UHGV virus genome: UHGV-0244400
Reading direction: 5' to 3' (one strand)
DNA from: a virus
DNA: 40,704 nt
In this document: one piece after another, positions 1 to 40,704 of the stretch
Numbering within the stretch: position 1 is the stretch's first letter
How the letters are laid out: every line of letters begins with the position of its first letter
Translations under genes and position numbers: made by a program
Notes under the pieces: generated by a model
Seen by the model: the letters and a program-made list of their open reading frames with translations, nothing else
Database searches by the model: none
Told to the model about the DNA's origin: nothing

Positions 1-1
1 T

Positions 2-460
2 CTCGGTTACTATGATCAGGACGACTACCACATTCAAAGAGGAATTCGTATTAATGGTGATAGTCTCACCCAATATTGTAGTGAAAAAGCCAGGAATGCT
101 TCAGCGTGGTTTGAAAGCAGTAAAGCTATCATGGCAGAATCATTTGCAACAGGTTCCGATCATCAGGTTGTAAACGAGCTCAACGGGGAAAGACTGAGAG
201 AGCCAAACGAAGTTTTTAAACGTTTAGGTCGAGCAATAAGATATAATTTTCAAGTAGACGATGCAAAATTTAGACGCGATAATGTAAAAGAAATAATTTC
301 TACTTTAGTCGATAACGAAGTTGACCGTTCTCAAAATAAATATGACCACTTTAAGGAAATCGAAGATAAAGTTGAAAAAAGGCTTCAAAATCGCCAGGCT
401 AAATATCAAAATGAAATTAATCAACTATCTGCATTGGGTGTTAATTTTGATGATAATTAA
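2..460 (+). CDS. 3' portion of a host gene whose start lies left of the window (hypothetical protein)
   Basis: Frame of ORF 131..460 stays open back to the window edge with no stop; followed by a hairpin terminator. Confidence 0.5.
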   Translation, partial: LGYYDQDDYHIQRGIRINGDSLTQYCSEKARNASAWFESSKAIMAESFATGSDHQVVNELNGERLREPNEVFKRLGRAIRYNFQVDDAKFRRDNVKEIISTLVDNEVDRSQNKYDHFKEIEDKVEKRLQNRQAKYQNEINQLSALGVNFDDN

Positions 461-603
461 AATTGTCCAGTTTTTTTGATTTTTCAACGCCTGAATATCG
501 GAAATAGTCAGTGACGAACATCAGTATTTTTACATAATTATGTTCAGGTCATTGTCGGTTTATCTTCTTTTACTTGGGGTAATTGAGGGATAACAACAAA
601 AAA

Positions 604-630
604 GGTGAGTTTTGTGACTCACCTTTTTTA
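604..630. terminator. Hairpin (ggtgagt..actcacc) flanked by an A-run and a T-run; bidirectional rho-independent terminator between convergent genes
   Basis: Inverted repeat followed by T-run on + strand and by T-run on - strand; sits between the stop codons of two convergent ORFs. Confidence 0.55.
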
Positions 631-638
631 TTTGTTTC

Positions 639-1394
639 TTATTCAGAATCGATATCTTTTAAATCATCCTGAATCGCTTGCGCGTTCGGATTTTCCTGCG
701 GTTTGAGTTCGCCGCCATTAGCGATGAAATCATGACGCTGGAAGTACGCTTCGCGCACCATAATATAAGGATCGGACGACTGACGCAGCAGACCATCGGA
801 ATCCAGCAGCTGTGCGCGGGTTTCGATCCCTTCAAGCGTCCATTTACCCACAGACATCGGCCAGGTCAGCCAGGAAAGAACCGGGTAAAGACCATCCGCC
901 ATATCACCACCGTCATCACGCAGCGTGAAGCTACCGTAGAACGGTAACTGAACGTATGGCCCATAACCCACACCATAATGACCAAGCGTACTACCGAAGC
1001 GGTGAGGTTCAGTCCGTTGCAGTTTCGGGTTCGCCATCCCTGCAACATCAATAAAGCCGCCCATCCCCAAAATGGTGTTCAGGAAAAAGCGGGTAAAGTG
1101 GACCATCCCCTGATAAGGGTCGCCCTGCAAGAAGTAGTTAACCATCACCGCAGGTTCTTCAAGGTTGCCAGTAAAGTTGCTCAAACCGTTACGCGCCGGT
1201 TGCGGAACATAATCACGCCAGGCGACAGCGACCGGTCGAACAATATACGGGTCTAATACATTGAAGTTGAAGTTGTACATGGTGCGGTTGAACCCTTCTA
1301 ACGGGTCAGAACGCCCTTGCTGATCTGTACCGGAACTCGCACACCCCACCAGAAGCGTAGTTCCCAGAGCAAGCGCCGACAGGCGAAGCTTCAT
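639..1394 (-). CDS. mlaA: Outer-membrane lipoprotein MlaA (VacJ), phospholipid-asymmetry maintenance
   Basis: 251 aa; N-terminal signal with lipobox LLVGC; sequence matches my recollection of E. coli MlaA; expected neighbour of yfdC/argW. Confidence 0.9.
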   Translation of the reverse strand: MKLRLSALALGTTLLVGCASSGTDQQGRSDPLEGFNRTMYNFNFNVLDPYIVRPVAVAWRDYVPQPARNGLSNFTGNLEEPAVMVNYFLQGDPYQGMVHFTRFFLNTILGMGGFIDVAGMANPKLQRTEPHRFGSTLGHYGVGYGPYVQLPFYGSFTLRDDGGDMADGLYPVLSWLTWPMSVGKWTLEGIETRAQLLDSDGLLRQSSDPYIMVREAYFQRHDFIANGGELKPQENPNAQAIQDDLKDIDSE

Positions 1395-1687
1395 AAATGT
1401 CTCCCTGTTTTTTTATGGCTTATGCAGTTTGCCATCCATGACGGAACGATACCGTATCCGCCTGTTTAGGTGTGGGCGATTGTAACAGCACGTCAACTGA
1501 TGTCCAGACGCCCTGATTTGCTGATTTGATCATAGCCTGGTAATCGCCGCCCTGTAGGCTACTTGATTCTATAGAAACAGAAAAAGGCAAACGCGGCCTT
1601 TTCTACATTTTCAGAGTAACTCCCGCCAGTTGCGAGCAAAAAAGCCGCTACGCTTTAGCTATACGTGCTAATTCAAGAGAAGAAACC

Positions 1688-2620
1688 ATGGACAACGACA
1701 AAATTGATCAACACAGCGACGAAATTGAAGTTGAGAGCGAAGAAAAAGAGCGCGGCAAAAAAATAGAAATAGATGAAGATCGACTCCCCTCCCGGGCGAT
1801 GGCAATTCATGAGCATATCCGCCAGGATGGTGAAAAAGAGCTGGAACGCGACGCAATGGCGCTACTGTGGTCAGCCATTGCGGCGGGTCTGTCGATGGGC
1901 GCTTCGCTACTGGCAAAAGGGATATTTCATGTCGAACTGGAAGGCGTGCCGGGCAGCTTCTTGCTGGAGAATCTCGGTTATACCTTTGGTTTTATTATCG
2001 TCATTATGGCCCGCCAGCAATTATTTACCGAAAACACCGTGACTGCGGTACTACCCGTCATGCAAAAACCGACAATGAGCAACGTTGGCTTACTTATGCG
2101 GTTATGGGGCGTCGTGCTGCTGGGTAATATTCTCGGGACAGGTATTGCGGCGTGGGCATTTGAATATATGCCAATCTTCAATGAAGAAACTCGCGATGCA
2201 TTTGTCAAAATCGGCATGGATGTGATGAAGAACACCCCCAGCGAGATGTTTGCCAACGCGATCATTTCCGGCTGGCTGATCGCCACTATGGTATGGATGT
2301 TTCCTGCAGCGGGTGAGGCAAAGATTGTGGTGATTATATTGATGACCTGGCTTATTGCCCTGGGTGACACCACTCACATCGTTGTCGGTTCTGTTGAAAT
2401 CCTCTATCTGGTGTTTAACGGTACGCTGCACTGGAGCGATTTCATCTGGCCCTTCGCACTACCTACTTTAGCGGGGAACATCTGCGGCGGCACCTTTATC
2501 TTCGCGTTAATGAGTCATGCACAGATCCGCAACGACATGAGCAACAAGCGCAAAGCAGAAGCACGCCAAAAAGCAGAACGTGCGGAAAACATTAAGAAAA
2601 ATGATAAAAACCCGGCATAA
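1688..2620 (+). CDS. yfdC: Inner-membrane protein YfdC (formate/nitrite transporter family)
   Basis: 310 aa polytopic membrane protein; matches E. coli YfdC in size and sequence character; conserved synteny mlaA-yfdC-argW. Confidence 0.85.
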   Translation: MDNDKIDQHSDEIEVESEEKERGKKIEIDEDRLPSRAMAIHEHIRQDGEKELERDAMALLWSAIAAGLSMGASLLAKGIFHVELEGVPGSFLLENLGYTFGFIIVIMARQQLFTENTVTAVLPVMQKPTMSNVGLLMRLWGVVLLGNILGTGIAAWAFEYMPIFNEETRDAFVKIGMDVMKNTPSEMFANAIISGWLIATMVWMFPAAGEAKIVVIILMTWLIALGDTTHIVVGSVEILYLVFNGTLHWSDFIWPFALPTLAGNICGGTFIFALMSHAQIRNDMSNKRKAEARQKAERAENIKKNDKNPA

Positions 2621-2695
2621 ATGGCGAGGGTTTAAGCAATCGAGCGGCAGCGTACTTACCCCGCAGTCCATTAGCGGGTATACTCATGCCGCATT

Positions 2696-2770
2696 GTCCT
2701 CTTAGTTAAATGGATATAACGAGCCCCTCCTAAGGGCTAATTGCAGGTTCGATTCCTGCAGGGGACACCA
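2696..2770 (+). tRNA. argW: tRNA-Arg (anticodon CCU), integration target of the prophage
   Basis: 75 nt cloverleaf ending ..GGGGACACCA; anticodon loop CUCCUAA; sequence matches E. coli argW as I recall it. Confidence 0.9.
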
Positions 2771-2931
2771 TTTATCAGTTCGCTCCCATCCGTACCAGTC
2801 CGCAAAATCCCCTGAATATCAAGCTTTCCGTAGATTTACAGTTCGTAATGGTTCGCGTCAGATCGTTGACAGCCGCACTCCATGACGGGTAAAAAGTGGA
2901 TAAAATAATTTTACCCACCGGATTTTTACCC

Positions 2932-4089
2932 ATGCTCACCGTTAAGCAGATTGAAGCAGCAAAGCCGAAAGAAAAACCATACCGCCTACTCGATGGTAAT
3001 GGCCTGTACCTTTATGTCCCTGTATCCGGAAAAAAGGTCTGGCAGCTTCGCTACAAGATTGACGGTAAGGAAAAAATACTGACCGTAGGAAAATATCCGC
3101 TTATGACTTTGCAGGAGGCAAGGGATAAAGCATGGACTGCGAGGAAAGACATCTCGGTTGGCATCGATCCGGTAAAGGCGAAAAAGGCCTCGTCTAACAA
3201 CAATTCCTTTAGTGCGATTTACAAGGAATGGTACGAACACAAGAAGCAAGTCTGGTCAGTAGGGTATGCGACTGAACTTGCAAAAATGTTTGATGACGAC
3301 ATTTTACCCATCATCGGCGGTCTTGAAATTCAGGATATTGAGCCGATGCAACTGCTGGAAGTAATCCGCAGATTTGAAGATCGCGGTGCAATGGAGCGAG
3401 CCAACAAGGCCCGCAGAAGATGCGGCGAGGTTTTCCGTTACGCTATTGTCACCGGAAGGGCTAAATATAACCCGGCACCTGACCTTGCTGACGCCATGAA
3501 GGGATACCGCAAGAAAAACTTCCCGTTTCTTCCTGCAGACCAGATCCCGGCATTTAACAAAGCACTGGCAACATTTTCAGGAAGTATCGTATCGCTCATT
3601 GCGACCAAAGTTTTACGCTACACAGCCCTAAGAACGAAAGAGCTTCGTTCCATGCTATGGAAGAACGTCGATTTTGAAAACAGGATTATCACCATCGACG
3701 CCAGTGTGATGAAGGGTCGCAAAATTCATGTGGTCCCTATGTCAGACCAGGTGGTTGAACTTCTCACTACGCTAAGCTCTATCACCAAACCAGTATCAGA
3801 GTTTGTTTTTGCCGGGCGCAACGATAAGAAGAAGCCAATCTGCGAGAACGCGGTATTGCTTGTGATCAAACAAATCGGCTATGAAGGTCTGGAAAGCGGT
3901 CACGGATTCAGGCATGAATTCAGCACGATTATGAACGAGCACGAATGGCCTGCTGATGCTATTGAAGTGCAACTGGCACATGCCAACGGCGGATCTGTGC
4001 GCGGGATTTACAACCATGCTCAGTATCTCGATAAGCGCAGAGAAATGATGCAGTGGTGGGCGGATTGGCTTGATGAAAAGGTGGAGTGA
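2932..4089 (+). CDS. intS: P4-type tyrosine integrase (IntS-like)
   Basis: 385 aa from the first ATG (track ORF begins at an upstream GTG); N-terminus MLTVKQIEAAKP and C-terminal catalytic region typical of P4-family integrases; adjacent to tRNA. Confidence 0.9.
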   Translation: MLTVKQIEAAKPKEKPYRLLDGNGLYLYVPVSGKKVWQLRYKIDGKEKILTVGKYPLMTLQEARDKAWTARKDISVGIDPVKAKKASSNNNSFSAIYKEWYEHKKQVWSVGYATELAKMFDDDILPIIGGLEIQDIEPMQLLEVIRRFEDRGAMERANKARRRCGEVFRYAIVTGRAKYNPAPDLADAMKGYRKKNFPFLPADQIPAFNKALATFSGSIVSLIATKVLRYTALRTKELRSMLWKNVDFENRIITIDASVMKGRKIHVVPMSDQVVELLTTLSSITKPVSEFVFAGRNDKKKPICENAVLLVIKQIGYEGLESGHGFRHEFSTIMNEHEWPADAIEVQLAHANGGSVRGIYNHAQYLDKRREMMQWWADWLDEKVE

Positions 4090-4251
4090 TCAGCTTTAAC
4101 CACCTTCGAATAGCGCAAAGCTTTGCAATCCAGTGCAAAGCCTTATGTGTCTCATGATGTATCGCTCAATGTGTTTTGTGGTGATATACTTAGAATCTTT
4201 CCTAGCACACTGATTTTCATAGTGACAACTTTAAAGATCATAACTACACAC

Positions 4252-5367
4252 ATGACCAGACAACTTAATGGGATACAGGTTTTGCGTGGTATCGCAGCCT
4301 TAATAGTCGTTTTAGGACATAACAGATCTCTGTATGGGCACATAGATAGTGGTTCTTTTATAGACTATTTGACAATGCAGGCAACGTTTGGTGTTGAGGT
4401 ATTTTTCATAATAAGTGGATTCATAATCACTTATTCCACAAGAAATGCTTCAGGAGATTCACTCTCTAGATTTTATTCATTTCTGACTAAGCGCATATTT
4501 AGAATATATCCAATATATTTTATTGTATTAAGCGTATATATCTCTTTGTTTTGTTATAATTTTAAAGAAGGACATTTCGCTCTTTATGAATTTACCTTAA
4601 GTAACATCATCAAATCTTTCTTACTTATACCGCTTAATCCAAATATAAGCCCTCCATTTTATGGATGGGGGACTCTCATTGTGTCATGGACTCTTGGATA
4701 TGAGATGTATTTCTATATGGTTTTTTCATTTTCCTTATTAATTTCCAAGAAATACAGAAGCTATATATCAATGGCAATATTGATGGCTGTATATTTGTGC
4801 CTATCGGTTTCCTTTGGTAATCCAATAGACTTTAATGCCAATACATTTCATGTTCCTTTCTATGGGTATCATAGTTATCTAGGATTCATTGGAAATCCAA
4901 TAATATTTGACTTTGTACTAGGGATGATAATTGCCGAATGTTATTTGCGATTTCATGATAAACTGTTCGAAAATAAAACAATTGGATATCTATCTATTCC
5001 AGTTATAACTCTATGCTTTATGATGTGGCTTACAGGATTTAAATCAGGCCAAGGTATAACCAATACTGGATTTATTGCTTGCTTGATAGTCTTTTGCGCA
5101 ATATGCATAGAAACATCTACCAAGATTGAGTTTCCAAAGTTCATGGTATTGATGGGTACGTGTTCATACTCTCTTTACCTTATTCATGTTCCGATTAAAA
5201 AAATAATAGAGATATATGGAAAGGATATTCCATTCATTCCGCAAGAACCATCAGTAATGATGTATTTAATGTCCATCTCAGTATCAATAAGCCTGTCTAT
5301 ACCAATGTACTATCTGGTAGAGAAAAAATTTATAGATATAGGACATAATATTTCCAAAAAAATATAA
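4252..5367 (+). CDS. Acyltransferase family 3 integral membrane protein; putative O-antigen (LPS) O-acetyltransferase, serotype-conversion cargo
   Basis: Multi-pass hydrophobic protein with the N-terminal LNGIQVLRGIAALIVVLGHN motif typical of acyltransferase-3 (Oac/OafA-like); strongly AT-rich; located between int and tail-fibre genes; start chosen at first ATG (track ORF starts at TTG 4123). Confidence 0.75.
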   Translation: MTRQLNGIQVLRGIAALIVVLGHNRSLYGHIDSGSFIDYLTMQATFGVEVFFIISGFIITYSTRNASGDSLSRFYSFLTKRIFRIYPIYFIVLSVYISLFCYNFKEGHFALYEFTLSNIIKSFLLIPLNPNISPPFYGWGTLIVSWTLGYEMYFYMVFSFSLLISKKYRSYISMAILMAVYLCLSVSFGNPIDFNANTFHVPFYGYHSYLGFIGNPIIFDFVLGMIIAECYLRFHDKLFENKTIGYLSIPVITLCFMMWLTGFKSGQGITNTGFIACLIVFCAICIETSTKIEFPKFMVLMGTCSYSLYLIHVPIKKIIEIYGKDIPFIPQEPSVMMYLMSISVSISLSIPMYYLVEKKFIDIGHNISKKI

Positions 5368-5415
5368 TGATAGTGCCGCCAAAAAAAGGCGGCATTAGAA
5401 TAAAAAGACTAATTA

Positions 5416-5847
5416 TTATTTACTTGGAGGTTCAGGCCAAGTAACATATGATACAGTAGATGTATCAATTTTCTCAAGCTCATCAAGATAATCAAGCCAC
5501 AAATTGTATTGCGCTAATTCATCCCCTTTCAGCCGACCAATAGCTGCTTTCCCTGGCCATTGTTTACTGTTCATGAAGTTGTTTGCTTCAGCGATGCGTG
5601 ATGCCTTTTCATTTTCAGCAACTGCAATCTGCTGTTCATGGGTGAGTGGTGGCGTTGAAATCCAGACAGGGTGGCCATTTTTATCACTGCCTCTTATGTT
5701 ACCTGGTTGGGGTATTCCGGTATATGTTGCAAATACATCCTCATCAACAACAACTCCGTCAACAGGCCAATCACCTGTAGCCTCATATGAACTTTTCAGA
5801 GACATTGGATAGAAAGCATTACTGGTGGCGCTATAAACATATTTCAT
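5416..5847 (-). CDS. Tail fibre assembly protein (Tfa-like chaperone)
   Basis: 143 aa; position immediately after the tail fibre gene; conserved C-terminal Tfa-like sequence character. Confidence 0.75.
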   Translation of the reverse strand: MKYVYSATSNAFYPMSLKSSYEATGDWPVDGVVVDEDVFATYTGIPQPGNIRGSDKNGHPVWISTPPLTHEQQIAVAENEKASRIAEANNFMNSKQWPGKAAIGRLKGDELAQYNLWLDYLDELEKIDTSTVSYVTWPEPPSK

Positions 5848-5849
5848 TT

Positions 5850-6491
5850 TTAAATCCCTATTGCTATCCAGGAAATATTTGTCGCTGTTCTGTTAAATAC
5901 AGAGCCCGCACTCACTAACCACGCTGAAAGAAAAAAACCTGACTTATCGATGACCTGGCAACCTACAATATTTGCTGCACTGGCATCTGTTCCACCCCCT
6001 GTGACTCCGTAACATTGAGTCGGGAAAGGAATAGGGAAATTAATAATGATTGAACTACTGTTACTGGATGTATGATAGCCATACTGAATAATTTTACCAG
6101 ATGGAAATTTCATCCAACCCGGACCAGAAGCAAACGAAGCCATGTCTGGTATTTGGTTTGTCTTTGTCCCCACATTCCTTTTTGCCGCTTCTCCCAAACC
6201 AAGGTTTTTGAGAGCCGTTTTCACGGTGCCATCCGATTTGATATCGCCAAACGGATTCTTGCGGCTTAACAGCAGCGCACGAAGCGCGGTAAGCAGCTGG
6301 TCGTGCCGCGCCTTCTCAAGACTGGCACCGGATGCCTCAACAACGCTACAAAGTTCTTCCTGCAACATGTCAAAGTAGTCATCATCCAGATCGGTGGCAG
6401 GCGTGCCAGTCTGGGGGTTACCACGGGTAAAACCGTTCTTACCCGCGCCGAACTTATCCTTCTGCGCGGTTTTCGTGTCTATACGATGCAT
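5850..6491 (-). CDS. Tail fibre protein (short, Mu S-like position)
   Basis: 213 aa; last gene of baseplate cluster before tfa; Gly/Ser/Thr-rich C-terminal region. Confidence 0.7.
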
Positions 6492-6494
6492 GGA

Positions 6495-7079
6495 TTACTC
6501 CGGATATTTAAAAATTACGTAGGTATGCGACGGGCAGAGTTTGTTAAGCACACACTCGACAACGGTGTCACCCCAGATACGCAGTGCGGAATCACAGGGA
6601 TCGACACATGTCATCCAGGTGGTGTTGGTGGTGGTTGGCATGTTGACCTGCCAGTAATACCGCCATTCCGGCGCATTCACCGCGTCAGTACAGGCCGATG
6701 AGCAGGTGAACGTGCTTTTGTCGTATCGCGTGATGGTGGCATCTGGTCTGCCCAGGGCAGCAAGCTGTGCAAGATAAAAATCCTCGTTGATGCCGCCCGC
6801 CAGGTTAATCTTCGCATCCAGCCGTTGCTGACGCTGGCGAAGGGTCTGCGTTCCCGCCGGAATACATTCATCCGGCAGACCGCACAGACGCTCCCAGCGG
6901 TTTATCAGTTCAGTGGTGGTGCGCGGATCCAGCTCCCGCATCAGGGCATCCGCACGCTGATGAACACGGGTTAATGACGGTGCCGCACCGGCAATCGCCG
7001 GATCGCTGGCTGACCACGCCGGACCGGGCGGCAACAGTGCCGATAACAGGCGGATGTAATCATCGTTTGTCACGTCCAT
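6495..7079 (-). CDS. Baseplate/tail protein (Mu gp48-like, DUF2313-type)
   Basis: 194 aa; position between baseplate J-like gene and tail fibre as in Mu-like tails. Confidence 0.65.
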
Positions 7080-8128
7080 GAAATCGTCCCCAGTACCGCC
7101 AGTTCGTTTTTCGCAATGGAGATATTGTCCACCGGTGCAAGCAACTGATGGCTGTATTCCCCGTTCGCACCGGAAATCGCCTCACTGATACGCGATACCT
7201 TCAGTTCTCCCTGCGGATAACCATCACGCAGCAGGAACGAACGCAACTCCGCGGTAATGGCAGCCCGTATTTCCGGTGTGTCCGGCGTCACGCGGATATG
7301 AAAATCCACCGTATGTGCCACCGGCCTGAACACATACAAATCAGAGCCTGCCACCGGGGCCAGTGGCTCGATATGCAGCCTTGCCGCCGTTTCCGTTGAT
7401 TCTTCCGGAATGGGATTAATCAGGTCGCTGCTGGCAATCATCACACCGACAGTCCCCGTTCCCATCCAGTGACGGTATGTCCATGCGCGGGTAATGCCGG
7501 GCACTTCTTTAGCCCAGACGACATAGTCCCCGTCAGCCCCGCCCTGAGGTGTCCAGTAATACCGCTCAATGACGCGGGCGCGCCACGTTTCCAGCTCTTC
7601 AGTATCAAATCCACCTGTCAGGGTATCTGCCACGCCGGAAGACGGCAGACCATTCACCGGCGTGACCAGGATTAATGCCGTACCGTCGTCAGCGTTACCG
7701 ACCGCGCCTGCACTTGAGCAGGCGATCGGCACGCGCAGGACACCACCGGAGCTGGTTGCATCGGCAGTTGCCGTGTACTGAACCAGGTCATCGCGCTGAA
7801 TAACACTCCCGGCAGTCACCTTCAGGCCATCGCTGACACCTTCCCAGCGCATATACCCGCTGGCAGCCGTGGCCCCCTTGCGCGGACACCGTTTCATCGC
7901 AGCATGTCGCGCCAGCCAGGACTCATCGCACAGGTCAGGCAGCATATTCATTGCCAGATAATCGATGTACCCGTAAACCGTATGCAGCGCCGCCGCATAC
8001 ACCTTTGCCCGCACGTCTTCATCCATGCGCCGGAGCGTGTCGCTGACGTCCAGCCTGGCGAATAAATCGTTACGGAGCATACTGATATTTTCTGCCAGCG
8101 TCGGGCGCTGAAATTCACTGTCCGCCAT
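7070..8128 (-). CDS. Baseplate J-like protein (Mu gp47-like)
   Basis: 352 aa; size and position in baseplate cluster; overlapping start/stop with neighbours. Confidence 0.8.
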
Positions 8129-8543
8129 GCGTTATCGCACTCCACAGATCATCAAAAGAAATCATTACCGGTCCGTCACGACGCCAGAGGGTGATACTGT
8201 TACCCAGTTCATTAATCCCGGTGCGGCGGATATCCAGATCAATACGGGACACCACGCCGTCATCAATCATCCATTGCAGGCATTCACGGATATACCCCCT
8301 TACCGTCTGCACCAGCTGATTGGTCAGTTTGCTGCGCTGAAGCAGCCACAGTCGGGAGCCGTAACGGTCATTCTGTACCGCAGGCCAGGTATCCCCCCAC
8401 CATCCCATCGGGACGTCGGCGTTGTCATCAGGCTCCGCCCGCCGCCAGGTAAACAGGGAAATCACCACGGCGCGGGTCAGCGGATCCAGCGGTGCGCTGG
8501 CGCAGGTGCGTTTACCGTTCACCGTCAGCCACAGTTCCATCAT
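8115..8543 (-). CDS. Baseplate wedge protein (Mu gp46 / gp25-like)
   Basis: 142 aa; position between baseplate spike and J-like genes. Confidence 0.7.
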   Translation of the reverse strand: MMELWLTVNGKRTCASAPLDPLTRAVVISLFTWRRAEPDDNADVPMGWWGDTWPAVQNDRYGSRLWLLQRSKLTNQLVQTVRGYIRECLQWMIDDGVVSRIDLDIRRTGINELGNSITLWRRDGPVMISFDDLWSAITHGGQ

Positions 8544-9088
8544 GCCTCCATCGCTTTATCAGGTTTGTCGGTGTTACTGCCCTGACCGTTCTCTCTGTGA
8601 CAATGCCCGTTATAGGCAAGCCGCATCGCTGACATGGTGGTGCCGCCGGAGTCGCACAGGTCTTTCACCTGTCCGGTCACTTCAAGGTCCATTTCAAAAC
8701 GTGCTTCAGGTGCATTGCGAAACGTGATCGTTTTACCTGCACCGTCCACTACGATCCCCTCCCGGGTCAGCGTCACGGACTGCCCCTGATCGTCATAGAC
8801 AGCCACCTCACCCGTCTGCAGCCCTTTCAGGCGGTAGCGCCGGTCCGACACCGTAACAACCACCGCATGAGAACGGTCGCCATCCGGAAACAACACCACC
8901 GCTTCCGCACCGCTGTTTGCCCTTGCGGTAAAACCGTAGGGTTCAAGATGTTCAACCCCGGCTTTGGGTTCACCGGCAATCAGGGACACATCCACGGTCT
9001 GACATTTCGTGGCGGCACTGATGCTTTTCACCACGGCCCGCCCAATCAGGCCGAGGAGTTGTCGCTGCATGGCTTCAATCGTCCTCAT
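8540..9088 (-). CDS. Baseplate assembly protein V / central spike (Mu gp45-like)
   Basis: 182 aa; position and size in Mu-like baseplate cluster. Confidence 0.7.
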   Translation of the reverse strand: MRTIEAMQRQLLGLIGRAVVKSISAATKCQTVDVSLIAGEPKAGVEHLEPYGFTARANSGAEAVVLFPDGDRSHAVVVTVSDRRYRLKGLQTGEVAVYDDQGQSVTLTREGIVVDGAGKTITFRNAPEARFEMDLEVTGQVKDLCDSGGTTMSAMRLAYNGHCHRENGQGSNTDKPDKAMEA

Positions 9089-10167
9089 CAGAACGGGTCC
9101 TCCTGTACTCTGGCTTTTTTCTTTTTCCGCGCGCCGGGGGCTTCTGGTTCAGGCAGATAAGCATCAGGTGGGCCGACACGGATTTCCGTCAGGGTGCCGT
9201 TCTGGTCCTGAGTAAACGTGACTTCCGAGACAAGCAGTTCGGTATTGTCGAAACCACAGACCGGATCGAAGACAATCACCCGCTGGTTGGGCTGCCACAG
9301 CGTACCGTTACCCTGTCGCCAGCCCTGCACCACATAGGTGGTTTCATCCGTCCGCGCCGCCCGTTGTCGGGCTTCAAAGTCAGCACGCGCAATACAGCCT
9401 GCCCCCGTGGCCTGCCCTGTCTGCCTGATATACATCGGACGGTAACGGGCAATAAATGCGTCCTCTGTGCGGGCCCGCAGCGCGGTGGTGGTGGCCTCAC
9501 CGAAATCATCGTCGTTTCCGGCACGCTGCCCCGCCACCTGGTAAACTGAAAACCGCTCCCGGATACTCTTCTCCGTATCACAGGAAAGGATGTTTTCCCC
9601 AAGTACCAGCGCGGTATGTGCCCGCGTTGAGCCAATACCGCCAATCACCAGCCTGCCGTGCGGGTCGTCATAAGCCAGCGCCTGCTGCTGACCGAGTATT
9701 TTGTTGATCACCTCGATCACCGTTTCACCGTGATCAGGCTGGACATCAGGAATAACACCCGACGGCGCATCGCTGTTCACCACCTCAATGCCGAAAGGCG
9801 CAGCAAGCGCCTGCGCAATCTGTACCAGCGATCGTCCGTTAAACTGTGTCGGTTCGGCTGCACAGTCAATCAGGTCAGCAGTCAGACTACGTCCGGCAAT
9901 ACCGGTGCTGACCGAACGGGCATCGTAACGAACGGGGGTCGCCTCCACCCAGCCGGTGATCACCAGCTCATCACCAATCAGCACTTCCACTTTTGAACCA
10001 TTTTTAATGCGCGGCTGAAGCGTGGTGATACCCTCATCTCCCGGCCACTGGCGGGTGATCTCCACGCTGAAATCCCGCGCCAGCCGTTCAATACCGGCAC
10101 CGATGCGCACCGATGTCCAGCCATTCCACTCCCGGCCATTTACCCGTAGCGTGACGTTATCGTTCAT
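9088..10167 (-). CDS. Tail protein, P2 gpD / Mu gp44-like (baseplate hub)
   Basis: 359 aa; position after DNA-circularisation gene; translationally coupled (start overlaps upstream stop). Confidence 0.75.
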   Translation of the reverse strand: MNDNVTLRVNGREWNGWTSVRIGAGIERLARDFSVEITRQWPGDEGITTLQPRIKNGSKVEVLIGDELVITGWVEATPVRYDARSVSTGIAGRSLTADLIDCAAEPTQFNGRSLVQIAQALAAPFGIEVVNSDAPSGVIPDVQPDHGETVIEVINKILGQQQALAYDDPHGRLVIGGIGSTRAHTALVLGENILSCDTEKSIRERFSVYQVAGQRAGNDDDFGEATTTALRARTEDAFIARYRPMYIRQTGQATGAGCIARADFEARQRAARTDETTYVVQGWRQGNGTLWQPNQRVIVFDPVCGFDNTELLVSEVTFTQDQNGTLTEIRVGPPDAYLPEPEAPGARKKKKARVQEDPF

Positions 10168-11498
10168 TGCACTGGCACCTTCAGAGGGATCACCGGCACA
10201 AAGCCGGGATGCGTAATGGCATTACGCCGAATAATGTCCGCGTCACGCGCCGCGTTATCAAACCAGGTCGCCGCCAGCACCAGCGCGGGTAAAACCTCAT
10301 CCGGTGTGCGATGAATGATCCGTGCAGACTGCTCAAGGCGCGTGTTGATATCCGCATTCAGATCTGCTTTCACCCGGCGCAGCGCCAGAAACAGCGCATC
10401 ACTGGTTGTACGGGACAACTCCTTATCAATTGCCGTATTCAGTGTGTCGCGAATGTCAGTCAGTTCTTCCCACGTCGGCAGGTCAACCGTGTTTTTCACC
10501 GCCGGTGCATTGTTCAGTGCCGGATGCGTGACGGAAGGCCAACCGGTGCTCTGCGCAGGTGTTGTTGCCTGCCCCACTGTGGCATTCTGCATCACCGCGG
10601 AAGTTGTTGGCGCAGGCAATCGGATGACGGCATACGCCGCTTCGCTGATTGCGGTCGTACGAAGGGTGCTGGCAACCACGTTACGCTGCTGCGTCGCCGT
10701 GGCGGTGGTTTTACTGTCCGTTTTCCAGACGCCGCGCGGTTGCAGATCGCTGCCGAGGCTGACACCGGAAAGCGTTTTGATCATGGTGACCAGGTCGCTG
10801 GCGTTACCATAAAGGCGTTTCCCGGTACGCCACATTTTCTGCACCTGCTCAACGAAATTTTTGCCTGACGATGGCGGCGGCAGAAGTACCGAGATATCAC
10901 CCTGCAACAGCCTGGCGGCATCCGATACGGCAGAATCCACCACTTTCATCGCATCAGAAACATACCCAAGCATTGTGCTGGCATTACCGATAACGTCGTT
11001 CTGCACAAAATCCGCCACGCCATCGATACTGAAACCGCTGAAGCTGTCACTGATGCAGTCATCCAGTGCAGAACAGGATGACATCAGCGTCTGCGCCGTC
11101 GCCACGCCTGATGTGGGGTAAGAGAGATCTCCCGCTTCGACAAACTTCAGGTCAAAGCGGACAATACGCCCTTCACTCTTCGATGTGCTGACCCGAACTT
11201 CCCCGTCAACACAGACTTTCAACTCACCGTATGTCGGGTGGACAAGCGTGCCGGGACCGGGTTTATTCAGCGCGTCAATCAGGCGATCGCGCTGGTCAAA
11301 GCAGTCATCTCCCACCACATAAGCCGTGATGGACGGGCGGAAAGTGACTTTTCCCAGATCTTCGGTATAGGGTTTGTCGCGGTTCGGATATTCGTGTGTT
11401 TCCACACGACGGCCGGTTCCCGCACTTTCTTCTTCAACCTTAAACGGCACACCTCGAAATGACGCATCCTGAAGCCTGTCTTTCCACGTCATATACAC
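10164..11498 (-). CDS. DNA circularisation protein (Mu N / gp43-like) tail component
   Basis: 444 aa; position between tape measure and baseplate hub as in Mu. Confidence 0.75.
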   Translation of the reverse strand: MYMTWKDRLQDASFRGVPFKVEEESAGTGRRVETHEYPNRDKPYTEDLGKVTFRPSITAYVVGDDCFDQRDRLIDALNKPGPGTLVHPTYGELKVCVDGEVRVSTSKSEGRIVRFDLKFVEAGDLSYPTSGVATAQTLMSSCSALDDCISDSFSGFSIDGVADFVQNDVIGNASTMLGYVSDAMKVVDSAVSDAARLLQGDISVLLPPPSSGKNFVEQVQKMWRTGKRLYGNASDLVTMIKTLSGVSLGSDLQPRGVWKTDSKTTATATQQRNVVASTLRTTAISEAAYAVIRLPAPTTSAVMQNATVGQATTPAQSTGWPSVTHPALNNAPAVKNTVDLPTWEELTDIRDTLNTAIDKELSRTTSDALFLALRRVKADLNADINTRLEQSARIIHRTPDEVLPALVLAATWFDNAARDADIIRRNAITHPGFVPVIPLKVPVQ

Positions 11499-11499
11499 T

Positions 11500-11533
11500 C
11501 CGAAAATAAAAAAGCCACCTATTAGAAGGTGGC
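11500..11533 (-). terminator. Rho-independent terminator downstream of the moron gene (hairpin gccacc..ggtggc followed by T-run on minus strand)
   Basis: Inverted repeat plus TTTTTTATTTT on the transcribed (minus) strand immediately 3' of ORF 11554..12084. Confidence 0.5.
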
Positions 11534-11553
11534 CTTGTAATGAATTTTATTAA

Positions 11554-12084
11554 TTAGCGAGTCAGAAACAACGAATCTTTATACTTTTGCTGTTGTTCAT
11601 TTAAATACTTAGCTGTTTCATCGCTGGCAAATGGAAATATTACCGTATTTTTAGGCATGGTAATTTCTTTTTTGTCCAGCGTCAGAGTAAACATAGGAAC
11701 ATACTGAGCAGAGTAACGCACCGCAGAAACGAGCTCTAGTTTAGACTCTTCAATAACACTTAAATTATCCAGGCTAACTTTCTCTTCATCTTTTTTCTTT
11801 GACGCATTTAAAGTTTTTATTACTTTATTTAATTTCTCCTGAAAATCCTCCTTAAAGTTTTCAGGATTGCCGTCGACAACAAGAATCTGTTCACCCTGAT
11901 TATCTGGAAAAATAATCTTTGCACTTATCAATTTATTTTCTTTATAAACATCACCAAGTTTTATGGCTCCTCCAGATAACTGAATAATATGTTCATCTTT
12001 AAAGGAGATGTTGCCAGAGATTATGAGAGATGAAAAAACAGCCGCTGCTCCAAGAATTATACTTGCTGTGATATAGCCTTTCAT
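11554..12084 (-). CDS. Moron: secreted or membrane-anchored protein of unknown function inserted in the tail operon
   Basis: 176 aa; N-terminal hydrophobic signal/anchor (ITASIILGAAAVFSSLIIS), Lys/Glu-rich body; markedly AT-rich versus flanking tail genes; own terminator; interrupts the otherwise Mu-like gene order. Confidence 0.6.
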   Translation of the reverse strand: MKGYITASIILGAAAVFSSLIISGNISFKDEHIIQLSGGAIKLGDVYKENKLISAKIIFPDNQGEQILVVDGNPENFKEDFQEKLNKVIKTLNASKKKDEEKVSLDNLSVIEESKLELVSAVRYSAQYVPMFTLTLDKKEITMPKNTVIFPFASDETAKYLNEQQQKYKDSLFLTR

Positions 12085-12175
12085 TTTTCGCCTATTAACA
12101 TTTTTCTAAATGTGCATTAATTCTATCACTCTATTTATGACTTACAACCAGCAATACCTGTGAGGGGAATCCTGG

Positions 12176-14008
12176 CTACCAAAATCGGGTATAGCCAACA
12201 TCGTGATTTATATCAATGCCACTGGAGCGTGTTTCCGTAACCCGCATACCTGGTGGCATATTTATAAATGATACCTTGATCTCACCATCAACTTTTGGCG
12301 CAGAAGCTTTGTTAATCATGAAGGGATTCGGGCCTGTGGCATCGGAGGCGTTGTTTGACTGAGCCAGATCTACCGCCGGATAAGGTGTGTATCCCCGCGC
12401 CGGTATTCCCGTCCCATAAGCATCATAAGCACCCGCGCCCCACTGCGCAGAGTTAATGGCATCGACCGTGTCACCGGAACTGTCGGTAAACCACTCAATA
12501 ATTGGCTTCAGCTTATCCCACATATCCTGAAACCACTTAACAACCGGTCCCCAGTTATTGATCACCATCCCCAGCGGCGACCAGGCAAAAACCTTCTTCA
12601 GAAGTTCCCAGCCAGCCTCAAAATAAGGACCAATGGTTTCCCAGAGCTTCTTAAAATAAGGTCCGACAACATCCCAGTTAGTGATAATTAATCCCGCAGC
12701 CAGAGCAATCGCCGTCGCAATCATGCCAATCGGCGTCATCGACATAATCCTGCTGACAATACTGATGGCACTGCCCACGCCCATCAATCCCAGTTTCAGA
12801 ATCGCAAGACCGGCAGCAAGCCCGACGACGCCGCGAATAACCCGGGGATTTTCATCCGCAAACTTCGTGAATTTCTCCCCCAACTCCCCCAGCCACTGCG
12901 TGATATTTTTGGCGTCACCAGAAAATGCGCCGCCAATAGCTGCAAGACCGTTAGTTGCGGTCCCCGTCATTGCCTCCCACAGGTTGGACAGCGTACCAAG
13001 CTGAGCCTGAACACGTTTATTCAGGCTGGCCTGTTTATTCATCTTCTGCTGGATCTGATCGTAGCCATCCTTTCCTTTATCGATTAGTGCATTGACCACC
13101 TGAAGGGTTTCGGCATCATCACCAAATATTGCCTTAAGTACGCCTGTTCGCTTAACGTCGGTCAGTTTTCGCAGCTTTGCCAGTTGCCTGAACATGTTAT
13201 CAAGACCGCCAAAACTCCCTTTGCCGTCAGTAAAATCGAGCTGTACCCCGAGTTTCTGGCGGGCCATGATTTTATTGACGTCCCTGATTTTCTTAACGCT
13301 TAATCCGGACTGGATAACTTTTCGCAGGGCGTTACCTGCCGACTCCCCGTTCATCCCCATCTGATCCATCATGACGCTGATGGGGGCAAGGCTCTGTGCA
13401 GCCTGAAGACCGTCCTTGTTCACCATCTTCAGAACAGAGCTGGTTTTAGTGAAGAAGGACAACATGTTGGTATCGTCAACGCCCAGATAAAACGCCTTCT
13501 GGATAGTGTCGAACAGCCCCATCATGTCTTCTGACGCCGTTCCGGTAGCATCCTGCATCTTTGCGGCAAACTCGGCAGCCGCTTCCGGTGTTTTTTTCAG
13601 TTGTACCGCAAGATAAGCTGTCGCTTTACCCACACCGCCAAGAATGTTTTCTGCCGGGATCCCCTGACGCACCAGCATCTGCATCATGTTCTGGAAATCA
13701 GCCGTTGTACCGGGTAGCTGATTACCCAGGCCAATAGCCAGTTTATTGATGTCCTGAAAGCTCTTTCCAACCTCGCCGTTCGCATCCATCATGGCGACTT
13801 TCAGCCCGGTGGCGGCGTTTTCCTGATCGGCATAAGATTTCAGGGAAAGCGTCAGACCCGCTGCCAGTCCGCCACCAAGCGCCAGCCCACCCTGTGACGC
13901 TTCTTCCGCCTGGCGTTTAAATCCCCGGATTTTCTTTTGCATTTTCGACAGCGCGGGAGAAAGCCTGTCGACACCGGTGATCAACGCCTTAAGCTCAAAT
14001 TCCGCCAT
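12176..14008 (-). CDS. Tail tape measure protein
   Basis: 610 aa; Ala/Gly-rich with hydrophobic central segment; position after chaperone genes. Confidence 0.85.
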   Translation of the reverse strand: MAEFELKALITGVDRLSPALSKMQKKIRGFKRQAEEASQGGLALGGGLAAGLTLSLKSYADQENAATGLKVAMMDANGEVGKSFQDINKLAIGLGNQLPGTTADFQNMMQMLVRQGIPAENILGGVGKATAYLAVQLKKTPEAAAEFAAKMQDATGTASEDMMGLFDTIQKAFYLGVDDTNMLSFFTKTSSVLKMVNKDGLQAAQSLAPISVMMDQMGMNGESAGNALRKVIQSGLSVKKIRDVNKIMARQKLGVQLDFTDGKGSFGGLDNMFRQLAKLRKLTDVKRTGVLKAIFGDDAETLQVVNALIDKGKDGYDQIQQKMNKQASLNKRVQAQLGTLSNLWEAMTGTATNGLAAIGGAFSGDAKNITQWLGELGEKFTKFADENPRVIRGVVGLAAGLAILKLGLMGVGSAISIVSRIMSMTPIGMIATAIALAAGLIITNWDVVGPYFKKLWETIGPYFEAGWELLKKVFAWSPLGMVINNWGPVVKWFQDMWDKLKPIIEWFTDSSGDTVDAINSAQWGAGAYDAYGTGIPARGYTPYPAVDLAQSNNASDATGPNPFMINKASAPKVDGEIKVSFINMPPGMRVTETRSSGIDINHDVGYTRFW

Positions 14009-14419
14009 GTGTGCGTTTCTCCTGCTCTATCCTGTTTGCCTGACTGACCAGCAAGGGAATTTCACTGATCGGCATATTCAGCAATTCGAAGGGATTAATG
14101 CGCCAGTAGCTGGCGCAGTCAAAGAAGCGATCAGTGAGGTATTCAGCCGTCAGGCCTGGAGGAAAAAACCAGCCACAAGCCACGCCGCTGCATTCAGGTC
14201 TGCCGGAGACATCTGGTCGACAGAGCTTTGCGGCACTTTCGCCAGCCGCACAATGTATTTCGATACCACATGTGCCAGAAGTCTGACGGACTCATCCTGA
14301 TTCATCTGGTAGGGATACCCCAGCTCGCGGACATCTTTCCCGGTGGGCTCATCAAACTCCAGTACGGAGAGTGTCTCGCCATGAGCGGTAATCGGTTTCT
14401 TTAACTCAAGCTCTTTCAT
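13995..14419 (-). CDS. Tail assembly chaperone, putative -1 frameshift-extended form (fusion of 14150..14419 frame with 13995..14183 frame)
   Basis: Slippery heptamer T TTT TTC at about 14162..14168 in the zero frame 4 codons before the stop; the -1 frame stays open for 54 further codons to the tape-measure start. Confidence 0.4.
14150..14419 (-). CDS. Tail assembly chaperone (short form)
   Basis: 89 aa ORF between tube and tape measure; ends just past a UUUUUUC slippery heptamer. Confidence 0.6.
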   Translation of the reverse strand: MKELELKKPITAHGETLSVLEFDEPTGKDVRELGYPYQMNQDESVRLLAHVVSKYIVRLAKVPQSSVDQMSPADLNAAAWLVAGFFLQA

Positions 14420-14775
14420 TACTGGTAATCCCCTTCTTCACCGTGGAACTCAAGATCAACCGTGCCTTCTTCGGCATTATGGTTCGCTTCTCCGTGCAGC
14501 CAGGCGGACGACAATACATAGACCTGACCGTTCGCCAGCTCGGCAGTGATAGTCATCTCATCAGACGAGGTGATTTTGCTCACCGGAAAATTCTTCGGCA
14601 CCTTGAAGGTCCCTTTGACATAAGGCGCACGGTGAGTTTCCTTGCGGTCCACTGAACCGTCCAGGCCGATGATGTCATCATTGACCGTCCTGTTCATGGG
14701 CACCTCAATGCCGCCGGTCAGCGATAGCTGCTGACCGTCAATTTTGAAATAACAGGTTCCCCCGATACGGGCCAT
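14419..14775 (-). CDS. Tail tube protein (contractile tail)
   Basis: 118 aa; directly downstream of sheath gene with overlapping stop/start. Confidence 0.8.
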   Translation of the reverse strand: MARIGGTCYFKIDGQQLSLTGGIEVPMNRTVNDDIIGLDGSVDRKETHRAPYVKGTFKVPKNFPVSKITSSDEMTITAELANGQVYVLSSAWLHGEANHNAEEGTVDLEFHGEEGDYQ

Positions 14776-16271
14776 TATGCAAACTCCTCTGAATACTGAA
14801 GACGGAACTGGTTAACCACGGCAAAGACACGCAACTGGTTAACATAGTCAGGCGGGAACAGCGTGTTCAGGCGGTTCGGATCGCTGGCATCACGCTCCAC
14901 AACCAGGTACTGCTTAAACAGTTCGTAGTTTTCCACGATCCCCGCACGCTCAAGCTGACGGTAGGTTGCCAGCAGTTCCCCTTTGATCACCGCCGGGGTG
15001 ACAATCGCCTGACCGGGACCAAAGCGGGTACCGTCACTGGCAAGCTTGTGACGCCCGTACTTACTGGTAATGACGGATTTCAGTTTGCGCAGTACATACG
15101 CGCTGGTATGCAGCGTCTCACTGTCGAGGTAACTGTTATCCGCAACCCCGTAAGCGTTTTTCCTGTACGTGGTGACATCACGCTGAATGCGCAGTACCCC
15201 GCTTTCGACATACGCCGTTGCCACGCCATGAGACAGCAGGGTCTGTTGTTCGGTCATCGTGAACCGTTTCCCCTTCGGCGCAGGCAGCATACCCACCAGC
15301 TCACCGGTCTGCGTGGGACGTGCCGGATCGTTGCGGATAAACACCGCTGCGCGGGCGGTACGGCTTGCCGCCAGCTCGTCGGCAGGCGTCTGGGTCTCTT
15401 TTTCGTACCCCGCCAGGGTGATGTGCTGCTGGTTAAACTGGTCACCTGCGTTCACCAGTTCTGACAGTGTGCCGGTCTTTGCCGTATACACATGACCATA
15501 CAGCTGACGCGCATAGCTCCAGCGACCGCTGGTATCGTTCATCTCGGTCACCAGCGTGTTAACGGAGGCCGTGTCGTTGAACGGCAGACCGATATAATCA
15601 AACGGCTCATCCGCCATTGCAGCCACCGCGCCGGTGAGAACTGGAGCGCCCGTTCCGGCGGTACCCGTCGCCACGGCAATCTGTACGCCCGCTGGCAGCA
15701 CTTCGCCCCCACCAAACCCGTAGTAATTGAGGCTGACAGGAATTTCATTCCCGCAAAGCCCCTTATGACGCGCGGTCAATGTGACCACGCCTGCCGAAGA
15801 TGAGGCCGTAAACGGCAGGGCCGGAACGGCATTGATGGCATCCTGGATACTGCTGGCAATCGTCGTGACGTTATCGCCGTTAGTCACCGGTGCCTGCACG
15901 CGGGTACGTCCCACATAAACATTCACCGTGCCGGTTTCGGTTGCCGCCCCGGTCACCGTCAGCGTAACTGTTGCCGCCGCGCCCGTGGATTCAGGAACGG
16001 CAATCACATACAGTTCGCCAAACGGGTCAGTCTGGCGATAAGCCTCGACCATACGCGCCAGCTGACTTCCCGCACCACAAATCTGGCGTGCATAGTCTGC
16101 CGACGGCATCAGCACCAGACTGTTGGCAACAATCTCTGCACCGTTATTGGCATGACCAATCAGCAGCGATGCTCCGCTGTCCTGTGCAGTATTCGCCGCC
16201 TGGTTATCCATTTCCGCATAAAACAGCGGAACCAGCGTATTCGACGGAATGGTGTTAAAGCTTATCGTCAT
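14775..16271 (-). CDS. Tail sheath protein (contractile tail)
   Basis: 498 aa; size and sequence character of myovirus sheath; followed by tube. Confidence 0.9.
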   Translation of the reverse strand: MTISFNTIPSNTLVPLFYAEMDNQAANTAQDSGASLLIGHANNGAEIVANSLVLMPSADYARQICGAGSQLARMVEAYRQTDPFGELYVIAVPESTGAAATVTLTVTGAATETGTVNVYVGRTRVQAPVTNGDNVTTIASSIQDAINAVPALPFTASSSAGVVTLTARHKGLCGNEIPVSLNYYGFGGGEVLPAGVQIAVATGTAGTGAPVLTGAVAAMADEPFDYIGLPFNDTASVNTLVTEMNDTSGRWSYARQLYGHVYTAKTGTLSELVNAGDQFNQQHITLAGYEKETQTPADELAASRTARAAVFIRNDPARPTQTGELVGMLPAPKGKRFTMTEQQTLLSHGVATAYVESGVLRIQRDVTTYRKNAYGVADNSYLDSETLHTSAYVLRKLKSVITSKYGRHKLASDGTRFGPGQAIVTPAVIKGELLATYRQLERAGIVENYELFKQYLVVERDASDPNRLNTLFPPDYVNQLRVFAVVNQFRLQYSEEFA

Positions 16272-16425
16272 CGGTGTTCACCTTTTTATTCACGCGCCGG
16301 ATATCACCCGCTGCTTCACGGCGCAGCCAGTAGTTGTTCTCGTCAACATTTCGCCCTTCGGCGGGCAAAAGGTCGCCGCGGGCAGGATCAGGAACTGACC
16401 GCCCTTTAACAGGTTTGACAAACAT
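16255..16425 (-). CDS. Small hypothetical protein (56 aa) between tail-terminator-like gene and sheath
   Basis: ATG preceded by GAGGA 8 nt after upstream stop; overlaps sheath start by 17 nt; below the ORF-track length cut-off. Confidence 0.3.
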   Translation of the reverse strand: MFVKPVKGRSVPDPARGDLLPAEGRNVDENNYWLRREAAGDIRRVNKKVNTDDDKL

Positions 16426-16433
16426 GAGGATCC

Positions 16434-16994
16434 TCAGGAAGGAAGGGTTATTTCGGTGTGATGTTCGATATCGCCGTCAGGCCCGTTACCGGGCTCGAGA
16501 TAATCAACATCAATCGCCAGCGTTTGCAGTTCATCCAGACTGTTCAGATCATCCTGCTGGCGGGTATCGTCTTCAGTCAGCTCGCTGATGACCGAAAAAT
16601 CGAACTGATAAATCAGCTCATGACGATTCAGATCCAGCAGCGTGCCGCCGTCATAGGTAATCGGGTTACCGCACGCCTCCGGGTTCCAGCCCAGCAGAGC
16701 CTTAAAGAGCATCTGCCGGACATCGTCCACCACATCATACGAGGCAAACTGACCGCGCTCATCACGCCCGTTACTCAGTATGACAACCACGGAGAAACCC
16801 TCTTTCAGCTCCTGCCAGTAGTCGGTCTGGCTTTTATTTTCTCCCGGAGAATCATCACCCGGCACCACATACGCCGCCGGGAGTCTCAGCTTTCCGACCT
16901 CCGGCAGATTTTTGAACTGTGCCGCGCCTGCCACCCGGTTTTCAAAATACGGGCAGCGGGCACGCAGCGCAGCAATAACAGGCGTCAGTTTCAT
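16434..16994 (-). CDS. Tail completion / sheath terminator-like protein (Mu gp37-like)
   Basis: 186 aa; acidic; position between head-tail joining genes and sheath. Confidence 0.55.
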   Translation of the reverse strand: MKLTPVIAALRARCPYFENRVAGAAQFKNLPEVGKLRLPAAYVVPGDDSPGENKSQTDYWQELKEGFSVVVILSNGRDERGQFASYDVVDDVRQMLFKALLGWNPEACGNPITYDGGTLLDLNRHELIYQFDFSVISELTEDDTRQQDDLNSLDELQTLAIDVDYLEPGNGPDGDIEHHTEITLPS

Positions 16995-17497
16995 CTGTGT
17001 CGTCGCTCCGGCTTCAGTGATTTACGTAATTCCCGCGCCAGAAAATAGCGTGTCCAGCTGCGGTTCTTTTGAAGCGTTTCCACCATAAAGTTATTACGTG
17101 GAGCCAGTCGCCAGCCGCTGCCACCGGATGCACCACGATGATGGCTGCGACGACGCTTTGCCCCTCGCCTCACGCCATAGAACAAAAAAGCCGGATAAAA
17201 ATCACCGGTGATGCGGCGGTTTCCCTCACCATTACGCTGGTTAGGGGCTATACGTGCCATAAAACCGGGGCGATGTTTACTGGCTCTGGGTACCATATAA
17301 CCAATCGAACGTGCCAGGCGTCCGGTCTGATAACCGGGGTTTTCACCCGGTGCCGACCGCGCACGGCGCATCACCAGCCGACGGGCATCACGCATATGAC
17401 GCTGACCAATCGTGACAAACGCCCGCCGGACACGGGCGCGGTTAAAGCGCATCTCCGCGGGCTGCTGAAAATCAACGTGCAAAAAGGAAGTCGTCAT
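16991..17497 (-). CDS. Virion morphogenesis / tail-component protein (HK97 gp10-like), highly basic
   Basis: 168 aa; Arg-rich; position in head-tail joining cluster. Confidence 0.55.
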   Translation of the reverse strand: MTTSFLHVDFQQPAEMRFNRARVRRAFVTIGQRHMRDARRLVMRRARSAPGENPGYQTGRLARSIGYMVPRASKHRPGFMARIAPNQRNGEGNRRITGDFYPAFLFYGVRRGAKRRRSHHRGASGGSGWRLAPRNNFMVETLQKNRSWTRYFLARELRKSLKPERRHR

Positions 17498-17882
17498 TGT
17501 TGCCTCCGTGACTCTGCCTACATTCGCCCAGCTCCGTACACTCCAGCAGCAGAAAGCGCCGCGCCCCGTTCAGATCGCGCTGACGTTTCACCCGATACAC
17601 ACTGTCACCGCAGACCACCTCATAATCAGCGGTGATCCCCCGGCGGTAGCGAATGGTGATGTAATGGGTGATGGCGTCTCCGATCTGCGCGGTTTCCTGC
17701 CAGGTGGTGGCACTGGTCTGGATAACCTTCGCCCATGCCCGGAACGCAACCGGGTATTGAGGCTCCACGCCAAAGTTATCCGCGGGCATATCCACCCGCT
17801 GGCGGATCAGGACGCGTTTGTTCAGTTCACCGGGGTCCGGCAGAATGTAGGTTGCGCTGGTCTGCGCCTGACGAATTTTCAT
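17472..17882 (-). CDS. Head-tail adaptor / head closure protein
   Basis: 136 aa; position downstream of connector gene. Confidence 0.6.
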   Translation of the reverse strand: MKIRQAQTSATYILPDPGELNKRVLIRQRVDMPADNFGVEPQYPVAFRAWAKVIQTSATTWQETAQIGDAITHYITIRYRRGITADYEVVCGDSVYRVKRQRDLNGARRFLLLECTELGECRQSHGGNNDDFLFAR

Positions 17883-18202
17883 TGCGGAAAGTACCTGTAC
17901 GGGCCGACAAGCCAGCCAAAACTCTGCGGCATGTCGAGTTTCTCCACTTCCGTAACCGACGAGCGGTTTTCGTAAAAATGGCTGATAAGCATCAGCATCC
18001 CCAGACGAATATCATCCGGCAGGTGCAGCCCGTCCGGATCGCTGTCCGGAATGGATTCATCCGGTGCATAGAGCTTCCGGTTCAGATACGTTTCCGTCCG
18101 CTTTTGCGCCGCACAGGCCAGCAGTTGCAGATGGCGGTCATCAGCATCGAAATCCTCATCCAGCCGGAGTTGGGCTTTAATCTCTTCCATTGTCAGAAGC
18201 AT
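17879..18202 (-). CDS. Head-tail connector (gp6-like DNA packaging) protein
   Basis: 107 aa; position after capsid gene cluster. Confidence 0.6.
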   Translation of the reverse strand: MLLTMEEIKAQLRLDEDFDADDRHLQLLACAAQKRTETYLNRKLYAPDESIPDSDPDGLHLPDDIRLGMLMLISHFYENRSSVTEVEKLDMPQSFGWLVGPYRYFPQ

Positions 18203-18204
18203 AC

Positions 18205-18405
18205 TCAGCTCTCTTTACTGGTCGTGGCTTTTTTCTCTTTTGCCGCTTTACTGCTTTTTGCACTGGTTCCGCGCTCAGCTAACCCGGCCTGAAGTGCAAT
18301 CTCCTGCACCCGGGCAGGAAGCGCCCCGTCGTCATACTCACCGGCCCGAATGACCTCAACACGCATACCGTCCGGTGACCATTTCAGATCTTGTTTCAGG
18401 ATCAT
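18205..18405 (-). CDS. Small hypothetical head-module protein
   Basis: 66 aa ORF between major capsid and connector genes, tightly packed. Confidence 0.45.
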   Translation of the reverse strand: MILKQDLKWSPDGMRVEVIRAGEYDDGALPARVQEIALQAGLAERGTSAKSSKAAKEKKATTSKES

Positions 18406-18426
18406 GATTCTTCACCCGTCAGAACA

Positions 18427-18447
18427 GGGGGCGCGGTTCCGCGCCCC
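18427..18447 (-). other. GC-rich stem-loop (ggggcgcgg..ccgcgcccc) immediately 3' of the major capsid gene
   Basis: Perfect 9-bp inverted repeat with 3-nt loop in the 49-bp gap after the capsid stop; no T-run, so likely mRNA-stabilising/attenuating hairpin rather than a full terminator. Confidence 0.4.
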
Positions 18448-18454
18448 TGAATGA

Positions 18455-19660
18455 TTACGCCGCTGCAATCTTCAGCAGTTTGATGGCCTGCGAATCGACC
18501 AGCATCCCGCCGGTGCGCTTGGTGGTATAAAAACCGACAAACGGTTTATTGGTGTACGGATCACGCAGAATGCGGGTGCCGATACGGTCAACGATGGTGT
18601 AACCCCGTTTGAAGTTACCAAATGCAATGGCTTTCGCATCAGCGGCGATATCCGGCATCTGTTCGTTTTCAGCGATACCGTAACCCGCCAGAGAGGACGG
18701 CTGCCCCAGTTCCAGCCCCGGACGCCACAGATAGTTACCCTCGGTGTCTTTCAGCAGACGGATGGCAAACAGGCTGTTGTTGTTCATCATGAACTTCGCG
18801 CCAGTGCGGTGTGCCTTTCGCAGCGTGTAAATCAGTTTGATAATGGCGTCTGCGGTCACCGCGGTCGCTTCGCCGGATACAATATGCTGAAGTTTGCCGA
18901 ACGCCCGGACCTTATCGGTTTCATCAGTGGATTCATACGCCAGGAACCCTTTCGGCTTCTTGGTACCATCGCCGGTGGTAAAGGCAATTTCTTCCTGTTC
19001 GGCAAATTCGGTTGCCAGCTCGCTGTTGATCCAGGCCTCCACGTTGAAGAAGGCATCATCCAGCATTTTCTGGGTGGCCTGCGGGTTGCCGTAGATTTCC
19101 CCCATGAGAGGTTCAATCAGCTCCAGTCTGGAGGTGGCAGTCTGGGATCGCGTATCCGTTTCCCCCACCCATCCGGAAGCCGTGCCGCCCAGATTCACCA
19201 GTTTTTTGTAGTCGGAACCGCCAACGGTGATCACCGTGGCTTCCTGGCGCATCACCACTTCATCTTTCAGCAGGGTGAGAATGTTGCGATCCAGCGCTTC
19301 CGGCACGGCATAGCCACCATCTTCATCGGTGCCCACCTGCAATGCCTTACGCTCCAGATCGCGCAGACCATCTTCACGGCCTTTACGCAAAAAGCCCACA
19401 AACGCTTCTTTATGCTCGGTGGCCAGTTTATTTTGCGCGCCACCTGCCGGACGTTTCAGCTCAAGCAGCTCTTTTTCAAGATCGCTTTTGAGATTTTCCA
19501 GCTCGCTGAGTTTCCCGTTCAGGGTTTCCACCTGCCCGGCAAGCTTGCCTTTTTCCTGCTCAATCGCATCCACGCGCTTGTCGTTCTTTGCTTTGAAGTC
19601 GTCAAACTTCTGCTGCAGCTCCTGCGCGACCTGTTCGACATCTTTAATATCTACCGCCAT
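18455..19660 (-). CDS. Major capsid protein (HK97 fold family)
   Basis: 401 aa; N-terminal coiled-coil/scaffold-like delta region followed by capsid domain; follows prohead protease. Confidence 0.9.
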   Translation of the reverse strand: MAVDIKDVEQVAQELQQKFDDFKAKNDKRVDAIEQEKGKLAGQVETLNGKLSELENLKSDLEKELLELKRPAGGAQNKLATEHKEAFVGFLRKGREDGLRDLERKALQVGTDEDGGYAVPEALDRNILTLLKDEVVMRQEATVITVGGSDYKKLVNLGGTASGWVGETDTRSQTATSRLELIEPLMGEIYGNPQATQKMLDDAFFNVEAWINSELATEFAEQEEIAFTTGDGTKKPKGFLAYESTDETDKVRAFGKLQHIVSGEATAVTADAIIKLIYTLRKAHRTGAKFMMNNNSLFAIRLLKDTEGNYLWRPGLELGQPSSLAGYGIAENEQMPDIAADAKAIAFGNFKRGYTIVDRIGTRILRDPYTNKPFVGFYTTKRTGGMLVDSQAIKLLKIAAA

Positions 19661-19674
19661 CGTATTTCTCCTGA

Positions 19675-20361
19675 TTAGAAGTTCAGATTTTTCAGTGCAT
19701 TCAGTGCAGAGCCCACATCCTCAGCGTCGCGCAGGGACAGTGCGCCATAGCCCCCGGCCATGAATGCTTTGGCCTGGGTACGGGAGAGTCCGACATCACG
19801 CAGGACTCTTTCGATTTTTTTCTGTTCGGGGATTTCCCCGCGGGCCAGCGCGTTCTTGACGTCGCTGATCCGCGCCTCGTCGTTAGACGGAAACGTCACC
19901 AGACTGACTTCCCAGAGGTCGATTTCTTTCAGCAGAAAGGCTTCTTTCGTCCGGTCGTATTCCCAGTCCTTCAGGACGTACCCAATAGAAAGGCCGGTTA
20001 ACGAACCGGCCTTCATGTGTGCATGTGCGCGTTTTGCCAGGGGATCATCATCAATGAGCAACCGCCCCCTGACGTAAAGCCCGACATCGTCTTCCTTCAT
20101 TTCGGTGTAAACACCGATGGGTTCATCCATGCGGTGCTGCCAGAGCAGCGCAGGTAACGCTTTTCTGTCACTCCACGCCCGCAGGGAAGCAGCAAATGCC
20201 CCGGACATCACCACATCATCGTGGCTGTCCTTTACACCAAAGACGGAGCCATACCCTTCAAACTCACCGGAGTCACTGACAGATTTCAGACTCAGCGGTA
20301 CATCAAGACGTTGTTTCGTCTGCATTGGCGTTATCCTTCTGCTTACCGGCTTTACTGCCAT
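19675..20361 (-). CDS. Prohead maturation protease (HK97 family)
   Basis: 228 aa; position between portal and capsid; true start may be the internal Met 12 codons downstream. Confidence 0.85.
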   Translation of the reverse strand: MAVKPVSRRITPMQTKQRLDVPLSLKSVSDSGEFEGYGSVFGVKDSHDDVVMSGAFAASLRAWSDRKALPALLWQHRMDEPIGVYTEMKEDDVGLYVRGRLLIDDDPLAKRAHAHMKAGSLTGLSIGYVLKDWEYDRTKEAFLLKEIDLWEVSLVTFPSNDEARISDVKNALARGEIPEQKKIERVLRDVGLSRTQAKAFMAGGYGALSLRDAEDVGSALNALKNLNF

Positions 20362-21544
20362 CGGAGGGTTTCGTGGTCATGTTCATCGGTGTGAGATAGA
20401 CATCACCACCGGGACGCGGATTCATATCTTCCAGGTCGCGGCAGTCATTGGGAGAGTAAATTCCCCAGTTGATCCCGGTGGCGTAGGCTTCAAAACGGGA
20501 CTTCATATCCCCGCGCAGTAACGCCCCGGCGTTAAATTTGGCGTAATAAACGCCCTGCTTACTTTTTCGTACCAGTCCGGTGTTGATCCGCTGTTCGATG
20601 CGGGTCAGATACGGCACCAGTGAATAGTTGATAAATCCCAGCCCCAGCTCTTCGATATTGTTGAAGGTGGCGCGATCGGTGTTCTGCACCATGTGCAACG
20701 GCACCCGGAACAGACGACAGATTTCTTCAAGCTGAAACTTGCGGGTTTCCAGGAACTGGCTGTCCTCGGCGTTCAGCGCCATCGACTTCCAGTCCAGCCC
20801 CATCTCAAGGATCATCGGGCGGTGAGCATTGCCAAGCCCGGTGTGACGCTCCTCAAAATCTTTCTTCAGGCGCTCATAAGCCTGATCCGACAGCGTCTGC
20901 TCTGTACGCAACACACCGGACGTCACCGCACCATTGCTGAACAGTCTGGCCCCGTGCTCTTCGGTCGCAGCTGCCAGCGATATTGCCTCGCGGGCATAGG
21001 CGATGGGATTCAGCCCCACCAGACCGTCCAGCGTCAGCGTGCGCACATGCCAGATATCTTCCTGGCTCAGTACATCCGTGGAGCCGTCCGGGAATGTGAC
21101 CTGATAGACCGGCTCCCAGCTACTGTTAAGCTTCGGTACCACACAGCCGGGATCGACGGGCAGCAGTTCAGCCACTTCGCCAAATGCTTTCACTTTGTAG
21201 GCGTAAAAGTTTCCCCGCAGGCACAGACAGGTGACCACCAGCTCCCAGAACTCCTGCGGCGTCATATAGCCATTGGGATGCGTGGAGATCAGCTTATGCA
21301 GACGCTCGCCGGTGGCTCTCTGTTTCAGGCTGCCGTTCAGGTGATACAGATTGCAGGGCAACATCCCGACCGACTCTGCCAGCACCCTGACGCAGGAAAA
21401 AACCGCCGTCAGTCGCATGGCCCGCTGGCTGCTGATCTGCTTTCCGGTATAGGTGTCGTAGGACAACCCGATAGCATCCGCCAGCTCTGCTGGCGTGGTC
21501 ACCGGTGCGTCACTTTTTCGTTGAAATAATCCCGAAAAGAACAC
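20303..21544 (-). CDS. Portal protein (HK97 family)
   Basis: 413 aa; follows terminase large subunit. Confidence 0.9.
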   Translation of the reverse strand: MFFSGLFQRKSDAPVTTPAELADAIGLSYDTYTGKQISSQRAMRLTAVFSCVRVLAESVGMLPCNLYHLNGSLKQRATGERLHKLISTHPNGYMTPQEFWELVVTCLCLRGNFYAYKVKAFGEVAELLPVDPGCVVPKLNSSWEPVYQVTFPDGSTDVLSQEDIWHVRTLTLDGLVGLNPIAYAREAISLAAATEEHGARLFSNGAVTSGVLRTEQTLSDQAYERLKKDFEERHTGLGNAHRPMILEMGLDWKSMALNAEDSQFLETRKFQLEEICRLFRVPLHMVQNTDRATFNNIEELGLGFINYSLVPYLTRIEQRINTGLVRKSKQGVYYAKFNAGALLRGDMKSRFEAYATGINWGIYSPNDCRDLEDMNPRPGGDVYLTPMNMTTKPSDGSKAGKQKDNANADETTS

Positions 21545-21726
21545 TATTTACCTCCGCCGACAGACGACTGTGTACGGTCGAGATATCGCGCCACCAGCCA
21601 CGACCAGAACAGGCACAACGCCCCGGCAACAACAAACCCCGCCGGGGGATAAATCAGCCAGGCACCATACGCCAGCAAAAGCGCCCCCAGCACGCCCACC
21701 AGAGGCGCGAGAATCAGCATGATCAT
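21544..21726 (-). CDS. Small hydrophobic protein (2 predicted TM helices) between terminase and portal
   Basis: 60 aa, almost entirely hydrophobic; start overlaps portal-side junction. Confidence 0.4.
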
Positions 21727-21737
21727 AATTACCTCAG

Positions 21738-23471
21738 TTAAAGCGAGCGGATCCCATAGGACTCAATGTGGTCAGACAGCGTGTCTTCTTTCTCGTACAG
21801 CATGGCTCTGCCAACCGCCATAATCAGCGCAACTGCACCGTCAATTTTGTTTTCCGCCTGCTCTTTGACGGGTTTCACCACATCATCGTTACCCGGAATG
21901 GTTTTGCCGACCACATTGCCGATACACCAGGTCATGATGGGATTGCCATCATGATGAAAGCGCCCCGATTCAATTGCCGCTTCCAGCTCTTTCATCGGGT
22001 CGGACATGTTGGTGTAGTTCTGAATGATAGTGACGGGATTCAGGTCTTCATCAGCAAGGTCATGTGACAACCCGGTCGCCCCGAAGGGGTCGATGGGTGA
22101 CTCACTGACCGGGCTGATTTTGTTCGCCGCTTTGGCCTCCTCGAGGATGTAGCGATAATCCACTTCCGCACCATCGGTAACGGTCAGAACGCCCATTTCC
22201 ACCCATTTCTGAAAGCGTTCGGCTGTCCGGCGATCTTCATTTTTCTCGACGCTGTACACCGTGTCATACGGTACCCAGAAGCGCGGAGCCACACTGTAGT
22301 AATGCGTTTTACCGTCAATCTCGCGGGTATAAAGTCGCGCCATGCTGTTCATATCCAGTTTACGCGCCAGGTCAAAGGCCAGAATGCACGGCTGCCCCTC
22401 GAATTGCTCAAGAGTCAGTGATTTATCCTCGCAGCTCTGCCAGCTCACCAGGTTGAAATACGCCGAACGCGCCGACACCCAGATATTGAGGTGTTTTGTT
22501 TTAAAGACGTTTGCCAGACGGGCGTTATTTTTCGCACGCTGTTGCTGACTTAACAAAAACTCACGGTAAACCGACACCCCGATATTCGGGTTGGCTTTTT
22601 CCAGCACCTGTGGGTTGGTCCAGTCGTCACCTTCGTCAACGGTATAGATGATCCCGAACAGTTCATCGTTGGGTACCGAACCGTTGAGCATCTCGATAAC
22701 TTCCCGCCGTTTGTCGTAGCACGGCCCCTCAATGTTGTACCCGGCAGTAGTAATGGCCCACATCAGTGGCTGACGTCGCGCCCCCATCCCGGTAAGCATC
22801 GTGGTGTAAAGCGCATCGGTGGCGTGCTCGTGATATTCATCCACCACCGCACAGTGGGGTGATGATCCATCACCGGGGTTACCGATCAGCGGTTCAAACC
22901 GCGCGCCATCCTCCGGACGGTTCATGTTTGAGGCGTTAACCTCAATCCCGAACGCTTCCGTCAGCATGGGTGTGCGTTTACACATCAGTCGCGCCGGGCG
23001 AAAGACTTCCCACGCCTGTTTCTCTGTCGTGGCACCGGAATACACTTCCGCGCCAAACTCGTTATCACAGGCAAAACAATACAGGGCGACACCGGCAGAG
23101 ATTGCCGATTTGCCGTTCTTACGGGGGATTTCGGTATACACCTCACGGAAGCGGCGCAGCCGGGAGCCTTTATTGACCCAGCCAAACGCGCAGCAGATCA
23201 CAAAGAGCTGCCACGGCTCCAGCGTGATGGGCATCCTCTTAAATGCCCACTCACCCTTGGTGTGCGGCAACAGCTGAATAAATTTGGCGGCCCGTTCAGC
23301 CAGGTCCTTGTCGAAGCGGTAACGAAACGACTTACTTTTTTCCGCCATCAGGTCATCAAGATGGCGCTGGCAGGCCTGAATCACAAACTGGCAGGCCACA
23401 ATCTTTCCCCGCACGACATCACGGGCATACTGATTGGCAGCATTTACGTTGGGGTAAGATTTCCGGCTCAT
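21738..23471 (-). CDS. Terminase large subunit
   Basis: 577 aa; ATPase-like N-terminal and nuclease-like C-terminal halves; follows small subunit with 4-nt overlap. Confidence 0.9.
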
Positions 23472-23962
23472 GATTCGATGATTTTCAGAAACGGGTTAGT
23501 GGCTTTCTTCTGCCCCGCCAGGCCTATCAGACGCTGGCGACTGCTGGGGTCGAGTCCGAGCATTGCCCCCGTGCTGCTCATCTCGGACTCCTGTTCTTTC
23601 TTGGCGGTCAGCTCCGGGTTTTTGACCCTGCCGCCCATTGCACCGGTGATGGTGTTGCCCTGGCTGGCAATATTTTTCACGGCACGTCGCCAGAACTCAT
23701 AGGCCACGCACCACCGCTCAAGTACCGCCAGGTCAGTCACGCACAGCAGGCCCTGACCGCAGAGTTCTTTGGTTGTCAGTTGCCACATGATCGTGGCGAG
23801 AGGGAGATCTTCTTCTGCGAACCACTCCGGTGGCTCAACACCTTTGATGGGCGTAAAAACAGGTTCATCTTTGTTCAGGGCTCGCTTGCCGGGGTTTCCG
23901 GCCAGCGCCTTGCGCGCCGTTGGCTTGGGGCGACGCCCGGAACGCCCCGCCGTTCCAGCCAT
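23468..23962 (-). CDS. Terminase small subunit (P27 family)
   Basis: N-terminal [27 protein letters not shown] motif typical of P27-family small terminases; start set to first ATG. Confidence 0.8.
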
Positions 23963-24087
23963 ATGCGGCACTCCTGGTTAAATTTCATTTTTCGCGGGTA
24001 TAAAAAAACGATGGGGCGGGCAGTCCGGAAGACGTCAGGTCACAGGGATTTGACCCGCCCCTCCCCTCTGGCAGTGGGAACTGGTTC

Positions 24088-24438
24088 TCACCTCAGCCGT
24101 TCACGGGCCGTCTTCGCCTTATGACACGGCCAGCACAGGCTCTGCAGATTACTGTCGGCATCTGTGCCGCCATGCGCTTTAGGGATGATGTGGTCAACGG
24201 TTTTCGCCTCACGCACCACACCAGCACGCAGACATAACTGACACAGGCCTTTGTCACGCTTCAGCACACGTTCACGGATAGCATCCCATTTCGAACCATA
24301 ACCGCGCTGATGACGGGATTGTCCTGGCTTGTATTGCTTCCAGCCCTCGCTTTTGTGGCTTTCGCAATAGCCTGACGGGTCAGTTGTGGTATGGCGGCAG
24401 CCGCGAACACGGCAGGCTTTTGGGGTTCGTAGGGGCAT
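24088..24438 (-). CDS. HNH endonuclease (terminase-associated)
   Basis: 116 aa; Cys-rich with H-N-H signature (DHIIPKAHGG..N..SLCWPCH); immediately upstream of terminase genes as in HK97-like cos phages. Confidence 0.85.
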   Translation of the reverse strand: MPLRTPKACRVRGCRHTTTDPSGYCESHKSEGWKQYKPGQSRHQRGYGSKWDAIRERVLKRDKGLCQLCLRAGVVREAKTVDHIIPKAHGGTDADSNLQSLCWPCHKAKTARERLR

Positions 24439-24717
24439 TATTTATCTCTCAAACTAATGCAACATTTCATCAACAATTCATGATGAAGATCACATATGCA
24501 ATAATTAGGTTATTGCATTGCACTTAAGATTAAGCGACCTTTGATTGGACATCATTTTTTGGAAAACATCTCAAAAATTGTGCGGTTAGTAATATTGATT
24601 TTATGCTTCTCTTAAACAACCGCTTACATGGTATTGATACCAAAGTAGCATTCTCGCCAAGCATCTCTCGCTGGTTGATGAATGCCTTTTCCCTTACTTT
24701 TTAGATGAGATATATAC

Positions 24718-24900
24718 ATGTCTGTACGTTTTTCTGACGGAACTGTTGTTCAACTTAAATCTGGCAGCCCTCTTATGACTGTTAGTCATTTTGATGATGA
24801 ACGAGAACAGTACCTCTGTGAATGGTTTAATAAAGAAAACGTTGAGCGAACATACTTCAGCGGAGCCTCTTTAAAAGAATATCGAGACGAACAGTATTAA
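24718..24900 (+). CDS. Small DUF2158 (YodC-like) protein, opposite-strand moron at the bor-equivalent position
   Basis: 60 aa with LKSGSPLMTV motif; lone + strand gene between lysis and packaging modules; AT-rich upstream region and own terminator. Confidence 0.6.
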   Translation: MSVRFSDGTVVQLKSGSPLMTVSHFDDEREQYLCEWFNKENVERTYFSGASLKEYRDEQY

Positions 24901-24908
24901 TGTGAATT

Positions 24909-24940
24909 GGCGTTTGGTATATGCCAAACGCTATTATTTA
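24909..24940 (+). terminator. Rho-independent terminator after the DUF2158 gene
   Basis: Hairpin gcgtttgg..ccaaacgc followed by T-rich run directly after the stop codon. Confidence 0.5.
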
Positions 24941-25012
24941 TCTGACGTTATTCTATTTTCCCTGTATTCACTTTCTAACTAATACTGCATTTAATCAGCG
25001 AATATAATAGCC

Positions 25013-25267
25013 TCATTTCATCCTCTGCTTCTCAATTCGGCGAATGTCGACTTTATCCCGATTACATTGCCCTAACGCTGACAACAGATTAACATTCAAC
25101 TCTAGGCTGGCACCATACGTCAGGGGCTCTGGTATGAGCGGCACAGGTGATTCAGAAGTCAGACTAGTTGGTAGTGGTGTAACCGGAGTGCTCACGTAAA
25201 CTGTCCGCGTATTTCCGCAACCGGTCAGCAGCGGCAGCAGGCACAGGACGTGAAGCACAATCATCAT
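25013..25267 (-). CDS. Rz1: Rz1-like outer-membrane spanin lipoprotein (embedded in Rz, +1 frame)
   Basis: Internal start MMIVLHVLCLLPLLTGC with lipobox LLTGC followed by Pro-rich mature region; start derived by frame arithmetic from track ORF 25013..25492. Confidence 0.7.
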   Translation of the reverse strand: MMIVLHVLCLLPLLTGCGNTRTVYVSTPVTPLPTSLTSESPVPLIPEPLTYGASLELNVNLLSALGQCNRDKVDIRRIEKQRMK

Positions 25268-25541
25268 CCGCAACAGCCATTTTGATATCTTCCTGGGTTC
25301 TCTGTGACTCCAGTGCGATCTGCTGTTTTGCATGCTGGTTAGCCTCCAGTACTGTATTGACGATTTGCATTGATTGCAGGACGTTATTGGTAATGGCAGT
25401 TGCTGATTCAGCATTTCGTACAGCCTCATCAGCACGTTTCTTTTCGTGCTGATATTTGCTGTAGTAGTCGGCTGACCAGATGAACAAACCAATGACAGTA
25501 ACGAAGAAAGCAGAGATAACCAGCTTATAACTCAACTTCAT
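25164..25541 (-). CDS. Rz: Rz-like inner-membrane spanin
   Basis: 125 aa; N-terminal TM anchor then coiled-coil; overlaps endolysin stop; contains the Rz1 frame. Confidence 0.85.
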   Translation of the reverse strand: MKLSYKLVISAFFVTVIGLFIWSADYYSKYQHEKKRADEAVRNAESATAITNNVLQSMQIVNTVLEANQHAKQQIALESQRTQEDIKMAVADDDCASRPVPAAAADRLRKYADSLREHSGYTTTN

Positions 25542-26001
25542 TTACCACCCCACCAGCCTCTTTAAATCGAGCAATCAGGTCACCGATTTTATGTTCATAC
25601 TGACCGTAACCTGAACCGGGTAACGACGCCCAGATATTGCTGCAACGATCGATAGCCTGACGGATATCACCGCGATCAATCATCGGTAAAGCGCCACGCT
25701 CTTTAATCTGCTGTAATGCCACTGAATCCTGGCTTCTGGGCGAGAAGTCTTTCAGCCCAAGCTGCTTACGGTAAGCATCCCACCAGCGTGAAAGAAGCTG
25801 GTAACGTCCGGCGGCTGTTGACTTGAGTTTCGGGTTTAGCGTGACAAGTTTGCGAGGGTGATCGGAGTAATCAGTGAATAGCTCTCCGCCTACAATGACG
25901 TCATAACCATGATTTCTGGTTTTCTGACGTCCGTTATCAGTTCCCTCCGACCACGCCAGCATATCGAGGAACGCCTTACGTTGATTATTGATTTCTACCA
26001 T
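25525..26001 (-). CDS. R: Endolysin R (lambda-type lytic transglycosylase)
   Basis: 158 aa; near residue-for-residue match to my recollection of lambda R ([24 protein letters not shown]..). Confidence 0.95.
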
Positions 26002-26308
26002 CTTCTACTCCGGCTTTTTTAGCAGCGAAGCGTTTGATAAGCGAACCAATCGAGTCAGTACCGATGTAGCCGATGAACACGCTCGTTATATAAGCGAGAT
26101 TGCTACTTAGTCCGGCGAAGTCGAGAAGGTCACGAATGAACCAGGCGATAATGGCGCACATCGTTGCGTCGATTACTGTTTTTGTAAACGCACCGCCATT
26201 ATATCTGCCGCGAAGGTACGCCATTGCAAACGCAAGGATTGCCCCGATGCCTTGTTCCTTTGCCGCGAGAATGGCGGCCAACAGGTCATGTTTTTCTGGC
26301 ATCTTCAT
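25985..26308 (-). CDS. S: Holin S (lambda class I holin with dual-start motif)
   Basis: 107 aa beginning [34 protein letters not shown] as in lambda S107/S105. Confidence 0.9.
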
Positions 26309-26550
26309 GTCTTACCCCCAATAAGGGGATTTGCTCTATTTAATTAGGAATAAGGTCGATTACTGATAGAACAAATCCAGGCTACTGTGTTTAGTAATCA
26401 GATTTGTTCGTGACCGATATGCACGGGCAAAACGGCAGGATGTTGTTAGCGCGACCTCCTGCCACCCGCTTTCACGAAGGTCATGTGTAGAAGGCCGCAG
26501 CGTAACTATCACTGATGAATTCAGGATAGCCAGTGGCTACGGCTCAGTTA

Positions 26551-26626
26551 TGGTGCTGTTTAACGGACTTGAACCGCTACCCATTCGCTTACAAGGCGAC
26601 CGCTCTACCATTGGAGCTAAAACAGC
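26551..26626 (-). tRNA. Phage-encoded tRNA-like gene, predicted tRNA-Thr (anticodon UGU)
   Basis: 76 nt; perfect 7-bp acceptor and 4-bp D stems, T-loop TTCAAGT, anticodon loop CUUGUAA, ends ACCA; one mismatch in anticodon stem; lies between Q and S where lambdoid phages often carry tRNAs. Confidence 0.55.
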
Positions 26627-26631
26627 ATGTT

Positions 26632-26706
26632 TGGCGGGACAGCGTGGACTCGAACCACGATAAGAAGGTTAACAGCCTTCCGTAATCACCTTTATACGAC
26701 TGACCC
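26632..26706 (-). tRNA. Phage-encoded tRNA-like gene, predicted tRNA-Asn (anticodon GUU)
   Basis: 75 nt; anticodon stem-loop GAAGG-CUGUUAA-CCUUC and T arm CGTGG-TTCGAGT-CCACG perfect, ends GCCA; one mismatch each in acceptor and D stems, so possibly a pseudo-tRNA. Confidence 0.5.
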
Positions 26707-26769
26707 AAATAAAAAAAGCCACCGTTGCAACTTAAGAGTCACTAACGGCAGCTTACCTTCTAATTATGG

Positions 26770-27288
26770 CTAAATGGATAATTGCATGTCAAGGCTTTTA
26801 ACAGCAACATGCTTAACTTTCTCAACACGTTTACGCATTTTGAAAGCATTTTGCATTGGCTGGTACAAAACAAATAACGATGCTTTCAGGATGTCGTCAA
26901 TTTCGTTTCTACAGGTTGCCAGTGAAGGTTTTCTCCATCCCTCGCCACCACGTCCACACATCTTGCGTGGCTTTGCAGTCGCGTGATAGTAGGATGCAAT
27001 TGCTCGCTTAGATGAACCATGAGCGTAGTAGCTGAGGAGGATGCCAAAGGCTTTCTTGTCAATGCACATGACGGAATCGACGACCTGAGAAATCAACATT
27101 CCATCATCATCATTGCACATTGGCCTTGTCATAACTCTTCCCGGCTCTACGCTCTCCATGAACTTCGCTATTACGCTGCTCATGCGCTTTTCCAGACGAC
27201 CTGAATAAACCCATGCGCCCCACAGTTCAAGCCAGCCATTCAGCCACTCATGCTGTTCTTTGGTGAGGTTTAGTTCTCTTATGCCCAC
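26770..27288 (-). CDS. Late-gene antiterminator Q (non-lambda Q type)
   Basis: 172 aa; Cys-containing; directly upstream of tRNAs and lysis cassette and downstream of nin phosphatase; track ORF begins with GTG. Confidence 0.7.
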
Positions 27289-27950
27289 GCGCCTTCTCCC
27301 TGTACCTGAATCAATGTGAGGTTTCCGCAGAACACTGCGCCGGTATCGATATACATTTGGTTGGCAAATTTAAGTGGTTTCACTGCTGGCGTATGACCAA
27401 AGATAAACGTGTCCGCGCCTTTAATTTCTTTCACGATCCCGTCTTGTGAGTTGCTGATTCGTTCGCGGTTCCAGATTACCTGCTGATGATCAACTGGCTT
27501 TCCAAATTCGTATTCGTCACAAGGATAATCGGCGTGGCAGATGACATATTTTTTACCTTTGCTCACCAGTTCGATGATTAACGGAAGTTCTTCTGCTTTA
27601 TGGGCAAGAGCTTTAGCCAGAATTTCTTTGTCGTAATCGAGATTAAAGAACCAGACACCGCCATTAAGCAGCCAGTGATTGACGTTTCCACGCTCTGATA
27701 AGCCATCAATCATCATGTGCTCATGGTTTCCACGTACAGCTCTGAACCAGGGGAATGTGATTAATTCCAGGCATTCAACGTTCTCTGCACCACGATCAAC
27801 CAAATCGCCCACCGAGATAAGCAGGTCTTTTTTGTTGTCGAATCCAATCGTATCCAGTTTGTTCATAAGGTTCGTGTAGCATCCGTGCAGGTCGCCAGCT
27901 ACCCAAATATTTCGGTATTTGCTGCCATCAATTCTTTCGTAGATATTCAT
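27279..27950 (-). CDS. Ser/Thr protein phosphatase (lambda NinI/ORF221-like metallophosphatase)
   Basis: 223 aa with GDLHG, GDLVDRG and GNHE metallophosphatase motifs. Confidence 0.9.
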
Positions 27951-28558
27951 GCAGCCTCACTTCTGCTGTTTCGCAGTTTTTTAAGTTTCTGTTGATACTC
28001 CGCCTTGATGGTCCTGCACTCTTCGACAGTCCAGCGATGGCGGTTATGGTTTGATTCGATTTCGTCTACTGCTTCCTGCCCGATGCGGTTAATCAGTTCG
28101 ACGCGATACGGAACGAGATTTCCGCTTTTGTGCTGGTTGCACACCACGCATTGCTTGTGAATATTGCGTTCATCAAATCGGAGTTGAGGCGCCGCAGCAG
28201 TTGTCCGGTAATGCCCGGCATCCCACTGAGCAGACGTGAGCGTTCCGCACGAGATACATGGTAAGTCGCGGTCTCTTTCTCTGATGAAGGCGTTTACGGC
28301 TTGTTGGGCTTGTTTAATCCAGTAACTGCGGGGCTTTAAGGCGAGTTTTCGAATCTTAAGTTTATCTTTCTGTTTCTGATCCTCTCGTCGTCGTTTCTTC
28401 TCTGCTGCTTTTTCCGCTTTTTCGCGTTCTTTACTTCGTCGTTCGAGTGCTATCTTGGTTCCACACTCTGGAGAGCACCACCACTGATTAGCGAATGCAG
28501 GGTGAAACCATTCCCGACATTCATCGTTTTTACATCGTCTTCGCGCTGGTTTAGCCAT
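27947..28558 (-). CDS. ninG: NinG (Rap) recombination protein
   Basis: 203 aa; Cys-rich N-terminus [18 protein letters not shown] as in lambda NinG. Confidence 0.9.
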
Positions 28559-28721
28559 CGTCTTCTTCCTCGTACATTGAGCTATTCGGATCGCTCATCA
28601 GTTCTGCGCAGCAGTGCTCACACACGTGAACTTCCAGCACATGCAGCTTCTGACCGCAGTTAGCGCACGTTAAAGCCCGCTCGACGCTTTCTTGTTCGTA
28701 ACTTCGATTTTGGTCAATCAC
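28551..28721 (-). CDS. ninF: NinF-like small protein (56 aa, GTG start)
   Basis: Translation [38 protein letters not shown].. matches lambda NinF as I recall; GTGA overlap with ninE stop and ATG..TAA overlap with ninG start; below track cut-off. Confidence 0.6.
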
Positions 28722-28900
28722 CTTGTTTTCCTCGCACGTTCTCTAAGCCACCGGATATCCCACAGGTGAGCCGTGTAGTTGAAGGTTTTTACGTCAGATT
28801 CTTTTGGGATTGGCTTGCGTTTATTTCTGGAGCGTTTCGTTGGAAGGTATTTGCAGTTTTCGCAGATGATGTCGGTGATACTTCGTCGCTGTCGCCTCAT
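28718..28900 (-). CDS. ninE: NinE-like protein
   Basis: 60 aa [33 protein letters not shown].. matches lambda NinE as I recall. Confidence 0.8.
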
Positions 28901-29307
28901 TCATACCTCCTGTCGGTAAATCTGACACCCTGACCAATAGCCCAGGCTGTTGTGTACTCGATAAGACTTGCCATACGCTTCACACTCATCTGCGCGCTGC
29001 TTTCGCGAATGTTGACGTATTCGCCTTCAAGCCCGGGCAAAACATCAGCTTCCTGCTTTGTTGCCACTGCATGACCGCTGATCAACAAAACCTTCCATTG
29101 TTCTGGTTTTAACCATTTATCGCGCCACTGAACTTGCCTAGCGATATCTGCGACCATCGCGTGAAATTTTGCGTTCTGGTCAAGGTTGCGCTTGTAGTCA
29201 GTAATGCGGATGGTGACTGGCTTGTCTTTATCGAGTGGTGTTGCGAGGATGGCATTTATTGCGGCTTGCTGTTGTTGCTTAGTTCGGAGGAAGATTGTTT
29301 GCTTCAC
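28897..29307 (-). CDS. ninB: NinB-like recombination protein
   Basis: 136 aa; conserved NinB-like core (..SLDQN.K....DI.RQV.W....L..E.WK..). Confidence 0.75.
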
Positions 29308-29318
29308 TGAATACTCCT

Positions 29319-29510
29319 TTATTTTTTATGCCTGTAACCCCATTCTTCCAGCAACCTTGCGGCGTACCACCCAAGAAACAAAGGAAAGAACATTACAATG
29401 AGATATTCCCCGCCACGGTCAATGTTCGAAATTGACCAGATTACGATGTAACCAGTGCAGGACAGGAATATTACAAACCCCAAAAAGCTACTTCGTCGAC
29501 TCATGCTCAC
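29319..29510 (-). CDS. Small membrane protein (2 TM), nin region
   Basis: 63 aa hydrophobic ORF; tightly packed between nin genes. Confidence 0.45.
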   Translation of the reverse strand: MSMSRRSSFLGFVIFLSCTGYIVIWSISNIDRGGEYLIVMFFPLFLGWYAARLLEEWGYRHKK

Positions 29511-29791
29511 TCCTTCACTTTGATTCCAGCGGCGCGGATGGATTCATCGATATCGTCACGGTCGTACACAGCAATAGCATCACTGACAAACCATACAGGC
29601 AACTCAATTTCAATAGCTGCTCGCGATGCCTGCCACGTTTGCCAGTGGCCTTGAACATCGTCCATCACGTATTGACCACCAATATCACCACTGCCAATTT
29701 CATGGTGATTTTCAGGGTAACGGATAAGGTCTGATGATTCGCCTCCACGTCGCAACCAACTTTCTTCAAACTGCTTTCTTGATTCGTCCAT
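29507..29791 (-). CDS. Hypothetical protein, nin region
   Basis: 94 aa acidic ORF with 4-nt overlap to the downstream gene. Confidence 0.5.
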   Translation of the reverse strand: MDESRKQFEESWLRRGGESSDLIRYPENHHEIGSGDIGGQYVMDDVQGHWQTWQASRAAIEIELPVWFVSDAIAVYDRDDIDESIRAAGIKVKE

Positions 29792-29808
29792 CGATACTTA
29801 CCCTCAGT

Positions 29809-30015
29809 TCAACTCACAAAACGCCACGCCATTTTGGCTACAGCGACAGGCATAACACCGATAATCACCCAGACAAATGCAGCGCCAAACAACGTATACC
29901 ATGGTTCTTTACCGTCATTCACAAGACGAATGTAGCTATGCAGAACAATAAAAAACGTCAGAAGAATCCATCCAACGCCAACGAATTTGAGTGCGACGAG
30001 CATAAACTCAACCAC
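29809..30015 (-). CDS. Small membrane protein (2 TM), nin region
   Basis: 68 aa hydrophobic ORF. Confidence 0.45.
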   Translation of the reverse strand: MVEFMLVALKFVGVGWILLTFFIVLHSYIRLVNDGKEPWYTLFGAAFVWVIIGVMPVAVAKMAWRFVS

Positions 30016-30090
30016 GATTTACTCTCCCCCAAATAAAAAGGCCTGCGATTACCAGCAGGCCTGTTATTAGCTCAGTGATGTAGATGGTCA

Positions 30091-31542
30091 TCAGAATCCT
30101 CCTTTCTTCTTGGACTGCGGTTCCTCGCGTTCACGTCGGCGCATTTCAGCAGACTGTTGGTCTGTGTCATAAATAGCGCCATTTGCCTGAATGCAATACA
30201 CCGTGCCGGTATTGCCATGACGATTGAGACGAAGGATTAGTTCAGTTTCACCAGGTGGAACACTGTCATCAAAAGCGCCTTCACGATGGATCCCGACCCA
30301 ATAATCGCAATCCTGTTCAATCTGCCCTGTATCTCGTGAGTCACTTGGTAATGGGCGTTTATTGGTTCTGCTTTCCAGTGCGCGGTTAAGCTGCGTCAGA
30401 AGCACAACAACGCAATCAAGCTCTTTGGCAAGGTTCTTCAGTCCTTTGGTGATCATGCCGTAAGCAAGGTCGTTGCGATCGGCCTTCTCAGCGGTCATTA
30501 GTGTCAGGTAATCGACCAGAATCATGCCAACACATCCTTTTTCTCGCTTGATTCGACGGCTTTCGCTGACGATTTGAGCCAGAGATAATCCCGGCGTGTC
30601 GTCGATGTAAAGCAGGTCTATTTCACTCAAGCGATTGGCTGTTTCTATCGCCCTGTTGAAGTCACCATCGTAATCACCCTGATAGCCGTCATCGGCGTCA
30701 TTTGTCGCCGGAAGGTAAAAAATATTCGGGTTAACACCAGACTTCTGCCCTACCAGTTTTTCCAGTATCTGATCACCTGGCATTTCAAGGCTGAACATCA
30801 ATGCGGGCTTTTTCTCATGCACTGCGCAATTGATTGCCATCTGGCTGTATAGCGTCGTTTTCCCCATCTTAGGGCGAGCGCCAATGACAAACAGAGAGCC
30901 TTTCACCAGACCTTTCGGTGACAGCATCCTGTCCAGCGATGGGATCCCTGTGCTCATTCCCCGTTGTTCGCCTGATGGGTCAAATCGCTTCTCAAGGTCG
31001 CTAACCCAGTCTTCCATGACCTCACCAAATGAGCGAAGGCCGCGACGCGATCCGGTTTTTGCATGGTCTGTCAGTTGCGTGAAAATCGCCTGAATAGCTT
31101 CGTACTTCTGCGTTGCAGTCATTCCGTTGCGGGAATAGAGCAATTCCGTCGCTTCAGTCATGCGGTTGATGGCGTAGCGTTCCATTGCGGTTTCACGAAC
31201 CTGCATTGCATAGGCAACGATGTTTGCTGCGCTTGGCGTGTTCTTTGCGATCTCAGAGATATAAGCAAAACCGCCAACAGACGCCGTTAACGATTTGCGC
31301 TCCAGTTCATCGAAAAGCGTCAGGCCATCTACTGGCTTTTGCTCCCGGTGCATTCTGGTTATTTCTTCGAAAAGGATTTTGTGTGGTCGGCTGTAAAATG
31401 AATCAGGCTTCAGCATCGCCAGAACTTTCTGGACGCGCTCACTGCTGTCATCATCCAGAAGCAATCCACCAATCACCGCCTGCTCTGCCTCGATGCTATG
31501 GGGCGGCGCATAAAAATTATCGGTCATCGTGTTCACCCTCAC
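30091..31542 (-). CDS. Replicative DNA helicase (DnaB family, phage-encoded)
   Basis: 483 aa; Walker A GARPKMGKTT and DnaB-type C-terminal domain; replaces lambda P. Confidence 0.9.
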   Translation of the reverse strand: MRVNTMTDNFYAPPHSIEAEQAVIGGLLLDDDSSERVQKVLAMLKPDSFYSRPHKILFEEITRMHREQKPVDGLTLFDELERKSLTASVGGFAYISEIAKNTPSAANIVAYAMQVRETAMERYAINRMTEATELLYSRNGMTATQKYEAIQAIFTQLTDHAKTGSRRGLRSFGEVMEDWVSDLEKRFDPSGEQRGMSTGIPSLDRMLSPKGLVKGSLFVIGARPKMGKTTLYSQMAINCAVHEKKPALMFSLEMPGDQILEKLVGQKSGVNPNIFYLPATNDADDGYQGDYDGDFNRAIETANRLSEIDLLYIDDTPGLSLAQIVSESRRIKREKGCVGMILVDYLTLMTAEKADRNDLAYGMITKGLKNLAKELDCVVVLLTQLNRALESRTNKRPLPSDSRDTGQIEQDCDYWVGIHREGAFDDSVPPGETELILRLNRHGNTGTVYCIQANGAIYDTDQQSAEMRRREREEPQSKKKGGF

Positions 31543-32407
31543 GAACTTTCAGGTAGGTATTATCGTTAAGCAGGAAATCAAATCCCTTTTTGTGCCAGAC
31601 GGTTCCGCGTTGATGGTTTGGGCGTTCTTCGAACATCCATCGGCAATTTTCGCCTACGTAGCTCAAATAATTTCTCCAGTCCTGCATCGTGAACCCATGC
31701 CCGTCAAGCTGGCGGGTTATCACTCCGGCTTTGCGCCAGAACGTTCGGATCTGGTTTTTACGCTTGTCATTCAGTGCGCGGATTCTTGGCGCTTCAGGAA
31801 GGATTTCGTGGTAAGCATCGACAACATCCTGACAGCTGACGGAAGGTTTTTTCTTGTCAGACTTTTTATCTGCTGTGGCACTCTCTAATACGTCAGTATT
31901 AGAGATATTATTTATATTATTGTTTATGGACAACCGTTGGACAACCGTTGGACAATCTCCGCTGAGAGCCACGCCATTACTGGTGTTTGCGTTGGACAAC
32001 CGTTGGACAACCGTTGGACAATTTTTTGCCTGAAAATCGTCATATTTAACGATTGTAAACAGGCTAAATTTCTTCCCCATCGAGCAAATATTAAGCATCC
32101 CTTTCGACTCAAAAGTCCGTAATAAGCTCCGAACTTTGTTGTCGGGGATGAATGTTTCTCTGACCAGCGACGGGCGTCCAGTTATCATCTGACCGCGATC
32201 AACAGTTATCGGACCGATATCCGTATTGACGACAGTAGATTCGTGATTAGCCTTGAGGATTAAGTGAAGCCAAAGATGTACTGCCTGAGAGTCCTTATAG
32301 AGCCTGCTGTCCATAAACTGGCGGTGTATAGAGACATACCCCATACTGGATGCCTCCTGATGTTGTACAGGGTTATGCCTGTAATCAGCTAACTTAACGA
32401 CGCCCAT
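31517..32407 (-). CDS. Replication initiator protein (O-like, contains the origin iterons)
   Basis: 296 aa; gene contains tandem iterons that encode the repeated peptide CPTVVQRLS; position after cII as for lambda O. Confidence 0.75.
   Translation of the reverse strand: MGVVKLADYRHNPVQHQEASSMGYVSIHRQFMDSRLYKDSQAVHLWLHLILKANHESTVVNTDIGPITVDRGQMITGRPSLVRETFIPDNKVRSLLRTFESKGMLNICSMGKKFSLFTIVKYDDFQAKNCPTVVQRLSNANTSNGVALSGDCPTVVQRLSINNNINNISNTDVLESATADKKSDKKKPSVSCQDVVDAYHEILPEAPRIRALNDKRKNQIRTFWRKAGVITRQLDGHGFTMQDWRNYLSYVGENCRWMFEERPNHQRGTVWHKKGFDFLLNDNTYLKVREGEHDDR
31928..32021. repeat. Replication origin iterons: two clusters of about 2.5 tandem copies of the 11-bp unit ggacaaccgtt, followed by an AT-rich stretch
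   Basis: Direct repeats read in sequence at about 31928..31955 and 31994..32021 with A/T-rich DNA to about 32060; inside the initiator gene as in lambda ori. Confidence 0.7.
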
Positions 32408-32555
32408 GTTTCACTCCTGCTTTGGCTAGTCTGTAAACACCAACAAGGCGCTCTGCGAACGCCCTGTTATTTGCTGCGGCTACCACTAATCCCTCAGGTG
32501 AATCAGGGTGTCGAATCTCTTCTTTTTCCTGGTATTTCTTACGACGTTTTGTCAT
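32394..32555 (-). CDS. Small hypothetical basic protein (53 aa) between cII and the initiator gene
   Basis: ATG-initiated ORF whose stop overlaps the initiator start (ATGGGCGTCGTTAA); no recognisable family; may be non-coding. Confidence 0.3.
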   Translation of the reverse strand: MTKRRKKYQEKEEIRHPDSPEGLVVAAANNRAFAERLVGVYRLAKAGVKHGRR

Positions 32556-32559
32556 AATT

Positions 32560-32630
32560 ACTCCTGTGGATTGATCCAGTCTTTCTACATCAGGCCTCGA
32601 AGAATTCGCCGTTCTTCGGGGCTTTTTCTT
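32560..32630 (+). ncRNA. oop-like antisense RNA ending in a rho-independent terminator that overlaps the 3' end of cII
   Basis: On + strand, hairpin cgaagaa..ttcttcg followed by GGGCTTTTTCTTTT at about 32598..32630, antisense to the last cII codons, analogous in position to lambda oop; 5' end not determined. Confidence 0.35.
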
Positions 32631-32868
32631 TTGTCAGCATTCTGGCTACTTTCTTAGCCAGTTCCGCCAACTCCTCGTCTTCAACACCCCATTCAAGAAC
32701 AGCCAGAAGCATTCCCATTTTGGGGATGAAGCTGTCTTTCCATCGCGAAATTTGCGATTCATTAATCCCTAACGCATCAGCAACCTTTCGCTGACCACGT
32801 ACAGCAATTCGATTCAGGATGTTGCTTGTAATTGCATTCGCTTTCTTGCGAGTACTTGTATGTTGCAT
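32590..32868 (-). CDS. cII: Transcriptional activator CII
   Basis: 92 aa from the ATG preceded by TAAGGAAATACTTACAT (lambda cII leader); HTH core ..DKSQISRWK.. and C-terminal LLAVLEWGV as in lambda CII; track ORF extended upstream. Confidence 0.85.
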   Translation of the reverse strand: MQHTSTRKKANAITSNILNRIAVRGQRKVADALGINESQISRWKDSFIPKMGMLLAVLEWGVEDEELAELAKKVARMLTKEKAPKNGEFFEA

Positions 32869-32947
32869 ATGTAAGTATTTCCTTAGATAACAATTGATTG
32901 AATGTATGCAAATAAATGCATACACCATAGGTGTGGTTTAATTTGAT

Positions 32948-32979
32948 GCCCTTTTTCAGGGCTGGAATGTGTAAGAGCG
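32948..32979 (-). promoter_or_regulatory. nutR (boxA CGCTCTTACACA and boxB GCCCTGAAAAAGGGC) N-utilisation site
   Basis: Reverse complement of + strand at about 32948..32979 reproduces lambda nutR boxA/boxB; between cro and cII. Confidence 0.7.
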
Positions 32980-32986
32980 GGGTTAT

Positions 32987-33196
<210 letters not shown>

Positions 33197-33213
33197 TTAG
33201 TACATGCAACTAT

Positions 33214-33277
33214 TATCACCGCTAGAGGTAAAATAGTCAACACGCACGGTGTTGGATATTTATCCCTCGCGGTGATA
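33214..33277. promoter_or_regulatory. Right operator OR1-OR2-OR3 with divergent promoters PR (towards cro) and PRM (towards cI)
   Basis: Three 17-bp sites TATCACCGCTAGAGGTA, CAACACGCACGGTGTTG, TATCCCTCGCGGTGATA in the 100-bp cro-cI gap; lambda-type, with OR1 differing at one position from my memory of lambda. Confidence 0.85.
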
Positions 33278-33284
33278 GATTTAA

Positions 33285-34001
<717 letters not shown>

Positions 34002-34087
34002 GTCCGCAGCAAGAGACTTTATACGCATCTAGATGTAGGAAATAAAAAAGAAGATCCCTACAATAAAAATAAGGAAATCATTAAGAT

Positions 34088-34993
34088 ATGTCGATTAACA
34101 GCAATAGCGAATCCCTGCATCAAATGCAGCTTTTCCCTGTAGTAGAGGTTGTTTCTGATGATATTCCTATGGGCGTTCTCAATGATGGAACTCCTTACCT
34201 AACTCTCTACGGTCTCGCAAAGTTATGCGGCATTGATGACACGCCACTGAGGGTGTTCACATCAAACTGGAACACAGAGAAAAACAAACCCAGAGGTCAA
34301 AAAGTAGCTGCGTATTTAGCTGAGAAAGGGTTTCATAACGTCGAAAAGCTATACACTCGCGTTTTAAATAGCTCAAACGTGGAAACTCATGCTTATCCTG
34401 ACTATGTTTGCATGGCTATCCTCCGTTACTACGCTCTAGATGCCACCAATTTTGATAGGTCAGTCGCAATAGGTAATTTTGTTCGCTTGGCTGAGTACAC
34501 GCTTAAGCGAATGATTTATGAAAAGTCAAATTACAACCCAAATGCTTCAATAGATATCTCATTCGAGAACTATAGAGCAAGGATTAAGCTAAACGATCAG
34601 ATACCGACAACTCATTTTGCAGTATTCAGAGAGATAGCTGACATTGCCATGAACCTGATCGGAGGAGGATTCCCAATGGATGACACCACATCTTTGGATG
34701 GAAGTGTTGGAATTCACTGGGGAAAGTATTGGACAGCTAATGGGCTATCTGAGAAATTCGGGGAAAGGGTGCAGTACCCACATTTATTCCCCGAAAATTA
34801 CAGGCAGTCAGCTGCAAATAAGCATATAACAGCTTGGATTTATCCTATTGAGGCACTTGGCGTGTTCAGAAAATGGCTACACGATAATTACGCAATGGAA
34901 AAACTGCCAAATTACCTTGGGAACAAAAAGATTAGTAACGCCTCCGAGCTATTAGAGTCGATAAAAAAACCAGCACTCCCAAATAAGCATTGA
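34088..34993 (+). CDS. Unknown 301-aa protein at the rexAB-equivalent locus; candidate prophage-encoded anti-phage / abortive-infection protein (possibly BstA-like)
   Basis: Complete ORF with SD (AAGGA) 86 bp after the cI stop, no intervening terminator, followed by its own terminator and then OL/PL; AT-rich; no similarity to RexA/RexB; N-terminal region looks like a KilA-N/Bro-N-type domain (from memory, low confidence). Confidence 0.8.
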   Translation: MSINSNSESLHQMQLFPVVEVVSDDIPMGVLNDGTPYLTLYGLAKLCGIDDTPLRVFTSNWNTEKNKPRGQKVAAYLAEKGFHNVEKLYTRVLNSSNVETHAYPDYVCMAILRYYALDATNFDRSVAIGNFVRLAEYTLKRMIYEKSNYNPNASIDISFENYRARIKLNDQIPTTHFAVFREIADIAMNLIGGGFPMDDTTSLDGSVGIHWGKYWTANGLSEKFGERVQYPHLFPENYRQSAANKHITAWIYPIEALGVFRKWLHDNYAMEKLPNYLGNKKISNASELLESIKKPALPNKH

Positions 34994-35004
34994 TCTCCAC
35001 CACA

Positions 35005-35030
35005 ACCCGGCATCTGCGCCGGGTTTTCTT
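35005..35030 (+). terminator. Rho-independent terminator ending the cI operon (hairpin cccggc..gccggg followed by TTTTCTTT)
   Basis: Inverted repeat plus T-run 12 bp after the stop of the 301-aa gene. Confidence 0.6.
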
Positions 35031-35180
35031 TGCCTAACGCCCCCAAAAAACGCATAACCAATTGTATTTATTTCAAAATTAATAGATACAACTCACTAAA
35101 CATCGCAATTCAGATCTCTCGATCACCTTCCCAATCCACACAACCCTGCAAAAAATAAATCTATATAAAAAACATACAGA

Positions 35181-35244
35181 TAACCATCTGCGGTGATAAA
35201 TTATCTCTAGCGGTGTTGACATAAATACCACTGGCGGTGATACT
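35181..35244. promoter_or_regulatory. Left operator OL3-OL2-OL1 and promoter PL
   Basis: Sites AACCATCTGCGGTGATA, TATCTCTAGCGGTGTTG, TACCACTGGCGGTGATA with -35 TTGACA and -10 GATACT; lambda-type. Confidence 0.85.
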
Positions 35245-35283
35245 AAGCACATCAGCAGGACGCACTGACCACCATGAAGGTGA

Positions 35284-35314
35284 CGCTCTTAAAAATTAAG
35301 CCCTGAAGAAGGGT
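35284..35314 (+). promoter_or_regulatory. nutL (boxA CGCTCTTA, boxB GCCCTGAAGAAGGGT)
   Basis: Matches lambda nutL with one change at the 3' base of the boxB stem (still G-U pairable). Confidence 0.75.
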
Positions 35315-35512
35315 AGCATTCAAAGCAGAAGGCTTTGGGATTGGATGAATGAGCAGGCTGATGCTCGACCAATGTATAAACAGCGCTCATGGCAAGCAGT
35401 AACCAATCTGCGCCTCAAGACAGCGTCACTGGTAGTGCGGGCGCTCTAACCAGTAAGCCGGGGTTCAGCGCCGGCCATCCAATCACCAAAGCTAACTGAC
35501 AGGAGAATCCAG

Positions 35513-35845
35513 ATGGATGCACAAACACGCCGCCGCGAACGTCGCGCAGAGAAACAGGCTCAATGGAAAGCAGCAAATCCCCTGTTAGTTGGGGTAAGCG
35601 CAAAACCAGTTAACCGCCCTATTCTCTCGCTGAATCGAAAACCGAAATCACGAGTAGAAAGCGCACTGAATCCGATAGACCTTACGGTGCTGGCTGAATA
35701 CCACGAACAGATTGAAAGCAACCTGCAGCGTATTGAGCGCAAGAATCAGCGCACATGGTACAGCAAGCCACGCAGTGAAATAGGTGTGACTTGCTCAGGC
35801 CGCCAGAAGCAACGCGGAAAATCAATTCCAGCTTATTACGATTGA
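35513..35845 (+). CDS. N: Antiterminator N
   Basis: 110 aa; N-terminal Arg-rich motif MDAQTRRRERRAEKQAQWKAAN as in lambda N; SD AGGAGA upstream. Confidence 0.95.
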   Translation: MDAQTRRRERRAEKQAQWKAANPLLVGVSAKPVNRPILSLNRKPKSRVESALNPIDLTVLAEYHEQIESNLQRIERKNQRTWYSKPRSEIGVTCSGRQKQRGKSIPAYYD

Positions 35846-35853
35846 GGTGAGCC

Positions 35854-35991
35854 ATGCTCAAGAAAGTCAAGCGCCGACTTTACAAAGAAGGTAGATATTC
35901 ATGCCAGTTGCCAAAATGCGACACAACAAAATGGAGTGTCGATGATTGGTGTAACTGGATAGATAGATACGGAACTTGGTGGGATAAATAA
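35854..35991 (+). CDS. Small Cys-containing hypothetical protein (45 aa) directly after N
   Basis: ATG 8 nt after N stop with SD GAGGTGA; contains 4 Cys (C..C...C..C spacing not a classic zinc ribbon); below track cut-off. Confidence 0.35.
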   Translation: MLKKVKRRLYKEGRYSCQLPKCDTTKWSVDDWCNWIDRYGTWWDK

Positions 35992-36045
35992 CAGGTAACT
36001 TAAGCGTATTTACTTTCGCAGCAAACCACTTATTTGAGGTGAGAT

Positions 36046-36516
36046 ATGACAAAATCATGGAGCGTACCTTTTCCTGAATCAGAAACTGAACATGATGGAA
36101 TGCCTGTTTTCTGGAGATTCCAGGCGACAGTTGAAGAAGATGGGATAAAAATATTCGCACTTCAATATATAGCTTTTCATCAGACAGAGCATTATGCATG
36201 GTTGGTTCCTGCGCATTGGATTGTTAATTTTAAACCAGCACCAAATCAGTGGTTACAGGAATGGAAACAAAGGAGAAATAGATATGCAATTAAGAAAGTA
36301 GCAAAAAATGCAGAAAGATCTTTTGCATTCCCAACGAAGAAACTTGCTATTGAAAGTTTATTGCGCCGGAAGAAATACCATTTAATGAGAATAAAACAAG
36401 ATTTGGCTGTTGTATCAACTCTTGTTGATGGGATGAAAAATATTGATACATCAACACCAGATATTGAATATAACTTTGGACACAACCAAGAAACAGAAAA
36501 CTGGGTGTTTTATTAG
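36046..36516 (+). CDS. Hypothetical 156-aa protein in the N-cIII accessory slot (lambda ral/sieB/ea10 position)
   Basis: ATG with SD GAGGTGAGAT; AT-rich; Trp-rich N-terminal half and basic C-terminal half; no family recognised; followed by a terminator. Confidence 0.6.
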   Translation: MTKSWSVPFPESETEHDGMPVFWRFQATVEEDGIKIFALQYIAFHQTEHYAWLVPAHWIVNFKPAPNQWLQEWKQRRNRYAIKKVAKNAERSFAFPTKKLAIESLLRRKKYHLMRIKQDLAVVSTLVDGMKNIDTSTPDIEYNFGHNQETENWVFY

Positions 36517-36620
36517 TACGAATAAGCACTGTGTATTCATTCCAACGAGTGAATACACGGAGCAATGTCGCTCGTAACCAAACAGGAGCCGACTTGTTCT
36601 GATTATTGGAAATCTTCTTT

Positions 36621-36645
36621 GCCCTCCAGTGTGAGGGCCTTTTTA
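36621..36645 (+). terminator. Rho-independent terminator (hairpin gccctc..gagggc followed by CTTTTTA) upstream of cIII
   Basis: Inverted repeat plus T-run about 100 bp after the 156-aa gene; analogous to an N-suppressible tL terminator. Confidence 0.6.
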
Positions 36646-36706
36646 TATGCATACCAATAACGCTTCACTCGAGGCGTTTTCGTTATGTATAAATAAGGAG
36701 CACACC

Positions 36707-36871
36707 ATGCAATATGCCATTGCAGGGTGGCCTGTTGCTGGCTGCCCTTCCGAATCTTTACTTGAACGAATCACCCGTAAATTACGTGACGGATGGAAAC
36801 GCCTTATCGACATACTTAATCAGCCAGGAGTCCCAAAAAATGGATCAAACACTTATGGCTATCCAGACTAA
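36707..36871 (+). CDS. cIII: CIII (FtsH inhibitor, CII stabiliser)
   Basis: 54 aa [54 protein letters not shown] as in lambda; SD AAGGAG; track ORF extended upstream. Confidence 0.9.
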   Translation: MQYAIAGWPVAGCPSESLLERITRKLRDGWKRLIDILNQPGVPKNGSNTYGYPD

Positions 36872-36983
36872 ATTCACTATCGCCACTTTTATTGGCGATG
36901 AAAAGATGTTTCGTGAAGCCGTCGACGCTTATAAAAAATGGATATTAATACTGAAACTGAGATCAAGCAAAAGCATTCACTAA
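36840..36983 (+). CDS. kil: Kil (host cell-division inhibitor)
   Basis: 47 aa [47 protein letters not shown] as in lambda; overlaps cIII 3' end in another frame. Confidence 0.85.
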
Positions 36984-37058
36984 CCCCCTTTCCTGTTTTC
37001 CTAATCAGCCTGGCATTTCGCGGGCGATATTTTCACAGCCATTTTCAGGAGTTCAGCC

Positions 37059-37355
37059 ATGAACGCTTATTACATTCAGGATCGTCTTGAGGCTCAGAGC
37101 TGGGCGCGTCACTACCAGCAGATCGCCCATGAAGAGAAAGAGGCAGAACTGGCAGACGACATGGAAAAAGGCCTGCCCCAGCACCTGTTTGAATCGCTAT
37201 GCATCGATCATTTGCAACGCCACGGGGCCAGCAAAAAAGCCATTACCCGTGCGTTTGATGACGATGTTGAGTTTCAGGAGCGCATGGCAGAACACATCCG
37301 GTACATGGTTGAAACCATTGCTCACCACCAGGTTGATATTGATTCAGAGGTATAA
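37059..37355 (+). CDS. gam: Gam (RecBCD inhibitor), short GamS form
   Basis: 98 aa beginning [21 protein letters not shown], matching lambda GamS. Confidence 0.9.
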
Positions 37356-37360
37356 AACGG

Positions 37361-38146
37361 ATGAGTACAGCACTCGCAACGCTGGCAGGGAAGCTGGCTG
37401 AACGTGTCGGCATGGATTCTGTCGACCCACAGGAACTGATCACCACTCTTCGCCAGACGGCATTTAAAGGTGATGCCAGCGATGCGCAGTTCATCGCATT
37501 GTTGATCGTCGCCAACCAGTACGGCCTTAATCCGTGGACGAAAGAAATTTACGCCTTCCCTGATAAGCAGAACGGCATCGTTCCGGTGGTGGGCGTTGAT
37601 GGCTGGTCCCGCATCATCAATGAAAACCAGCAGTTTGATGGCATGGACTTTGAGCAGGACAATGAATCCTGTACATGCCGGATTTACCGCAAGGACCGTA
37701 ATCATCCGATCTGCGTTACCGAATGGATGGATGAATGCCGCCGCGAACCATTCAAAACTCGCGAAGGCAGAGAAATCACGGGGCCGTGGCAGTCGCATCC
37801 CAAACGGATGTTACGGCATAAAGCCATGATTCAGTGTGCCCGTCTGGCCTTCGGATTTGCTGGTATCTATGACAAGGATGAAGCCGAGCGCATTGTCGAA
37901 AATACTGCATACACTGCAGAACGTCAGCCAGAACGCGACATCACTCCGGTTAACGATGAAACCATGCAAGAGATTAACACTCTGCTGATCGCCCTGGATA
38001 AAACATGGGATGACGACTTATTGCCGCTCTGTTCCCAGATATTTCGCCGCGACATTCGCGCATCGTCAGAACTGACACAGGCCGAAGCAGTGAAAGCTCT
38101 TGGATTCCTGAAACAGAAAGCCACTGAGCAGAAGGTGGCAGCATGA
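37361..38146 (+). CDS. bet: Bet (Red-beta single-strand annealing protein)
   Basis: 261 aa beginning [48 protein letters not shown] as in lambda Bet. Confidence 0.95.
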
Positions 38147-38823
38147 CACCGGACATTATCGTGCAGCGTACCGGGATCGACGTGAGAGCTGTCGAACAGG
38201 GGGATGATACATGGCACAAATTACGGCTCGGCGTCATCACCGCTTCAGAAGTTCACAACGTGATAGCAAAGCCCCGCTCAGGAAAGAAGTGGCCTGACAT
38301 GAAAATGTCCTACTTCCACACCCTGCTGGCTGAGGTTTGCACCGGTGTGGCTCCGGAAGTTAATGCTAAGGCGCTGGCCTGGGGAAAACAGTACGAGAAC
38401 GACGCCAGAACTCTGTTTGAATTCACTTCCGGCGTGAATGTTACCGAATCCCCGATCATCTATCGCGACGAAAGTATGCGCACCGCCTGCTCTCCCGATG
38501 GTTTATGCAGTGACGGCAATGGCCTTGAGCTGAAATGCCCGTTTACCTCCCGGGATTTCATGAAGTTCCGGCTCGGTGGTTTCGAGGCCATAAAGTCGGC
38601 TTACATGGCCCAGGTGCAGTACAGCATGTGGGTGACACGAAAAGATGCCTGGTACTTTGCCAACTATGACCCGCGTATGAAGCGTGAAGGACTGCATTAT
38701 GTCGTGGTTGAGCGGGATGAAAAGTACATGGCGAGTTTTGACGAGATGGTGCCGGAGTTCATCGAAAAAATGGACGAGGCACTGGCTGAAATTGGTTTTG
38801 TATTTGGGGAGCAATGGCGATGA
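38143..38823 (+). CDS. exo: Exo (Red-alpha 5'-3' exonuclease)
   Basis: 226 aa beginning [40 protein letters not shown] as in lambda Exo; 4-nt overlap with bet. Confidence 0.95.
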
Positions 38824-39002
38824 CGCATCCTCACGATAATATCCGGGTAGGCGCGATCACTTTCGTCTACTCCATTACAAAGCGAGGCTGGGTATTTCCC
38901 GGTCTTTCTGTTATCAGAAATCCACTGAAAGCACAGGGGCTGGCTGAAGAGATAAATAATAAACGAGGGGCTGTATGCACAAAGCATCTCCTGTTGAATT
39001 AA
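38814..39002 (+). CDS. Small hypothetical protein (lambda orf60a-like position)
   Basis: 62 aa ORF overlapping exo stop, as in the lambda exo-ea region. Confidence 0.55.
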
Positions 39003-39460
39003 GAACGAGTATCGAGATGGCACATAGCCTTGCTCAAATTGGAGTCAGGTTTGTGCCAATACCAGTAGAAACAGACGAAGAATTTCATACGTTAGCCGCA
39101 TCCCTTTCACAAAAGCTGGAAATGATGGCGGCGAAAGCAGAAGCAAACGAGAGAGAGACCCGGCATGACAACAACAGAATGCATTTTTCTGGCAGCGGGC
39201 TTCATATTCTGTGTGCTTATGCTTGCCGACATGGGACTTGTTCAATGACACCTCAGCAAGAAAACGCCCTTCGCAGCATTGCCCGTCAGGCTAATTCTGA
39301 AATCAAAAATGCCAGACAGCAGTTTCCGGATAAAAACGTCGATGACATTTGCCGTAGCGTACTGAAGAAGCACCGCGAAACGGTAACGCTGATGGGATTC
39401 ACACCGACTCACTTAAGTCTGGCAATCGGTATGTTAAACGGCGTCTTTAAGGAACGGTGA
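38975..39460 (+). CDS. Hypothetical protein resembling an in-frame fusion of lambda orf63 and orf61
   Basis: 161 aa; N-terminal half [23 protein letters not shown].. and C-terminal half MTPQQENALRSIARQANSEIK.. each recall separate small lambda ORFs. Confidence 0.55.
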   Translation: MHKASPVELRTSIEMAHSLAQIGVRFVPIPVETDEEFHTLAASLSQKLEMMAAKAEANERETRHDNNRMHFSGSGLHILCAYACRHGTCSMTPQQENALRSIARQANSEIKNARQQFPDKNVDDICRSVLKKHRETVTLMGFTPTHLSLAIGMLNGVFKER

Positions 39461-39558
39461 ACATGAAAAGCAAAATCATCAGGGAGCTACAGGCTCCTTT
39501 TTTATTATTCGCATTCACCCTCAAGCGTATTAACCAACAATTCAGGGATTAATGAAAG

Positions 39559-39780
39559 ATGGCAGATATCATTGATTCAGCATCAGAAATTGAAGAATTA
39601 CAGCGCAATACAGCAATAAAAATGCGTCGCCTGAACTACCAGACTGTATCCGCAACTCATTGTTGTGAGTGTGGCGATCCGATAGATGAACGAAGACGCC
39701 TGGCAGTTCAGGGTTGTCGGACTTGTGCAAGTTGCCAGGAGGATCTGGAGCTTATCAGTAAACAGAGAGGTTCGAAGTGA
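39559..39780 (+). CDS. TraR/DksA-family zinc-finger protein (lambda orf73-like)
   Basis: 73 aa with CxxC..CxxC motif (CCECGDPID...CRTCASCQ). Confidence 0.8.
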   Translation: MADIIDSASEIEELQRNTAIKMRRLNYQTVSATHCCECGDPIDERRRLAVQGCRTCASCQEDLELISKQRGSK

Positions 39781-39850
39781 TTCCACTGTCGCCAGGCCAT
39801 GCCTACGGGATGTTTATGGAACGTTTTAACGAGTTATCGGAGTTACGCAA

Positions 39851-40201
39851 ATGCGCATGAATGTTTTCGAAATGGAAGGGTTTCTTCGCGGGAAATGTGT
39901 ACCACGAGATCTGAAAGTGAATGAAACAAATGCTGAGTATCTGGTGCGTAAATTCGATGAAGTACGTGCTGAGGCTCGCAACGAGGGTATTAACTATACC
40001 GCAAGCCGTCTTGCTGCGGCTTTCAATCACGGATTTATCAATAAGTCTTTACGTGAAGTTTTCGACGTTACACGCATGATTCTGTCAGCGAAAGAAGAGT
40101 TGGCTAATGAACCACACCCGATTGATGGCCTGTCCGGTGAATATGCGGAGAAATCCCTAGAAGAATGGGCGGAACAGATTCGCAAAGGAGGCAACCAGTG
40201 A
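39851..40201 (+). CDS. Hypothetical protein, early-left accessory region
   Basis: 116 aa ORF; no family recognised. Confidence 0.55.
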   Translation: MRMNVFEMEGFLRGKCVPRDLKVNETNAEYLVRKFDEVRAEARNEGINYTASRLAAAFNHGFINKSLREVFDVTRMILSAKEELANEPHPIDGLSGEYAEKSLEEWAEQIRKGGNQ

Positions 40202-40704
40202 GCAAGATTGACTATCAAGAACTGCGCGAGGCGGCGGAACAGGCAACGCAAGATGAATGGGTAGCATATATTTTGCCGGGTCATAACGGCATTTATCCTG
40301 CGCGCACGTCTGAGGGTAGGCATTGCGGATACTTTATTGACTGGCCTGGCGTCTGTCAGGGGCGGGAGAGCATCAGCATCAGAACCTACGCAGTGAATTG
40401 CAATGACGCATGGCTAAACACCGAAGGTGATGACATCTCCGGCTCATACGTTAAGTACAAAGACCATCAGGAAGTGGTTGCCGCTCTTGAGGCCAAGTGC
40501 GCGGCGCTGGCTGCTGAGAATGCGGGAATAAAGTCTGCAATTCCAAAATCACGGGATATTGAGGATGACAATGACAATATGGATGACGTATCTCTCGCGG
40601 AAGACTTCGGGTTCAATCATGCAATAGAACGGATGAGGAGACAGATACCTGAAACGCCAACCACTGATGCTTTCCTGGCTGAAGTCCGGGCGCAGGGGGT
40701 GGAT
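40198..40704 (+). CDS. Hypothetical protein, 3' end beyond window (GTG start overlapping upstream stop)
   Basis: Open frame from GTG at 40198 (SD AAAGGAGG upstream) to the window edge, 169 codons without stop; acidic C-terminal region. Confidence 0.45.
   Translation, partial: MSKIDYQELREAAEQATQDEWVAYILPGHNGIYPARTSEGRHCGYFIDWPGVCQGRESISIRTYAVNCNDAWLNTEGDDISGSYVKYKDHQEVVAALEAKCAALAAENAGIKSAIPKSRDIEDDNDNMDDVSLAEDFGFNHAIERMRRQIPETPTTDAFLAEVRAQGVD

Follow-up and report, generated by a model that had tools for sequence, protein, structure and literature searches.

The DNA analyzed here, a stretch of 40,704 nucleotides from the viral genome UHGV-0244400 (hereafter, the window), raises the question of whether its mixture of lambda-like and unrelated genes belongs to one phage, and from which known phages its parts derive. 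We consider it probable that the sequence holds most of a single, apparently complete temperate lambdoid prophage in argW of E. coli, pieced together from four module sets, all of them known. The original prediction of a mosaic prophage is borne out, in that lambda immunity and part of the lambda early region are combined with a Mu-like contractile tail, an HK97-like head with an HNH endonuclease, and a non-lambda replication module. Whole-genome comparison with lambda, Mu, SfV and HK97 reveals this mosaic directly, and the module boundaries are sharp, as expected from exchange at junctions. Roughly 78% of the prophage DNA has a match of 85% identity or more in one of five described phages (lambda, SfV, 689R6, HK97 and Sf6), and the lambda-like share is only 19%. 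Sf6 was not named among the sources first proposed, yet the non-lambda initiator, helicase, Q (with qut, tR′ and two tRNAs) and integrase are all 96–98% identical to this Shigella phage; Sf6-type DNA at that identity comprises the integrase, the N region, cII, the replication genes, the Q-qut-tRNA block, and torI/attR. The GC content changes in steps, from 55–59% in the virion genes to 44–50% in the early region and 35–44% in the cargo, which fits separate origins of these parts.

The integration target is the host tRNA-Arg(CCU) gene argW (2696..2770, plus strand; ARAGORN and Rfam tRNA), around which E. coli annotation reads mlaA-yfdC-tRNA-Arg-intS. The attL core, CTGCAGGGGACACCATTTATCA (2756..2777), overlaps the 3′ end of argW and recurs 41.9 kb downstream, beyond the window, as attR. 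The suggested search for a downstream repeat of the argW end located an exact 22-nt copy at 15718–15739 of a contig, L019, that is 100% identical to window positions 28975–40704; the repeat includes the 16-nt KplE1 core (PMC2951348). From the 3′ end of argW the prophage fills the window up to 40704, which is the window edge and not the prophage end, so that about 38 kb of a total of about 41.96 kb is contained in the window. The right-hand 4.0 kb, with torI and attR, was read from L019, possibly another genome, where the prophage runs on to these features 3,988–4,009 nt beyond the window end and encodes a TorI identical to that of K-12 (66/66 aa).

Beside attL lies intS (2932..4089, plus strand), which encodes a P4-type tyrosine integrase (Pfam Arm-DNA-bind_3, Phage_int_M, Phage_integrase) identical over 385/385 aa to IntS of K-12 KplE1/CPS-53. 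The intS region shares 96.8% DNA identity with the Sf6 int region, whereas the integrase of SfV differs. A P4-like integrase at the tail end of the prophage had been correctly recognized, but its position is not peculiar: KplE1, Sf6 and HK620 have the same layout, with int at one end and the recombination directionality factor (RDF) gene torI at the other, as documented for KplE1 (PMC2951348). By analogy with the KplE1 literature, intS would be transcribed from a promoter inside attL, with the RDF TorI encoded at the far end, adjoining attR. Because the two genes lie at opposite ends, excision would depend on PL-side expression of TorI as well as on IntS made from its autoregulated promoter.

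The virion and late genes (6141–25983) are 95–97% identical in DNA to SfV and vB_EcoM-689R6, in agreement with the predicted resemblance to SfV, and 6141–24439 is colinear with both phages. At the DNA level, the virion genes resemble neither lambda nor Mu, consistent with the claim that the structural genes are not lambda-like. Their products are full length and 96–100% identical to SfV or 689R6, with homology to Mu and HK97 at the protein level. The Mu-type contractile tail (sheath, tube, gpN, gpP and gp45–48) and the HK97-like head (capsid, S78 protease, portal, TerL and HNH) were both confirmed by Pfam and tblastn. On the minus strand, the tail fibre assembly gene (5416–5847) and tail fibre gene (5850–6491; Pfam Caudo_TAP and Gp53-like_C for the pair) are followed by baseplate and tail genes (6495..11498). 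The N-terminus of the fibre is SfV-like (85% identity to SfV orf21 over the first 142 aa), whereas its C-terminal receptor-binding part differs. The baseplate and tail proteins are homologues of Mu gp48, gp47, gp46, gp45, gpP(44) and gpN(43), 98–100% identical to SfV orf20–15 and 27–45% to their Mu counterparts (Pfam GpP-like, DNA_circ_N). The tape measure, tail chaperone pair, tail tube, tail sheath and a Mu gp38-like protein (12176..16425, minus strand) are 98–100% identical to SfV orf14–10, carry Pfam Phage_sheath_1, Tail_tube and PhageMin_Tail domains, and include a sheath 36% identical to Mu L.

Further along the minus strand, the neck and head-completion genes (16434..18405) are 96–99% identical in protein sequence to SfV or 689R6, with Pfam Phage_connect_1, Phage_HCP and tail terminator matches on an identical contig. 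The HK97-type major capsid, S78 prohead protease, portal and small head-tail proteins (18455..21726; Pfam Phage_capsid, Peptidase_S78, Phage_portal) are 98–100% identical to 689R6, only 26–28% to SfV, and 26–36% to HK97 gp5, gp4 and gp3. Both terminase subunits, large and small (21738..23971; Pfam TerL_ATPase, TerL_nuclease), are 98–99% identical to SfV and 689R6. The HNH endonuclease gene (24088..24438; Pfam HNH) adjoins the putative cos site and the terminase genes; its product is 94–96% identical to SfV orf53 and 689R6, and 37% to the HNH protein of HK97 (NC_002167, 39054–39413). We tentatively place cos at 24029..24030, the point where the ends of the SfV record abut, because window positions 21799–24029 align with SfV 2231–1 and 24030–24438 with SfV 37074–36666. 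A 60-aa ORF (DUF2158; 24718..24900, plus strand; phrog_3261, and PF09926 on identical contigs) separates HNH from the lysis genes. This late block, of the SfV/689R6 type, would have HNH, TerS and TerL act on cos and would build an HK97-fold capsid with its S78 protease and portal; since it encodes a Mu-like contractile tail, the virion should be that of a myovirus.

The lysis genes, on the minus strand, are Rz/Rz1 (25164–25541; Rz 86% identical to SfV), endolysin R (25525–26001; 144/158 aa to lambda) and holin S (25985–26308), with a blastn match to lambda over S and R (25550–26560, 94%). Their attribution to lambda stands for S, identical over 107/107 aa, and less so for R, which is part of a late block common to SfV-like prophages: from R leftwards the identity with other such prophages is 97–98%. 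Upstream, and on the same strand, the late leader carries tRNA-Thr(UGU) and tRNA-Asn(GUU) (26551..26706; ARAGORN, Rfam), the same two tRNAs that are annotated in Sf6 (98.2% identical). It is preceded by the late promoter PR′ (TTGACA-18-CATAAT; 11/12 match in the promoter scan), a qut region, and a tR′ hairpin with a T-run (26707..26792; −21.5 kcal/mol, z = −3.5); phage-21-like PR′, qut and tR′ are annotated in Sf6. The late antiterminator gene Q (26770..27288, minus strand; PF06530 Phage_antitermQ, phrog_943) was rightly predicted to be of a different type: it is of the phage-21/Sf6 type, 98% identical in DNA to Sf6 gene 59, and has no similarity to lambda Q. Q would act on its own PR′-qut-tR′, reading through the two tRNA genes into S-R-Rz.

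The nin region (27279..29307, minus strand) contains ninI, ninG, ninF and ninE, whose products are 95–97% identical to lambda, and a divergent ninB (only 38%); blastn matches to lambda cover ninI (27286–27941) and ninG/F/E (27947–28893), each at 97%. The gene ninH, non-essential in lambda, is absent, lambda 43043–43233 not being present between 27941 and 27947. Three small minus-strand genes follow (29319..30015; 63, 94 and 68 aa), unmatched in the five reference phages; the 94- and 68-aa proteins match phrog_343 and phrog_1165, and the 63-aa ORF has no PHROG match. The replacement of O and P by an iteron-bearing initiator and a DnaB-type helicase was verified, and both are Sf6-type. In the place of lambda P, the helicase gene (30091..31542, minus strand; Pfam DnaB, DnaB_C) is 98.3% identical in DNA to Sf6 gene 44, and its product 32% identical to HK97 gp55. 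The 296-aa initiator (31517..32407, minus strand; phrog_345, ‘replication initiation O-like’) matches Sf6 gene 43, which has an annotated rep_origin. Six copies of TTGTCCAACGG lie within the initiator gene at 31924–32022, in two clusters of three 11-bp copies followed by an AT-rich tract. Five of the six match the 11-mer GTTGTCCAACG with at most one mismatch; the window holds six such matches against 0.8 expected by chance, the sixth being an unrelated one at 21457, and the sixth iteron (31924–31934) was read from the sequence directly. The initiator would bind these iterons in its own gene and work with the phage-encoded helicase instead of lambda O and P.

Lambda identity of cI, cro, OR and OL/PL was upheld. 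The repressor gene cI (33288..34001, plus strand), of predicted lambda immunity specificity, encodes a protein that matches lambda at 234/237 aa and is identical (237/237) to the cI proteins of HK97 and CL707, the latter a wild phage whose deposited record assigns it the immunity specificity of lambda. Cro (32987..33187, minus strand) is identical to lambda Cro (66/66 aa), and nutR, with rutA and rutB (32927..32979, minus strand; boxB 32947–32963), matches lambda exactly at all three elements. OR1, OR2 and OR3, with PR and PRM (33214..33277), each carry one substitution relative to lambda; OR1 is the same as in HK97 and CL707, and OR3 as in CL707. OL3, OL2 and OL1, with PL and nutL (35182..35328), include exact OL1 and OL3 and an OL2 with one change, so that four of the six operators differ from lambda by a single base; nutL boxB has one change, which turns a G-C pair into G-U. 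By blastn, cI-OR-cro-nutR (32866–34001) matches lambda at 98% and OL/PL/nutL (35004–35339) at 91%, and 32581–35339 shares 98.5% identity with the CL707 immunity region. On sequence grounds, homoimmunity with lambda is plausible, because cI equals that of HK97 and CL707, Cro equals that of lambda, and the operators are nearly identical.

The predicted lambda origin of the early region holds for cIII, kil, gam, bet, exo, S and ninE/F/G/I (about 97% in DNA), but cII, the N region, the replication genes and the Q block are Sf6-type. The 92-aa cII product (32590..32868, minus strand; Pfam Phage_CII), listed as lambda, is in fact the Sf6 allele, with 90/92 aa identical to Sf6 gene 41 and only 46/92 (about 50%) to lambda cII. 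At its 5′ end, on the opposite strand, lies a TTGC-N6-TTGC box (PRE), and pRE is annotated in CL707. On the plus strand, N (35513..35845; 99/107 aa to lambda) differs from lambda N at K64E and in the last ~22 residues; the lambda match (35484–35769) is 98% by blastn, and the N region is 98.4% identical in DNA to that of Sf6, the whole N being the Sf6 allele. A homologue of HK97 gp45 (36046..36516, plus strand; 99% over 156 residues, phrog_1636) precedes a plus-strand lambda block (36694..38823; 97–100% at the protein level). The block comprises the cIII RNA thermometer (36694–36752; Rfam Lambda_thermo, 88.5 bits), cIII (36707–36871; 54/54 aa), kil (36840–36983; 47/47), gam (37059–37355; 95/98), bet (37361–38146; 261/261) and exo (38143–38823; 98%). 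The blastn match runs from cIII through exo to orf61 (36649–39780, 97%), and 38814..39780 (plus strand) encodes lambda orf60a (DUF1317), a fused orf63/orf61 (161 aa, DUF1382) and a DksA/TraR-type zinc-finger protein. The last segment (39851..40704, plus strand) holds a 116-aa gene common to SfV-like prophages and an Ead/Ea22-like gene, of which the first 169 codons are in the window before its edge cuts it. Early functions would be served by N with nutL and nutR, the lambda cIII-kil-gam-bet-exo block, and the Sf6-type cII with its PRE box.

Three cargo genes would be expressed during lysogeny from classic moron positions: beside int, downstream of cI, and inside the tail operon. The first (4252..5367, plus strand; GC ~35%) encodes a 371-aa membrane O-acetyltransferase (Acyl_transf_3, PF01757; phrog_3333), 100% identical to an E. 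coli protein of that length, P0001, and only 22% to Sf6 Oac. It is a candidate O-antigen modifier and may acetylate the O-antigen. The likeness to SfV-type serotype conversion accordingly holds only loosely, since an Acyl_transf_3 gene takes the place of gtrABC and IntS that of the SfV integrase. Separating the tape-measure gene from the gpN-like gene, a 666-bp insertion relative to SfV and 689R6 carries an AT-rich moron (11554..12084, minus strand; phrog_5485) with its own terminator, encoding a 176-aa protein that begins with a membrane anchor or signal sequence and was found in no phage record. The abortive-infection gene bstA (34088..34993, plus strand; PADLOC BstA E = 1e-105, phrog_6287 E = 6e-133), overlooked in the original prediction, occupies the slot of the absent rexAB. 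Its product, 42.5% identical to BTP1 BstA and 100% to a CL707 ORF, would be expected to act as BstA; no aba self-immunity element, which a BstA prophage needs, was recognized by sequence. A position downstream of cI is known for bstA (PMC8585504).

Completeness is the aspect most open to another reading, namely that the prophage merely looks intact and is a cryptic, non-inducible element that would persist because of what it carries (immunity, bstA and the acetyltransferase), as with CPS-53/KplE1 of K-12, which occupies the same site. Decay at the argW locus is common, since the same left end is found as a truncated remnant in other strains: CPS-53 is a 10.2-kb remnant, and several strains have nothing beyond window position ~6643 and are left with intS, the genes for the acetyltransferase, tfa and the fibre, and a fragment of a baseplate gene. 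In addition, the initiator gene is split in two in a near-identical copy (L022), and the present prophage has itself lost ninH. We nevertheless regard crypticity as unlikely, because all essential genes examined are full length when compared with functional homologues in SfV, 689R6, Sf6 or lambda, the cI protein is that of the isolated phages HK97 and CL707, and identical sequence recurs in several assemblies.

The truncated left ends could also be taken to mean that two elements are adjacent here, an old island in argW (carrying intS and the acetyltransferase, tfa and fibre genes) and a separate SfV/lambda-like prophage without its own integrase. The left 3.9 kb does stand alone in other strains, the acetyltransferase-tfa-fibre cassette also occurs beside a different integrase (L031), and relatives with the same right-arm genes have a lambda-type integrase after the Ea22 genes. 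Yet only one pair of att repeats was found, enclosing the whole 42 kb, which contains no second integrase; the gene for TorI, the RDF that partners IntS, has the same distal position as in Sf6; and the fibre gene, SfV-like at its N-terminus, continues the baseplate operon without a gap. The remnants are identical up to 6643 and are best read as deletion derivatives, and we consider two elements very improbable. Still more remote is an assembly chimera, in which pieces of separate prophages within a genome would have been joined at lambdoid repeats that they share. Per E. coli genome, window positions 24000–40704 have a median of 3 matching places and a maximum of 13, so short-read assemblies could mis-join, but independent assemblies (metagenome scaffolds and NCBI genomes among them) are 100% identical over 20,378 nt (15164–35541) and 11,730 nt (28975–40704) and 99.3% identical across 1–6643, and the colinearity with SfV and 689R6 spans the virion genes.

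A single, apparently complete prophage thus remains the favored reading, and its gene content suggests that it may be inducible. Every module has already been described, the modules being lambda/HK97 immunity, an Sf6-type backbone, and an SfV-type contractile-tail virion; the prophage is therefore a case of ordinary lambdoid mosaicism and not a new kind of element. A protein and its cognate DNA or RNA site stay linked in each module set. With an immunity switch of the lambda/HK97/CL707 type (cI, cro, OR1–3 and OL1–3), a lysogen should repress both its own genome and superinfecting lambda.

The prophage is a mosaic. The original prediction, which combined a lambda-type immunity and early region, a Mu-like contractile tail, an HK97-like head, and a replication module foreign to lambda, was essentially right, and nearly all of its gene calls were confirmed by DNA comparison with lambda, SfV, vB_EcoM-689R6 (hereafter, 689R6), Mu, and HK97 (blastn), with Sf6 added later, and by protein comparison of all ORFs (tblastn). 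Together, lambda, HK97, Sf6, SfV, and 689R6 account for 78% of the prophage at ≥85% identity, and lambda alone for 19%. E. coli chromosomal DNA with mlaA, yfdC, and the tRNA-Arg(CCU) gene argW (2696–2770, + strand) makes up the leftmost 2.7 kb of the window, and the prophage lies to its right. The GC content is 35–48% in the integrase and cargo genes, 39–52% in the early genes, and 53–60% in the virion genes, except for one low stretch around an insertion at 11.5–12.1 kb.

At the left end, intS (2932–4089, + strand) lies beside argW in the same orientation, attL overlaps the int promoter region, and the integrase is identical to K-12 IntS at all 385 residues. A search for attR within the window found none, and position 40704 is only the window edge, inside an Ead/Ea22-like ORF. 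The right end was instead read on contig AATQFA010000002.1 of assembly GCA_013061345.1, which we reached by exact-protein look-up with the product of a fused orf63/61 gene (see below). This contig is 100% identical to the window over 28975–40704 and runs 8.7 kb further. Along the extension come further small and Ea22-like genes, then one for a 66-aa protein identical to K-12 TorI (66/66), and 74 nt beyond torI lies attR, CTGCAGGGGACACCATTTATCA, an exact repeat of the 22 nt at window positions 2756–2777, which contains the 16-nt core CTGCAGGGGACACCAT. With attR at this site, the prophage would span about 41.96 kb. The alternative raised at the outset, a non-inducible remnant lacking its right end, is therefore answered by torI and attR, both present as read on the identical contig rather than in the window. 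A second integrase at the right end had been suggested by a look-up of the 116-aa protein encoded at 39851–40201, which gave only unrelated SfV-like prophages with lambda-type integrases; the contig rules it out.

Beyond attR, contig positions 16170–20486 carry an OmpH-family gene and upaE, which encodes a phase-variable autotransporter adhesin, and at least 233 complete E. coli genomes share the torI–upaE junction. Within the extension, a 15-nt fragment, TGCAGGTTCGATTCC, at contig positions 15410–15424 (about 3.7 kb past the window end) is identical to part of the argW T-arm; it sits just upstream of torI, about 300 nt ahead of the attR core, and could be left over from an earlier att site or belong to the attP arm. 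Also on this contig, a gene for an 87-aa protein (phrog_1714) occurs twice among the Ea22-like genes, at 12439–12702 and 13311–13574, a local duplication.

Judged by its sequence, the recombination module is of the KplE1/CPS-53, Sf6, and HK620 type; in KplE1-type modules one end carries the integrase gene and the other that of the recombination directionality factor, and attL and the int promoter overlap (PMC2951348). K-12 KplE1 shares the argW site, the 16-nt core, and this arrangement with the prophage, and its IntS and TorI are 100% identical. KplE1, however, is reduced to a remnant of 10.2 kb, in which gtr-like yfdGHI and SfV-like early genes are left and a repressor is lacking, whereas the element described here is a 42-kb prophage with a lambda-type switch; the right chromosomal flank is dsdC in KplE1 and upaE here.

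The remainder of the backbone that is foreign to lambda appears to come from a phage of the Shigella phage Sf6 type. Sf6 was found through a search with the Q region followed by a full comparison, and its DNA is 96–98% identical across several stretches: the attL core with intS (2756–4082), the R–S–tRNA-Thr/Asn–tR′–qut–PR′–Q–ninI stretch (25550–27941), ninG/F/E, the whole replication and cII–nutR segment (30008–32981), the N region (35471–36048), and, on the contig extension, torI with attR. As predicted, O and P are replaced by an iteron-bearing initiator (296 aa, phrog_345) and a helicase with DnaB and DnaB_C domains. Inside the initiator gene, 11-bp iterons (TTGTCCAACGG, 31924–32022) form two groups of three, followed by an AT-rich tract, a stretch annotated as the origin in Sf6; five copies match the searched 11-mer with at most one mismatch, where 0.8 matches are expected by chance in the window. 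The prediction of a different Q also held, the gene product belonging to PF06530, the phage-21 type (Pfam, 90 bits). Downstream of Q are a TTGACA-18-CATAAT promoter, a −21.5 kcal/mol hairpin with a T-run, and two tRNA genes, and the Q–PR′–tR′ region is 98.2% identical to an Sf6 region annotated as phage-21-like. Both tRNAs, for Thr(UGU) and Asn(GUU), are encoded between tR′ and S (26551–26792) in a block 98.2% identical to Sf6; because they are downstream of a phage-21-type PR′/qut, their expression should depend on Q.

Sf6 and HK620 are P22-like lambdoid podoviruses that integrate in argW, and the Sf6 gene order, running from int through an O-antigen acetylase and the virion genes to the early genes and torI, is the order found here. 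The two elements nevertheless differ in much of their content. Immunity is 434-like in Sf6 and of the lambda type here, and the recombination module is Erf/Abc2 in the former and lambda Red/Gam in the latter. The Sf6 virion is that of a P22-like podovirus, whereas the virion genes here are of the SfV myovirus type, and the Oac of Sf6 is a different one.

The early and lysis genes called as lambda-type are indeed lambda DNA, at 91–98% identity in seven segments (blastn): S and R (25550–26560), ninI (27286–27941), ninG/F/E (27947–28893), cI–OR–cro–nutR (32866–34001), OL/PL/nutL (35004–35339), most of N (35484–35769), and cIII–kil–gam–bet–exo–orf60a–orf63/61 (36649–39780). S (107/107 aa), Bet (261/261), CIII (54/54), and Kil (47/47) are identical to their lambda counterparts, and Exo (98%), Gam (95/98), R (144/158), and N (99/107, the differences mostly in the last ~22 residues) are close to theirs; NinB is 38% identical. 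Rfam places the lambda cIII RNA thermometer at 36694–36752. Missing relative to lambda are the virion genes, O, P, ren, Q, rexAB, ninH, and int/xis. The loss of ninH is precise, with ninG and ninI meeting at 27941–27947 and lambda positions 43043–43233 gone. In addition, lambda orf63 and orf61 are fused into a single 161-aa ORF (38975–39460; DUF1382), and since the exact fused protein recurs across assemblies (246 blocks of the assembly collection, 24 contigs read), it appears to be a stable variant rather than an error.

The regulatory switch is shared with lambda, HK97, and CL707, a wild phage whose GenBank deposit gives it lambda immunity specificity, in cI, cro, OR, OL, nutL, and nutR alike. 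Cro is identical to that of lambda (66/66 aa) and CI nearly so (234/237), and CI is identical to the repressors of HK97 and CL707 (237/237 each). The sequences of OL1, OL3, nutR, rutA, and rutB match lambda exactly; OR1, OR2, OR3, and OL2 carry one substitution each at identical operator spacing, the OR1 and OR3 variants being the CL707 versions, and the boxB of nutL has one change, from a G-C to a G-U pair. Identity to the CL707 immunity region, its bstA-like ORF included (see below), is 98.5% over 32581–35339. HK97 is reportedly homoimmune with lambda; a literature search for a statement to that effect found nothing usable. Because the repressor is identical to those of HK97 and CL707, we infer from sequence that the prophage has lambda immunity specificity. 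One gene of this region had been misassigned: cII (32590–32868) was predicted to be that of lambda, yet its product matches lambda CII at 46 of 92 residues vs 90 of 92 for the product of Sf6 gene 41. A TTGC-N6-TTGC box lies at the 5′ end of cII, and pRE is annotated in CL707.

The rexAB genes are absent, and their position is taken by bstA (34088–34993), which encodes a 301-aa protein and begins shortly after the end of cI (34001) on the same strand. The match to the BstA family is full-length (PADLOC PDLC02356, E = 1.3e-105, residues 8–286; phrog_6287, E = 6e-133), and location directly downstream of a prophage repressor gene is an arrangement described for bstA (PMC8585504). CL707 carries the same ORF, unnamed, between cI and OL, and its product is 100% identical. 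The BstA of Salmonella prophage BTP1 is alike in family and in post-repressor position, but the two proteins are only 42.5% identical. Expressed in E. coli, BTP1 BstA blocks lambda, phi80, P1, and T7, and a cognate aba DNA element, specific to each BstA, spares a prophage from its own protein (PMC8585504). Around the start of bstA we found only short, weak repeats and no terminal CCCGCC repeat like that of BTP1; the protein encoded here may be a BstA variant with its own aba element. Given lambda-type immunity together with BstA, a lysogen may resist lambda by two independent routes.

The virion genes, as predicted, are not those of lambda, having no DNA similarity to lambda or to Mu (blastn). 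Their resemblance to SfV was likewise borne out: the genes at 6141–18203 and 21799–24438 are colinear with SfV at 91–97% DNA identity. Across 6141–24439, DNA identity to SfV and 689R6 is 95–97%; to 689R6 it is 97% over 12182–24439, and the head genes at 18204–21798 follow 689R6 rather than SfV (26–28% amino acid identity to the latter). The tail is of the Mu type at the protein level. Matches to Mu (tblastn) run at 27–45% amino acid identity for homologs of gp38 (42%), the sheath protein L (36%), gpN (43%, partial), gpP (35%), gp45 (33%), gp46 (45%), gp47 (31%), and gp48 (27%); the Mu order of gp38, L, M, tape measure, N, P, and gp45–48 is kept; and Pfam sheath, tube, DNA_circ_N, and GpP domains are present. 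Kinship with Mu at the DNA level was rejected for lack of any blastn match, and Mu protein matches are confined to the tail genes and Rz, with no transposase A/B or transpositional replication genes found. The HK97-type head with an HNH endonuclease is supported by capsid (PF05065), Peptidase_S78, portal (PF04860), TerL, and HNH matches, all above Pfam cut-offs; the likeness to HK97 is at the fold and family level only for the head proteins, at 26–36% amino acid identity (portal 32%, S78 protease 36%, capsid 26%, TerL 26%), with HNH at 37%. The putative cos site lies at 24029/24030, where the ends of the SfV record abut in the alignment.

Between HNH and terminase at one end and the N-terminus of the tail fiber at the other, the late block is 95–97% identical in DNA to that of SfV, SfII, SfI, SfIV, and 689R6, a group that combines an HK97-like head with a Mu-like contractile tail, as the genes indicate here, and that carries O-antigen-modifying cargo beside the integrase, where this prophage has a putative counterpart. 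The early region of SfV (yfdN–T-like genes, SfV cI/cro, SfV Q), its int/xis, and gtrABC are all missing, the fiber C-terminus and tfa are unlike those of SfV, and a gene for a 176-aa protein is extra. The predicted likeness to SfV-type serotype-converting phages therefore stands for the virion genes and fails for the conversion genes: no homolog of the gtrA–gtrB–gtr(type) cassette was found in the window (Pfam, PHROG), an Acyl_transf_3 gene lying between int and tfa instead. In the early arm, SfV matches only 199 nt (39761–39959), and the integrase is IntS rather than that of SfV. Between Rz and HNH, 587 bp (24440–25026) are unmatched by the five reference phages; they contain, on the opposite strand, a 60-aa DUF2158 ORF that is conserved in every relative with this late block.

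The low-GC Acyl_transf_3 gene between intS and the tail fiber genes (4252–5367) encodes an O-acetyltransferase of 371 aa (100% identical to P0001) that shares 45% of its residues with proteins of Salmonella phages and only 22% with Sf6 Oac. The gene has no megablast match in 5,426 complete E. coli genomes, and its product might be a divergent O-antigen modifier, rare in E. coli, that changes the host surface. The block intS–acetyltransferase–tfa–fiber survives as a truncated remnant in other strains, and on one contig (L031) the acetyltransferase–tfa–fiber cassette adjoins a different integrase. A further candidate for cargo lies in a 666-bp AT-rich insertion (11517–12181) between the tape-measure and gpN-like genes, where a moron ORF (11554–12084, − strand) with an intrinsic terminator of its own encodes the 176-aa protein, whose hydrophobic N-terminus is a membrane anchor or a signal sequence. 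The protein has no Pfam or PADLOC match and no tblastn match in phage records, and its homologs form only 25 clusters (Escherichia, Leclercia, Lelliottia), none named beyond a generic name. Its AlphaFold2 model is moderate (pLDDT 70.6) and matches no PDB fold at E < 0.02. Speculatively, it could be a superinfection-exclusion factor. Both the acetyltransferase and this orphan moron offer modest starting points for studies of lysogenic conversion and superinfection exclusion.

Large parts of the prophage recur elsewhere. A metagenome scaffold is 100% identical over 20,378 nt (15164–35541), three contigs, that carrying attR among them, are 100% identical over 28975–40704, and additional strains match the left 6.6 kb of the window at 99.3% identity. 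None of the 50,697 phage genomes and none of the 5,426 complete E. coli genomes contained the whole combination, and in the collection search no record covered ≥80% of any queried window segment. In relatives, the late block R–Rz–DUF2158–HNH–virion, identical up to 25983, is joined to at least three other early regions. On contigs L037–L041, relatives of window 15164–25983, the block starts with the 5′ end of R, just within the S/R overlap, reaches the tail, and is joined at 97–98% identity to several different early regions with other Q and holin types, which suggests that recombination has repeatedly used a junction at the S/R boundary (~25984). At argW itself, strain GN25 has a typical IntS/TorI prophage with a P22-like virion, and several strains keep the left end only as a remnant truncated at ~6643; K-12 CPS-53 is another such remnant.

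With all of its modules drawn from described families, this is an ordinary mosaic lambdoid prophage and a tidy example of one. Lambdoid mosaicism, the SfV design of HK97-like head and Mu-like tail, the Sf6/HK620 backbone, the IntS/TorI module, and BstA downstream of cI have all been published, so the gain for basic understanding is small; the practical value lies in an unusually clean exchange of modules, in which each protein is kept with its own site. On our reading, cI and cro would have been exchanged along with OR and OL (lambda/HK97/CL707 type), N with nutL and nutR (lambda/Sf6 type), CII with the TTGC-N6-TTGC box at the 5′ end of its gene (Sf6 type), the initiator with its internal iterons (Sf6 type), Q with qut (phage 21/Sf6 type), IntS and TorI with att (KplE1/Sf6 type), and TerS, TerL, and HNH with the putative cos (SfV type). 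We consider it possible, if on the doubtful side, that the prophage is a fully functional, inducible contractile phage of the SfV type, for which no isolate has been described, with lambda immunity and Red, IntS/TorI, and three cargo genes that might alter the host surface or phage sensitivity. Resistance of such lysogens to lambda would matter for the use of lambda-derived tools and for phage typing on wild E. coli, and the prophage illustrates a form that an intact element at the K-12 CPS-53/KplE1 locus may take.

What the first reader, a model, noticed from the sequence alone, without database searches (positions are those of the whole stretch)
4090..5415. O-antigen acetylase-like acyltransferase as lysogenic-conversion cargo next to the integrase
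Immediately after intS and before the tail fibre genes lies a strongly AT-rich gene for a polytopic family-3 acyltransferase with the characteristic N-terminal RGIAAL..VVLGH motif. Its position (int-proximal, adjacent to the receptor-binding genes) parallels the oac and gtr serotype-conversion modules of Shigella and Salmonella phages and replaces the gtrABC-like genes found at the argW prophage in E. coli K-12. It probably modifies LPS to block reinfection by phages using the same receptor and may change the O-serotype.
Basis: partly seen in the sequence, partly recalled or inferred. Interest (0 to 1): 0.5.

Follow-up and report, generated by a model that had tools for sequence, protein, structure and literature searches.

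The report
Prophage sugar-acetylase gene beside tail fibre
A prophage at the argW tRNA gene of E. coli carries, between its integrase and its tail-fibre genes, an intact membrane acyltransferase that most likely acetylates a cell-surface polysaccharide (probably the LPS O-antigen); this is a familiar kind of phage cargo, here in a rare, uncharacterised version that travels together with the tip of the phage's tail fibre.

Summary
Window 4252-5367 (+) encodes a 371-aa family-3 (AT3, PF01757) membrane acyltransferase. It has 32% GC, against 50% for the window. It lies between intS (argW side) and the convergent tail-fibre-assembly and tail-fibre genes.

All AT3 hallmark motifs are present. An AlphaFold model (pLDDT 95) has 10 membrane helices and matches only the acetyl-CoA-dependent transmembrane acetyltransferase HGSNAT. 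dN/dS is about 0.1.

The prophage is a chimera. Its integrase is 99% identical to that of Shigella phage Sf6. Its virion genes are 97% identical to those of the serotype-converting phage SfII. The gene sits where Sf6 has oac, SfII has oacD and K-12 CPS-53 has gtrABS. It is an orthologue of none of them (22% identity to Oac; no detectable match to OacD).

The new point is a roughly 2-kb cassette of promoter, AT3, tfa and the fibre C-terminus. It recurs at 85-99.7% DNA identity in unrelated tail backbones in E. coli, Salmonella Cerro and Enterobacter roggenkampii. It is absent from 5,426 complete E. coli genomes.

O-antigen acetylation that blocks reinfection is the best reading, but it is inferred. 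ECA, LPS core or capsule are not excluded as targets.

Verdict: a new member of a known kind, of modest interest.

The parts
2696..2770 (+). tRNA-Arg (anticodon CCU; argW), the prophage attachment site. The att core is about 2756-2770.
   Evidence: ARAGORN. Identity to Sf6 begins at 2756, inside the tRNA 3' end. The K-12 argW/CPS-53 annotation agrees. No second copy of the core lies in the window, so attR is beyond 40704.
2932..4089 (+). intS, a tyrosine integrase of 385 aa counted from the Met at 2932. The mechanical ORF starts at a GTG at 2896.
   Evidence: Pfam Phage_integrase, Phage_int_M and Arm-DNA-bind_3. It is 381/384 aa identical to the Sf6 integrase. DNA is 96-97% identical to K-12 intS.
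4120..4141 (+). Hairpin just after intS, a likely int terminator. It lies in a roughly 60-bp segment (4090-4150) that is conserved in many prophages and marks the left recombination boundary of the cargo slot.
   Evidence: Terminator-like call. Fold of -14.8 kcal/mol, z -3.5. The segment 4090-4150 is conserved in K-12, in 881 E. coli genomes and, at 82%, in BTP1.
4159..6213 (.). Mobile cassette of about 2 kb: promoter region, AT3 gene, hairpin, tfa, and the C-terminal ~131 codons of the tail-fibre gene.
   Evidence: Blocks of DNA identity to other loci have reproducible ends:
- Salmonella Cerro: 4175-6213, 88.7%.
- Enterobacter roggenkampii: 4159-6175, 84.8%.
- L007 (different integrase): 4029-6238, 99.7%.
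- UViG L027: from 4159.

SfII identity resumes at 6141 and K-12 identity ends at 4150.
4182..4190 (+). Putative extended -10 promoter element (TGaTATACT) for the AT3 gene. This is inferred, not shown.
   Evidence: The motif TGnTA(T/C)ACT is conserved in three diverged copies of the cassette, while the sequence further upstream differs (alignment). The simple sigma-70 scan found no -35/-10 pair here. Only one GATC lies upstream, at 4236.
4252..5367 (+). AT3-only membrane O-acyltransferase gene (371 aa, 10 predicted transmembrane helices).
   Evidence: - **Family:** Pfam PF01757, E 4.8e-30; PHROG 3333, E 6.7e-81.
- **Motifs:** R12-X10-H23, F51-F52-x-x-S55-G56 and R81-x-x-R84. Most of these residues are invariant, and R12, H23 and R84 are at least 90% conserved, in 105 homologues.
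- **Structure:** AF2 pLDDT 95.3, pTM 0.93. The only significant PDB fold match is HGSNAT.
- **Selection:** dN/dS 0.09-0.11.
5371..5397 (.). GC-rich hairpin between the convergent AT3 and tfa genes. It is a probable bidirectional transcription stop or insulator.
   Evidence: RNA fold of -17.8 kcal/mol, z -6.5 on the + strand; -14.5 kcal/mol, z -4.6 on the - strand. No canonical U-tract follows, so the consensus scan did not call it.
5416..5847 (-). Tail-fibre assembly protein (tfa, 143 aa), part of the cassette.
   Evidence: Pfam Caudo_TAP, E 8e-30; PHROG 188. Identity to the tfa that accompanies the same AT3 allele in Cerro, Enterobacter and L027 is 73-80%. Identity to the SfII tfa, and to the tfa paired with the 50%-identical AT3 allele, is only 28%.
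5850..6491 (-). Short tail fibre (213 aa). The N-terminal ~105 aa belong to the SfII-like backbone. The C-terminal ~131 aa (Gp53-like_C, the presumed receptor-binding part) belong to the cassette.
   Evidence: Pfam Gp53-like_C over residues 128-212. Residues 1-105 are 94% identical to the fibre of the argW prophage that carries the other AT3 allele. Residues 83-213 are 73-78% identical to the Cerro and Enterobacter fibres.

Best explanation
The gene encodes a stand-alone (AT3-only) inner-membrane O-acyltransferase, carried as lysogenic-conversion cargo by an SfII-like myovirus prophage integrated at argW.

**Mechanism (from family knowledge).**
- The ten-helix protein forms a pore.
- Cytoplasmic acetyl-CoA enters the pore and is held by the conserved arginines R12, R81 and R84.
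- The thioester is presented to H23 near the periplasmic face.
- The acetyl group is transferred to a sugar hydroxyl of a polysaccharide on the outer side of the inner membrane.

**Most likely acceptor.** The LPS O-antigen repeat unit, modified before ligation to lipid A-core.

**Expression.** The gene is probably expressed in the lysogen from its own promoter. It is insulated from int by one hairpin and from the late tail operon by another.

**Effect.** The modified surface glycan would no longer be recognised by phages that carry the linked tail-fibre tip, giving superinfection exclusion. The epitope seen by antibodies and by other phages would also change.

**Shown:** gene integrity, family membership, catalytic motifs, fold, purifying selection, position, and physical linkage to the tfa/fibre tip in several phage backbones.

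**Inferred:** acetyl as the acyl group, O-antigen as the acceptor, expression in the lysogen, and the exclusion phenotype.
For: **The enzyme is an intact, selected AT3.**
- Full-length AT3 match.
- R/K-X10-H, FFXISG and RXXR motifs are present. These are defined as essential in Oac, OafA and OafB (PMC7448272; PMC9833829).
- The AF2 model is confident, with 10 TMH. Its only significant solved-structure match is the acetyl-CoA-dependent HGSNAT, consistent with the TmAT superfamily (PMC12423673).
- dN/dS is 0.09-0.11 across copies.

**The position matches known converting phages.**
- The prophage is 97% identical in virion genes to the serotype-converting phages SfII/SfI/SfIV/SfV.
- Its integrase is that of Sf6.
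- The gene occupies the slot of Sf6 oac, SfII oacD/gtrII and K-12 gtrABS.

**Prophage-borne relatives at 44-50% identity also lie convergent to a receptor-binding gene.**
- P22-like tailspike at Salmonella argW and in phages SI8 and relatives.
- Lambda-like side fibre.
- Another argW SfII-like prophage, with a different fibre tip.
- An Enterobacter prophage.

**It is closer to O-antigen acetylases than to other AT3 enzymes.**
- OafB 1e-11 and Oac 1e-8, against WecH 2e-3 and OpgC not significant.

**Precedent.** Sf6 Oac-mediated acetylation blocks Sf6 superinfection (PMC9558356).
Against: - **No direct evidence of substrate or phenotype.**
- **Low identity to characterised enzymes.** Identity to every characterised O-antigen acetylase is 28% or less. 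AT3 acceptor specificity cannot be read from sequence.
- **Three genera.** The same cassette (AT3 92% identical, fibre tip 73-78%) occurs in E. coli, Salmonella Cerro and Enterobacter roggenkampii. Their O-antigens need not be alike, which would fit a conserved acceptor such as ECA or LPS core.
- **Capsule precedent.** At argW, CUS-3 cargo (neuO) acetylates a capsule.
- **Non-prophage relatives.** A 48%-identical homologue in Serratia lies between lepA and rseC.
- **ExoZ labels.** Many distant homologues are labelled ExoZ, an exopolysaccharide acetylase.
- **Weak expression signals.** No canonical -35/-10 promoter or Shine-Dalgarno sequence was found.
- **Unknown receptor.** The receptor of this fibre is not known.
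Confidence: 0.6

Rival explanations
1. The enzyme is a functional phage-borne AT3 acyltransferase, but its acceptor is a different envelope glycan: enterobacterial common antigen, LPS core, a capsule/K-antigen, or an exopolysaccharide. That glycan, rather than the O-antigen, would be the receptor masked for the linked fibre.
For: - The cassette is shared at 85-99.7% DNA identity among phages of E. coli, Salmonella Cerro and Enterobacter roggenkampii, and the fibre tip is 73-78% identical. This suggests a receptor common to three genera.
- AT3-only enzymes are known for ECA (WecH), OPG (OpgC) and PNAG (IcaC) (PMC9558356).
- The argW phage CUS-3 carries a capsule acetylase next to its tailspike (PMC9659370).
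- Distant homologues are labelled ExoZ.
- A 48%-identical homologue in Serratia is chromosomal.
Against: - Similarity to WecH and OpgC is marginal or absent, while OafB and Oac align over the full length.
- The closest phage-isolate relatives (45%) sit beside P22-like tailspikes in Salmonella phages. From general knowledge, P22-like tailspikes of Salmonella phages are O-antigen-specific.
- The backbone belongs to the O-antigen-converting Sf phage group.
- From general knowledge, O-antigens are often shared between E. coli and Salmonella.
Confidence: 0.25
2. The gene does modify the O-antigen, but its selected role is on the host side: serotype or immune evasion, serum or bile resistance, or protection against unrelated phages. 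Under this reading, the linkage to the fibre tip is a by-product of adjacency between two recombination boundaries.
For: - In seven metagenomic or MAG contigs the prophage is cut off at window 6643 and followed by other island genes, yet the AT3-tfa-fibre segment stays 99.8% intact. In Cerro it sits in a prophage remnant. Retention after phage decay suggests benefit to the host.
- The cassette ends coincide with conserved sequences (the int terminator and the fibre N-terminus), where homologous recombination is expected anyway.
Against: - The tfa and fibre tip are retained intact alongside the AT3 gene in those remnants, so retention does not separate the two roles.
- Co-variation of AT3 allele with fibre tip is seen in every case examined.
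- The two roles are not mutually exclusive.
Confidence: 0.1
3. The gene is inert: a decaying or unexpressed moron with no present function.
For: No canonical promoter or ribosome-binding site was found. The allele is very rare in E. coli, at 0 of 5,426 complete genomes.
Against: - The ORF is intact and every conserved catalytic residue is present.
- dN/dS is about 0.1 between copies at dS 0.3-0.4.
- An extended -10-like element is conserved in diverged copies.
- There are 255 members in the 90% cluster, across three genera.
Confidence: 0.03

Closest known systems
Oac of Shigella phage Sf6 (AT3-only O-antigen 2-O-acetylase of rhamnose; serotype conversion and superinfection exclusion)
   Same: - The genomic layout is identical: argW - int - acyltransferase - convergent receptor-binding gene.
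- The integrases are 99% identical.
- Both are AT3-only, at 333 and 371 aa.
- They share R-X10-H, FFXISG and RXXR.
   Different: - Only 22% identity (E 3e-8), so it is not an orthologue.
- The Sf6 partner is a tailspike of a P22-like podovirus. Here the partner is a tfa plus short fibre of an SfII-like myovirus.
- The acceptor sugar is unknown.
OacD of Shigella phage SfII (6-O-acetylation of O-antigen GlcNAc)
   Same: - The phage backbone is the same: 97% identity over about 17 kb of virion genes.
- The slot and orientation are the same: immediately after tfa and convergent to it.
   Different: - No detectable sequence similarity by BLASTP or phmmer.
- SfII additionally carries gtrA-gtrB-gtrII and integrates with a different integrase. 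According to PMC3630932, that site is thrW.
GtrC-BTP1 / OafB (AT3-SGNH O-antigen rhamnose acetylase of Salmonella prophage BTP1)
   Same: - It is the best-scoring characterised relative: 27.5% identity over the AT3 domain, phmmer 1e-11.
- It also lies between int and the tailspike.
   Different: OafB has an 11th helix and a periplasmic SGNH domain (640 aa). The window protein ends after helix 10.
gtrABS-like yfdG-yfdH-yfdI of E. coli K-12 cryptic prophage CPS-53
   Same: The attachment site, integrase and slot between the int terminator and tfa are the same.
   Different: The chemistry is different: bactoprenol-linked glucosylation by three proteins, against acyl transfer by one AT3 protein. 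There is no sequence relationship.
NeuO of E. coli K1 prophage CUS-3
   Same: It is prophage cargo at argW that O-acetylates the phage's own receptor polysaccharide and protects against phage (PMC9659370).
   Different: - The acceptor is the K1 polysialic acid capsule.
- From general knowledge, NeuO is a soluble hexapeptide-repeat acetyltransferase, not an AT3 membrane protein.
- It is phase-variable through a heptanucleotide repeat. No comparable repeat was noticed on reading this gene's sequence, but none was specifically searched for.
WecH (YiaH), the E. coli ECA O-acetyltransferase
   Same: It is an AT3-only enzyme of similar size that acts on a periplasmic or surface glycan shared by Enterobacterales (PMC9558356).
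   Different: Only the N-terminal ~70 residues align (31% identity, E 0.004). WecH is a chromosomal housekeeping gene, not phage cargo.

Membership tests
Acyltransferase-3 (AT3, PF01757) / TmAT superfamily | Sequence match to the family model above the curated threshold, over the whole domain | tested here: met
   PF01757: 105.2 bits against a cut-off of 31; residues 6-353 cover model positions 2-325 of 326.
Acyltransferase-3 (AT3, PF01757) / TmAT superfamily | R/K-X10-H motif in TMH1 (essential Arg and His) | tested here: met
   R12 and H23 are separated by 10 residues. Both are at least 90% conserved in 105 homologues. The motif is defined in PMC7448272.
Acyltransferase-3 (AT3, PF01757) / TmAT superfamily | FFXISG motif in TMH2 and RXXR motif at TMH3 | tested here: met
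   F51, F52, S55, G56 and R81 are invariant and R84 is at least 90% conserved. The motifs are defined in PMC7448272 and PMC9833829.
Acyltransferase-3 (AT3, PF01757) / TmAT superfamily | Ten-transmembrane-helix core fold shared with HGSNAT | tested here: met
   The AF2 model (pLDDT 95.3) has ten long helices. The loop charge distribution is compatible with N-in/C-in topology. In Foldseek, only the HGSNAT chains reach probability 1.00, and only two of them reach E 1e-3 or better, with TM 0.45.
Acyltransferase-3 (AT3, PF01757) / TmAT superfamily | Acyl-CoA-dependent transfer to an extracytoplasmic acceptor | not testable with these tools
   Requires biochemistry. It is inferred from the conserved pore residues.
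AT3-SGNH fused acetyltransferases (OafA, OafB, OatA) | An 11th helix plus a C-terminal periplasmic SGNH domain | tested here: not met
   The protein is 371 aa and ends 11 residues after helix 10. There is no second Pfam domain. It is therefore an AT3-only protein.
Oac / Oac1b / OacB-D orthologue groups of Shigella flexneri | Close sequence relationship (oac1b is 85% identical to Oac at the protein level) | tested here: not met
   22% identity to Sf6 Oac. No significant similarity to SfII OacD. OacB and OacC were not compared directly. The reference value comes from PMC3630932.
Oac / Oac1b / OacB-D orthologue groups of Shigella flexneri | Acetylation of a defined sugar of the S. flexneri O-antigen backbone | not testable with these tools
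   The host O-antigen type is not in the window and no chemistry is available.
Prophage lysogenic-conversion (O-antigen modification) module | Location at the prophage end, between the integrase/att site and the receptor-binding gene, transcribed opposite to the tail genes | tested here: met
   The order is argW-intS-AT3(+) then tfa(-)/fibre(-). The same layout is seen in Sf6, BTP1, SI8, Salmonella argW prophage L022 and SfII.
Prophage lysogenic-conversion (O-antigen modification) module | Expression in the lysogen and a change of O-antigen, serotype or phage adsorption | not testable with these tools
   Indirect support only: a conserved extended -10-like element, flanking hairpins and purifying selection.
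gtrABC glucosylation cluster | GtrA flippase, GtrB bactoprenol glucosyltransferase and a serotype-specific GtrC | tested here: not met
   The AT3 gene is the only gene-sized ORF between intS and tfa. K-12 yfdGHI have no counterpart: identity stops at 4150.
SfII/SfV-like serotype-converting myoviruses (the prophage as a whole) | Shared virion gene set with the Sf phages | tested here: met
   Window 6141-11516 and 12182-24075 are 97% identical to SfII. SfI, SfIV and SfV are similar. The integrase, the early region and the cargo differ.

The most novel reading that the evidence does not exclude
The roughly 2-kb unit of promoter, AT3, tfa and fibre tip is a self-contained, horizontally mobile 'recognise-and-mask' cassette. 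It moves between unrelated tail machines and between genera.

The same cassette serves phages of E. coli, Salmonella Cerro and Enterobacter roggenkampii. Its acceptor and receptor may therefore be a glycan common to these hosts, such as enterobacterial common antigen or a conserved LPS core or backbone motif, rather than a strain-specific O-antigen. That would make it the first phage-encoded AT3 modification of such a conserved receptor.

A weaker, memory-based variant concerns the Salmonella serovars that carry this subfamily: Cerro, Carrau, Beaudesert, Montevideo, Infantis and Braenderup. All of them have O:14 or O:6,14 factors, so the subfamily might underlie a classical phage-conversion epitope.
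Probability: 0.2. Interest if true: 0.6.

Novelty: new member of a known kind. Interest (0 to 1): 0.35.

Why it matters
Phage-borne glycan acetylases change serotype, vaccine epitopes and phage susceptibility. For that reason they are tracked in Shigella and Salmonella.

This one is an uncharacterised AT3 lineage. It is 28% identical or less to every characterised enzyme compared here. It is rare in E. coli but spread across three genera.

It is physically coupled to a particular tail-fibre tip. If the coupling is functional, the cassette offers two things:
- a compact, testable example of how a phage carries both the key to a receptor and the means to hide it;
- a handle for predicting receptor and modification pairs from sequence.

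If the acceptor proves to be a conserved glycan rather than an O-antigen, the range of known phage-driven envelope modification would widen. Otherwise it is one more member of a well-understood class.

Tried and rejected
**Searches that returned little or nothing**
- NCBIfam gave no family for the protein.
- PDB sequence search gave no hit at E <= 1.
- PADLOC gave no defence-system match for the AT3 protein.
- Megablast and blastn of 4090-5415 against 5,426 complete E. coli genomes matched only the first ~60-75 bp, the int-terminator segment. Megablast against 50,697 phage records matched nothing. No annotated near-identical copy could therefore be consulted.

**Readings considered and rejected**
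- A longer TTG-initiated ORF from 4123. Homologues and the database protein start at the Met at 4252.
- Orthology to SfII OacD, expected from the shared backbone and slot. There is no similarity.
- Orthology to WecH or OpgC. Similarity is marginal or absent.
- A Dam/OxyR-type phase-variation switch, as in Salmonella gtr operons. Only one GATC lies upstream.
- A canonical sigma-70 promoter or intrinsic terminator for the gene. The consensus scan found none. Only a conserved extended -10-like element and a tail-less hairpin are proposed.

**Not resolved**
- attR was searched for with the argW core and was not found. The prophage's right end lies outside the window.
- I tried to verify from the literature that the Salmonella serovars carrying relatives share phage-determined O:14 factors. 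Only the Montevideo and Bareilly formulae (6,7,14) and the meaning of underlined factors could be confirmed. The idea stays a lead.
Full report
**1. Observation**

The interval 4090-5415 is the space between the stop of intS (4089) and the stop of a convergent tail-fibre-assembly gene (5416). It holds one gene-sized ORF (4123-5367). The biologically sensible start is the ATG at 4252, which gives 371 aa. Homologues have this length, and an identical protein is on record as 'acyltransferase family protein [Escherichia coli]' (P0001).

- **Family:** it matches Pfam Acyl_transf_3 end to end (E 4.8e-30) and PHROG 3333 'O-acetyltransferase' (E 6.7e-81). NCBIfam, PDB sequences and PADLOC give nothing.
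- **Composition:** GC is 0.322 (GC3 0.293). For comparison, intS is 0.478, the baseplate genes are 0.57-0.58 and the whole window is 0.498.
- **Left flank:** mlaA, yfdC and tRNA-Arg(CCU), that is, argW. This flank is 98.9% identical to E. coli chromosomes.

**2. The protein**

In an alignment of 105 homologues, the following are invariant: F51, F52, S55, G56, R81, P87, W146, E151, F154, Y155, G224, G302, Y309 and E357. R12, H23, R84 and H312 are at least 90% conserved.

These residues make up the R/K-X10-H (R12...H23), FFXISG and RXXR (R81...R84) motifs. Those motifs define AT3 enzymes and are essential in Oac, OafA and OafB (PMC7448272; PMC9833829).

AlphaFold2 gives a confident model (pLDDT 95.3, pTM 0.93) with ten long helices and no extra domain. 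The distribution of loop charges is compatible with an N-in/C-in topology. Against the PDB, only chains of human HGSNAT reach probability 1.00, and two of them reach E 1e-3 or better (E 7e-4, TM 0.45). HGSNAT is the acetyl-CoA-dependent lysosomal transmembrane acetyltransferase. This is the relationship now described as the TmAT superfamily (PMC12423673).

The protein is therefore an AT3-only enzyme, not an AT3-SGNH fusion.

Between diverged copies (dS 0.30-0.49), dN/dS is 0.075-0.11. The gene is under purifying selection and is not a relic.

**3. The prophage**

- **Virion genes:** window 6141-11516 and 12182-24075 are 97% identical to Shigella phage SfII, and similarly close to SfI, SfIV and SfV.
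- **Integrase:** it is 381/384 aa identical to that of the podovirus Sf6. Sf6 integrates at argW (PMC3630932).
- **Early region:** it is lambdoid, with cI, cII, O-like, DnaB-like, NinB/G/I and Q genes, and it differs from SfII.
- **Right end:** attR lies beyond the window.

The element is thus a chimera of two lineages of Shigella serotype-converting phages, resident in E. coli.

**4. The slot**

The same position holds modification cargo in several related elements:

| Element | Layout |
|---|---|
| Sf6 | argW-int-oac, then the convergent tailspike |
| SfII | fibre-tfa, then convergent oacD, an IS, gtrII-gtrB-gtrA and int |
| K-12 CPS-53 | argW-intS-yfdG-yfdH-yfdI ... yfdK(tfa)-yfdL |
| BTP1 | int-gtrA-gtrC(OafB), then the convergent tailspike |

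K-12 identity to the window ends at 4150, just after a conserved hairpin at 4120-4141 that looks like the int terminator. SfII identity begins at 6141, inside the fibre gene.

**5. It is not an orthologue of the known enzymes**

| Characterised enzyme | Similarity to the window protein |
|---|---|
| Sf6 Oac | 22% identity, full length, E 3e-8 |
| AT3 domain of BTP1 GtrC/OafB | 27.5% identity |
| WecH | only ~70 N-terminal residues align |
| OpgC | not significant |
| SfII OacD | not significant |

The best phage-record relatives are P22-like Salmonella phages (S.Inf 5-2, SI8, Si3, SF6, SF10) at 45% identity. None of them is characterised for this gene.

**6.

The identical protein occurs in E. 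coli contigs from human-gut metagenomes and MAGs, at argW. In seven of these contigs the prophage is cut off at window 6643 and is followed by unrelated island genes.

The 90%-identity cluster also contains many Salmonella Cerro sequences and Enterobacter roggenkampii sequences. DNA identity to the window runs in blocks with reproducible ends:

| Locus | Window span matched | Identity |
|---|---|---|
| Salmonella Cerro | 4175-6213 | 88.7% |
| Enterobacter roggenkampii | 4159-6175 | 84.8% |
| Metagenomic contig L007, behind a different integrase and a DinI gene next to a Dus-family gene | 4029-6238 | 99.7% |
| IMG/VR contig L027 | from 4159 | 77.9% |

In Cerro and Enterobacter the baseplate proteins show no similarity to those of the window. 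Only three things are shared:
- the AT3 protein (92% aa identity);
- the tfa (73-80%);
- the last 131 residues of the fibre (73-78%).

The converse also holds. Another E. coli argW prophage with the same SfII-like backbone carries a 50%-identical AT3 allele, together with an unrelated tfa (28%) and a different fibre tip. Its fibre N-terminus is 94% identical. That allele is present in 5 of 5,426 complete E. coli genomes. The window's allele is present in none.

Other prophage-borne relatives also sit convergent to a receptor-binding gene, each of a different kind:
- a P22-like tailspike at Salmonella argW (phage SI8);
- a lambda-like side fibre;
- a 664-aa protein with no Pfam match in an Enterobacter prophage.

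Not all relatives are prophage-borne:
- A 48%-identical homologue in Serratia lies between lepA and rseC.
- A truncated 72%-identical homologue lies beside an IS, downstream of proBA.

**7. Expression signals**

- The consensus scan found no -35/-10 promoter for the gene.
- TGnTA(T/C)ACT at 4182-4190 reads as an extended -10. It is conserved in three diverged cassette copies, while the sequence upstream of it is not.
- A single GATC upstream argues against a Dam/OxyR phase switch of the gtr type.
- A strong hairpin at 5371-5397 (-17.8 kcal/mol, z -6.5) separates the convergent AT3 and tfa genes.

These points support autonomous expression but do not prove it.

**8. Mechanism and its rivals**

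The best-supported account has three parts:
- An AT3-only enzyme admits cytoplasmic acetyl-CoA into its pore, using R12/R81/R84 and H23.
- It acetylates a sugar of a polysaccharide at the periplasmic face.
- The polysaccharide is most probably the O-antigen repeat unit. Acetylation changes the epitope and hides the receptor from phages that carry the linked fibre tip, as Sf6 Oac does for Sf6 (PMC9558356).

I put this at 0.6.

The main rival (0.25) keeps the enzymology but changes the acceptor to ECA, core, capsule or EPS. The case for it rests on the cassette's presence in three genera and on the argW precedent of CUS-3 neuO, a capsule acetylase. The case against it rests on three points: greater similarity to OafB and Oac than to WecH or OpgC; the P22-like tailspike partners of the nearest phage relatives; and the Sf-phage backbone.

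A host-benefit-only reading (0.1) and an inert gene (0.03) are less likely.

**9. Verdict**

Its functional claim is still inference.

The gene is a new, uncharacterised member of a well-known class of prophage cargo. The modest added interest lies in two things: its rarity in E. coli, and the clearly delimited AT3-tfa-fibre-tip cassette that moves between tail architectures and genera.

Noticed in passing
window 34088-34993 (+), next to cI-like repressor 33288-34001 (+): A BstA abortive-infection protein lies immediately downstream of the prophage repressor (PHROG 6287, E 6e-133; PADLOC BstA, E 1.3e-105). It is a second, unrelated anti-phage cargo of the same prophage.
   Followed up: partly
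window 11517-12181 (ORF 11554-12084, -): An AT-rich insertion (GC ~0.33-0.39), relative to SfII, lies between the DNA-circulation and tape-measure genes. It encodes a 176-aa protein with a hydrophobic N-terminus (PHROG 5485, unknown function; no Pfam or PADLOC hit). The related argW prophage L018 has a different gene (tRNA_anti-like, opposite strand) at the same spot, so this is a second moron hot-spot.
   Followed up: partly
window 26551-26706 (-): tRNA-Thr(UGU) and tRNA-Asn(GUU) genes lie inside the prophage, between the lysis genes and the Q antiterminator region.
   Followed up: no
window 2756-40704: The prophage is a three-way chimera. The integrase is Sf6-type (99% aa). The virion genes are SfII-type (97% DNA). 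The lambdoid early region (N, cI, cII, O-like, DnaB-like, NinB/G/I, Q, RecT/YqaJ) is not shared with SfII. attR is not in the window.
   Followed up: partly
L001-L006 and L008 (E. coli gut MAG/metagenome contigs), matching window 2600-6643: In these contigs the prophage is cut off inside the gp48-like gene (window 6643). It is followed by an rve_3 fragment, AlpA and an Ag43-type autotransporter island. Even so, int-AT3-tfa-fibre stays 99.8% identical. The cassette survives prophage decay.
   Followed up: partly
window 4090-4150: A ~60-bp segment after intS, containing the hairpin at 4120-4141, is conserved in K-12, in 881 of 5,426 E. coli genomes and, at 82%, downstream of int in Salmonella phage BTP1. 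It looks like a shared boundary sequence at which different cargo modules are swapped.
   Followed up: partly
protein clusters (relatives of window 4252-5367): The Salmonella serovars named for this AT3 subfamily are Cerro (>=90% identity), Carrau and Beaudesert (50%), and Montevideo, Infantis and Braenderup (44%). As far as I recall, these are all serovars whose formulae contain O:14 or O:6,14, and they have mannose-rich O-antigens. Only Montevideo's formula (6,7,14) was confirmed, in PMC12203563. A link to the classical phage-determined factor O:14 is an unverified lead.
   Followed up: partly
L030/L031 (protein P0002, 72% identical, 335 aa): The nearest non-cluster relative is N-terminally shorter. 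It sits beside an IS transposase downstream of proB-proA in an enterobacterial metagenome contig. From memory, proBA-thrW is the integration site of the SfI/II/IV/V/X phages, so this may be a cargo remnant left at that site.
   Followed up: no

Follow-up and report, generated by a model that had tools for sequence, protein, structure and literature searches.

The window analysed here, the 40,704-nt virus genome UHGV-0244400, comes from a prophage of E. coli and belongs to the SfV-like type of temperate phage, in which a lambdoid regulatory region that includes Q is combined with a head of the HK97 type and a contractile, Mu-like tail. A preliminary description of this DNA drew attention to an ORF of 176 codons placed between the tail tape-measure gene and a DNA-circularisation gene, here called the hub gene, and this moron ORF was found on the same strand as both neighbours (Table 1). 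The start of the hub gene is likely to be the ATG at 11492 rather than the GTG at 11498, and in near-identical prophages the hub gene has a length of 1329 bp in the RefSeq annotation. Only one portion of the window (6188-24442) matches the ECZP248 prophage at thrW, and an identity of the whole window with that prophage was ruled out on this ground. At its start, the window agrees with the mlaA-yfdC-tRNA-Arg-intS side found in strain C4.

Table 1. Features of the tape-measure/hub junction and the Q gene of the same prophage, with positions in the 40,704-nt window
Feature	Position	Strand	Remarks
DNA_circ_N / Mu gp43-like baseplate-hub gene, downstream neighbour	10164..11492	minus	PF07157 E 4e-34; phrog_184 E 7e-146
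Intrinsic-terminator-like hairpin and T-run	11501..11536	minus	stem 11536-11511, T-run 11510-11503
Moron ORF, 176 aa, ATG start	11554..12084	minus	WP_000679481-like, phrog_5485 member
Hydrophobic N-terminal segment, codons 3-24	12013..12078	minus	hydropathy; AlphaFold2 helix 2-23
Candidate sigma-70 promoter	12120..12147	minus	-35 TTGTAA 12147-12142, 16-nt spacer, extended -10 TGaTAGAAT (hexamer 12125-12120)
Non-coding spacer, 91 bp, tape-measure stop codon to moron start codon	12085..12175	minus	candidate promoter and weak Shine-Dalgarno (AGG)
Tail tape-measure gene, 610 aa, upstream neighbour in late operon	12176..14008	minus	PF10145 E 1.3e-26; phrog_28, phrog_17727
Q-family antiterminator gene	26770..27288	minus	PF06530 Phage_antitermQ E 1.3e-25

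Several properties that had been ascribed to the ORF and its product were recovered. The GC content, said to be lower than that of the neighbours, comes to 0.343 in the ORF and 0.34 in the entire 677-bp junction, as against 0.51-0.57 in the neighbouring genes and 0.51-0.60 in the flanks, and only 3.3% of the 531-bp windows across the 40.7 kb are equally AT-rich. The roughly 90 bp of non-coding DNA noted upstream correspond to the spacer listed in Table 1. A signal or membrane anchor had been proposed for the N-terminus of the protein; residues 3-24 are hydrophobic (Kyte-Doolittle values up to 2.1), residues 2-23 form a helix in an AlphaFold2 model, and targeting to the envelope is predicted for the product. 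The body, described as rich in Lys and Glu, contains 21 Lys and 14 Glu. The predicted architecture is that of an N-terminal membrane helix followed by an alpha/beta domain of about 150 residues, with placement of the domain in the periplasm. The N-terminal segment is either a signal-anchor or possibly a cleaved signal peptide (IIS|GN); the protein has no Cys at all and a lipobox with its invariant Cys is absent. In two members of the family, P0096 and P0100, N-terminal extensions of about 115 and 40 residues precede the hydrophobic segment, which in those two must therefore be an internal transmembrane (TM) helix.

The protein family encoded here is unstudied. The protein matches phrog_5485 over its full length (residues 1-176 of 176, E 1.2e-107) and also phrog_34391, both in the unknown function category; since phrog_5485 carries no annotation, membership adds no functional information. 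Searches of Pfam, NCBIfam and PADLOC with the protein, and of Pfam with 61 family members, gave no match, and no sequence or profile similarity to known exclusion or defence proteins was seen in Pfam, NCBIfam, PADLOC or PHROGs. The PDB yielded no match by sequence profile and no neighbour in a fold search with the model (pLDDT 91). The near-invariant positions of the family are Gly, Leu, Tyr and Glu located in beta-strands, and no nuclease motif, NTPase motif or conserved catalytic-type residues were found. A weak match to phrog_15137 'endonuclease' (E 0.014) was dropped, there being no corroboration from other searches. A literature search with the accession of the protein returned nothing relevant.

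The position of the insert can be judged from related phages, in which, as the preliminary description supposed, the two tail genes are normally contiguous. The spacing from tape-measure to hub gene is about 60 bp in SfI, SfII, SfV and vB_EcoM-689R6, an empty junction of the same size was present in 18 of 40 sampled E. coli records, and in SfIV-type prophages the two genes are joined by 24 bp. When 5426 complete E. coli genomes were searched with a 901-bp junction query, 1076 matched some part of it; the moron gene is present in 178 (3.3%). The insert is thus variable among related prophages, and the gene is dispensable, given the viability of SfI, SfII and SfV without it and the empty sampled junctions. 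The position between two tail genes and the co-orientation with them might suggest an accessory of the Mu-like tail, structural or needed in assembly, such as a chaperone of the tape-measure or hub protein. Against this reading, the gene is no conserved structural component, being absent from SfI, SfII, SfV, SfIV and most related prophages, and unrelated secreted proteins replace it at the same place. It also survives alone in Lelliottia (see below), and its product, with a membrane helix at the N-terminus, belongs to an exported-domain family. Such a role, whose probability we put close to nil, is already contradicted by the evidence.

The tape-measure/hub junction is polymorphic in what it carries, with five mutually unrelated cargo families alternating there. 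Besides the TM-anchored 176-aa protein they comprise two proteins with a signal peptide, one of 164 aa (encoded by the isolated phage SKA5 as well) and one of 162 aa, a lipoprotein of 225 aa, and an OB-fold protein of 150 aa (PF12869) that has a TM helix. An N-terminal export signal or membrane anchor is found in all five families. The OB-fold allele matches phrog_8545, annotated 'superinfection exclusion Sie-like' (E 2e-41); its gene lies on the opposite strand and must therefore be transcribed independently. PADLOC gave no match for any junction cargo. In E. coli prophages with other cargo or none, tape-measure proteins beside empty, 164-aa, 225-aa and OB-fold junctions (loci L002-L007) are 97-99% identical in their C-terminal part, and the 162-aa allele adjoins a tape-measure protein that is only about 25% identical. 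The tape-measure proteins paired with the 176-aa gene are only 36-77% identical to each other, so that no specific coupling of the gene with the adjacent tape-measure protein is evident. The upstream spacer and the gene together constitute a mobile cassette, since in 65 IMG/VR loci they are 99.4-99.5% identical (99.4% for the spacer) and the flanking genes 97.6-97.9%. No convincing direct or inverted repeats marking an insertion mechanism were seen at the junction.

Hotspots of anti-phage genes in P2 and P4 were reportedly described by Rousset et al. in 2022. Moron loci carrying Tai provide a second comparison (PMC11364771). The junction resembles both in that unrelated accessory genes alternate at a fixed position within near-identical backbones and in that the alternative cargos include at least one annotated for defence or exclusion. 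It differs from them in lying inside a tail structural operon, between tape-measure and hub genes, and in that each cargo is one small envelope protein and not a cytoplasmic defence system of several genes. No description of the slot was found in the literature searched for a tape-measure/DNA-circulation hotspot, and a search for tRNA_anti-like proteins together with exclusion returned nothing relevant. The combination of an N-terminal TM helix and an OB fold seen in one cargo is the architecture of AbiP and PdpSau (PMC10127798). By analogy with these two proteins, the 176-aa product might be anchored in the membrane and act once DNA has entered, as an effector of abortive infection or defence and not a blocker of entry, and it may be added that remote homologues adjoin Mrr-type nucleases in mobile islands. 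However, a lipoprotein homologue and the positive-inside pattern put the domain outside the cytoplasm, and the protein is without a nuclease or NTPase motif, a PADLOC match or conserved catalytic-type residues. An effector of this kind is considered quite improbable.

Homologues of the gene outside E. coli bear on its age and on the selection that maintains it. The gene is not a recent foreign arrival, because homologues of 41-58% identity are found at this junction in prophages of Leclercia and Edwardsiella and synonymous divergence from them is saturated. Among the enterobacterial homologues examined (Leclercia, Lelliottia and Edwardsiella), GC content is 0.35-0.375, and a scan of genome contigs found only one locus, in Edwardsiella. 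Pairwise pN is far below pS, with a dN/dS of 0.078 for the one pair in which synonymous sites are unsaturated; these values show the ORF to be a real gene under purifying selection. In Lelliottia amnigena a prophage remnant next to icd retains only the last 41 codons of the tape-measure gene, the moron gene and the hairpin. The ORF in this remnant is intact (pN 0.09-0.12, pS about 0.75), and it indicates that selection on the gene acts outside the context of the virion. Persistence of the gene where no phage remains also lends indirect support to its proposed expression from a repressed prophage.

More distant relatives, of about 24% identity, are found in small integrative islands together with integrase, serine recombinase, DUF5906 primase and Mrr genes, in settings that are marine or environmental and not those of pathogens. 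The family comprises about 78 clusters at 50% identity, includes lipoproteins as well as TM-anchored proteins, and is confined to phages and mobile elements. The sole significant fold relative is a protein of phage ventosus (Foldseek E 8e-7, TM 0.56/0.67), a strictly lytic phage of 97 kb that infects Pseudomonas syringae. This relative was detected by fold and profile only; the family profile scores 19.7 bits against it and at most 1.2 bits against unrelated controls. A tblastn search of 50,697 phage records with the moron protein and a Pseudomonas homologue gave no match, and by this measure none of the isolated phages in the collection carries the moron gene. The ventosus protein has a classical lipobox (LLTGC), and this lipobox in a fold and profile relative shows that the domain family is an exported one.

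Genes of this kind often encode lysogenic-conversion or host-fitness factors (PMC3594210), and the moron gene might be one of these, a periplasmic or inner-membrane factor unrelated to phages that, like lambda bor and lom, would help the lysogen to tolerate envelope stress, to colonise or to survive in serum. Consistent with such a role are the retention of an intact gene in the fully decayed Lelliottia remnant and the presence in the same prophage of a second envelope-modifying conversion gene (Acyl_transf_3, beside the integrase gene). A divergent member of the family is nevertheless a lipoprotein of a strictly lytic phage of P. syringae, the remote homologues lie in mobile islands of environmental and not pathogenic settings, and an alternative cargo of the same slot is annotated as Sie-like. 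A lytic phage has no stake in the virulence of its host but has one in competition between phages, and the ventosus relative is thus suggestive of exclusion. A host-fitness factor is regarded as unlikely.

How the gene may be transcribed depends on the sequences on either side of it. The candidate promoter in the spacer matches the consensus at 9 of 12 positions and has the TG of an extended -10 element, in DNA that is AT-rich; for the whole scan, five promoter-like matches were found and 4.3 would be expected by chance. When the upstream regions of three diverged homologues from Leclercia and Lelliottia were aligned, a -35 TTG and a -10-like nAnAAT fell in the same columns, and in several homologues the same crude consensus scan gave no promoter match. 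An Rfam scan of the junction returned sub-threshold leader and terminator look-alikes only.

The insert had been credited with its own terminator. A strong hairpin with a T-run does lie directly downstream of the ORF; its GC-rich stem of 10 bp spans 11536..11511, and TTTTTTATTTT comes next. The hairpin folds with -15.6 kcal/mol (z = -5.6; 0 of 200 shuffles fold as well), and the T-run ends directly before the GGAG ribosome-binding site of the hub gene (11501-11498). An equivalent hairpin, different in the sequence of its stem, stands equally far from the hub ribosome-binding site in every co-oriented allele, empty junctions included, and in SfII, where the junction is without an insert, a hairpin and T-run are annotated as a putative terminator. 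The element is therefore a constant of the junction that is not diagnostic of the insert and cannot be assigned to it. Of the classic moron architecture originally claimed, the extra DNA between adjacent genes and the deviant composition stand, and independent transcription is a proposal.

Being co-oriented with the Q-dependent late operon, the gene could be a purely late one. A late lytic helper, silent in the lysogen, might mask entry sites in the producing cell, as T5 Llp does, or modulate lysis or periplasmic events; the promoter evidence is weak, which suits this view, as does the homologue in a lytic phage. It is less easily reconciled with near-identical viable phages that are without the gene, with purifying selection that persists where no phage remains, and with the cargo antisense to the late operon, which implies that the slot hosts independently transcribed genes. 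We consider a late helper improbable.

Small TM- or lipid-anchored proteins that act before DNA reaches the cytoplasm are known in T4 (Imm), Streptococcus thermophilus TP-J34 (Ltp), T5 (Llp), phi80 and N15 (Cor) and P22 (SieA), and among these Ltp, Llp and Cor are lipoproteins. The moron family is similar in having both TM-anchored and lipoprotein forms but shows no detectable homology to any of them, and its fold is without a PDB neighbour. Imm, from a contractile-tailed phage, is reported to bind the T4 tape-measure protein (bioRxiv 10.64898/2026.03.06.709160). In gene arrangement the insert matches the prototype moron, that for gp15 of HK97, which was reportedly described by Juhala et al. 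in 2000 and Cumby et al. in 2012. According to a review (PMC3594210), gp15 sits in the inner membrane, is made by the prophage and prevents injection of the genome in a way that depends on the tail. Both genes are single AT-rich inserts beside the tape-measure gene in a tail operon (in HK97 the insert has GC 0.33 and its flanks 0.58 and 0.51), encode an N-terminal hydrophobic helix, are followed by a hairpin and T-run that abut the next ribosome-binding site, and are missing from close relatives. The differences are that gp15 has 62 residues and practically no extramembrane domain whereas the gene here encodes 176 with a predicted folded periplasmic domain, and that the gp15 gene, from a siphovirus, precedes the tape-measure gene whereas the gene here follows it in a contractile-tail module. 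The two show no sequence similarity (BLASTP E 17; profile score 0.9 bits).

Among the roles proposed for the moron protein the context evidence favours exclusion, the positional argument for it being drawn from a single PHROG annotation that concerns another, unrelated cargo. The reading tentatively preferred, which we would place just short of probable, is that the gene is a dispensable accessory cassette in a recombination-prone tape-measure/hub slot and that its product excludes superinfecting phages after adsorption. The protein would be tethered to the inner membrane by its N-terminal helix with the alpha/beta domain exposed in the periplasm, and it would meet the incoming tape-measure or tube-tip machinery in the periplasm or at the inner membrane and keep the DNA from reaching the cytoplasm. 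In the lysogen it may be synthesised at a low level from its own weak candidate promoter, the transcript being ended at the hairpin, and during lytic growth the gene would also be read within the Q-antiterminated late operon. The baseplate genes lie beyond the hairpin, so that late transcription must read through it. From what is known of lambdoid Q proteins, Q would be expected to carry late transcription through the hairpin at 11511-11536. A broader proposal, which we hold to be possible rather than probable, is that the junction of SfV-like prophages with Mu-like tails is a dedicated exchange hotspot for single-gene, envelope-tethered anti-phage cassettes. Under this proposal the 176-aa protein would found a new exclusion family, with a fold that has no solved relative, and its target in the periplasm would be the tape-measure/hub complex ejected by phages with contractile or other tails.

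How contractile-tailed phages bring their DNA through the periplasm and the inner membrane is still poorly understood. If the exclusion reading holds, the slot offers at least five small, unrelated and uncharacterised envelope proteins as candidate blockers of genome delivery, one of which, the 176-aa protein, has a confidently predicted fold and no solved relative, and these proteins would be probes of that stage of injection. Exclusion would also have a bearing on phage therapy against E. coli, with this allele present in 3.3% of complete genomes and the others in more. If exclusion proves false, the locus would still be a clean and well-populated natural case of cassette exchange inside a structural operon.

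The window is a lambdoid prophage of E. coli that belongs to the SfV/SfII type and has a Mu-like contractile tail; all of its late genes lie on the minus strand. For the hub gene a mechanical ORF list gives a start at GTG 11498. The GGAG at 11501-11498 and RefSeq records of near-identical prophages point to ATG 11492 instead, which leaves a non-coding gap of 61 bp 3' of the 176-aa ORF. At its start the window corresponds to the mlaA-yfdC-tRNA-Arg side that is annotated in strain C4. In Sf-type serotype-converting phages O-antigen-modifying genes are carried at the integrase-adjacent position, and because it shares this position the Acyl_transf_3 gene is probably a second lysogenic-conversion or exclusion module of the same prophage. 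Only the structural module (window 6188-24442, 98% identity) is common to the window and the ECZP248 prophage at thrW, which differs in its early region and integration side; the tail/head module with its cargo is therefore found in combination with more than one lambdoid backbone and attachment site. The same tail module and 176-aa gene are present on NZ_CP146678.1, a 64-kb circular record of E. coli MS 69-1 labelled as a plasmid. Plasmid records account for 4 of the 183 places in which the gene occurs, and these copies may represent phage that has been excised or is episomal, or else an artefact of assembly.

Genes of the prophage referred to in the text
Feature	Position	Strand	Remarks
Integrase gene	2896-4089	plus	adjoins host genes mlaA, yfdC and a tRNA-Arg gene
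Acyl_transf_3 gene	4123-5367	plus	AT-rich (~0.36 GC), directly after integrase gene
DNA_circ_N/baseplate-hub gene	10164-11492	minus	PF07157, phrog_184
176-aa moron ORF	11554-12084	minus	between tape-measure and hub genes
Tape-measure gene	12176-14008	minus	PF10145
Q-family antiterminator gene	26770-27288		
CI-like repressor gene	33288-34001		

The 176-aa ORF is a real gene. At 0.34 its GC content lies below the 0.51-0.57 of its flanks, and a composition as AT-rich as this occurs in only 3.3% of windows of its size; 91 bp of non-coding DNA lie upstream, and the product has a hydrophobic N-terminus (residues 3-24) and a Lys- and Glu-rich body with no Cys. Every element listed in the preliminary description (position, low GC, upstream gap, N-terminus, Lys/Glu body, hairpin and T-run) is present. 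Of 5426 complete E. coli genomes, 178 contain a near-identical copy, and IMG/VR adds 93 matches; homologues of 52-58% identity occur in Leclercia and Lelliottia, while Edwardsiella has one of 41%. Among 1.84 billion representative proteins a profile search recovered 78 clusters, nearly all of about 175 aa and with the same N-terminal hydrophobic segment. Non-synonymous divergence was far below synonymous divergence in all pairs compared, and the sole pair without synonymous saturation gave a dN/dS of 0.078.

The gene is an insert at the junction of the tape-measure and hub genes. The same two genes are joined by about 60 bp in SfI, SfII, SfV and vB_EcoM-689R6, and their spacing is 24 bp in SfIV-type prophages. 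Of 40 E. coli records sampled at even spacing from those that match the junction, 7 held the 176-aa gene, 2 a 164-aa gene, 1 a 225-aa gene and 2 an OB-fold gene, and 18 were without cargo. The remaining 10 matched the hub-gene flank alone, and the five of these that were inspected had either cargo (the 225-aa, the OB-fold or a 162-aa gene) or a tight junction of SfIV type. At L002-L007, whose junctions are empty or hold the 164-aa, 225-aa or OB-fold gene, the tape-measure protein is 97-99% identical to that of the window, so that cargo is swapped on one backbone; next to the remaining alleles examined it is more diverged, and next to the 162-aa allele only ~25% identical. Among related prophages the position is thus variable, being empty, filled by unrelated cargo or occupied by this gene, and a structural role within the tail is very unlikely. 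The original classification as a moron, in the sense of an insert of deviant GC, describes a real feature and is correct.

The claim that the gene has its own terminator does not hold as stated. A hairpin starting 17 nt past the moron stop codon has a 10-bp GC-rich stem followed by TTTTTTATTTT (window 11501-11536; free energy -15.6 kcal/mol, z = -5.6), but an equivalent hairpin and T-run is also retained at empty junctions of E. coli prophages (e.g. L002 1594-1653), SfI, SfII (KC736978 11928-11966, L014) and SfV. In all co-oriented alleles and in these empty junctions it ends 5-8 nt before the GGAG of the hub gene, while the stem sequences differ; no hairpin and T-run was found at the SfIV-type 24-bp junctions (L024, L026). 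The SfII hairpin is annotated as a putative rho-independent terminator. The structure is therefore a constant of the junction and no mark of the 176-aa insert. It could be the scar of a lost moron, every cassette bringing one, a landing pad for cassettes, or an attenuator fixing the ratio of tail to baseplate proteins. Whichever applies, the downstream baseplate genes need read-through. Q is the read-through factor in lambdoid phages and, by analogy, the Q of the window would be expected to act at this hairpin. At the 162-aa allele (L025 3184-3247) the tape-measure stop codon is immediately followed by a hairpin, AACCCTACTT...AAGTAGGGTT, in front of the cargo, and a second hairpin with T-run lies 3' of the cargo, so that this cassette is bracketed by two stem-loops.

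The five cargo families show no detectable sequence similarity (pairwise E values all >2) and all begin with an export signal or membrane anchor: a TM anchor in the 176-aa protein, classical signal peptides in the 164-aa and 162-aa proteins, the lipobox LLGGC in the 225-aa protein and a TM helix in the 150-aa OB-fold protein. As a rough estimate, ~30% of E. coli proteins have an export-type N-terminus, and five out of five would then arise by chance in ~0.2% of cases. The junction is a multi-allelic slot with envelope-targeted cargo only. The 164-aa cargo is also found in the isolated phage SKA5. The OB-fold cargo (PF12869, tRNA_anti-like) matches phrog_8545, 'superinfection exclusion Sie-like' (E 2e-41), and resembles in its TM-plus-OB architecture the abortive-infection proteins AbiP and PdpSau (PMC10127798). 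For the 176-aa gene, an abortive effect exerted after entry seems quite improbable. The OB-fold gene is encoded on the opposite strand and converges on the tape-measure gene, and can therefore be expressed only as an independent unit. Comparison of L005 1622-2008 with L023 2720-3172 shows that it exists in a full-length TM-anchored 150-aa form and in 5'-truncated forms that lack start codon and TM helix, which suggests that cargo decays inside the slot.

Independent transcription of the 176-aa gene is plausible. The candidate promoter, TTGTAA-16-TGaTAGAAT (12147-12120), matches 9 of 12 consensus positions with an extended -10, a chance-rate event in such AT-rich DNA. TTG and a -10-like hexamer occupy the same aligned columns upstream of the Leclercia and Lelliottia homologues, where the rest of the spacer is only ~50% identical; a crude promoter scan missed several homologues. 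That the gene is instead a helper of the lytic cycle, expressed only late, is an unlikely alternative.

Recent acquisition, as the preliminary description implied, does not fit the history of the gene. In prophages of Leclercia adecarboxylata, L. pneumoniae and Edwardsiella anguillarum, and also in metagenomic contigs, this very slot contains homologues of 41-55% identity; saturation of their synonymous sites and their similarly low GC (0.35-0.375) together indicate an old resident of the slot. The gene has diverged faster, with 52-55% identity compared with 67-88% for the tube, sheath and hub proteins. At two Leclercia-type loci copies 85% identical lie beside tape-measure proteins only 39% identical, so that the gene is not tied to one tape-measure type. 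Across 65 loci (L038-L117, IMG/VR; window 11493-12175) upstream spacer and gene are 99.4-99.5% identical as against 97.6-97.9% for the tape-measure and hub flanks, the cassette being ~4-5 times less diverged; this is consistent with recent spread by recombination within E. coli. Remote homologues (~24% identity) occur in small integrative islands with an integrase, serine recombinases, a DUF5906 primase and an Mrr nuclease, and the family thus travels on mobile elements generally. At these loci (L018 5401-5943 and 4634-5203, L021 4935-5501) the homologue adjoins a small opposite-strand serine invertase/resolvase (PF00239, ~189 aa), and in L018-L020 it is also preceded by a 180-aa ORF without a Pfam match.

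In Lelliottia amnigena (JBPJUX010000018.1; L012 5806-6581) all that is left of the prophage, next to icd, is the intact gene with its hairpin and the final 41 codons of the tape-measure gene. This site is the e14-type attachment region. With pN of 0.09-0.12 and pS of ~0.75 against the Leclercia copies, the Lelliottia copy is under purifying selection. Of the available evidence, this remnant argues best for a usefulness of the gene to cells that produce no virions. A host-fitness role unrelated to phages is considered rather unlikely.

An AlphaFold2 model from 61 diverse sequences (mean pLDDT 91.4) has a helix at 2-23 followed by a beta-sheet (32-72, 114-143) packed against long helices (74-93, 149-171). 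Foldseek against viral models gave one significant match (E 8e-7, TM 0.56/0.67), a 144-aa 'lipoprotein' of ventosus, a lytic 97-kb phage of Pseudomonas syringae (MG018930 51995-52429; product beginning MKRLLFLGITALLLTGC). The family profile aligns to the mature lipoprotein at the two motifs that are most conserved, with 19.7 bits, as against <=1.2 bits for five unrelated controls, and profile and fold together indicate a domain of an exported kind. Two family members have cytoplasmic-type extensions before the hydrophobic segment, which must in these be a true TM helix. In the E. coli protein Lys2 precedes the helix and the net charge after it is negative, a positive-inside pattern that agrees with an N-in, C-out topology; the chain could conceivably be cleaved after Ser23.

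Superinfection exclusion after adsorption is the best-supported reading of the function, held tentatively and by analogy. A periplasmic domain tethered to the inner membrane would act against an incoming phage by disturbing its tape-measure/tube-tip complex. Among described proteins the closest parallel is gp15 of HK97, the first moron, a membrane protein made by the prophage that gives a tail-dependent block of genome entry (PMC3594210). Its gene was checked and is likewise AT-rich, next to the tape-measure gene and followed by a hairpin abutting the next gene, although the proteins are unrelated in sequence and the likeness is not homology. T4 Imm, reported to bind the T4 tape-measure protein (bioRxiv 10.64898/2026.03.06.709160), is similarly an analogy without homology. 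The family is uncharacterised and its fold is without a solved relative. Added interest comes from this, from a multi-allelic slot that holds envelope-targeted cargo alone and from a Lelliottia remnant that has kept only this gene.

Follow-up and report, generated by a model that had tools for sequence, protein, structure and literature searches.

A conserved U_UUU_UUC slippery site predicts a −1 frameshifted tail assembly chaperone pair in SfV-like prophages

The window analyzed here, the whole 40,704-nucleotide stretch of virus genome UHGV-0244400, is 98 to 99% identical to phages SfI, SfII, and SfV. By gene context and Pfam, its tail operon belongs to a prophage of the SfI/SfII/SfV kind whose tail is of the Mu type, and with Pfam assignments the gene order reads sheath, tube, chaperone, tape measure. 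The coordinates of all features discussed are collected in Table 1. An 89-amino-acid chaperone ORF had been described previously at this site, and both the ORF list and the translation bear it out. The protein matches Pfam family PF10109 (Phage_TAC_7) over residues 4 to 86 with an E value of 1.9e-16 (60.3 bits against a cutoff of 25) and also matches PHROG 166, "tail protein." The chaperone lies between the tube and tape measure genes, the position occupied by pairs of the lambda G/GT type, and its start overlaps the end of the tube gene in a TAATG junction. The tape measure start used here is also annotated in SfI and SfV. The locus is present in ~1,060 of 5,426 complete E. coli genomes.

Table 1. 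Features of the chaperone locus, in coordinates of the window
Feature	Position	Strand	Remarks
Tail tube gene	14419..14775	minus	PF10618 Tail_tube, E=2.4e-33; directly upstream of chaperone
Tail assembly chaperone, zero frame	14150..14419	minus	89 aa; counterpart of P2 gpE / lambda gpG; ORF list
Chaperone stop TGA	14152..14150	minus	
Slippery heptamer T_TTT_TTC	14162..14168	minus	Phase checked against zero frame
−1 frame extension, E'/T-like	13995..14162	minus	55 codons PPGLTAEYLTDRFFDCASYWRINPFELLNMPISEIPLLVSQANRIEQEKRTHGGI, then TGA 13997..13995; from translation
Predicted frameshift fusion CDS	13995..14419	minus	join(14419..14162, 14162..13995), 141 aa
Tape measure gene	12176..14008	minus	ORF list; PF10145, E=1.3e-26
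Conserved 8-bp RNA hairpin UGCGCCAG-CUA-CUGGCGCA	14099..14117	minus	Inside −1 ORF, 44 nt 3' of heptamer
Possible long-range stem-loop domain	14038..14155	minus	Minimum-energy fold of the window

Close to the end of the chaperone ORF lies the sequence TTTTTTC, in the zero-frame phase T_TTT_TTC that the preliminary description had assigned to it. The first T of the heptamer is the third base of a GGT codon, and three sense codons (CTC CAG GCC) separate the heptamer from the TGA. The −1 frame had been described as open for 54 codons and as ending 14 bp upstream of the tape measure start. It is indeed open as far as that start, but it comprises 55 sense codons (CCT...ATT) and its stop lies 3' of the tape measure ATG (14008..14006), which falls within the final 14 nt of the −1 ORF, so that the two genes overlap by 14 nt instead of being separated. 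Reading through the heptamer into the −1 frame gives the predicted junction peptide ...AGFFPPGLTAEY....

Judged from this sequence by itself, the pattern is not extraordinary. The ORFs of at least 100 amino acids in the window contain 39 in-frame X_XXW_WWN heptamers, and 9.7% of the codon positions in these ORFs are followed by 55 or more open codons in the −1 frame (median, 11). These frequencies are what would be cited for a coincidence or relic, in which a T-rich Gly-Phe-Phe string precedes an accidentally open frame and no second product is made. We therefore turn to related loci. Scans of viral contigs were seeded with diverged homologues, a first scan having returned only chaperones that were 100% identical and of no use for comparison. 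Among 261 related loci, with protein identities reaching as low as 40%, 257 have T_TTT_TTY in the same register, and it was found likewise at all 20 genome loci, whose proteins ranged from 100% to 40% identity. The glycine codon ahead of the heptamer is GGT in 164 of the 167 unique versions, unlike the adjacent alanine and valine codons, which among these relatives use all of their synonymous codons; the heptamer is conserved at synonymous sites. GGG replaces GGT at 4/261 loci, giving a weakened heptamer. Both frames are open in every relative only in a stretch that begins 5 codons ahead of the heptamer and ends 3 codons past it, and T_TTT_TTY is the only slippery motif in this overlap that all relatives share.

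The −1 frame was open in all 167 unique relatives, as a comparative check of the preliminary description required, with a length of 49 to 59 codons in 166 of them and 67 in a single outlier (L023). The extensions represent 74 distinct peptides with the common motif FDxAxYWRxxP...QAxRI, and the extension in the window matches PHROG 32181 (E=4.7e-40). Pairwise differences in the −1 frame are distributed over the three codon positions as 527:325:1104, a third-position excess. On sequence evidence, the −1 ORF is under purifying selection and evolves like coding sequence. Its end falls between ~1 nt before and 14 nt after the tape measure start at 20/20 genome loci. Since the heptamer is kept in register at 257/261 loci and the −1 frame is open in 167/167 relatives, chance is removed as an explanation; the synonymous-site conservation of the heptamer, together with a frame that persists across so many distinct peptides, with coding-like substitutions, and that terminates at the tape measure start in every case, leaves the coincidence reading with a very remote probability. 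Taken together, the observations make it very probable that a −1 frameshift at GGU_UUU_UUC yields, from one start codon, both the 89-amino-acid chaperone and a predicted 141-amino-acid fusion.

The downstream ORF might instead be a small gene in its own right, with translation beginning at a GTG at 14183. The ORF list does contain a 62-amino-acid GTG ORF at 13995..14183, a 60-amino-acid hypothetical protein is annotated at the same position in vB_EcoM-689R6, and such gene calls make up a family, PHROG 32181. Against this, no ATG, GTG, or TTG is available to the −1 ORF between the preceding stop and the heptamer in 11/19 and in 90/167 unique relatives. Where there is a start, it is composed of the wobble base of the preceding codon and the TG of a tryptophan TGG, it varies among GTG, ATG, TTG, and CTG, and no Shine-Dalgarno (SD)-like sequence precedes it. 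Conservation of the −1 peptide, moreover, begins right at the heptamer. We consider an independent gene highly improbable. An overlapping second ORF that lacks its own initiation signal in most relatives and ends at the tape measure start is the arrangement of the lambda paradigm, the frameshifted chaperone pair G/GT reportedly set out by Xu, Hendrix, and Duda in 2004.

The closest counterpart of the predicted −1 frameshift is that of phage P2, whose FETUD tail operon has a −1 shift annotated at TTTTTTG, with gpE and gpE+E' as the two products. The codon context GGT TTT TTN is common to both, the products are 91 and 142 amino acids long in P2 and 89 and 141 here, PF10109 covers the N-terminal part of each chaperone, and both genes lie between the tube and tape measure genes. 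The −1 ORF overlaps the tape measure gene by 8 nt in P2 (gene T) and in most relatives of the locus studied here, compared with 14 nt in the window. A profile built from 14 fusions gave a colinear alignment of 118 columns to P2 E+E', spanning the junction (hhalign E=8.7e-5, probability 60%), and all 14 fusion homologues, like the chaperone itself, scored above the gathering threshold of PF10109. A pairwise BLASTP comparison of the fusion with P2 E+E' was not significant (E=0.55). The two loci also differ in other respects: the heptamer ends in C here and in G in P2, the zero-frame stop follows 3 codons after the heptamer here and 6 in P2, and the surrounding tail module is of the Mu/SfV type here and of the P2 type in P2. 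P2 E+E' scores 76.3 bits against PF06528 (P2 GpE), whereas neither the extension nor any of the 14 fusions matched this family at E<=1. A sequence search of the PDB with the fusion profile found no relative, and the chaperone gene is absent from the prophage clusters of Sharma et al. (2014). Because the geometry matches that of P2 E/E+E' almost exactly, the locus is an unannotated case of a known kind.

The logic and gene position are also those of lambda gpG/gpGT, two products with a common N terminus. The lambda shift occurs at a low level, and tail assembly depends on a set ratio of its products (PMC5009743). Lambda differs in its heptamer (G_GGA_AAG, read by tRNAs for Gly and Lys, compared with Phe and Phe here) and in having a siphovirus tail where the tail here is contractile; there is no detectable sequence similarity. 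The preliminary description had proposed that the G/GT and E/E+E' arrangement is reproduced at this locus, and each of its defining features that was tested at the sequence level was found.

A homopolymeric slip site also invites an explanation at the level of transcription. RNA polymerase could add an extra U within the T6 run, and the resulting U7 mRNA, read normally as GFF-PPGL..., would encode the same 141-amino-acid fusion, so that the predicted protein is identical by either mechanism. One relative (L025) keeps T6 in another codon register (GGG TTT TTT CTC), which fits a slipping polymerase better than tandem tRNA slippage. Documented bacterial cases, however, use runs of ~9 A or T (PMC5009743), and across the 261 loci the run is 6, rarely 7, and never longer. 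The X_XXY_YYZ register, moreover, is kept at 257 of these loci, and the P2 counterpart at TTTTTTG is both annotated and described as a translational −1 shift. Transcriptional slippage is accordingly improbable in our judgment. We also considered six proteins encoded as single "fused" ORFs (P0001 to P0006) as natural fusions and rejected them; each is a singleton with several indels at homopolymers, and they are therefore assembly errors and not evidence.

The Mu-like character of the tail module raises the question of the direction of the shift. The neighboring genes match Mu-like families: Pfam scans of the window proteins detected DUF2635 (to which RefSeq assigns Mu gp38), DNA_circ_N, and baseplate domains of the GpP/gp44 kind, and phage records label the sheath and tube as similar to Mu L and M. 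Mu gp41, a 144-amino-acid protein of family PF23746 with weak similarity to PF10109 (24.7 bits), has been reported to use a −2 shift (PMC5009743). A −2 shift here would enter the +1 frame, and U6 runs can support such shifts according to one report (PMC3458567). In Mu, the +1 frame is open after the stop, which a G5 run (CGGGGGCGA) precedes by 9 codons; here, the +1 frame of the window shuts 5 codons past the heptamer (median, 5 in 167 relatives), and the conserved extension sits in the −1 frame. The window chaperone showed neither a match to PF23746 (Gp41_Mu) nor an extension in the +1/−2 frame. The probability of a −2 shift is close to negligible, and the predicted −1 shift on a U run differs in this respect from the mechanism of Mu.

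We propose the following mechanism for the −1 shift. Most ribosomes would synthesize the zero-frame protein and terminate at the UGA. In a minority, the tRNAs-Phe on UUU (P site) and UUC (A site) would slip one base 5' onto U_UUU_UU, where tRNA-Phe should be able to re-pair in the P and A sites alike, and 55 further −1 codons would then be read to complete the fusion. Its C-terminal domain would correspond to P2 E' and lambda T. By analogy with lambda G/GT and P2 E/E+E', the common N-terminal part may coat the tape measure protein, and the role of the rare C-terminal extension would be to bring in the tube protein; a fixed ratio of the two products would aid correct tail assembly, and neither protein would be expected in the virion.

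Heptamers of the form X_XXY_YYZ are read by E. coli ribosomes in dnaX and in IS911/IS3, as would be the case here. U_UU.U_UU.C is a member of the H_HH.U_UU.Y class, which is efficient in E. coli, and is also used in some IS elements; the reported frameshifting of 0.12% for the bare motif rises to 0.89% when the IS911 stimulators are added and to 7.6% when the IS3 pseudoknot is (PMC4066793). The dnaX, IS911, and IS3 cassettes have both an SD-like element upstream and, 5 to 9 nt downstream, a stem-loop or pseudoknot, and the window has neither in local form. Between 6 and 17 nt 5' of the heptamer, no SD-like sequence was found, pairing with the anti-SD being weak (−4.1 kcal/mol, where AGGAGG reaches −13.0); GGGAGGTGG occurs upstream of the heptamer, carried only by some distant relatives. 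RNA folding, which the preliminary description had suggested as a check for a downstream stimulator, returned no short-range hairpin in the window (first 42 nt, −5.4 kcal/mol, z=+0.13; clade mean z=+0.31), and P2-like phages are also without one. A weak GGCC/GGCU stem considered as a local stimulator was rejected, being 75% paired, without covariation, and not conserved. A search of positions 13800 to 14600 against Rfam matched no family.

Folding of the region did reveal a strongly conserved 8-bp hairpin 44 nt downstream and a possible long-range helix 6 nt downstream of the heptamer. The 8-bp hairpin is unique in the window, is restricted to the SfV-like clade, and is intact in 120 of 167 unique relatives. 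Synonymous sites in its stem are frozen while the loop is variable, 96% of cells are paired across 78 sequences, and the stem carries one compensatory change from G-C to A-U together with G-U intermediates; it is the sole downstream helix kept by RNAalifold. In the predicted long-range helix, GCCUGAC (14155..14149, containing the zero-frame UGA) would pair with GUCAGGC (14044..14038) after a 6-nt spacer, and a second long-range helix would join 14137..14128 to 14071..14062. The base helix is paired in 86.6% of cells in 78 clade members, compared with 23 to 38% in slid controls; it shows no covariation and is not recovered by RNAalifold. Folding of the region as a whole exceeds expectation: the 102 nt downstream of the heptamer reach −32.9 kcal/mol in the window (z=−4.58), and in 74 lineages a mean z of −2.24 against shuffles was obtained for the 105 nt that follow the heptamer, compared with −0.30 and −0.21 for two upstream control windows. 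P2 has a similar downstream excess (z=−3.06).

Because no canonical short-range stimulator was found, the efficiency of the proposed shift would rest on the heptamer itself, with a long-range RNA domain, its base helix 6 nt downstream, as a possible aid. The frozen stem sites, the compensatory change, and the downstream folding excess here and in P2 hint, tentatively and at a probability we regard as low, that such a domain, and not a local hairpin, sets how efficiently the frame is shifted in SfV-like phages and perhaps throughout the P2 E/E' family. As a speculative part of this reading, the domain would span ~118 nt in the window, with the UGA-containing helix at its base and the 8-bp hairpin at its tip. 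Alternatively, the 8-bp hairpin may act in mRNA processing or stability or in translational control of the tape measure gene.

No frameshift is annotated in the records checked, namely those of SfI, SfV, vB_EcoM-689R6, and one NCBI-annotated (PGAP) E. coli genome; as a consequence, one presumably essential tail protein would be omitted from them or miscalled as a small hypothetical gene. In principle this is nothing new, as chaperone frameshifting is a well-known phage strategy. The finding would add SfV-like tails of the Mu type to those that use the P2 E/E+E' solution, whereas for Mu itself a −2 shift has been reported. Bare U6C gives only ~0.1% frameshifting in reporters, an efficiency that the conserved downstream RNA structure may raise here.

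The 89-aa protein encoded between the tail tube and tape measure genes matched PF10109 ("E, or 41 or 14") in Pfam with a score of 60.3 bits (cutoff, 25) and is a tail assembly chaperone of that family. Its gene ends in GCT GGT TTT TTC CTC CAG GCC TGA, and the slippery heptamer that the preliminary description had placed in the zero frame near this end was confirmed in phase: TTTTTTC lies at 14168..14162, with the wobble base of GGT as its first T (X_XXY_YYZ phasing). Past a −1 slip, reading continues as CCT CCA GGC CTG ACG and onward through 55 sense codons, one more than previously counted, to a TGA at 13997..13995. This stop is 3′ of the tape measure ATG at 14008. Where a 14-bp gap between the two ORFs had been described, there is thus a 14-nt overlap. 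The fusion read through the slip is 141 aa, and the sequence comparisons described below indicate that it is very probably made.

Features of the tail gene region and of the predicted RNA hairpin
Feature	Coordinates	Strand	Match or remark
Tail sheath	14775-16271	minus	
Tail tube	14419-14775	minus	PF10618, E=2.4e-33
Chaperone ORF, 89 aa	14150-14419	minus	PF10109
Perfect 8-bp hairpin, UGCGCCAG-CUA-CUGGCGCA	14117..14099	minus	inside −1 ORF, 44 nt past slip site
Tape measure	12176-14008	minus	PF10145, E=1.3e-26
Low-GC ORF	11554-12084	minus	
DNA-circulation-type gene	10164-11498	minus	PF07157 DNA_circ_N
Mu gp44/GpP-type baseplate hub	9088-10167	minus	

The low-GC ORF that separates the tape measure gene from the DNA-circulation gene encodes 176 aa with a hydrophobic N terminus (~33% GC, versus ~52% in its flanks). 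It matched PHROG 5485 (unknown function; E=1e-107); Pfam and PADLOC searches gave no match, and neither did a megablast search against the phage collection, so the SfI, SfII, and SfV records lack this ORF, which resembles a moron (an inserted accessory gene).

The evidence from the single sequence is only moderate. In-frame A/T-type slippery heptamers number 39 in the window's ORFs of at least 100 aa, and at 9.7% of codon positions the −1 frame is open for at least 55 codons. Comparative evidence is what decides between chance and a real site. We compared 20 loci from bacterial genomes (one genome per species, including the betaproteobacterium Derxia; chaperone identity, 100% to 40%) and 240 further loci from viral contigs, found in searches seeded with the window protein and with two diverged homologues. 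Close to the end of the chaperone ORF, 257 of 261 loci, the window included, have T_TTT_TTC or T_TTT_TTT in one and the same zero-frame register. The other four (L025, L056, L062, and L246), near-identical to the window, have GGG in place of GGT, giving G_TTT_TTC or G_TTT_TTT and leaving A-site re-pairing alone; prophage decay, sequencing variation, or tolerance of a weak site may explain them. The Gly codon ahead of Phe-Phe was GGT in 19 of 19 unique versions (164 of 167 in the larger set); across the 19, the neighboring Ala codon was GCT, GCC, GCG, or GCA, and the Val codon took four synonymous forms.

The expectation that the −1 frame would be open in relatives was borne out: over 167 unique nucleotide versions it remained open for 49 to 59 codons, with one rearranged outlier, and the 74 distinct peptides that it encodes have in common the motif [FY]-F-D-x-A-x-[YF]-W-x-x-x-P ... 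Q-A-x-R-I. The −1 stop falls around the tape measure start, usually with an 8-nt overlap (20 genome loci). Pairwise differences in the −1 frame within the window's clade were distributed over codon positions 1, 2, and 3 as 527:325:1104, the pattern expected of translated sequence under purifying selection. A few nucleotides 5′ of the heptamer, many relatives (e.g., L088, L095, L195, L196, L220, and L221) carry the E. coli Chi sequence, GCTGGTGG, in a stretch derived from the codons Trp-Leu-Val-Ala; the window has GCTTGTGG at 14173-14180 (minus strand), one mismatch from Chi. Coding coincidence is the probable explanation.

The stretch open in both frames in every relative is confined to the 5 codons before and the 3 codons after the heptamer. 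The frame change must therefore lie within it, and it holds no slippery motif other than the T run. The downstream ORF is unlikely to be initiated independently, at GTG 14183 in the window: in 11 of 19 unique relatives, and in 90 of 167 in the larger set, no ATG, GTG, or TTG occurs in the −1 frame from the preceding stop to the heptamer, and any start codon that is present lacks a Shine-Dalgarno sequence and arises incidentally from the wobble base of the preceding codon plus the TG of the Trp codon. A −2 shift, as reported for the Mu chaperone (PMC5009743), is excluded by the closure of the +1 frame, which ends after a median of 5 codons in the 167 versions. Transcriptional slippage would yield the same protein as a ribosomal slip, but the bacterial cases described involve runs of ~9 A or T (PMC5009743), whereas the run here is 6, rarely 7, T in every locus, and we consider this source of the fusion very improbable.

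The region shares 98 to 99% identity with SfI, SfII, and SfV, which are serotype-converting phages of Shigella flexneri, and with related E. coli phages. Among 5,426 complete E. coli genomes, 1,063 carry a prophage match to it. A frameshift annotation was absent from all four records inspected (SfI, SfV, one PGAP genome, and vB_EcoM-689R6). The 89-aa gene is the sole listing at the locus in SfI RefSeq and SfV GenBank; NCBI PGAP annotation of E. coli strain 165 (L004, NZ_CP020509) also gives it alone, with the −1 extension unannotated, and in vB_EcoM-689R6 the downstream frame is called a separate 60-aa hypothetical protein. Locus tags in L004 pass from RS22170 (chaperone) to RS22160 (tape measure) across a 141-nt gap, which suggests that a gene call there was dropped at re-annotation. 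A public protein collection holds 107- to 139-aa "fused" chaperones (P0001 to P0006); since these are singletons with multiple homopolymer indels, we rejected them as assembly or sequencing artefacts that mimic the frameshift product.

The geometry is almost the same as in P2, where the annotated −1 site is GTC GGT TTT TTG, the lengths are 91 aa for E and 142 aa for E+E′, and the overlap of the −1 ORF with gene T is 8 nt. P2 E+E′ matches both PF10109 and PF06528; in Pfam searches with the extension and 14 fusions, PF06528 was not reached, and BLASTP against P2 E+E′ was not significant. Profile comparison with hhalign aligned the 14 fusions colinearly with P2 E+E′, through the junction and into E′ (E=8.7e-5; probability, 60%). 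We therefore file the N-terminal domain as a PF10109 member and the extension as a putative divergent functional counterpart of E′ outside PF06528. The surrounding module is Mu-like, yet the chaperone of Mu is a 144-aa PF23746 protein. As far as sequence analysis reaches, the proposed G/GT or E/E+E′ arrangement upstream of the tape measure is supported, and the locus is best described as a putative unannotated frameshifted tail chaperone of a known class, the P2 E/E+E′ type.

All heptamers have been measured in E. coli by Sharma et al. (PMC4066793), and U_UU.U_UU.C falls in their efficient H_HH.U_UU.Y class. UUUUUUC gave 0.12% frameshifting bare, 0.89% with IS911 stimulators, and 7.6% with the IS3 pseudoknot; the P2 motif, UUUUUUG, gave 0.12%, 0.25%, and 0.77%, respectively (PMC4066793). 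Since these values differ by stimulator, context should matter. Anti-Shine-Dalgarno pairing upstream of the heptamer is weak in the window (−4.1 kcal/mol), and some distant relatives carry GGGAGGTGG upstream. No local hairpin was found in the first 42 nt after the heptamer (−5.4 kcal/mol, z=+0.13 in the window; mean z=+0.31 in 41 clade variants), nor was a small GGCC/GGCU stem conserved; structure did appear further downstream. In distant clades, the zero frame extends 8 to 14 codons and GC-rich hairpins often begin 1 to 11 nt past the heptamer.

The 102 nt downstream in the window are strongly structured (−32.9 kcal/mol, z=−4.58). Across 74 lineage representatives, the 105 nt past the heptamer folded better than dinucleotide shuffles (mean z=−2.24), while two upstream control windows showed no excess folding (−0.30 and −0.21). 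The core is the 8-bp hairpin, TGCGCCAG-NNN-CTGGCGCA with a variable loop, which occurs once in the window, is preserved intact by 120 of 167 unique relatives, and is missing from more distant clades. Its synonymous stem sites (TGC, GCC, TAC, and CGC) are frozen across the clade, whereas variation is seen in the loop base and the flanking codons, and its closing pair shows one compensatory G-C to A-U change with G-U intermediates. At its distance from the slip site, it cannot act alone as a classical stimulator. When the wider window mRNA is folded to minimum energy, the hairpin sits at the tip of a rod of ~118 nt, whose predicted base helix pairs GCCUGAC (14155..14149, including the zero-frame UGA) with GUCAGGC (14044..14038) and begins 6 nt past the heptamer, the canonical spacing. 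This rod was 86.6% paired on 78 clade sequences versus 23 to 38% in slid controls, and some middle-helix pairs change on both sides. Three observations argue against the rod: it was derived from the window itself, the base helix showed no covariation because both strands are constrained by coding, and RNAalifold kept the 8-bp hairpin alone. In P2, the E′ coding region downstream of the slip (L107, 2686-2790) has similar excess structure (−39.2 kcal/mol, z=−3.06), and a hairpin, CAGUGA-UAUU-UCACUG, sits on codons homologous to those of the 8-bp hairpin; P2-like sites are described in the literature as lacking downstream structure within 60 nt. That a long-range RNA domain sets frameshift efficiency in SfV-like phages, and perhaps in the P2 E/E′ family, is a tentative and rather doubtful reading of these models.

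Lambda G/GT is the functional paradigm for such a chaperone pair: G coats the tape measure and T recruits the tail tube protein, and neither is found in the virion (PMC5009743). By analogy, the products encoded here may take the roles of G and T.

Follow-up and report, generated by a model that had tools for sequence, protein, structure and literature searches.

The window analysed here is the whole 40,704-nucleotide stretch of the viral genome UHGV-0244400. On its minus strand, a tRNA-Asn(GUU) gene and a tRNA-Thr(UGU) gene lie one behind the other between the late antiterminator gene Q and the holin gene, the transcribed order being Q, Asn, Thr, holin (Table 1). The original prediction had placed two adjacent minus-strand tRNA-like sequences with CCA ends at this site, 76 and 75 nucleotides long and 5 nucleotides apart, in a gap of about 460 base pairs. 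ARAGORN returns the same coordinates, both sequences score far above the Rfam cutoff, the lengths and the separation are reproduced exactly, and the gap measures 461 base pairs between the ORF ends (26770 and 26308). The spacer between the two genes (26627..26631) reads AACAU, and both CCA ends are encoded in the genes. The idea that the tRNAs occupy the late-promoter-proximal site of a lambdoid prophage agrees with how this sequence is annotated in hundreds of E. coli genomes and in phages 21, Sf6 and BTP1.

Table 1. Features of the Q-holin region and of other parts of the prophage discussed in the text (window coordinates).
Feature	Position	Strand	Basis and remarks
Holin/antiholin S, lambda S107/S105 type	25985..26308	-	First late gene; Pfam PF05106, E 2.4e-30
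Lambda-homologous structured leader	26309..26553	-	Between tRNAs and holin start
tRNA-Thr(UGU)	26551..26626	-	ARAGORN (anticodon tgt), Rfam RF00005; 76 nt
tRNA-Asn(GUU)	26632..26706	-	ARAGORN (anticodon gtt), Rfam RF00005; 75 nt
tR' intrinsic terminator	26707..26754	-	Hairpin 26754..26716 plus U7 run; ends 4 nt before tRNA-Asn
Candidate sigma-dependent pause element TAAGCTG	26749..26755	-	Homology to phage 21 annotation (OL657228)
PR' -10 hexamer CATAAT	26763..26768	-	18-nt spacer; shares base 26768 with second 8-mer
Putative Q-binding element AATTATCC/ATTTAGCC	26768..26783	-	Two tandem 8-mers in promoter spacer; homology only
PR' -35 hexamer TTGACA	26787..26792	-	Inside 3' end of Q; promoter scan, 11/12 matches
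Late antiterminator Q, phage 21/82 type	26770..27288	-	ORF; Pfam PF06530 Phage_antitermQ, E 1.3e-25
tRNA-Arg(CCU), argW-like, intact	2696..2770		Prophage end; ARAGORN, Rfam 63.4 bits
IntS-type integrase	2896..4089		Beside tRNA-Arg(CCU)
Acyl_transf_3 protein	4123..5367		Prophage end region (2696..5367)
Lambda-type cI	33288..34001		Directly upstream of BstA ORF
BstA, 301-aa ORF	34088..34993	+	Abortive-infection protein match PADLOC PDLC02356, E 1.3e-105
Lambda cIII thermoregulator element	36694..36752	+	Rfam RF01804, 88.5 bits
Gam, lambda-type RecBCD inhibitor	37059..37355	+	ORF in segment 97% identical to gam/bet/exo-annotated region

Both genes match the Rfam model RF00005 from end to end, tRNA-Thr with 61.2 bits (E 5.4e-11) and tRNA-Asn with 55.3 bits (E 2.2e-9), for a gathering score of 29; these values put both well above chance for a 40.7-kb window. 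ARAGORN finds three tRNA genes in the window in all, the third being the tRNA-Arg(CCU) at the prophage end. The two genes share the U33, the GTTC T-loop, the seven-nucleotide anticodon loop and the above-threshold score of bacterial elongator tRNAs. The cmscan alignments contain one non-standard pair in tRNA-Thr (G27.A43) and two in tRNA-Asn (U4.U69 and U13.U22), in line with the one or two stem mismatches per tRNA that had been described. The anticodon arm of tRNA-Thr is GUCGC/CUUGUAA/GCGAA. Under the identity rules of the E. coli enzymes, tRNA-Thr carries the elements recognised by ThrRS (G1-C72, C2-G71, G35 and U36) and tRNA-Asn those recognised by AsnRS (G34, U35, U36 and the discriminator G73). 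Both are genuine tRNA genes, almost certainly functional.

The homologue of the window's Q is annotated as Q in Sf6 and in E. coli genomes. The promoter scan found a sole sigma-70-like site in 26250..26850, TTGACA/CATAAT, the counterpart of the PR' marked in the Sf6 and phage 21 records. Its -10 hexamer follows the Q stop codon and aligns with the -10 of phage 21 relative to the conserved leader. The two 8-mers in the promoter spacer are the same string as the Q-binding element proposed for phage L (PMC8022706), and the putative element is positioned like the one that the phage 21 annotation gives as experimentally defined. Homology to phage 21 (98%) begins at 26755, the phage 21 +1 site plus one; from this we infer a late transcription start near 26756, together with the pause element TAAGCTG. 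The late promoter and qut site had been expected to lie in the Q-holin gap. This holds for the -10, the start, the pause element and tR', all within the first 60 or so nucleotides past the Q stop codon, but not for the -35 and the Q-binding element, which overlap the 3' end of Q.

The tR' terminator folds with a free energy of −20.2 kcal/mol (z −4.6, with none of 200 shuffles as good), and it agrees base for base with the terminator that is marked in phage 21 on the basis of PMID 1704887. A simple terminator scan missed it both in the window and in phage 21, owing to a bulge in the hairpin, and it was recovered by folding. The promoter scan found no independent tRNA promoter between tR' and the tRNAs, nor elsewhere in the gap. 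Together, PR' and tR' should give a constitutive RNA of about 50 nucleotides (26707..26756, minus strand), which the old phage 21 record AJ237660 annotates as 'aRNA'. By analogy, this RNA would be comparable to lambda 6S RNA and to StxS, the small RNA of Stx phages that a passage of PMC7547250 describes as the product of early termination at tR'.

Downstream of the tRNAs, the leader is 97.7% identical to lambda 44942-45244, with homology that starts at the CCA of tRNA-Thr and continues into S. Its segment 26550..26420 is strongly folded (dG −51.8, z −3.9), and a strongly structured segment after tRNA-Thr is common to lambda, phage 21 and HK446. Behind tRNA-Thr of phage 21, the first hairpin is followed by CUUCUUUUUUU, which is terminator-like. 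A U-run of the CUUCUUUUUUU type is absent from the window, where the second hairpin ends in GUUUUG. The hairpin region may act as a back-up terminator, shielding the lysis genes from leak-through. A hairpin at about 26465..26425 (GGCAGGAGG...CCUGCCGUUUUG) was considered as a counterpart of the lambda tR' and rejected: lambda tR' lies at about 44720-44781 and the equivalent of this hairpin at about 45030-45070 (J02459).

The pair is already known, with annotated copies in many E. coli prophages as well as in phages 21 and Sf6. Its identity to the pair annotated in phages 21, Sf6, SfI and BTP1, and to that of HK446, is 96-99%; for phage 21 (OL657228) the value is 97.6% over 168 nucleotides, and the 501-bp region from Q to the holin is 97-98% identical to that of Shigella phage Sf6. 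PR', the qut site, tR', tRNA-Asn and tRNA-Thr are annotated in the Sf6 GenBank record (2003), while the phage 21 record OL657228 marks the -35, Q-binding element, -10, start site, sigma-dependent pause element, terminator and both tRNAs. The same tRNA genes are discussed in the genome papers of SfI (PMC3636060) and phage L (PMC8022706). Among 5426 complete E. coli genomes, 369 contain the pair, and there the NCBI pipeline names both genes; it also occurs in 76 of the 120 viral contigs retrieved with a loose pattern.

The closest described arrangement is that of phage 21 (OL657228, AJ237660), with Asn followed by Thr at the same 5-nt spacing, an identical upstream tR' and the first 62 nucleotides downstream of the tRNAs in common. 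The window's tRNA-Asn is one nucleotide off that of phage 21 and Sf6, in the D-loop, and its tRNA-Thr differs from that of phage 21 at three positions (5, 26 and 68), none of them in the anticodon arm. The changes at 5 and 68 are compensatory, U5-A68 replacing the G5-C68 of phage 21; the same double change separates the window from Sf6. U-A is the minority allele, found in 5 of the 76 viral contigs, against about 70 with G-C and one with G-U. The C-terminus of Q, the promoter spacer and the Q-binding element belong to the phage L/Sf6 type, not to that of phage 21, and the lysis genes are of the lambda S/R type instead of S21.

In HK446 (JQ086372), tRNA-Asn and tRNA-Thr are both present, at positions 407-481 and 487-562 of the segment compared, and the pair sits behind a lambda-type Q, PR', 6S leader and tR', joined exactly at the terminator T-run. 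The pair thus stands directly behind the tR' T-run with a 21-type or a lambda-type leader alike, and homology with lambda and with phage 21 breaks off at its edges, the tR' T-run and the Thr CCA. These junctions define a discrete cassette of about 160 nucleotides, always directly behind tR'. At the corresponding site in lambda, a search down to E<=10 found no tRNA remnant. The HK446 GenBank record annotates neither tRNA, and the 2026 preprint on HK446 tRNA-Thr counts one tRNA in HK446; the Asn partner was apparently overlooked.

The Thr member is already known as a counter-defence tRNA from the phage 21 and HK446 alleles. The phage 21 tRNA-Thr protects cells against P2 Old and resists cleavage in vitro, a resistance attributed to a shorter anticodon stem and changed pairs near the cut sites, including C28U/G42A, and near-identical Thr alleles restore ACA decoding in vivo (PMC12445682). 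HK446 tRNA-Thr restores the plating of Old-sensitive phages (bioRxiv 10.64898/2026.07.10.737580), and a single resistant tRNA suppresses Old toxicity only partly (PMC12445682; bioRxiv 10.64898/2026.07.10.737580). The trigger of P2 Old is lambda Gam, and host tRNA-Asn is cut by Old more slowly (PMC12445682). A lambda-type Gam is encoded in the window (Table 1). The anticodon arm (27-43) of the window's tRNA-Thr is identical to that of the phage 21 tRNA-Thr, including G27.A43; the apparent defect in this stem is therefore the published resistance determinant. With its UGU anticodon, a change in the paired CNG motif (28-30/40-42), U28/A42 replacing C28/G42, and a shortened stem, this tRNA has the sequence features of an Old-resistant tRNA-Thr(UGU).

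The PARIS nuclease AriB cuts the host tRNAs Lys(UUU), Thr(UGU) and Asn(GUU) at U36AAU39C40/N41, with U39 essential, although the motif alone is insufficient for cleavage (PMC12409363). Lys(UUU) is its main target, tRNA-Lys(UUU) is needed for escape from PARIS (PMC12409363), and lambda is also restricted by PARIS (PMC12409363, PMC9122126). At the AriB site, the window's tRNA-Thr reads UAAGCG and its tRNA-Asn UAACCU, both without the UAAU-C motif; the U39G of tRNA-Thr is shared with the rescuing Thr tRNA of T5. In tRNA-Asn, the CNG motif, CGG/CCG in the host, is AAG/CUU. Host-like motifs are kept in several relatives, namely UAAUCA in P1 Asn and in JLK-2012 Thr, and CAG/CUG in the Asn of a Klebsiella phage.

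The anti-Toprim tRNAs of T5, T4 and the Bas phages resemble the window's pair in two ways. The anticodons are those of two of the three main AriB targets and of the main Old target, and the substitutions fall at the same determinants (39 and 41; 28-30/40-42; 27-43). The window's pair differs in being a two-gene late-leader cassette of a temperate lambdoid prophage, not a large virulent-phage array, and in having no tRNA-Lys(UUU). From its motif changes, the Asn member is predicted to perform a resistance role equivalent to that of tRNA-Thr. On similar sequence grounds, both tRNAs may resist PARIS.

On balance, we consider the pair to be a functional Asn-Thr cassette of the phage 21 type, expressed from PR' and serving mainly counter-defence rather than the supply of rare-codon tRNAs. 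The cassette has its place in the late operon's untranslated leader, directly behind tR'. Transcription would start from the constitutive PR' and become strong once Q lets RNA polymerase pass tR'; expression from PR' is deduced from the position of the cassette behind tR' and the lack of a separate tRNA promoter. Weak expression in the lysogen, through leakage at tR', is probable. Host tRNA-processing enzymes would excise both tRNAs, with their encoded CCA ends, from the transcript. The most likely selected role is counter-defence: tRNA-Thr, being nuclease-resistant, would take the place of the host tRNA-Thr(UGU), the only decoder of ACA, which is destroyed by the Toprim nucleases P2 Old (activated by the phage's own Gam) and PARIS AriB. 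Its resistance would come from the altered anticodon stem, which has lost the CNG motif and is made shorter by G27.A43. With equivalent motif changes, tRNA-Asn might likewise replace a secondary target of these enzymes.

ACA codons are present in the early genes and in Q itself, so protection during infection would require tRNA made before Q acts. In RNA-seq of BTP1 lysogens, the two tRNA genes are set apart as highly expressed loci (PMC7067206). This is consistent with the expression route proposed here but does not prove it, given the high spontaneous induction of BTP1. The HK446 authors suggest that its tRNA possibly reflects adaptation to a temperate way of life (bioRxiv 10.64898/2026.07.10.737580), HK446 also having a protein inhibitor of Old. 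A more far-reaching version of the counter-defence reading, which we put forward tentatively, is that the Asn-Thr pair is a dedicated two-tRNA module against Toprim tRNases of the OLD/PARIS family. Here tRNA-Asn, with CNG and UAAU removed and U4.U69 conserved, would also be resistant, and a leaky tR' behind PR' would pre-load lysogens with both tRNAs, allowing the phage to survive a defence set off by its own Gam.

Codon usage bears on the alternative that the tRNAs boost the decoding of ACA, rare in E. coli, and of AAC/AAU during the late burst. Codons were counted on the ORFs called in the window, with the genome-wide codon usage of the host as baseline. In the late operon, which is co-transcribed with the tRNAs, ACA makes up 15% of the Thr codons (10.3 per 1000); it accounts for none of the 29 Thr codons of the major capsid gene, none of the nine of the tail tube gene and 6% of those of the sheath gene. 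Its share is 0.11 in two flanking host genes and reaches 27-35% in the early genes, which does favour codon supply. Asn codons are split 0.59/0.41, which is host-like, and Asn is served by a single isoacceptor encoded by several host genes. Cognate codons are thus not over-represented in the highly expressed late genes, and the comparison for ACA and AAC/AAU enrichment suggested with the original prediction came out essentially negative. Codon supplementation is weakly supported for this cassette.

Elsewhere, the evidence on codon supply is mixed. The late-leader site would give top expression when most protein is made. ACA is reported at 17.3 in SfI against 7.1 in its host (PMC3636060), and 24 of the 25 Asn codons of the phage L capsid gene are AAC (PMC8022706); on the other side, the SfI authors saw no Asn bias (PMC3636060). 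The cassette is joined to the late genes of a podovirus (Sf6), a siphovirus (lambda-like) and a myovirus (the window, SfV/e14-like), and such unrelated sets indicate that it is not tuned to any single one. Over-expressed host tRNA-ThrU fails to rescue cells from Old toxicity, whereas the phage alleles do so (PMC12445682; bioRxiv 10.64898/2026.07.10.737580). Codon supply as the main role is accordingly doubtful in our view, but the ACA-rich early genes and the ACA enrichment reported for SfI leave room for some benefit of this kind.

The junctions described above also suit a role mainly in cis, in which tRNA processing sites in the leader would release the late mRNA from its 5' leader or govern how stable it is, or the conserved tRNA sequence would serve as a recombination joint between modules. 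The homology with lambda and phage 21 breaks exactly at the cassette edges, and a strongly structured segment follows the tRNAs. Lambda has the same structured leader and works without tRNAs, however, and the fact that anticodons, identity elements and covarying stems are conserved speaks for selection on the tRNAs as such, making a mainly cis role improbable.

For tRNA-Thr, covariation was assessed with a set whose distant relatives were the Klebsiella phage, P1, JLK-2012 and host thrU. Eight of 21 pairs are changed on both sides and 94.6% of cells are paired, a level reached by none of 500 shuffles, and slid controls gave at most three pairs. In tRNA-Asn, three pairs (6-67, 7-66 and 28-42) show compensatory changes in the Klebsiella-phage copy (2 of 500 shuffles as high); the signal is weaker than for Thr owing to the few divergent sequences. 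Despite these changes, the Klebsiella-phage Asn retains U4.U69 and U13.U22, and U4.U69 is kept in 73 of the 76 viral contigs. The sequence as a whole is nearly invariant across the 76 viral contigs and 369 genomes. The mismatches had been taken as a sign of doubtful function; conserved as they are while other pairs change in a compensatory way, they are features rather than decay. The pattern indicates that the tRNAs are under selection.

These data bear directly on the view that the genes are decaying, non-functional relics carried along by mosaic recombination. Their oddities are real: besides the non-standard pairs, tRNA-Asn has C9 and a four-nucleotide variable loop, and tRNA-Thr has C14. 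Single-sequence folding neither favours nor reproduces the cloverleaves (z −1.1 and −1.5), which is usual for unmodified tRNA sequences, and it was set aside as evidence in either direction. Rfam scores of about twice the threshold, together with the compensatory changes and near invariance just described, oppose decay, as does the fact that near-identical Thr alleles decode ACA and rescue cells (PMC12445682; bioRxiv 10.64898/2026.07.10.737580). For tRNA-Thr, the relic reading is effectively refuted, and for the pair it is very improbable. A further reading, in which the cassette makes up for a host tRNA gene that the integrating prophage has damaged, was raised as a possibility for HK446 (bioRxiv 10.64898/2026.07.10.737580) and accords with the many prophages that insert into tRNA genes. 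It has next to no likelihood here: the prophage abuts an intact tRNA-Arg(CCU) beside its IntS-type integrase, the cassette anticodons GUU and UGU do not match this integration target, and phages that differ in attachment site share the cassette. A paper on helper-embedded satellites contains nothing on these tRNAs serving as attachment sites.

Since automatic pipelines already annotate the pair, it passes as a routine genome feature. If its function is mainly counter-defence, as favoured here, a textbook 'rare-codon tRNA' is recast as a defence-evasion device. A prophage tRNA-Thr with the anticodon arm of the allele shown to defeat P2 Old is found in about 7% of complete E. coli genomes. If the role proposed for tRNA-Asn is true, the cassette would help to predict which temperate phages are able to spread through P2- or PARIS-carrying strains. 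Overlooked even in the 2026 HK446 study, the Asn partner is an obvious and cheap experimental target.

Asn plus Thr pairing recurs across unrelated temperate phages. In P1 (1425-1578 of the segment compared), Asn and Thr form an independent tandem, 2 nt apart. Its Asn-Thr-(Ile) genes share the tandem order and a phage-controlled transcription unit with the window's cassette; however, the P1 Thr is only about 80% identical, the Asn is unrelated in sequence and retains the host-like motif, and the unit lies in the C1-controlled early region. The ileZ-argN-argO tRNA genes of the Stx phage 933W are likewise in a phage-controlled transcription unit, with anticodons other than those of the window's pair. 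In Klebsiella phage ST16-OXA48phi5.2 (601-917 of the segment), the same Asn and Thr are part of an expanded array, Asn-Phe-Thr-Arg, downstream of Q. The JLK-2012 cassette is Asn-Thr-Gly, followed by tciA as in P1. Its tRNA-Thr (687-762 of the segment compared) is chimeric, the 5' third being phage-type and the anticodon and T arms of the E. coli thrU type; G.U pairs keep the acceptor stem, and the nuclease-sensitive UAAUCA and CNG motifs are retained. In phage L (MW013502), the gene given as tRNA-Leu(UAA) (687-758 of the segment compared) has the acceptor, D and T arms of tRNA-Thr, but its anticodon arm is different and shorter and seems to have C at position 33; this comparison suggests that it derives from the Thr gene.

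A lambda-like genome with a 100% local match differs from the rest of the window, and the window's late genes belong to the SfV/SfI/e14 type of myovirus. At the prophage end, the Acyl_transf_3 protein may be an O-antigen acetylase as found in serotype-converting Shigella phages. The match to the cIII thermoregulator marks the early-left region (cIII, kil, gam, bet, exo) as lambda-like. The BstA ORF had no Pfam match; it lies directly downstream of the lambda-type cI, in the rexAB position, as a prophage defence gene in an arrangement resembling the cI-bstA operon of BTP1.

What the first reader, a model, noticed from the sequence alone, without database searches (positions are those of the whole stretch)
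34002..35035. Unknown 301-aa gene occupying the rexAB slot downstream of cI: candidate single-gene anti-phage system
The immunity region is otherwise lambda-like base for base, but where lambda carries rexA-rexB there is a single AT-rich ORF (34088..34993) with no resemblance to RexA/RexB. It begins 86 bp after the cI stop with no terminator between them and ends at its own hairpin terminator just before OL/PL, so it is expected to be transcribed from PRM in the lysogen. That is the hallmark of prophage-encoded exclusion or abortive-infection genes, and this slot is a known hotspot for them. Its size, position and an N-terminal region that looks KilA-N/Bro-N-like make me suspect a BstA-type Abi protein, but I cannot confirm this without a search; if it is not BstA-like it is an uncharacterised occupant of a defence hotspot.
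Basis: partly seen in the sequence, partly recalled or inferred. Interest (0 to 1): 0.85.

Follow-up and report, generated by a model that had tools for sequence, protein, structure and literature searches.

The report
Known BstA abortive-infection gene, already characterised

Summary
A 301-aa ORF (34088..34993, +) starts 86 bp after a lambda-type cI. There is no terminator between them, and the ORF ends at a strong hairpin terminator just before OL/PL.

The BstA guess is also correct. PADLOC BstA scores E=1.3e-105 and PHROG 6287 (BstA abortive infection) scores E=6e-133. Window 34002..35053 is 1052/1052 nt identical to the E. coli NCTC10963 fragment that Owen et al. 2021 (PMC8585504) cloned as the bstA-Ec locus. 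They showed that it gives phage defence and carries a cognate self-immunity (aba) element. The same locus was deposited in 2007 as a hypothetical protein of phage CL707. It is therefore already known.

Two results may go beyond the paper:
- In 42 of 68 non-redundant BstA loci, a lineage-specific direct repeat straddles the gene's 5' end at a fixed 56/57-bp spacing (shuffles: 4.0±1.9). The published BTP1 aba repeats have this spacing. In the window the pair is ATCCCT[A/G]CA at 34054 and 34111, which predicts aba-Ec at about 34053..34119.
- A natural E. coli variant has exchanged only the upstream region plus the first 300 nt of the gene. This suggests that aba and the N-terminal DNA-binding domain form one specificity cassette.

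The parts
33214..33277 (.). OR1 (33214-33230), OR2 (33238-33254) and OR3 (33261-33277). PR reads leftward (33240..33212). PRM reads rightward into cI (about 33253-33281, placed by offset from the CL707 annotation).
   Evidence: Operator sequences were found by pattern search, each within 1 nt of the lambda operators as I recall them. PRM, PR and the operators are annotated in the 99.6%-identical CL707 record.
33288..34001 (+). Lambda-type cI repressor (237 aa, HTH_3 + Peptidase_S24).
   Evidence: ORF. PHROG 4 transcriptional repressor, E=1e-61. About 95% nt identity to lambda cI. Pfam HTH_3 and Peptidase_S24 are recorded for the same gene in identical loci.
34002..34087 (+). 86-bp AT-rich spacer between cI and bstA (32.6% GC). 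It has no terminator and no plus-strand promoter-like site.
34053..34119 (.). Predicted aba-Ec (anti-BstA self-immunity DNA element). It consists of direct repeats ATCCCTACA (34054-34062) and ATCCCTGCA (34111-34119), 57 bp apart, flanking the RBS motif AAGGAAATCA (34071-34080) and the ATG (34088). This is a prediction and has not been mapped experimentally.
   Evidence: - Repeat found. The 9-mer occurs only 3 times in the 40.7-kb window.
- The position relative to the conserved protein motif matches the published BTP1 aba repeats: -118/-61 here against -118/-62 in BTP1.
- The family-wide 56/57-bp repeat signal comes.
- Owen et al. showed that the identical locus confers cognate immunity.
34088..34993 (+). 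bstA-Ec coding sequence (301 aa). Residues 1-12 are predicted disordered. An N-terminal beta + helix-turn-helix DNA-binding domain runs to about residue 120-150, followed by the BstA_C domain.
   Evidence: identity to NCTC10963; AF2 model, pLDDT 88.6; PF26567 BstA_C precomputed.
34115..34129 (+). Short inverted repeat CTGCAT-caa-ATGCAG overlapping the second aba repeat. The permissive scan flags it as terminator-like. Its role is unknown.
   Evidence: It lies beyond the point corresponding to the 3' end of the BTP1 minimal aba.
35004..35033 (+). Intrinsic terminator (Timm) that ends the cI-bstA transcript: an 8-bp stem with 6 GC pairs, followed by TTTTCTTT.
   Evidence: (dG -16.7 kcal/mol, z=-2.48) and the Timm annotation in CL707.
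35182..35244 (.). OL3 (35182-35198), OL2 (35202-35218) and OL1 (35226-35242), with PL (35216-35244, +) reading into nutL (boxA 35284-35291, boxB 35300-35314) and N (35513-35845).
   Evidence: (N: PHROG 271).

Best explanation
[quoted passage not shown] It sits in the repressor-proximal 'moron' slot of a lambda-immunity prophage.

**Proposed sequence of events**
1. In the lysogen the gene is most likely co-transcribed with cI from PRM and terminated at Timm (inferred from the anatomy).
2. When a heterologous phage starts lytic replication, BstA gathers at the phage DNA and blocks its replication. The infected cell still lyses but releases no progeny. This was shown for BstA-BTP1. For BstA-Ec, defence itself was shown in Salmonella LT2 and E. 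coli MG1655.
3. When the resident prophage itself is induced, a short DNA element (aba) at the 5' end of its own bstA locus neutralises only the cognate BstA. Cognate immunity was shown at whole-locus level for this exact DNA.

**My added inference**
- aba-Ec is the roughly 67-bp stretch 34053..34119, bounded by the ATCCCT[A/G]CA direct repeats 57 bp apart.
- The repeats are probably paired binding sites read by the N-terminal winged-helix/KilA-N-like domain.
- The biochemical activity of the C-terminal BstA_C domain remains unknown.
For: **Family membership**
- PADLOC BstA E=1.3e-105 and PHROG 6287 E=6e-133.
- 42% identity to BstA-BTP1 over residues 2-300.

**Identity to the tested gene**
- The NCTC10963 cloning and sequencing primers NW_761, NW_762/763/765 and NW_790 match the window exactly at 34002-34025, 35032-35053 and 34184-34207.
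- The NCTC10963 contig CAADJH010000002.1 encodes the identical protein. It is 1052/1052 nt identical over 34002..35053.

**Function, from PMC8585504**
- BstA-Ec confers phage resistance (Fig S1E-G legend).
- The bstA-Ec locus placed on P22 gives immunity only to BstA-Ec.

**Anatomy**
-.

**aba prediction**
- Exact repeats of at least 6 nt occur at spacing 56 (15 loci) or 57 (23 loci), against 0-10 loci at every other spacing from 15 to 100.
- 42/68 loci score at least 6 at spacing 56/57, against 4.0±1.9 (maximum 12) in 200 dinucleotide shuffles and 3-6 in control regions of the same loci.
- The repeat positions coincide with the published BTP1 aba repeats.
- Residues 1-12, encoded over the second repeat, are predicted disordered.

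**Cassette exchange**
- The CP53 variant differs only in the spacer plus CDS nt 1-300, where identity is 52-85%. Everything else is 98-100% identical.
Against: - Nothing contradicts the BstA-Ec identification.
- Co-transcription from PRM has not been measured. Owen et al. themselves write 'presumably'.
- Replication inhibition, focus formation and the DNA nature of aba were shown for BstA-BTP1 (42% identical), not for BstA-Ec.
- The exact window repeat is only 6 nt (8 of 10 when extended), which alone would be near chance. Its weight comes from the family-wide pattern.
- 26 of 68 loci fall below the repeat threshold.
- In close relatives L018 and L019 the first copy reads ATCTCT, so the two copies are imperfect.
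- In alphaproteobacterial loci the repeated motif is the RBS motif itself, at a register shifted by about 12 nt. The architecture may therefore not be uniform.
- The repeat does not track the presence of an upstream S24 repressor.
Confidence: 0.95

Rival explanations
1. The 56/57-bp direct repeats are not the self-immunity element. They are autoregulatory or translational control sites, for example operators through which BstA controls its own expression around its RBS. Under this reading aba-Ec lies elsewhere in the cloned 1052-bp locus.
For: - The repeats bracket the RBS and start codon.
- In alphaproteobacterial loci the repeated motif is the RBS motif AAGGAAATCA itself.
- The repeats occur just as often without an upstream prophage repressor, and also next to IS1595 transposases, where prophage self-immunity is not obviously needed.
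- aba-Ec was never mapped below whole-locus level.
Against: - In BTP1 the minimal 63-bp aba is bounded by exactly such repeats. A single-base change in either copy abolishes immunity without transcription or translation being needed.
- The window pair sits at the same distance from the conserved protein motif as the BTP1 pair.
- The two roles are not mutually exclusive.
Confidence: 0.15
2. The protein is a KilA-N/Bro-type antirepressor or other regulator of the prophage's own lysis-lysogeny switch, not a defence protein.
For: - Weak structural similarity of the model to viral proteins annotated as antirepressor, KilA-N or Bro-N (best E=6.5e-4, TM 0.2-0.3).
- Weak HTH hits to Phage_CII and Cro-like families in some family members.
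- The gene sits inside the immunity region.
Against: - The identical gene confers resistance to heterologous phages when expressed alone from PtetA.
- BstA expression did not change P22 lysogeny frequency.
- No Pfam KilA-N, Bro-N or ANT hit at E<=1 in any of 62 members.
Confidence: 0.02
3. The gene is expressed from its own promoter, or is silent in the lysogen, and is not part of the PRM-cI transcript.
For: - The spacer is 86 bp and AT-rich (32.6% GC), which often harbours promoter-like sequence.
- Co-transcription has not been measured for this locus.
Against: - There is no plus-strand sigma-70-like site in the spacer and no terminator or stable hairpin between cI and the ORF.
- A single terminator follows the ORF at the position of lambda Timm.
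- The same cI-then-bstA arrangement recurs in BTP1, a Klebsiella phage and Pseudomonas phages.
- Owen et al. report constitutive BstA expression in BTP1 lysogens.
Confidence: 0.1

Closest known systems
BstA-Ec, E. coli NCTC10963 locus E4V89_RS07420 (Owen et al. 2021, Cell Host Microbe; PMC8585504)
   Same: The protein is identical. The DNA is 1052/1052 nt identical across the whole fragment the authors cloned, from spacer through gene to terminator. It has the same position directly downstream of a lambda-type cI.
   Different: Nothing differs in the locus itself. The surrounding prophage is a different mosaic: the window has a 296-aa O-like protein and a 483-aa DnaB-like helicase, while NCTC10963 has 273-aa and 458-aa versions and different genes beyond N.
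BstA-BTP1 (st313-td, Salmonella phage BTP1), the founding and best-studied member
   Same: - 42% identity over the full length.
- Same two-domain layout and same position after the repressor.
- Same 5' architecture of short direct repeats 56-57 bp apart around the start codon.
   Different: - The repeat sequence differs: CCCGCC in BTP1 against ATCCCT here. This fits the published finding that aba elements are cognate and not interchangeable.
- BstA-Ec blocks phage BTP1 whereas BstA-BTP1 does not. BstA-Ec was reported slightly less active against coliphages.
Phage CL707 ORF CL70704 (GenBank EF120459.1, deposited 2007; the record series of Degnan et al., cited by Owen et al.)
   Same: The protein is 100% identical. 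DNA identity is 99.6% over cI, the ORF and OL, with the same operators, PRM and Timm annotated.
   Different: It is annotated only as a hypothetical protein, and no function was assigned at the time.
RexA/RexB of phage lambda
   Same: They occupy the same slot between cI and OL/PL, are transcribed with cI in the lysogen, and give an abortive-infection-type exclusion of other phages. This is established knowledge, and the parallel is drawn by Owen et al..
   Different: - There is no sequence relationship: lambda matches only the flanks of the query.
- RexAB is two proteins, a sensor plus a membrane ion channel. BstA is one soluble DNA-associated protein plus a DNA element.
E. coli CP53-type BstA variant (WP_029365274.1; 23 of 5426 complete E. 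coli genomes)
   Same: Same slot after a 98.7%-identical cI. CDS nt 301-906 and the terminator are 98-100% identical.
   Different: The spacer, the candidate aba repeats (GATCTCAGCG / GATCGCAGGG) and residues 1-93 are diverged, with 52-85% nt identity and 24 amino-acid changes. I predict a distinct aba specificity. This has not been tested.

Membership tests
BstA abortive-infection family | Full-length sequence homology to BstA profiles | tested here: met
   PADLOC PDLC02356 BstA: E=1.3e-105, residues 8-286 on profile positions 4-281 of 292. PHROG 6287: E=6e-133, residues 5-301 on 3-304 of 304. 42% identity to BstA-BTP1.
BstA abortive-infection family | Identity or near identity to an experimentally validated member | tested here: met
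   100% protein identity and 1052/1052 nt identity to the NCTC10963 bstA-Ec locus. All three NCTC10963-specific primer sequences match exactly.
BstA abortive-infection family | C-terminal BstA_C domain | tested here: met
   Precomputed Pfam PF26567 (BstA_C) is recorded for the identical protein and for 115 of 116 homologs. The local Pfam-A scan returned nothing, probably because that copy lacks this recent model. RefSeq names the protein 'BstA C-terminal domain-containing protein'.
BstA abortive-infection family | N-terminal KilA-N(-like) DNA-binding domain | tested here: inconclusive
   - No Pfam KilA-N or Bro-N hit in 62 members. Only weak Phage_CII and Cro-type HTH hits appear.
- The AF2 model (pLDDT 88.6) shows a beta-strand plus HTH N-domain.
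- BFVD Foldseek: marginal hits enriched in KilA-N, Bro-N and antirepressor annotations, best E=6.5e-4.
- Together this fits a KilA-N-like DNA-binding fold but does not prove it.
BstA abortive-infection family | Located immediately downstream of, and co-oriented with, the prophage repressor | tested here: met
   cI at 33288..34001 and bstA at 34088..34993, same strand, with no terminator between them. Actual co-transcription was not measured.
BstA abortive-infection family | Cognate aba DNA element at the 5' end of the locus, bounded by short direct repeats | tested here: met
   - The sequence signature is present: ATCCCT[A/G]CA at 34054 and 34111, 57 bp apart around the ATG, in the same register as the BTP1 aba repeats.
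- The family-wide enrichment is 42/68 against 4.0±1.9.
- Function is known only at whole-locus level, from the paper, for identical DNA. Fine mapping cannot be done with these tools.
BstA abortive-infection family | Abortive-infection phenotype and block of phage DNA replication | not testable with these tools
   Published: BstA-Ec confers resistance in LT2 and MG1655. Abortive infection, focus formation and the replication block were shown for BstA-BTP1 only.
RexAB exclusion system | Homology to RexA and RexB, and a two-gene architecture | tested here: not met
   Lambda and RexAB-carrying phages align only to the cI and OL flanks, 51% of the query. PADLOC gives no Rex hit. There is a single ORF.
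KilA-N / Bro-N antirepressor proteins | Match to Pfam KilA-N (PF04383) or Bro-N (PF02498), often with an ANT or KilA-C partner domain | tested here: not met
   No such hit for the query at E<=10, nor for any of 62 family members at E<=1. Only weak fold-level resemblance is seen.

The most novel reading that the evidence does not exclude
All BstA systems share one aba architecture: two copies of a lineage-specific 6-19-nt motif in direct orientation, exactly 56-57 bp apart, across the 5' end of bstA. Under this reading the aba element and the N-terminal DNA-binding domain (about 95 residues) form an exchangeable specificity cassette, separate from a conserved effector (BstA_C) domain. If so, the cognate aba of any BstA could be read from sequence; in this window it would be 34053..34119. 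It would also identify the N-domain as the aba reader, which gives a direct handle on the unsolved question of how aba DNA switches BstA off. As far as I could find, Owen et al. and the later papers held in the library describe the repeats only for BTP1.
Probability: 0.6. Interest if true: 0.45.

Novelty: already known. Interest (0 to 1): 0.15.

Why it matters
**As a discovery, it does not matter.** The gene, its defence function and its self-immunity were published in 2021 for this exact sequence. Current RefSeq, PHROGs and PADLOC all recognise it.

**What the case is useful for**
- It shows that a reader working from sequence alone can correctly call a defence gene from its position and shape.
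- The follow-up produced a testable, family-wide rule for where the anti-BstA element lies (paired repeats 56/57 bp apart).
- It also turned up a natural domain-swap variant. Together these suggest simple experiments on how a piece of DNA can disarm its own abortive-infection protein, a question the original authors left open.

Tried and rejected
- **Local Pfam-A and NCBIfam scans of the protein:** no hit. This is uninformative, because precomputed Pfam lists PF26567.
- **Sequence search of PDB with the protein and with a 62-member profile:** nothing significant. The 8vz6 'Abi family protein' hit at E=0.47 was dismissed as noise.
- **Foldseek against PDB:** nothing below E=0.5.
- **Do the 56/57-bp repeats mark only prophage-borne copies?** I scanned the upstream ORFs. 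S24 repressors occur in 6/36 repeat-positive and 3/19 repeat-negative loci, so the test does not discriminate.
- **Do loci sharing a repeat motif have relatively more similar N-domains?** At matched C-domain identity the N-domain identity is 0.54 against 0.42. This is suggestive but confounded by shared ancestry, mostly one alphaproteobacterial group. I do not rely on it.
- **RNA structure in the spacer and 5' region:** none beyond chance. This fits the published conclusion that aba acts as DNA.
- **Degnan et al. 2007:** I looked for it to see how CL70704 was described, but it is not in the library.
- **RexAB and antirepressor readings:** considered and rejected (see the membership table).

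Full report

Yes. The ORF list shows a 301-aa ATG ORF at 34088..34993 on the + strand, immediately after a 237-aa ORF at 33288..34001. The 237-aa ORF is a lambda-type cI: PHROG 4 repressor at E=1e-61, with about 95% nt identity to lambda cI.

- The spacer is 86 bp. It contains no terminator-like site and no + strand promoter-like site. The region 33995..34140 folds no better than shuffled sequence (z=0.10).
- After the stop codon there is an 8-bp, 6-GC hairpin at 35004..35025 followed by TTTTCTTT (dG -16.7 kcal/mol, z=-2.48).
- OL3, OL2 and OL1 follow at 35182..35242, then PL at 35216..35244, nutL, and N at 35513..35845.
- Lambda and its relatives align only to the cI and OL/PL flanks, 51% of a 2-kb query. 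The rexAB slot really is occupied by something else.
- The ORF has 41.9% GC against 49.8% for the window.

**2. What is it?**

- PADLOC's BstA model matches residues 8-286 at E=1.3e-105.
- PHROG 6287, 'BstA abortive infection system, replication inhibitor', matches residues 5-301 at E=6e-133.
- tblastn against phage genomes finds BstA of Salmonella phage BTP1 at 42.5% identity over residues 2-300.
- Relatives in Klebsiella and Pseudomonas phages also lie downstream of CI-like repressors, directly in the Klebsiella phage and with one small ORF between in the two Pseudomonas phages.

**3. It is the published gene itself.**

Owen et al. 2021 (PMC8585504) tested three BstA proteins, one of them BstA-Ec from E. 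coli NCTC10963 (gene E4V89_RS07420).

- Their Table S2 gives the primers. The gene-specific part of NW_761/764 (GTCCGCAGCAAGAGACTTTATACG), that of NW_762/763/765 (GCGTTTTTTGGGGGCGTTAGGC) and the sequencing primer NW_790 match the window exactly at 34002-34025, 35032-35053 and 34184-34207.
- A look-up of contigs encoding the exact protein returned the NCTC10963 contig CAADJH010000002.1, at the coordinates listed in their Table S1.
- Window 34002..35053 is 1052/1052 nt identical to that contig.
- The same locus was deposited in 2007 as hypothetical protein CL70704 of phage CL707 (EF120459.1). That record is 99.6% identical over cI, the ORF and OL, with PRM, the operators and Timm annotated.
- RefSeq now calls the protein (WP_000026554.1) 'BstA C-terminal domain-containing protein'.
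- The gene is present in 33 of 5426 complete E. coli genomes.

The finding is therefore already known.

**4. How it works: shown versus inferred.**

*Shown in the paper for this exact sequence*
- Expression of bstA-Ec alone confers phage resistance in Salmonella LT2 and in E. coli MG1655 (Fig S1E-G legend).
- Moving the bstA-Ec locus with its upstream sequence onto P22 makes P22 immune to BstA-Ec only.

*Shown for BstA-BTP1 (42% identical)*
- Defence works by abortive infection.
- The protein forms foci that colocalise with phage DNA.
- Phage DNA replication is blocked.
- Self-immunity is conferred by aba, a 63-bp DNA element comprising 29 bp upstream plus the first 34 bp of bstA.
- aba works as DNA, in trans, at high copy. 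It needs both of its terminal CCCGCC direct repeats.

*Inferred here from the anatomy*
- Transcription with cI from PRM and termination at Timm. Owen et al. also write 'presumably'.

*Still unknown*
- What BstA senses, what the C-terminal domain does, and how aba disarms the protein.

**5. Structure.**

An AlphaFold2 model built on 62 homologs is confident (mean pLDDT 88.6).

- Residues 1-12 are disordered.
- The N-terminal part is a beta-hairpin region plus a helix-turn-helix.
- No family member hits Pfam KilA-N or Bro-N. Some hit Phage_CII or Cro-type HTH models weakly.
- Foldseek against viral models gives marginal hits enriched in antirepressor, KilA-N and Bro-N annotations (best E=6.5e-4).

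'KilA-N-like DNA-binding domain' is therefore plausible but not demonstrated here. Among the listed matches none obviously corresponds to BstA_C. The invariant polar residues R165, E182, D204, S206, H232 and Q240 hint at an active or binding site, but this is speculation.

**6. Where is aba-Ec? An addition to the paper.**

The paper did not map aba in bstA-Ec. In the window, ATCCCTACA (34054) and ATCCCTGCA (34111) lie 57 bp apart around the ATG. The 9-mer pattern occurs only three times in the 40.7-kb window.

On its own a 6-nt exact repeat is weak evidence, so I tested the family. I collected 80 BstA loci from species-representative genomes, together with five further homolog loci fetched earlier (BTP1, a Klebsiella phage, two Pseudomonas phages, E. 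coli CP53) and the window itself, and anchored each on the conserved motif G-[VILM]-x-x-[DNE]-G-x-P-[YFWL]. This gave 68 non-redundant 5' regions.

| Measure | Observed at spacing 56/57 | Comparison |
|---|---|---|
| Loci with an exact repeat of at least 6 nt | 15 (spacing 56) and 23 (spacing 57) | 0-10 loci at every other spacing from 15 to 100 |
| Loci with mismatch-tolerant score of at least 6 | 42/68 | 4.0±1.9 (maximum 12) in 200 dinucleotide shuffles; 3-6 in three control regions of the same loci |
| Loci whose best self-match at any spacing is 56/57 | 25/68 | 1.4±1.2 in shuffles |

- The copies lie at -140..-114 and -84..-58 from the anchor. BTP1's published CCCGCC(A) pair is at -118/-62 and the window pair at -118/-61.
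- The motif differs between lineages: GATC.C.. in several enterics, CCGCCA in BTP1 and a Pseudomonas phage, (G)GTCACC in others, and AAGGAAATCA (up to 19 nt) in alphaproteobacteria. Cognate, non-interchangeable aba elements would be expected to look like this.
- I therefore predict aba-Ec at about 34053..34119.

Caveats:
- 26 loci fall below threshold.
- The copies are imperfect in some close relatives.
- The alphaproteobacterial register is shifted and coincides with the RBS motif.
- The repeats do not track an upstream S24 repressor.

I found no mention of this family-wide pattern in the paper or in later papers held in the library. The library is incomplete.

**7. A natural cassette swap.**

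Twenty-three E. coli genomes carry a variant, for example strain CP53, in the same slot.

| Region | Nucleotide identity to the window |
|---|---|
| cI | 98.7% |
| Spacer | rearranged |
| CDS nt 1-60 | 52% |
| CDS nt 61-300 | 73-85% |
| CDS nt 301-906 | 98-100% |
| Terminator hairpin and adjoining sequence | identical; 3 mismatches further downstream in the 107 nt compared |

- At the aligned repeat positions the variant reads GATCTCAGCG / GATCGCAGGG, so both copies changed together.
- This suggests that aba and the N-terminal ~95 residues travel as one specificity module on a constant effector domain. The N-domain would then be the aba reader.
- A family-wide check points the same way: N-domain identity is 0.54 against 0.42 at matched C-domain identity. 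That check is confounded by ancestry.

**8. Verdict.**

- Novelty: already known.
- Interest in the finding as stated is low.
- The most novel reading still open is the general aba rule and the specificity cassette. It is moderately interesting and directly testable.

Noticed in passing
L003 (E. coli CP53) 4830-5250, compared with window 34002-34390: A natural BstA variant in 23 complete E. coli genomes has exchanged only the spacer plus the first ~300 nt of the gene (52-85% identity). cI, the rest of the gene and the terminator are 98-100% identical. Both candidate aba repeat copies changed together.
   Followed up: partly
L067, L072, L080, L081, L083, L088 (alphaproteobacterial loci), ORFs ending within ~200 nt upstream of the BstA homolog: Six repeat-positive BstA loci have an IS1595/ISXO2-like transposase (DDE_Tnp_IS1595 + Zn_ribbon_IS1595) directly upstream on the same strand, where a prophage repressor would otherwise sit. 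I inferred which loci these are from their ~305-aa ORF lengths. BstA may travel as an IS passenger gene in these bacteria.
   Followed up: no
window 34053-34056; L018, L019, L003, L020 and L031 repeat copies: In several enterobacterial loci the repeated motif begins with GATC, the Dam methylation site. In the window only the first copy has it. This might tie aba activity to the methylation or replication state of the DNA. BTP1's repeats lack GATC, so it may be coincidence.
   Followed up: no
window 34071-34080, and the equivalent position in BTP1, CP53, the Klebsiella phage and alphaproteobacterial loci: The RBS-region motif AAGGAAATCA is conserved upstream of bstA from enterics to alphaproteobacteria. 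In the alphaproteobacteria this motif is itself the unit repeated 57 bp apart. That is unusually strong conservation for a ribosome-binding region.
   Followed up: partly
L010 (E. coli PK12, CP074031) 2219-3906: The identical BstA protein (DNA 1042/1052 nt identical) sits behind a different repressor (231 aa, with a different Cro and a different N), so the cassette moves between immunity groups.
   Followed up: no
window 36046-36516 (+): A 156-aa ORF in a strongly AT-rich patch (34-38% GC) just downstream of N matches PHROG 1636, function unknown, over its full length (E=2.7e-112). It is another accessory gene in a variable early-left slot.
   Followed up: no
window 30091-32407 (-): The replication module is not lambda O/P. 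It is a 296-aa O-like/DnaD-like initiator plus a 483-aa DnaB-like helicase. The prophage is therefore a mosaic with lambda immunity and lambda Bet/Gam but a different replication module.
   Followed up: no
window 34088-34990 (protein): The local Pfam-A scan returns no family for this protein, while the precomputed annotations list PF26567 BstA_C. The local Pfam copy apparently lacks this recent model, so 'no Pfam hit' should be read with care.
   Followed up: yes
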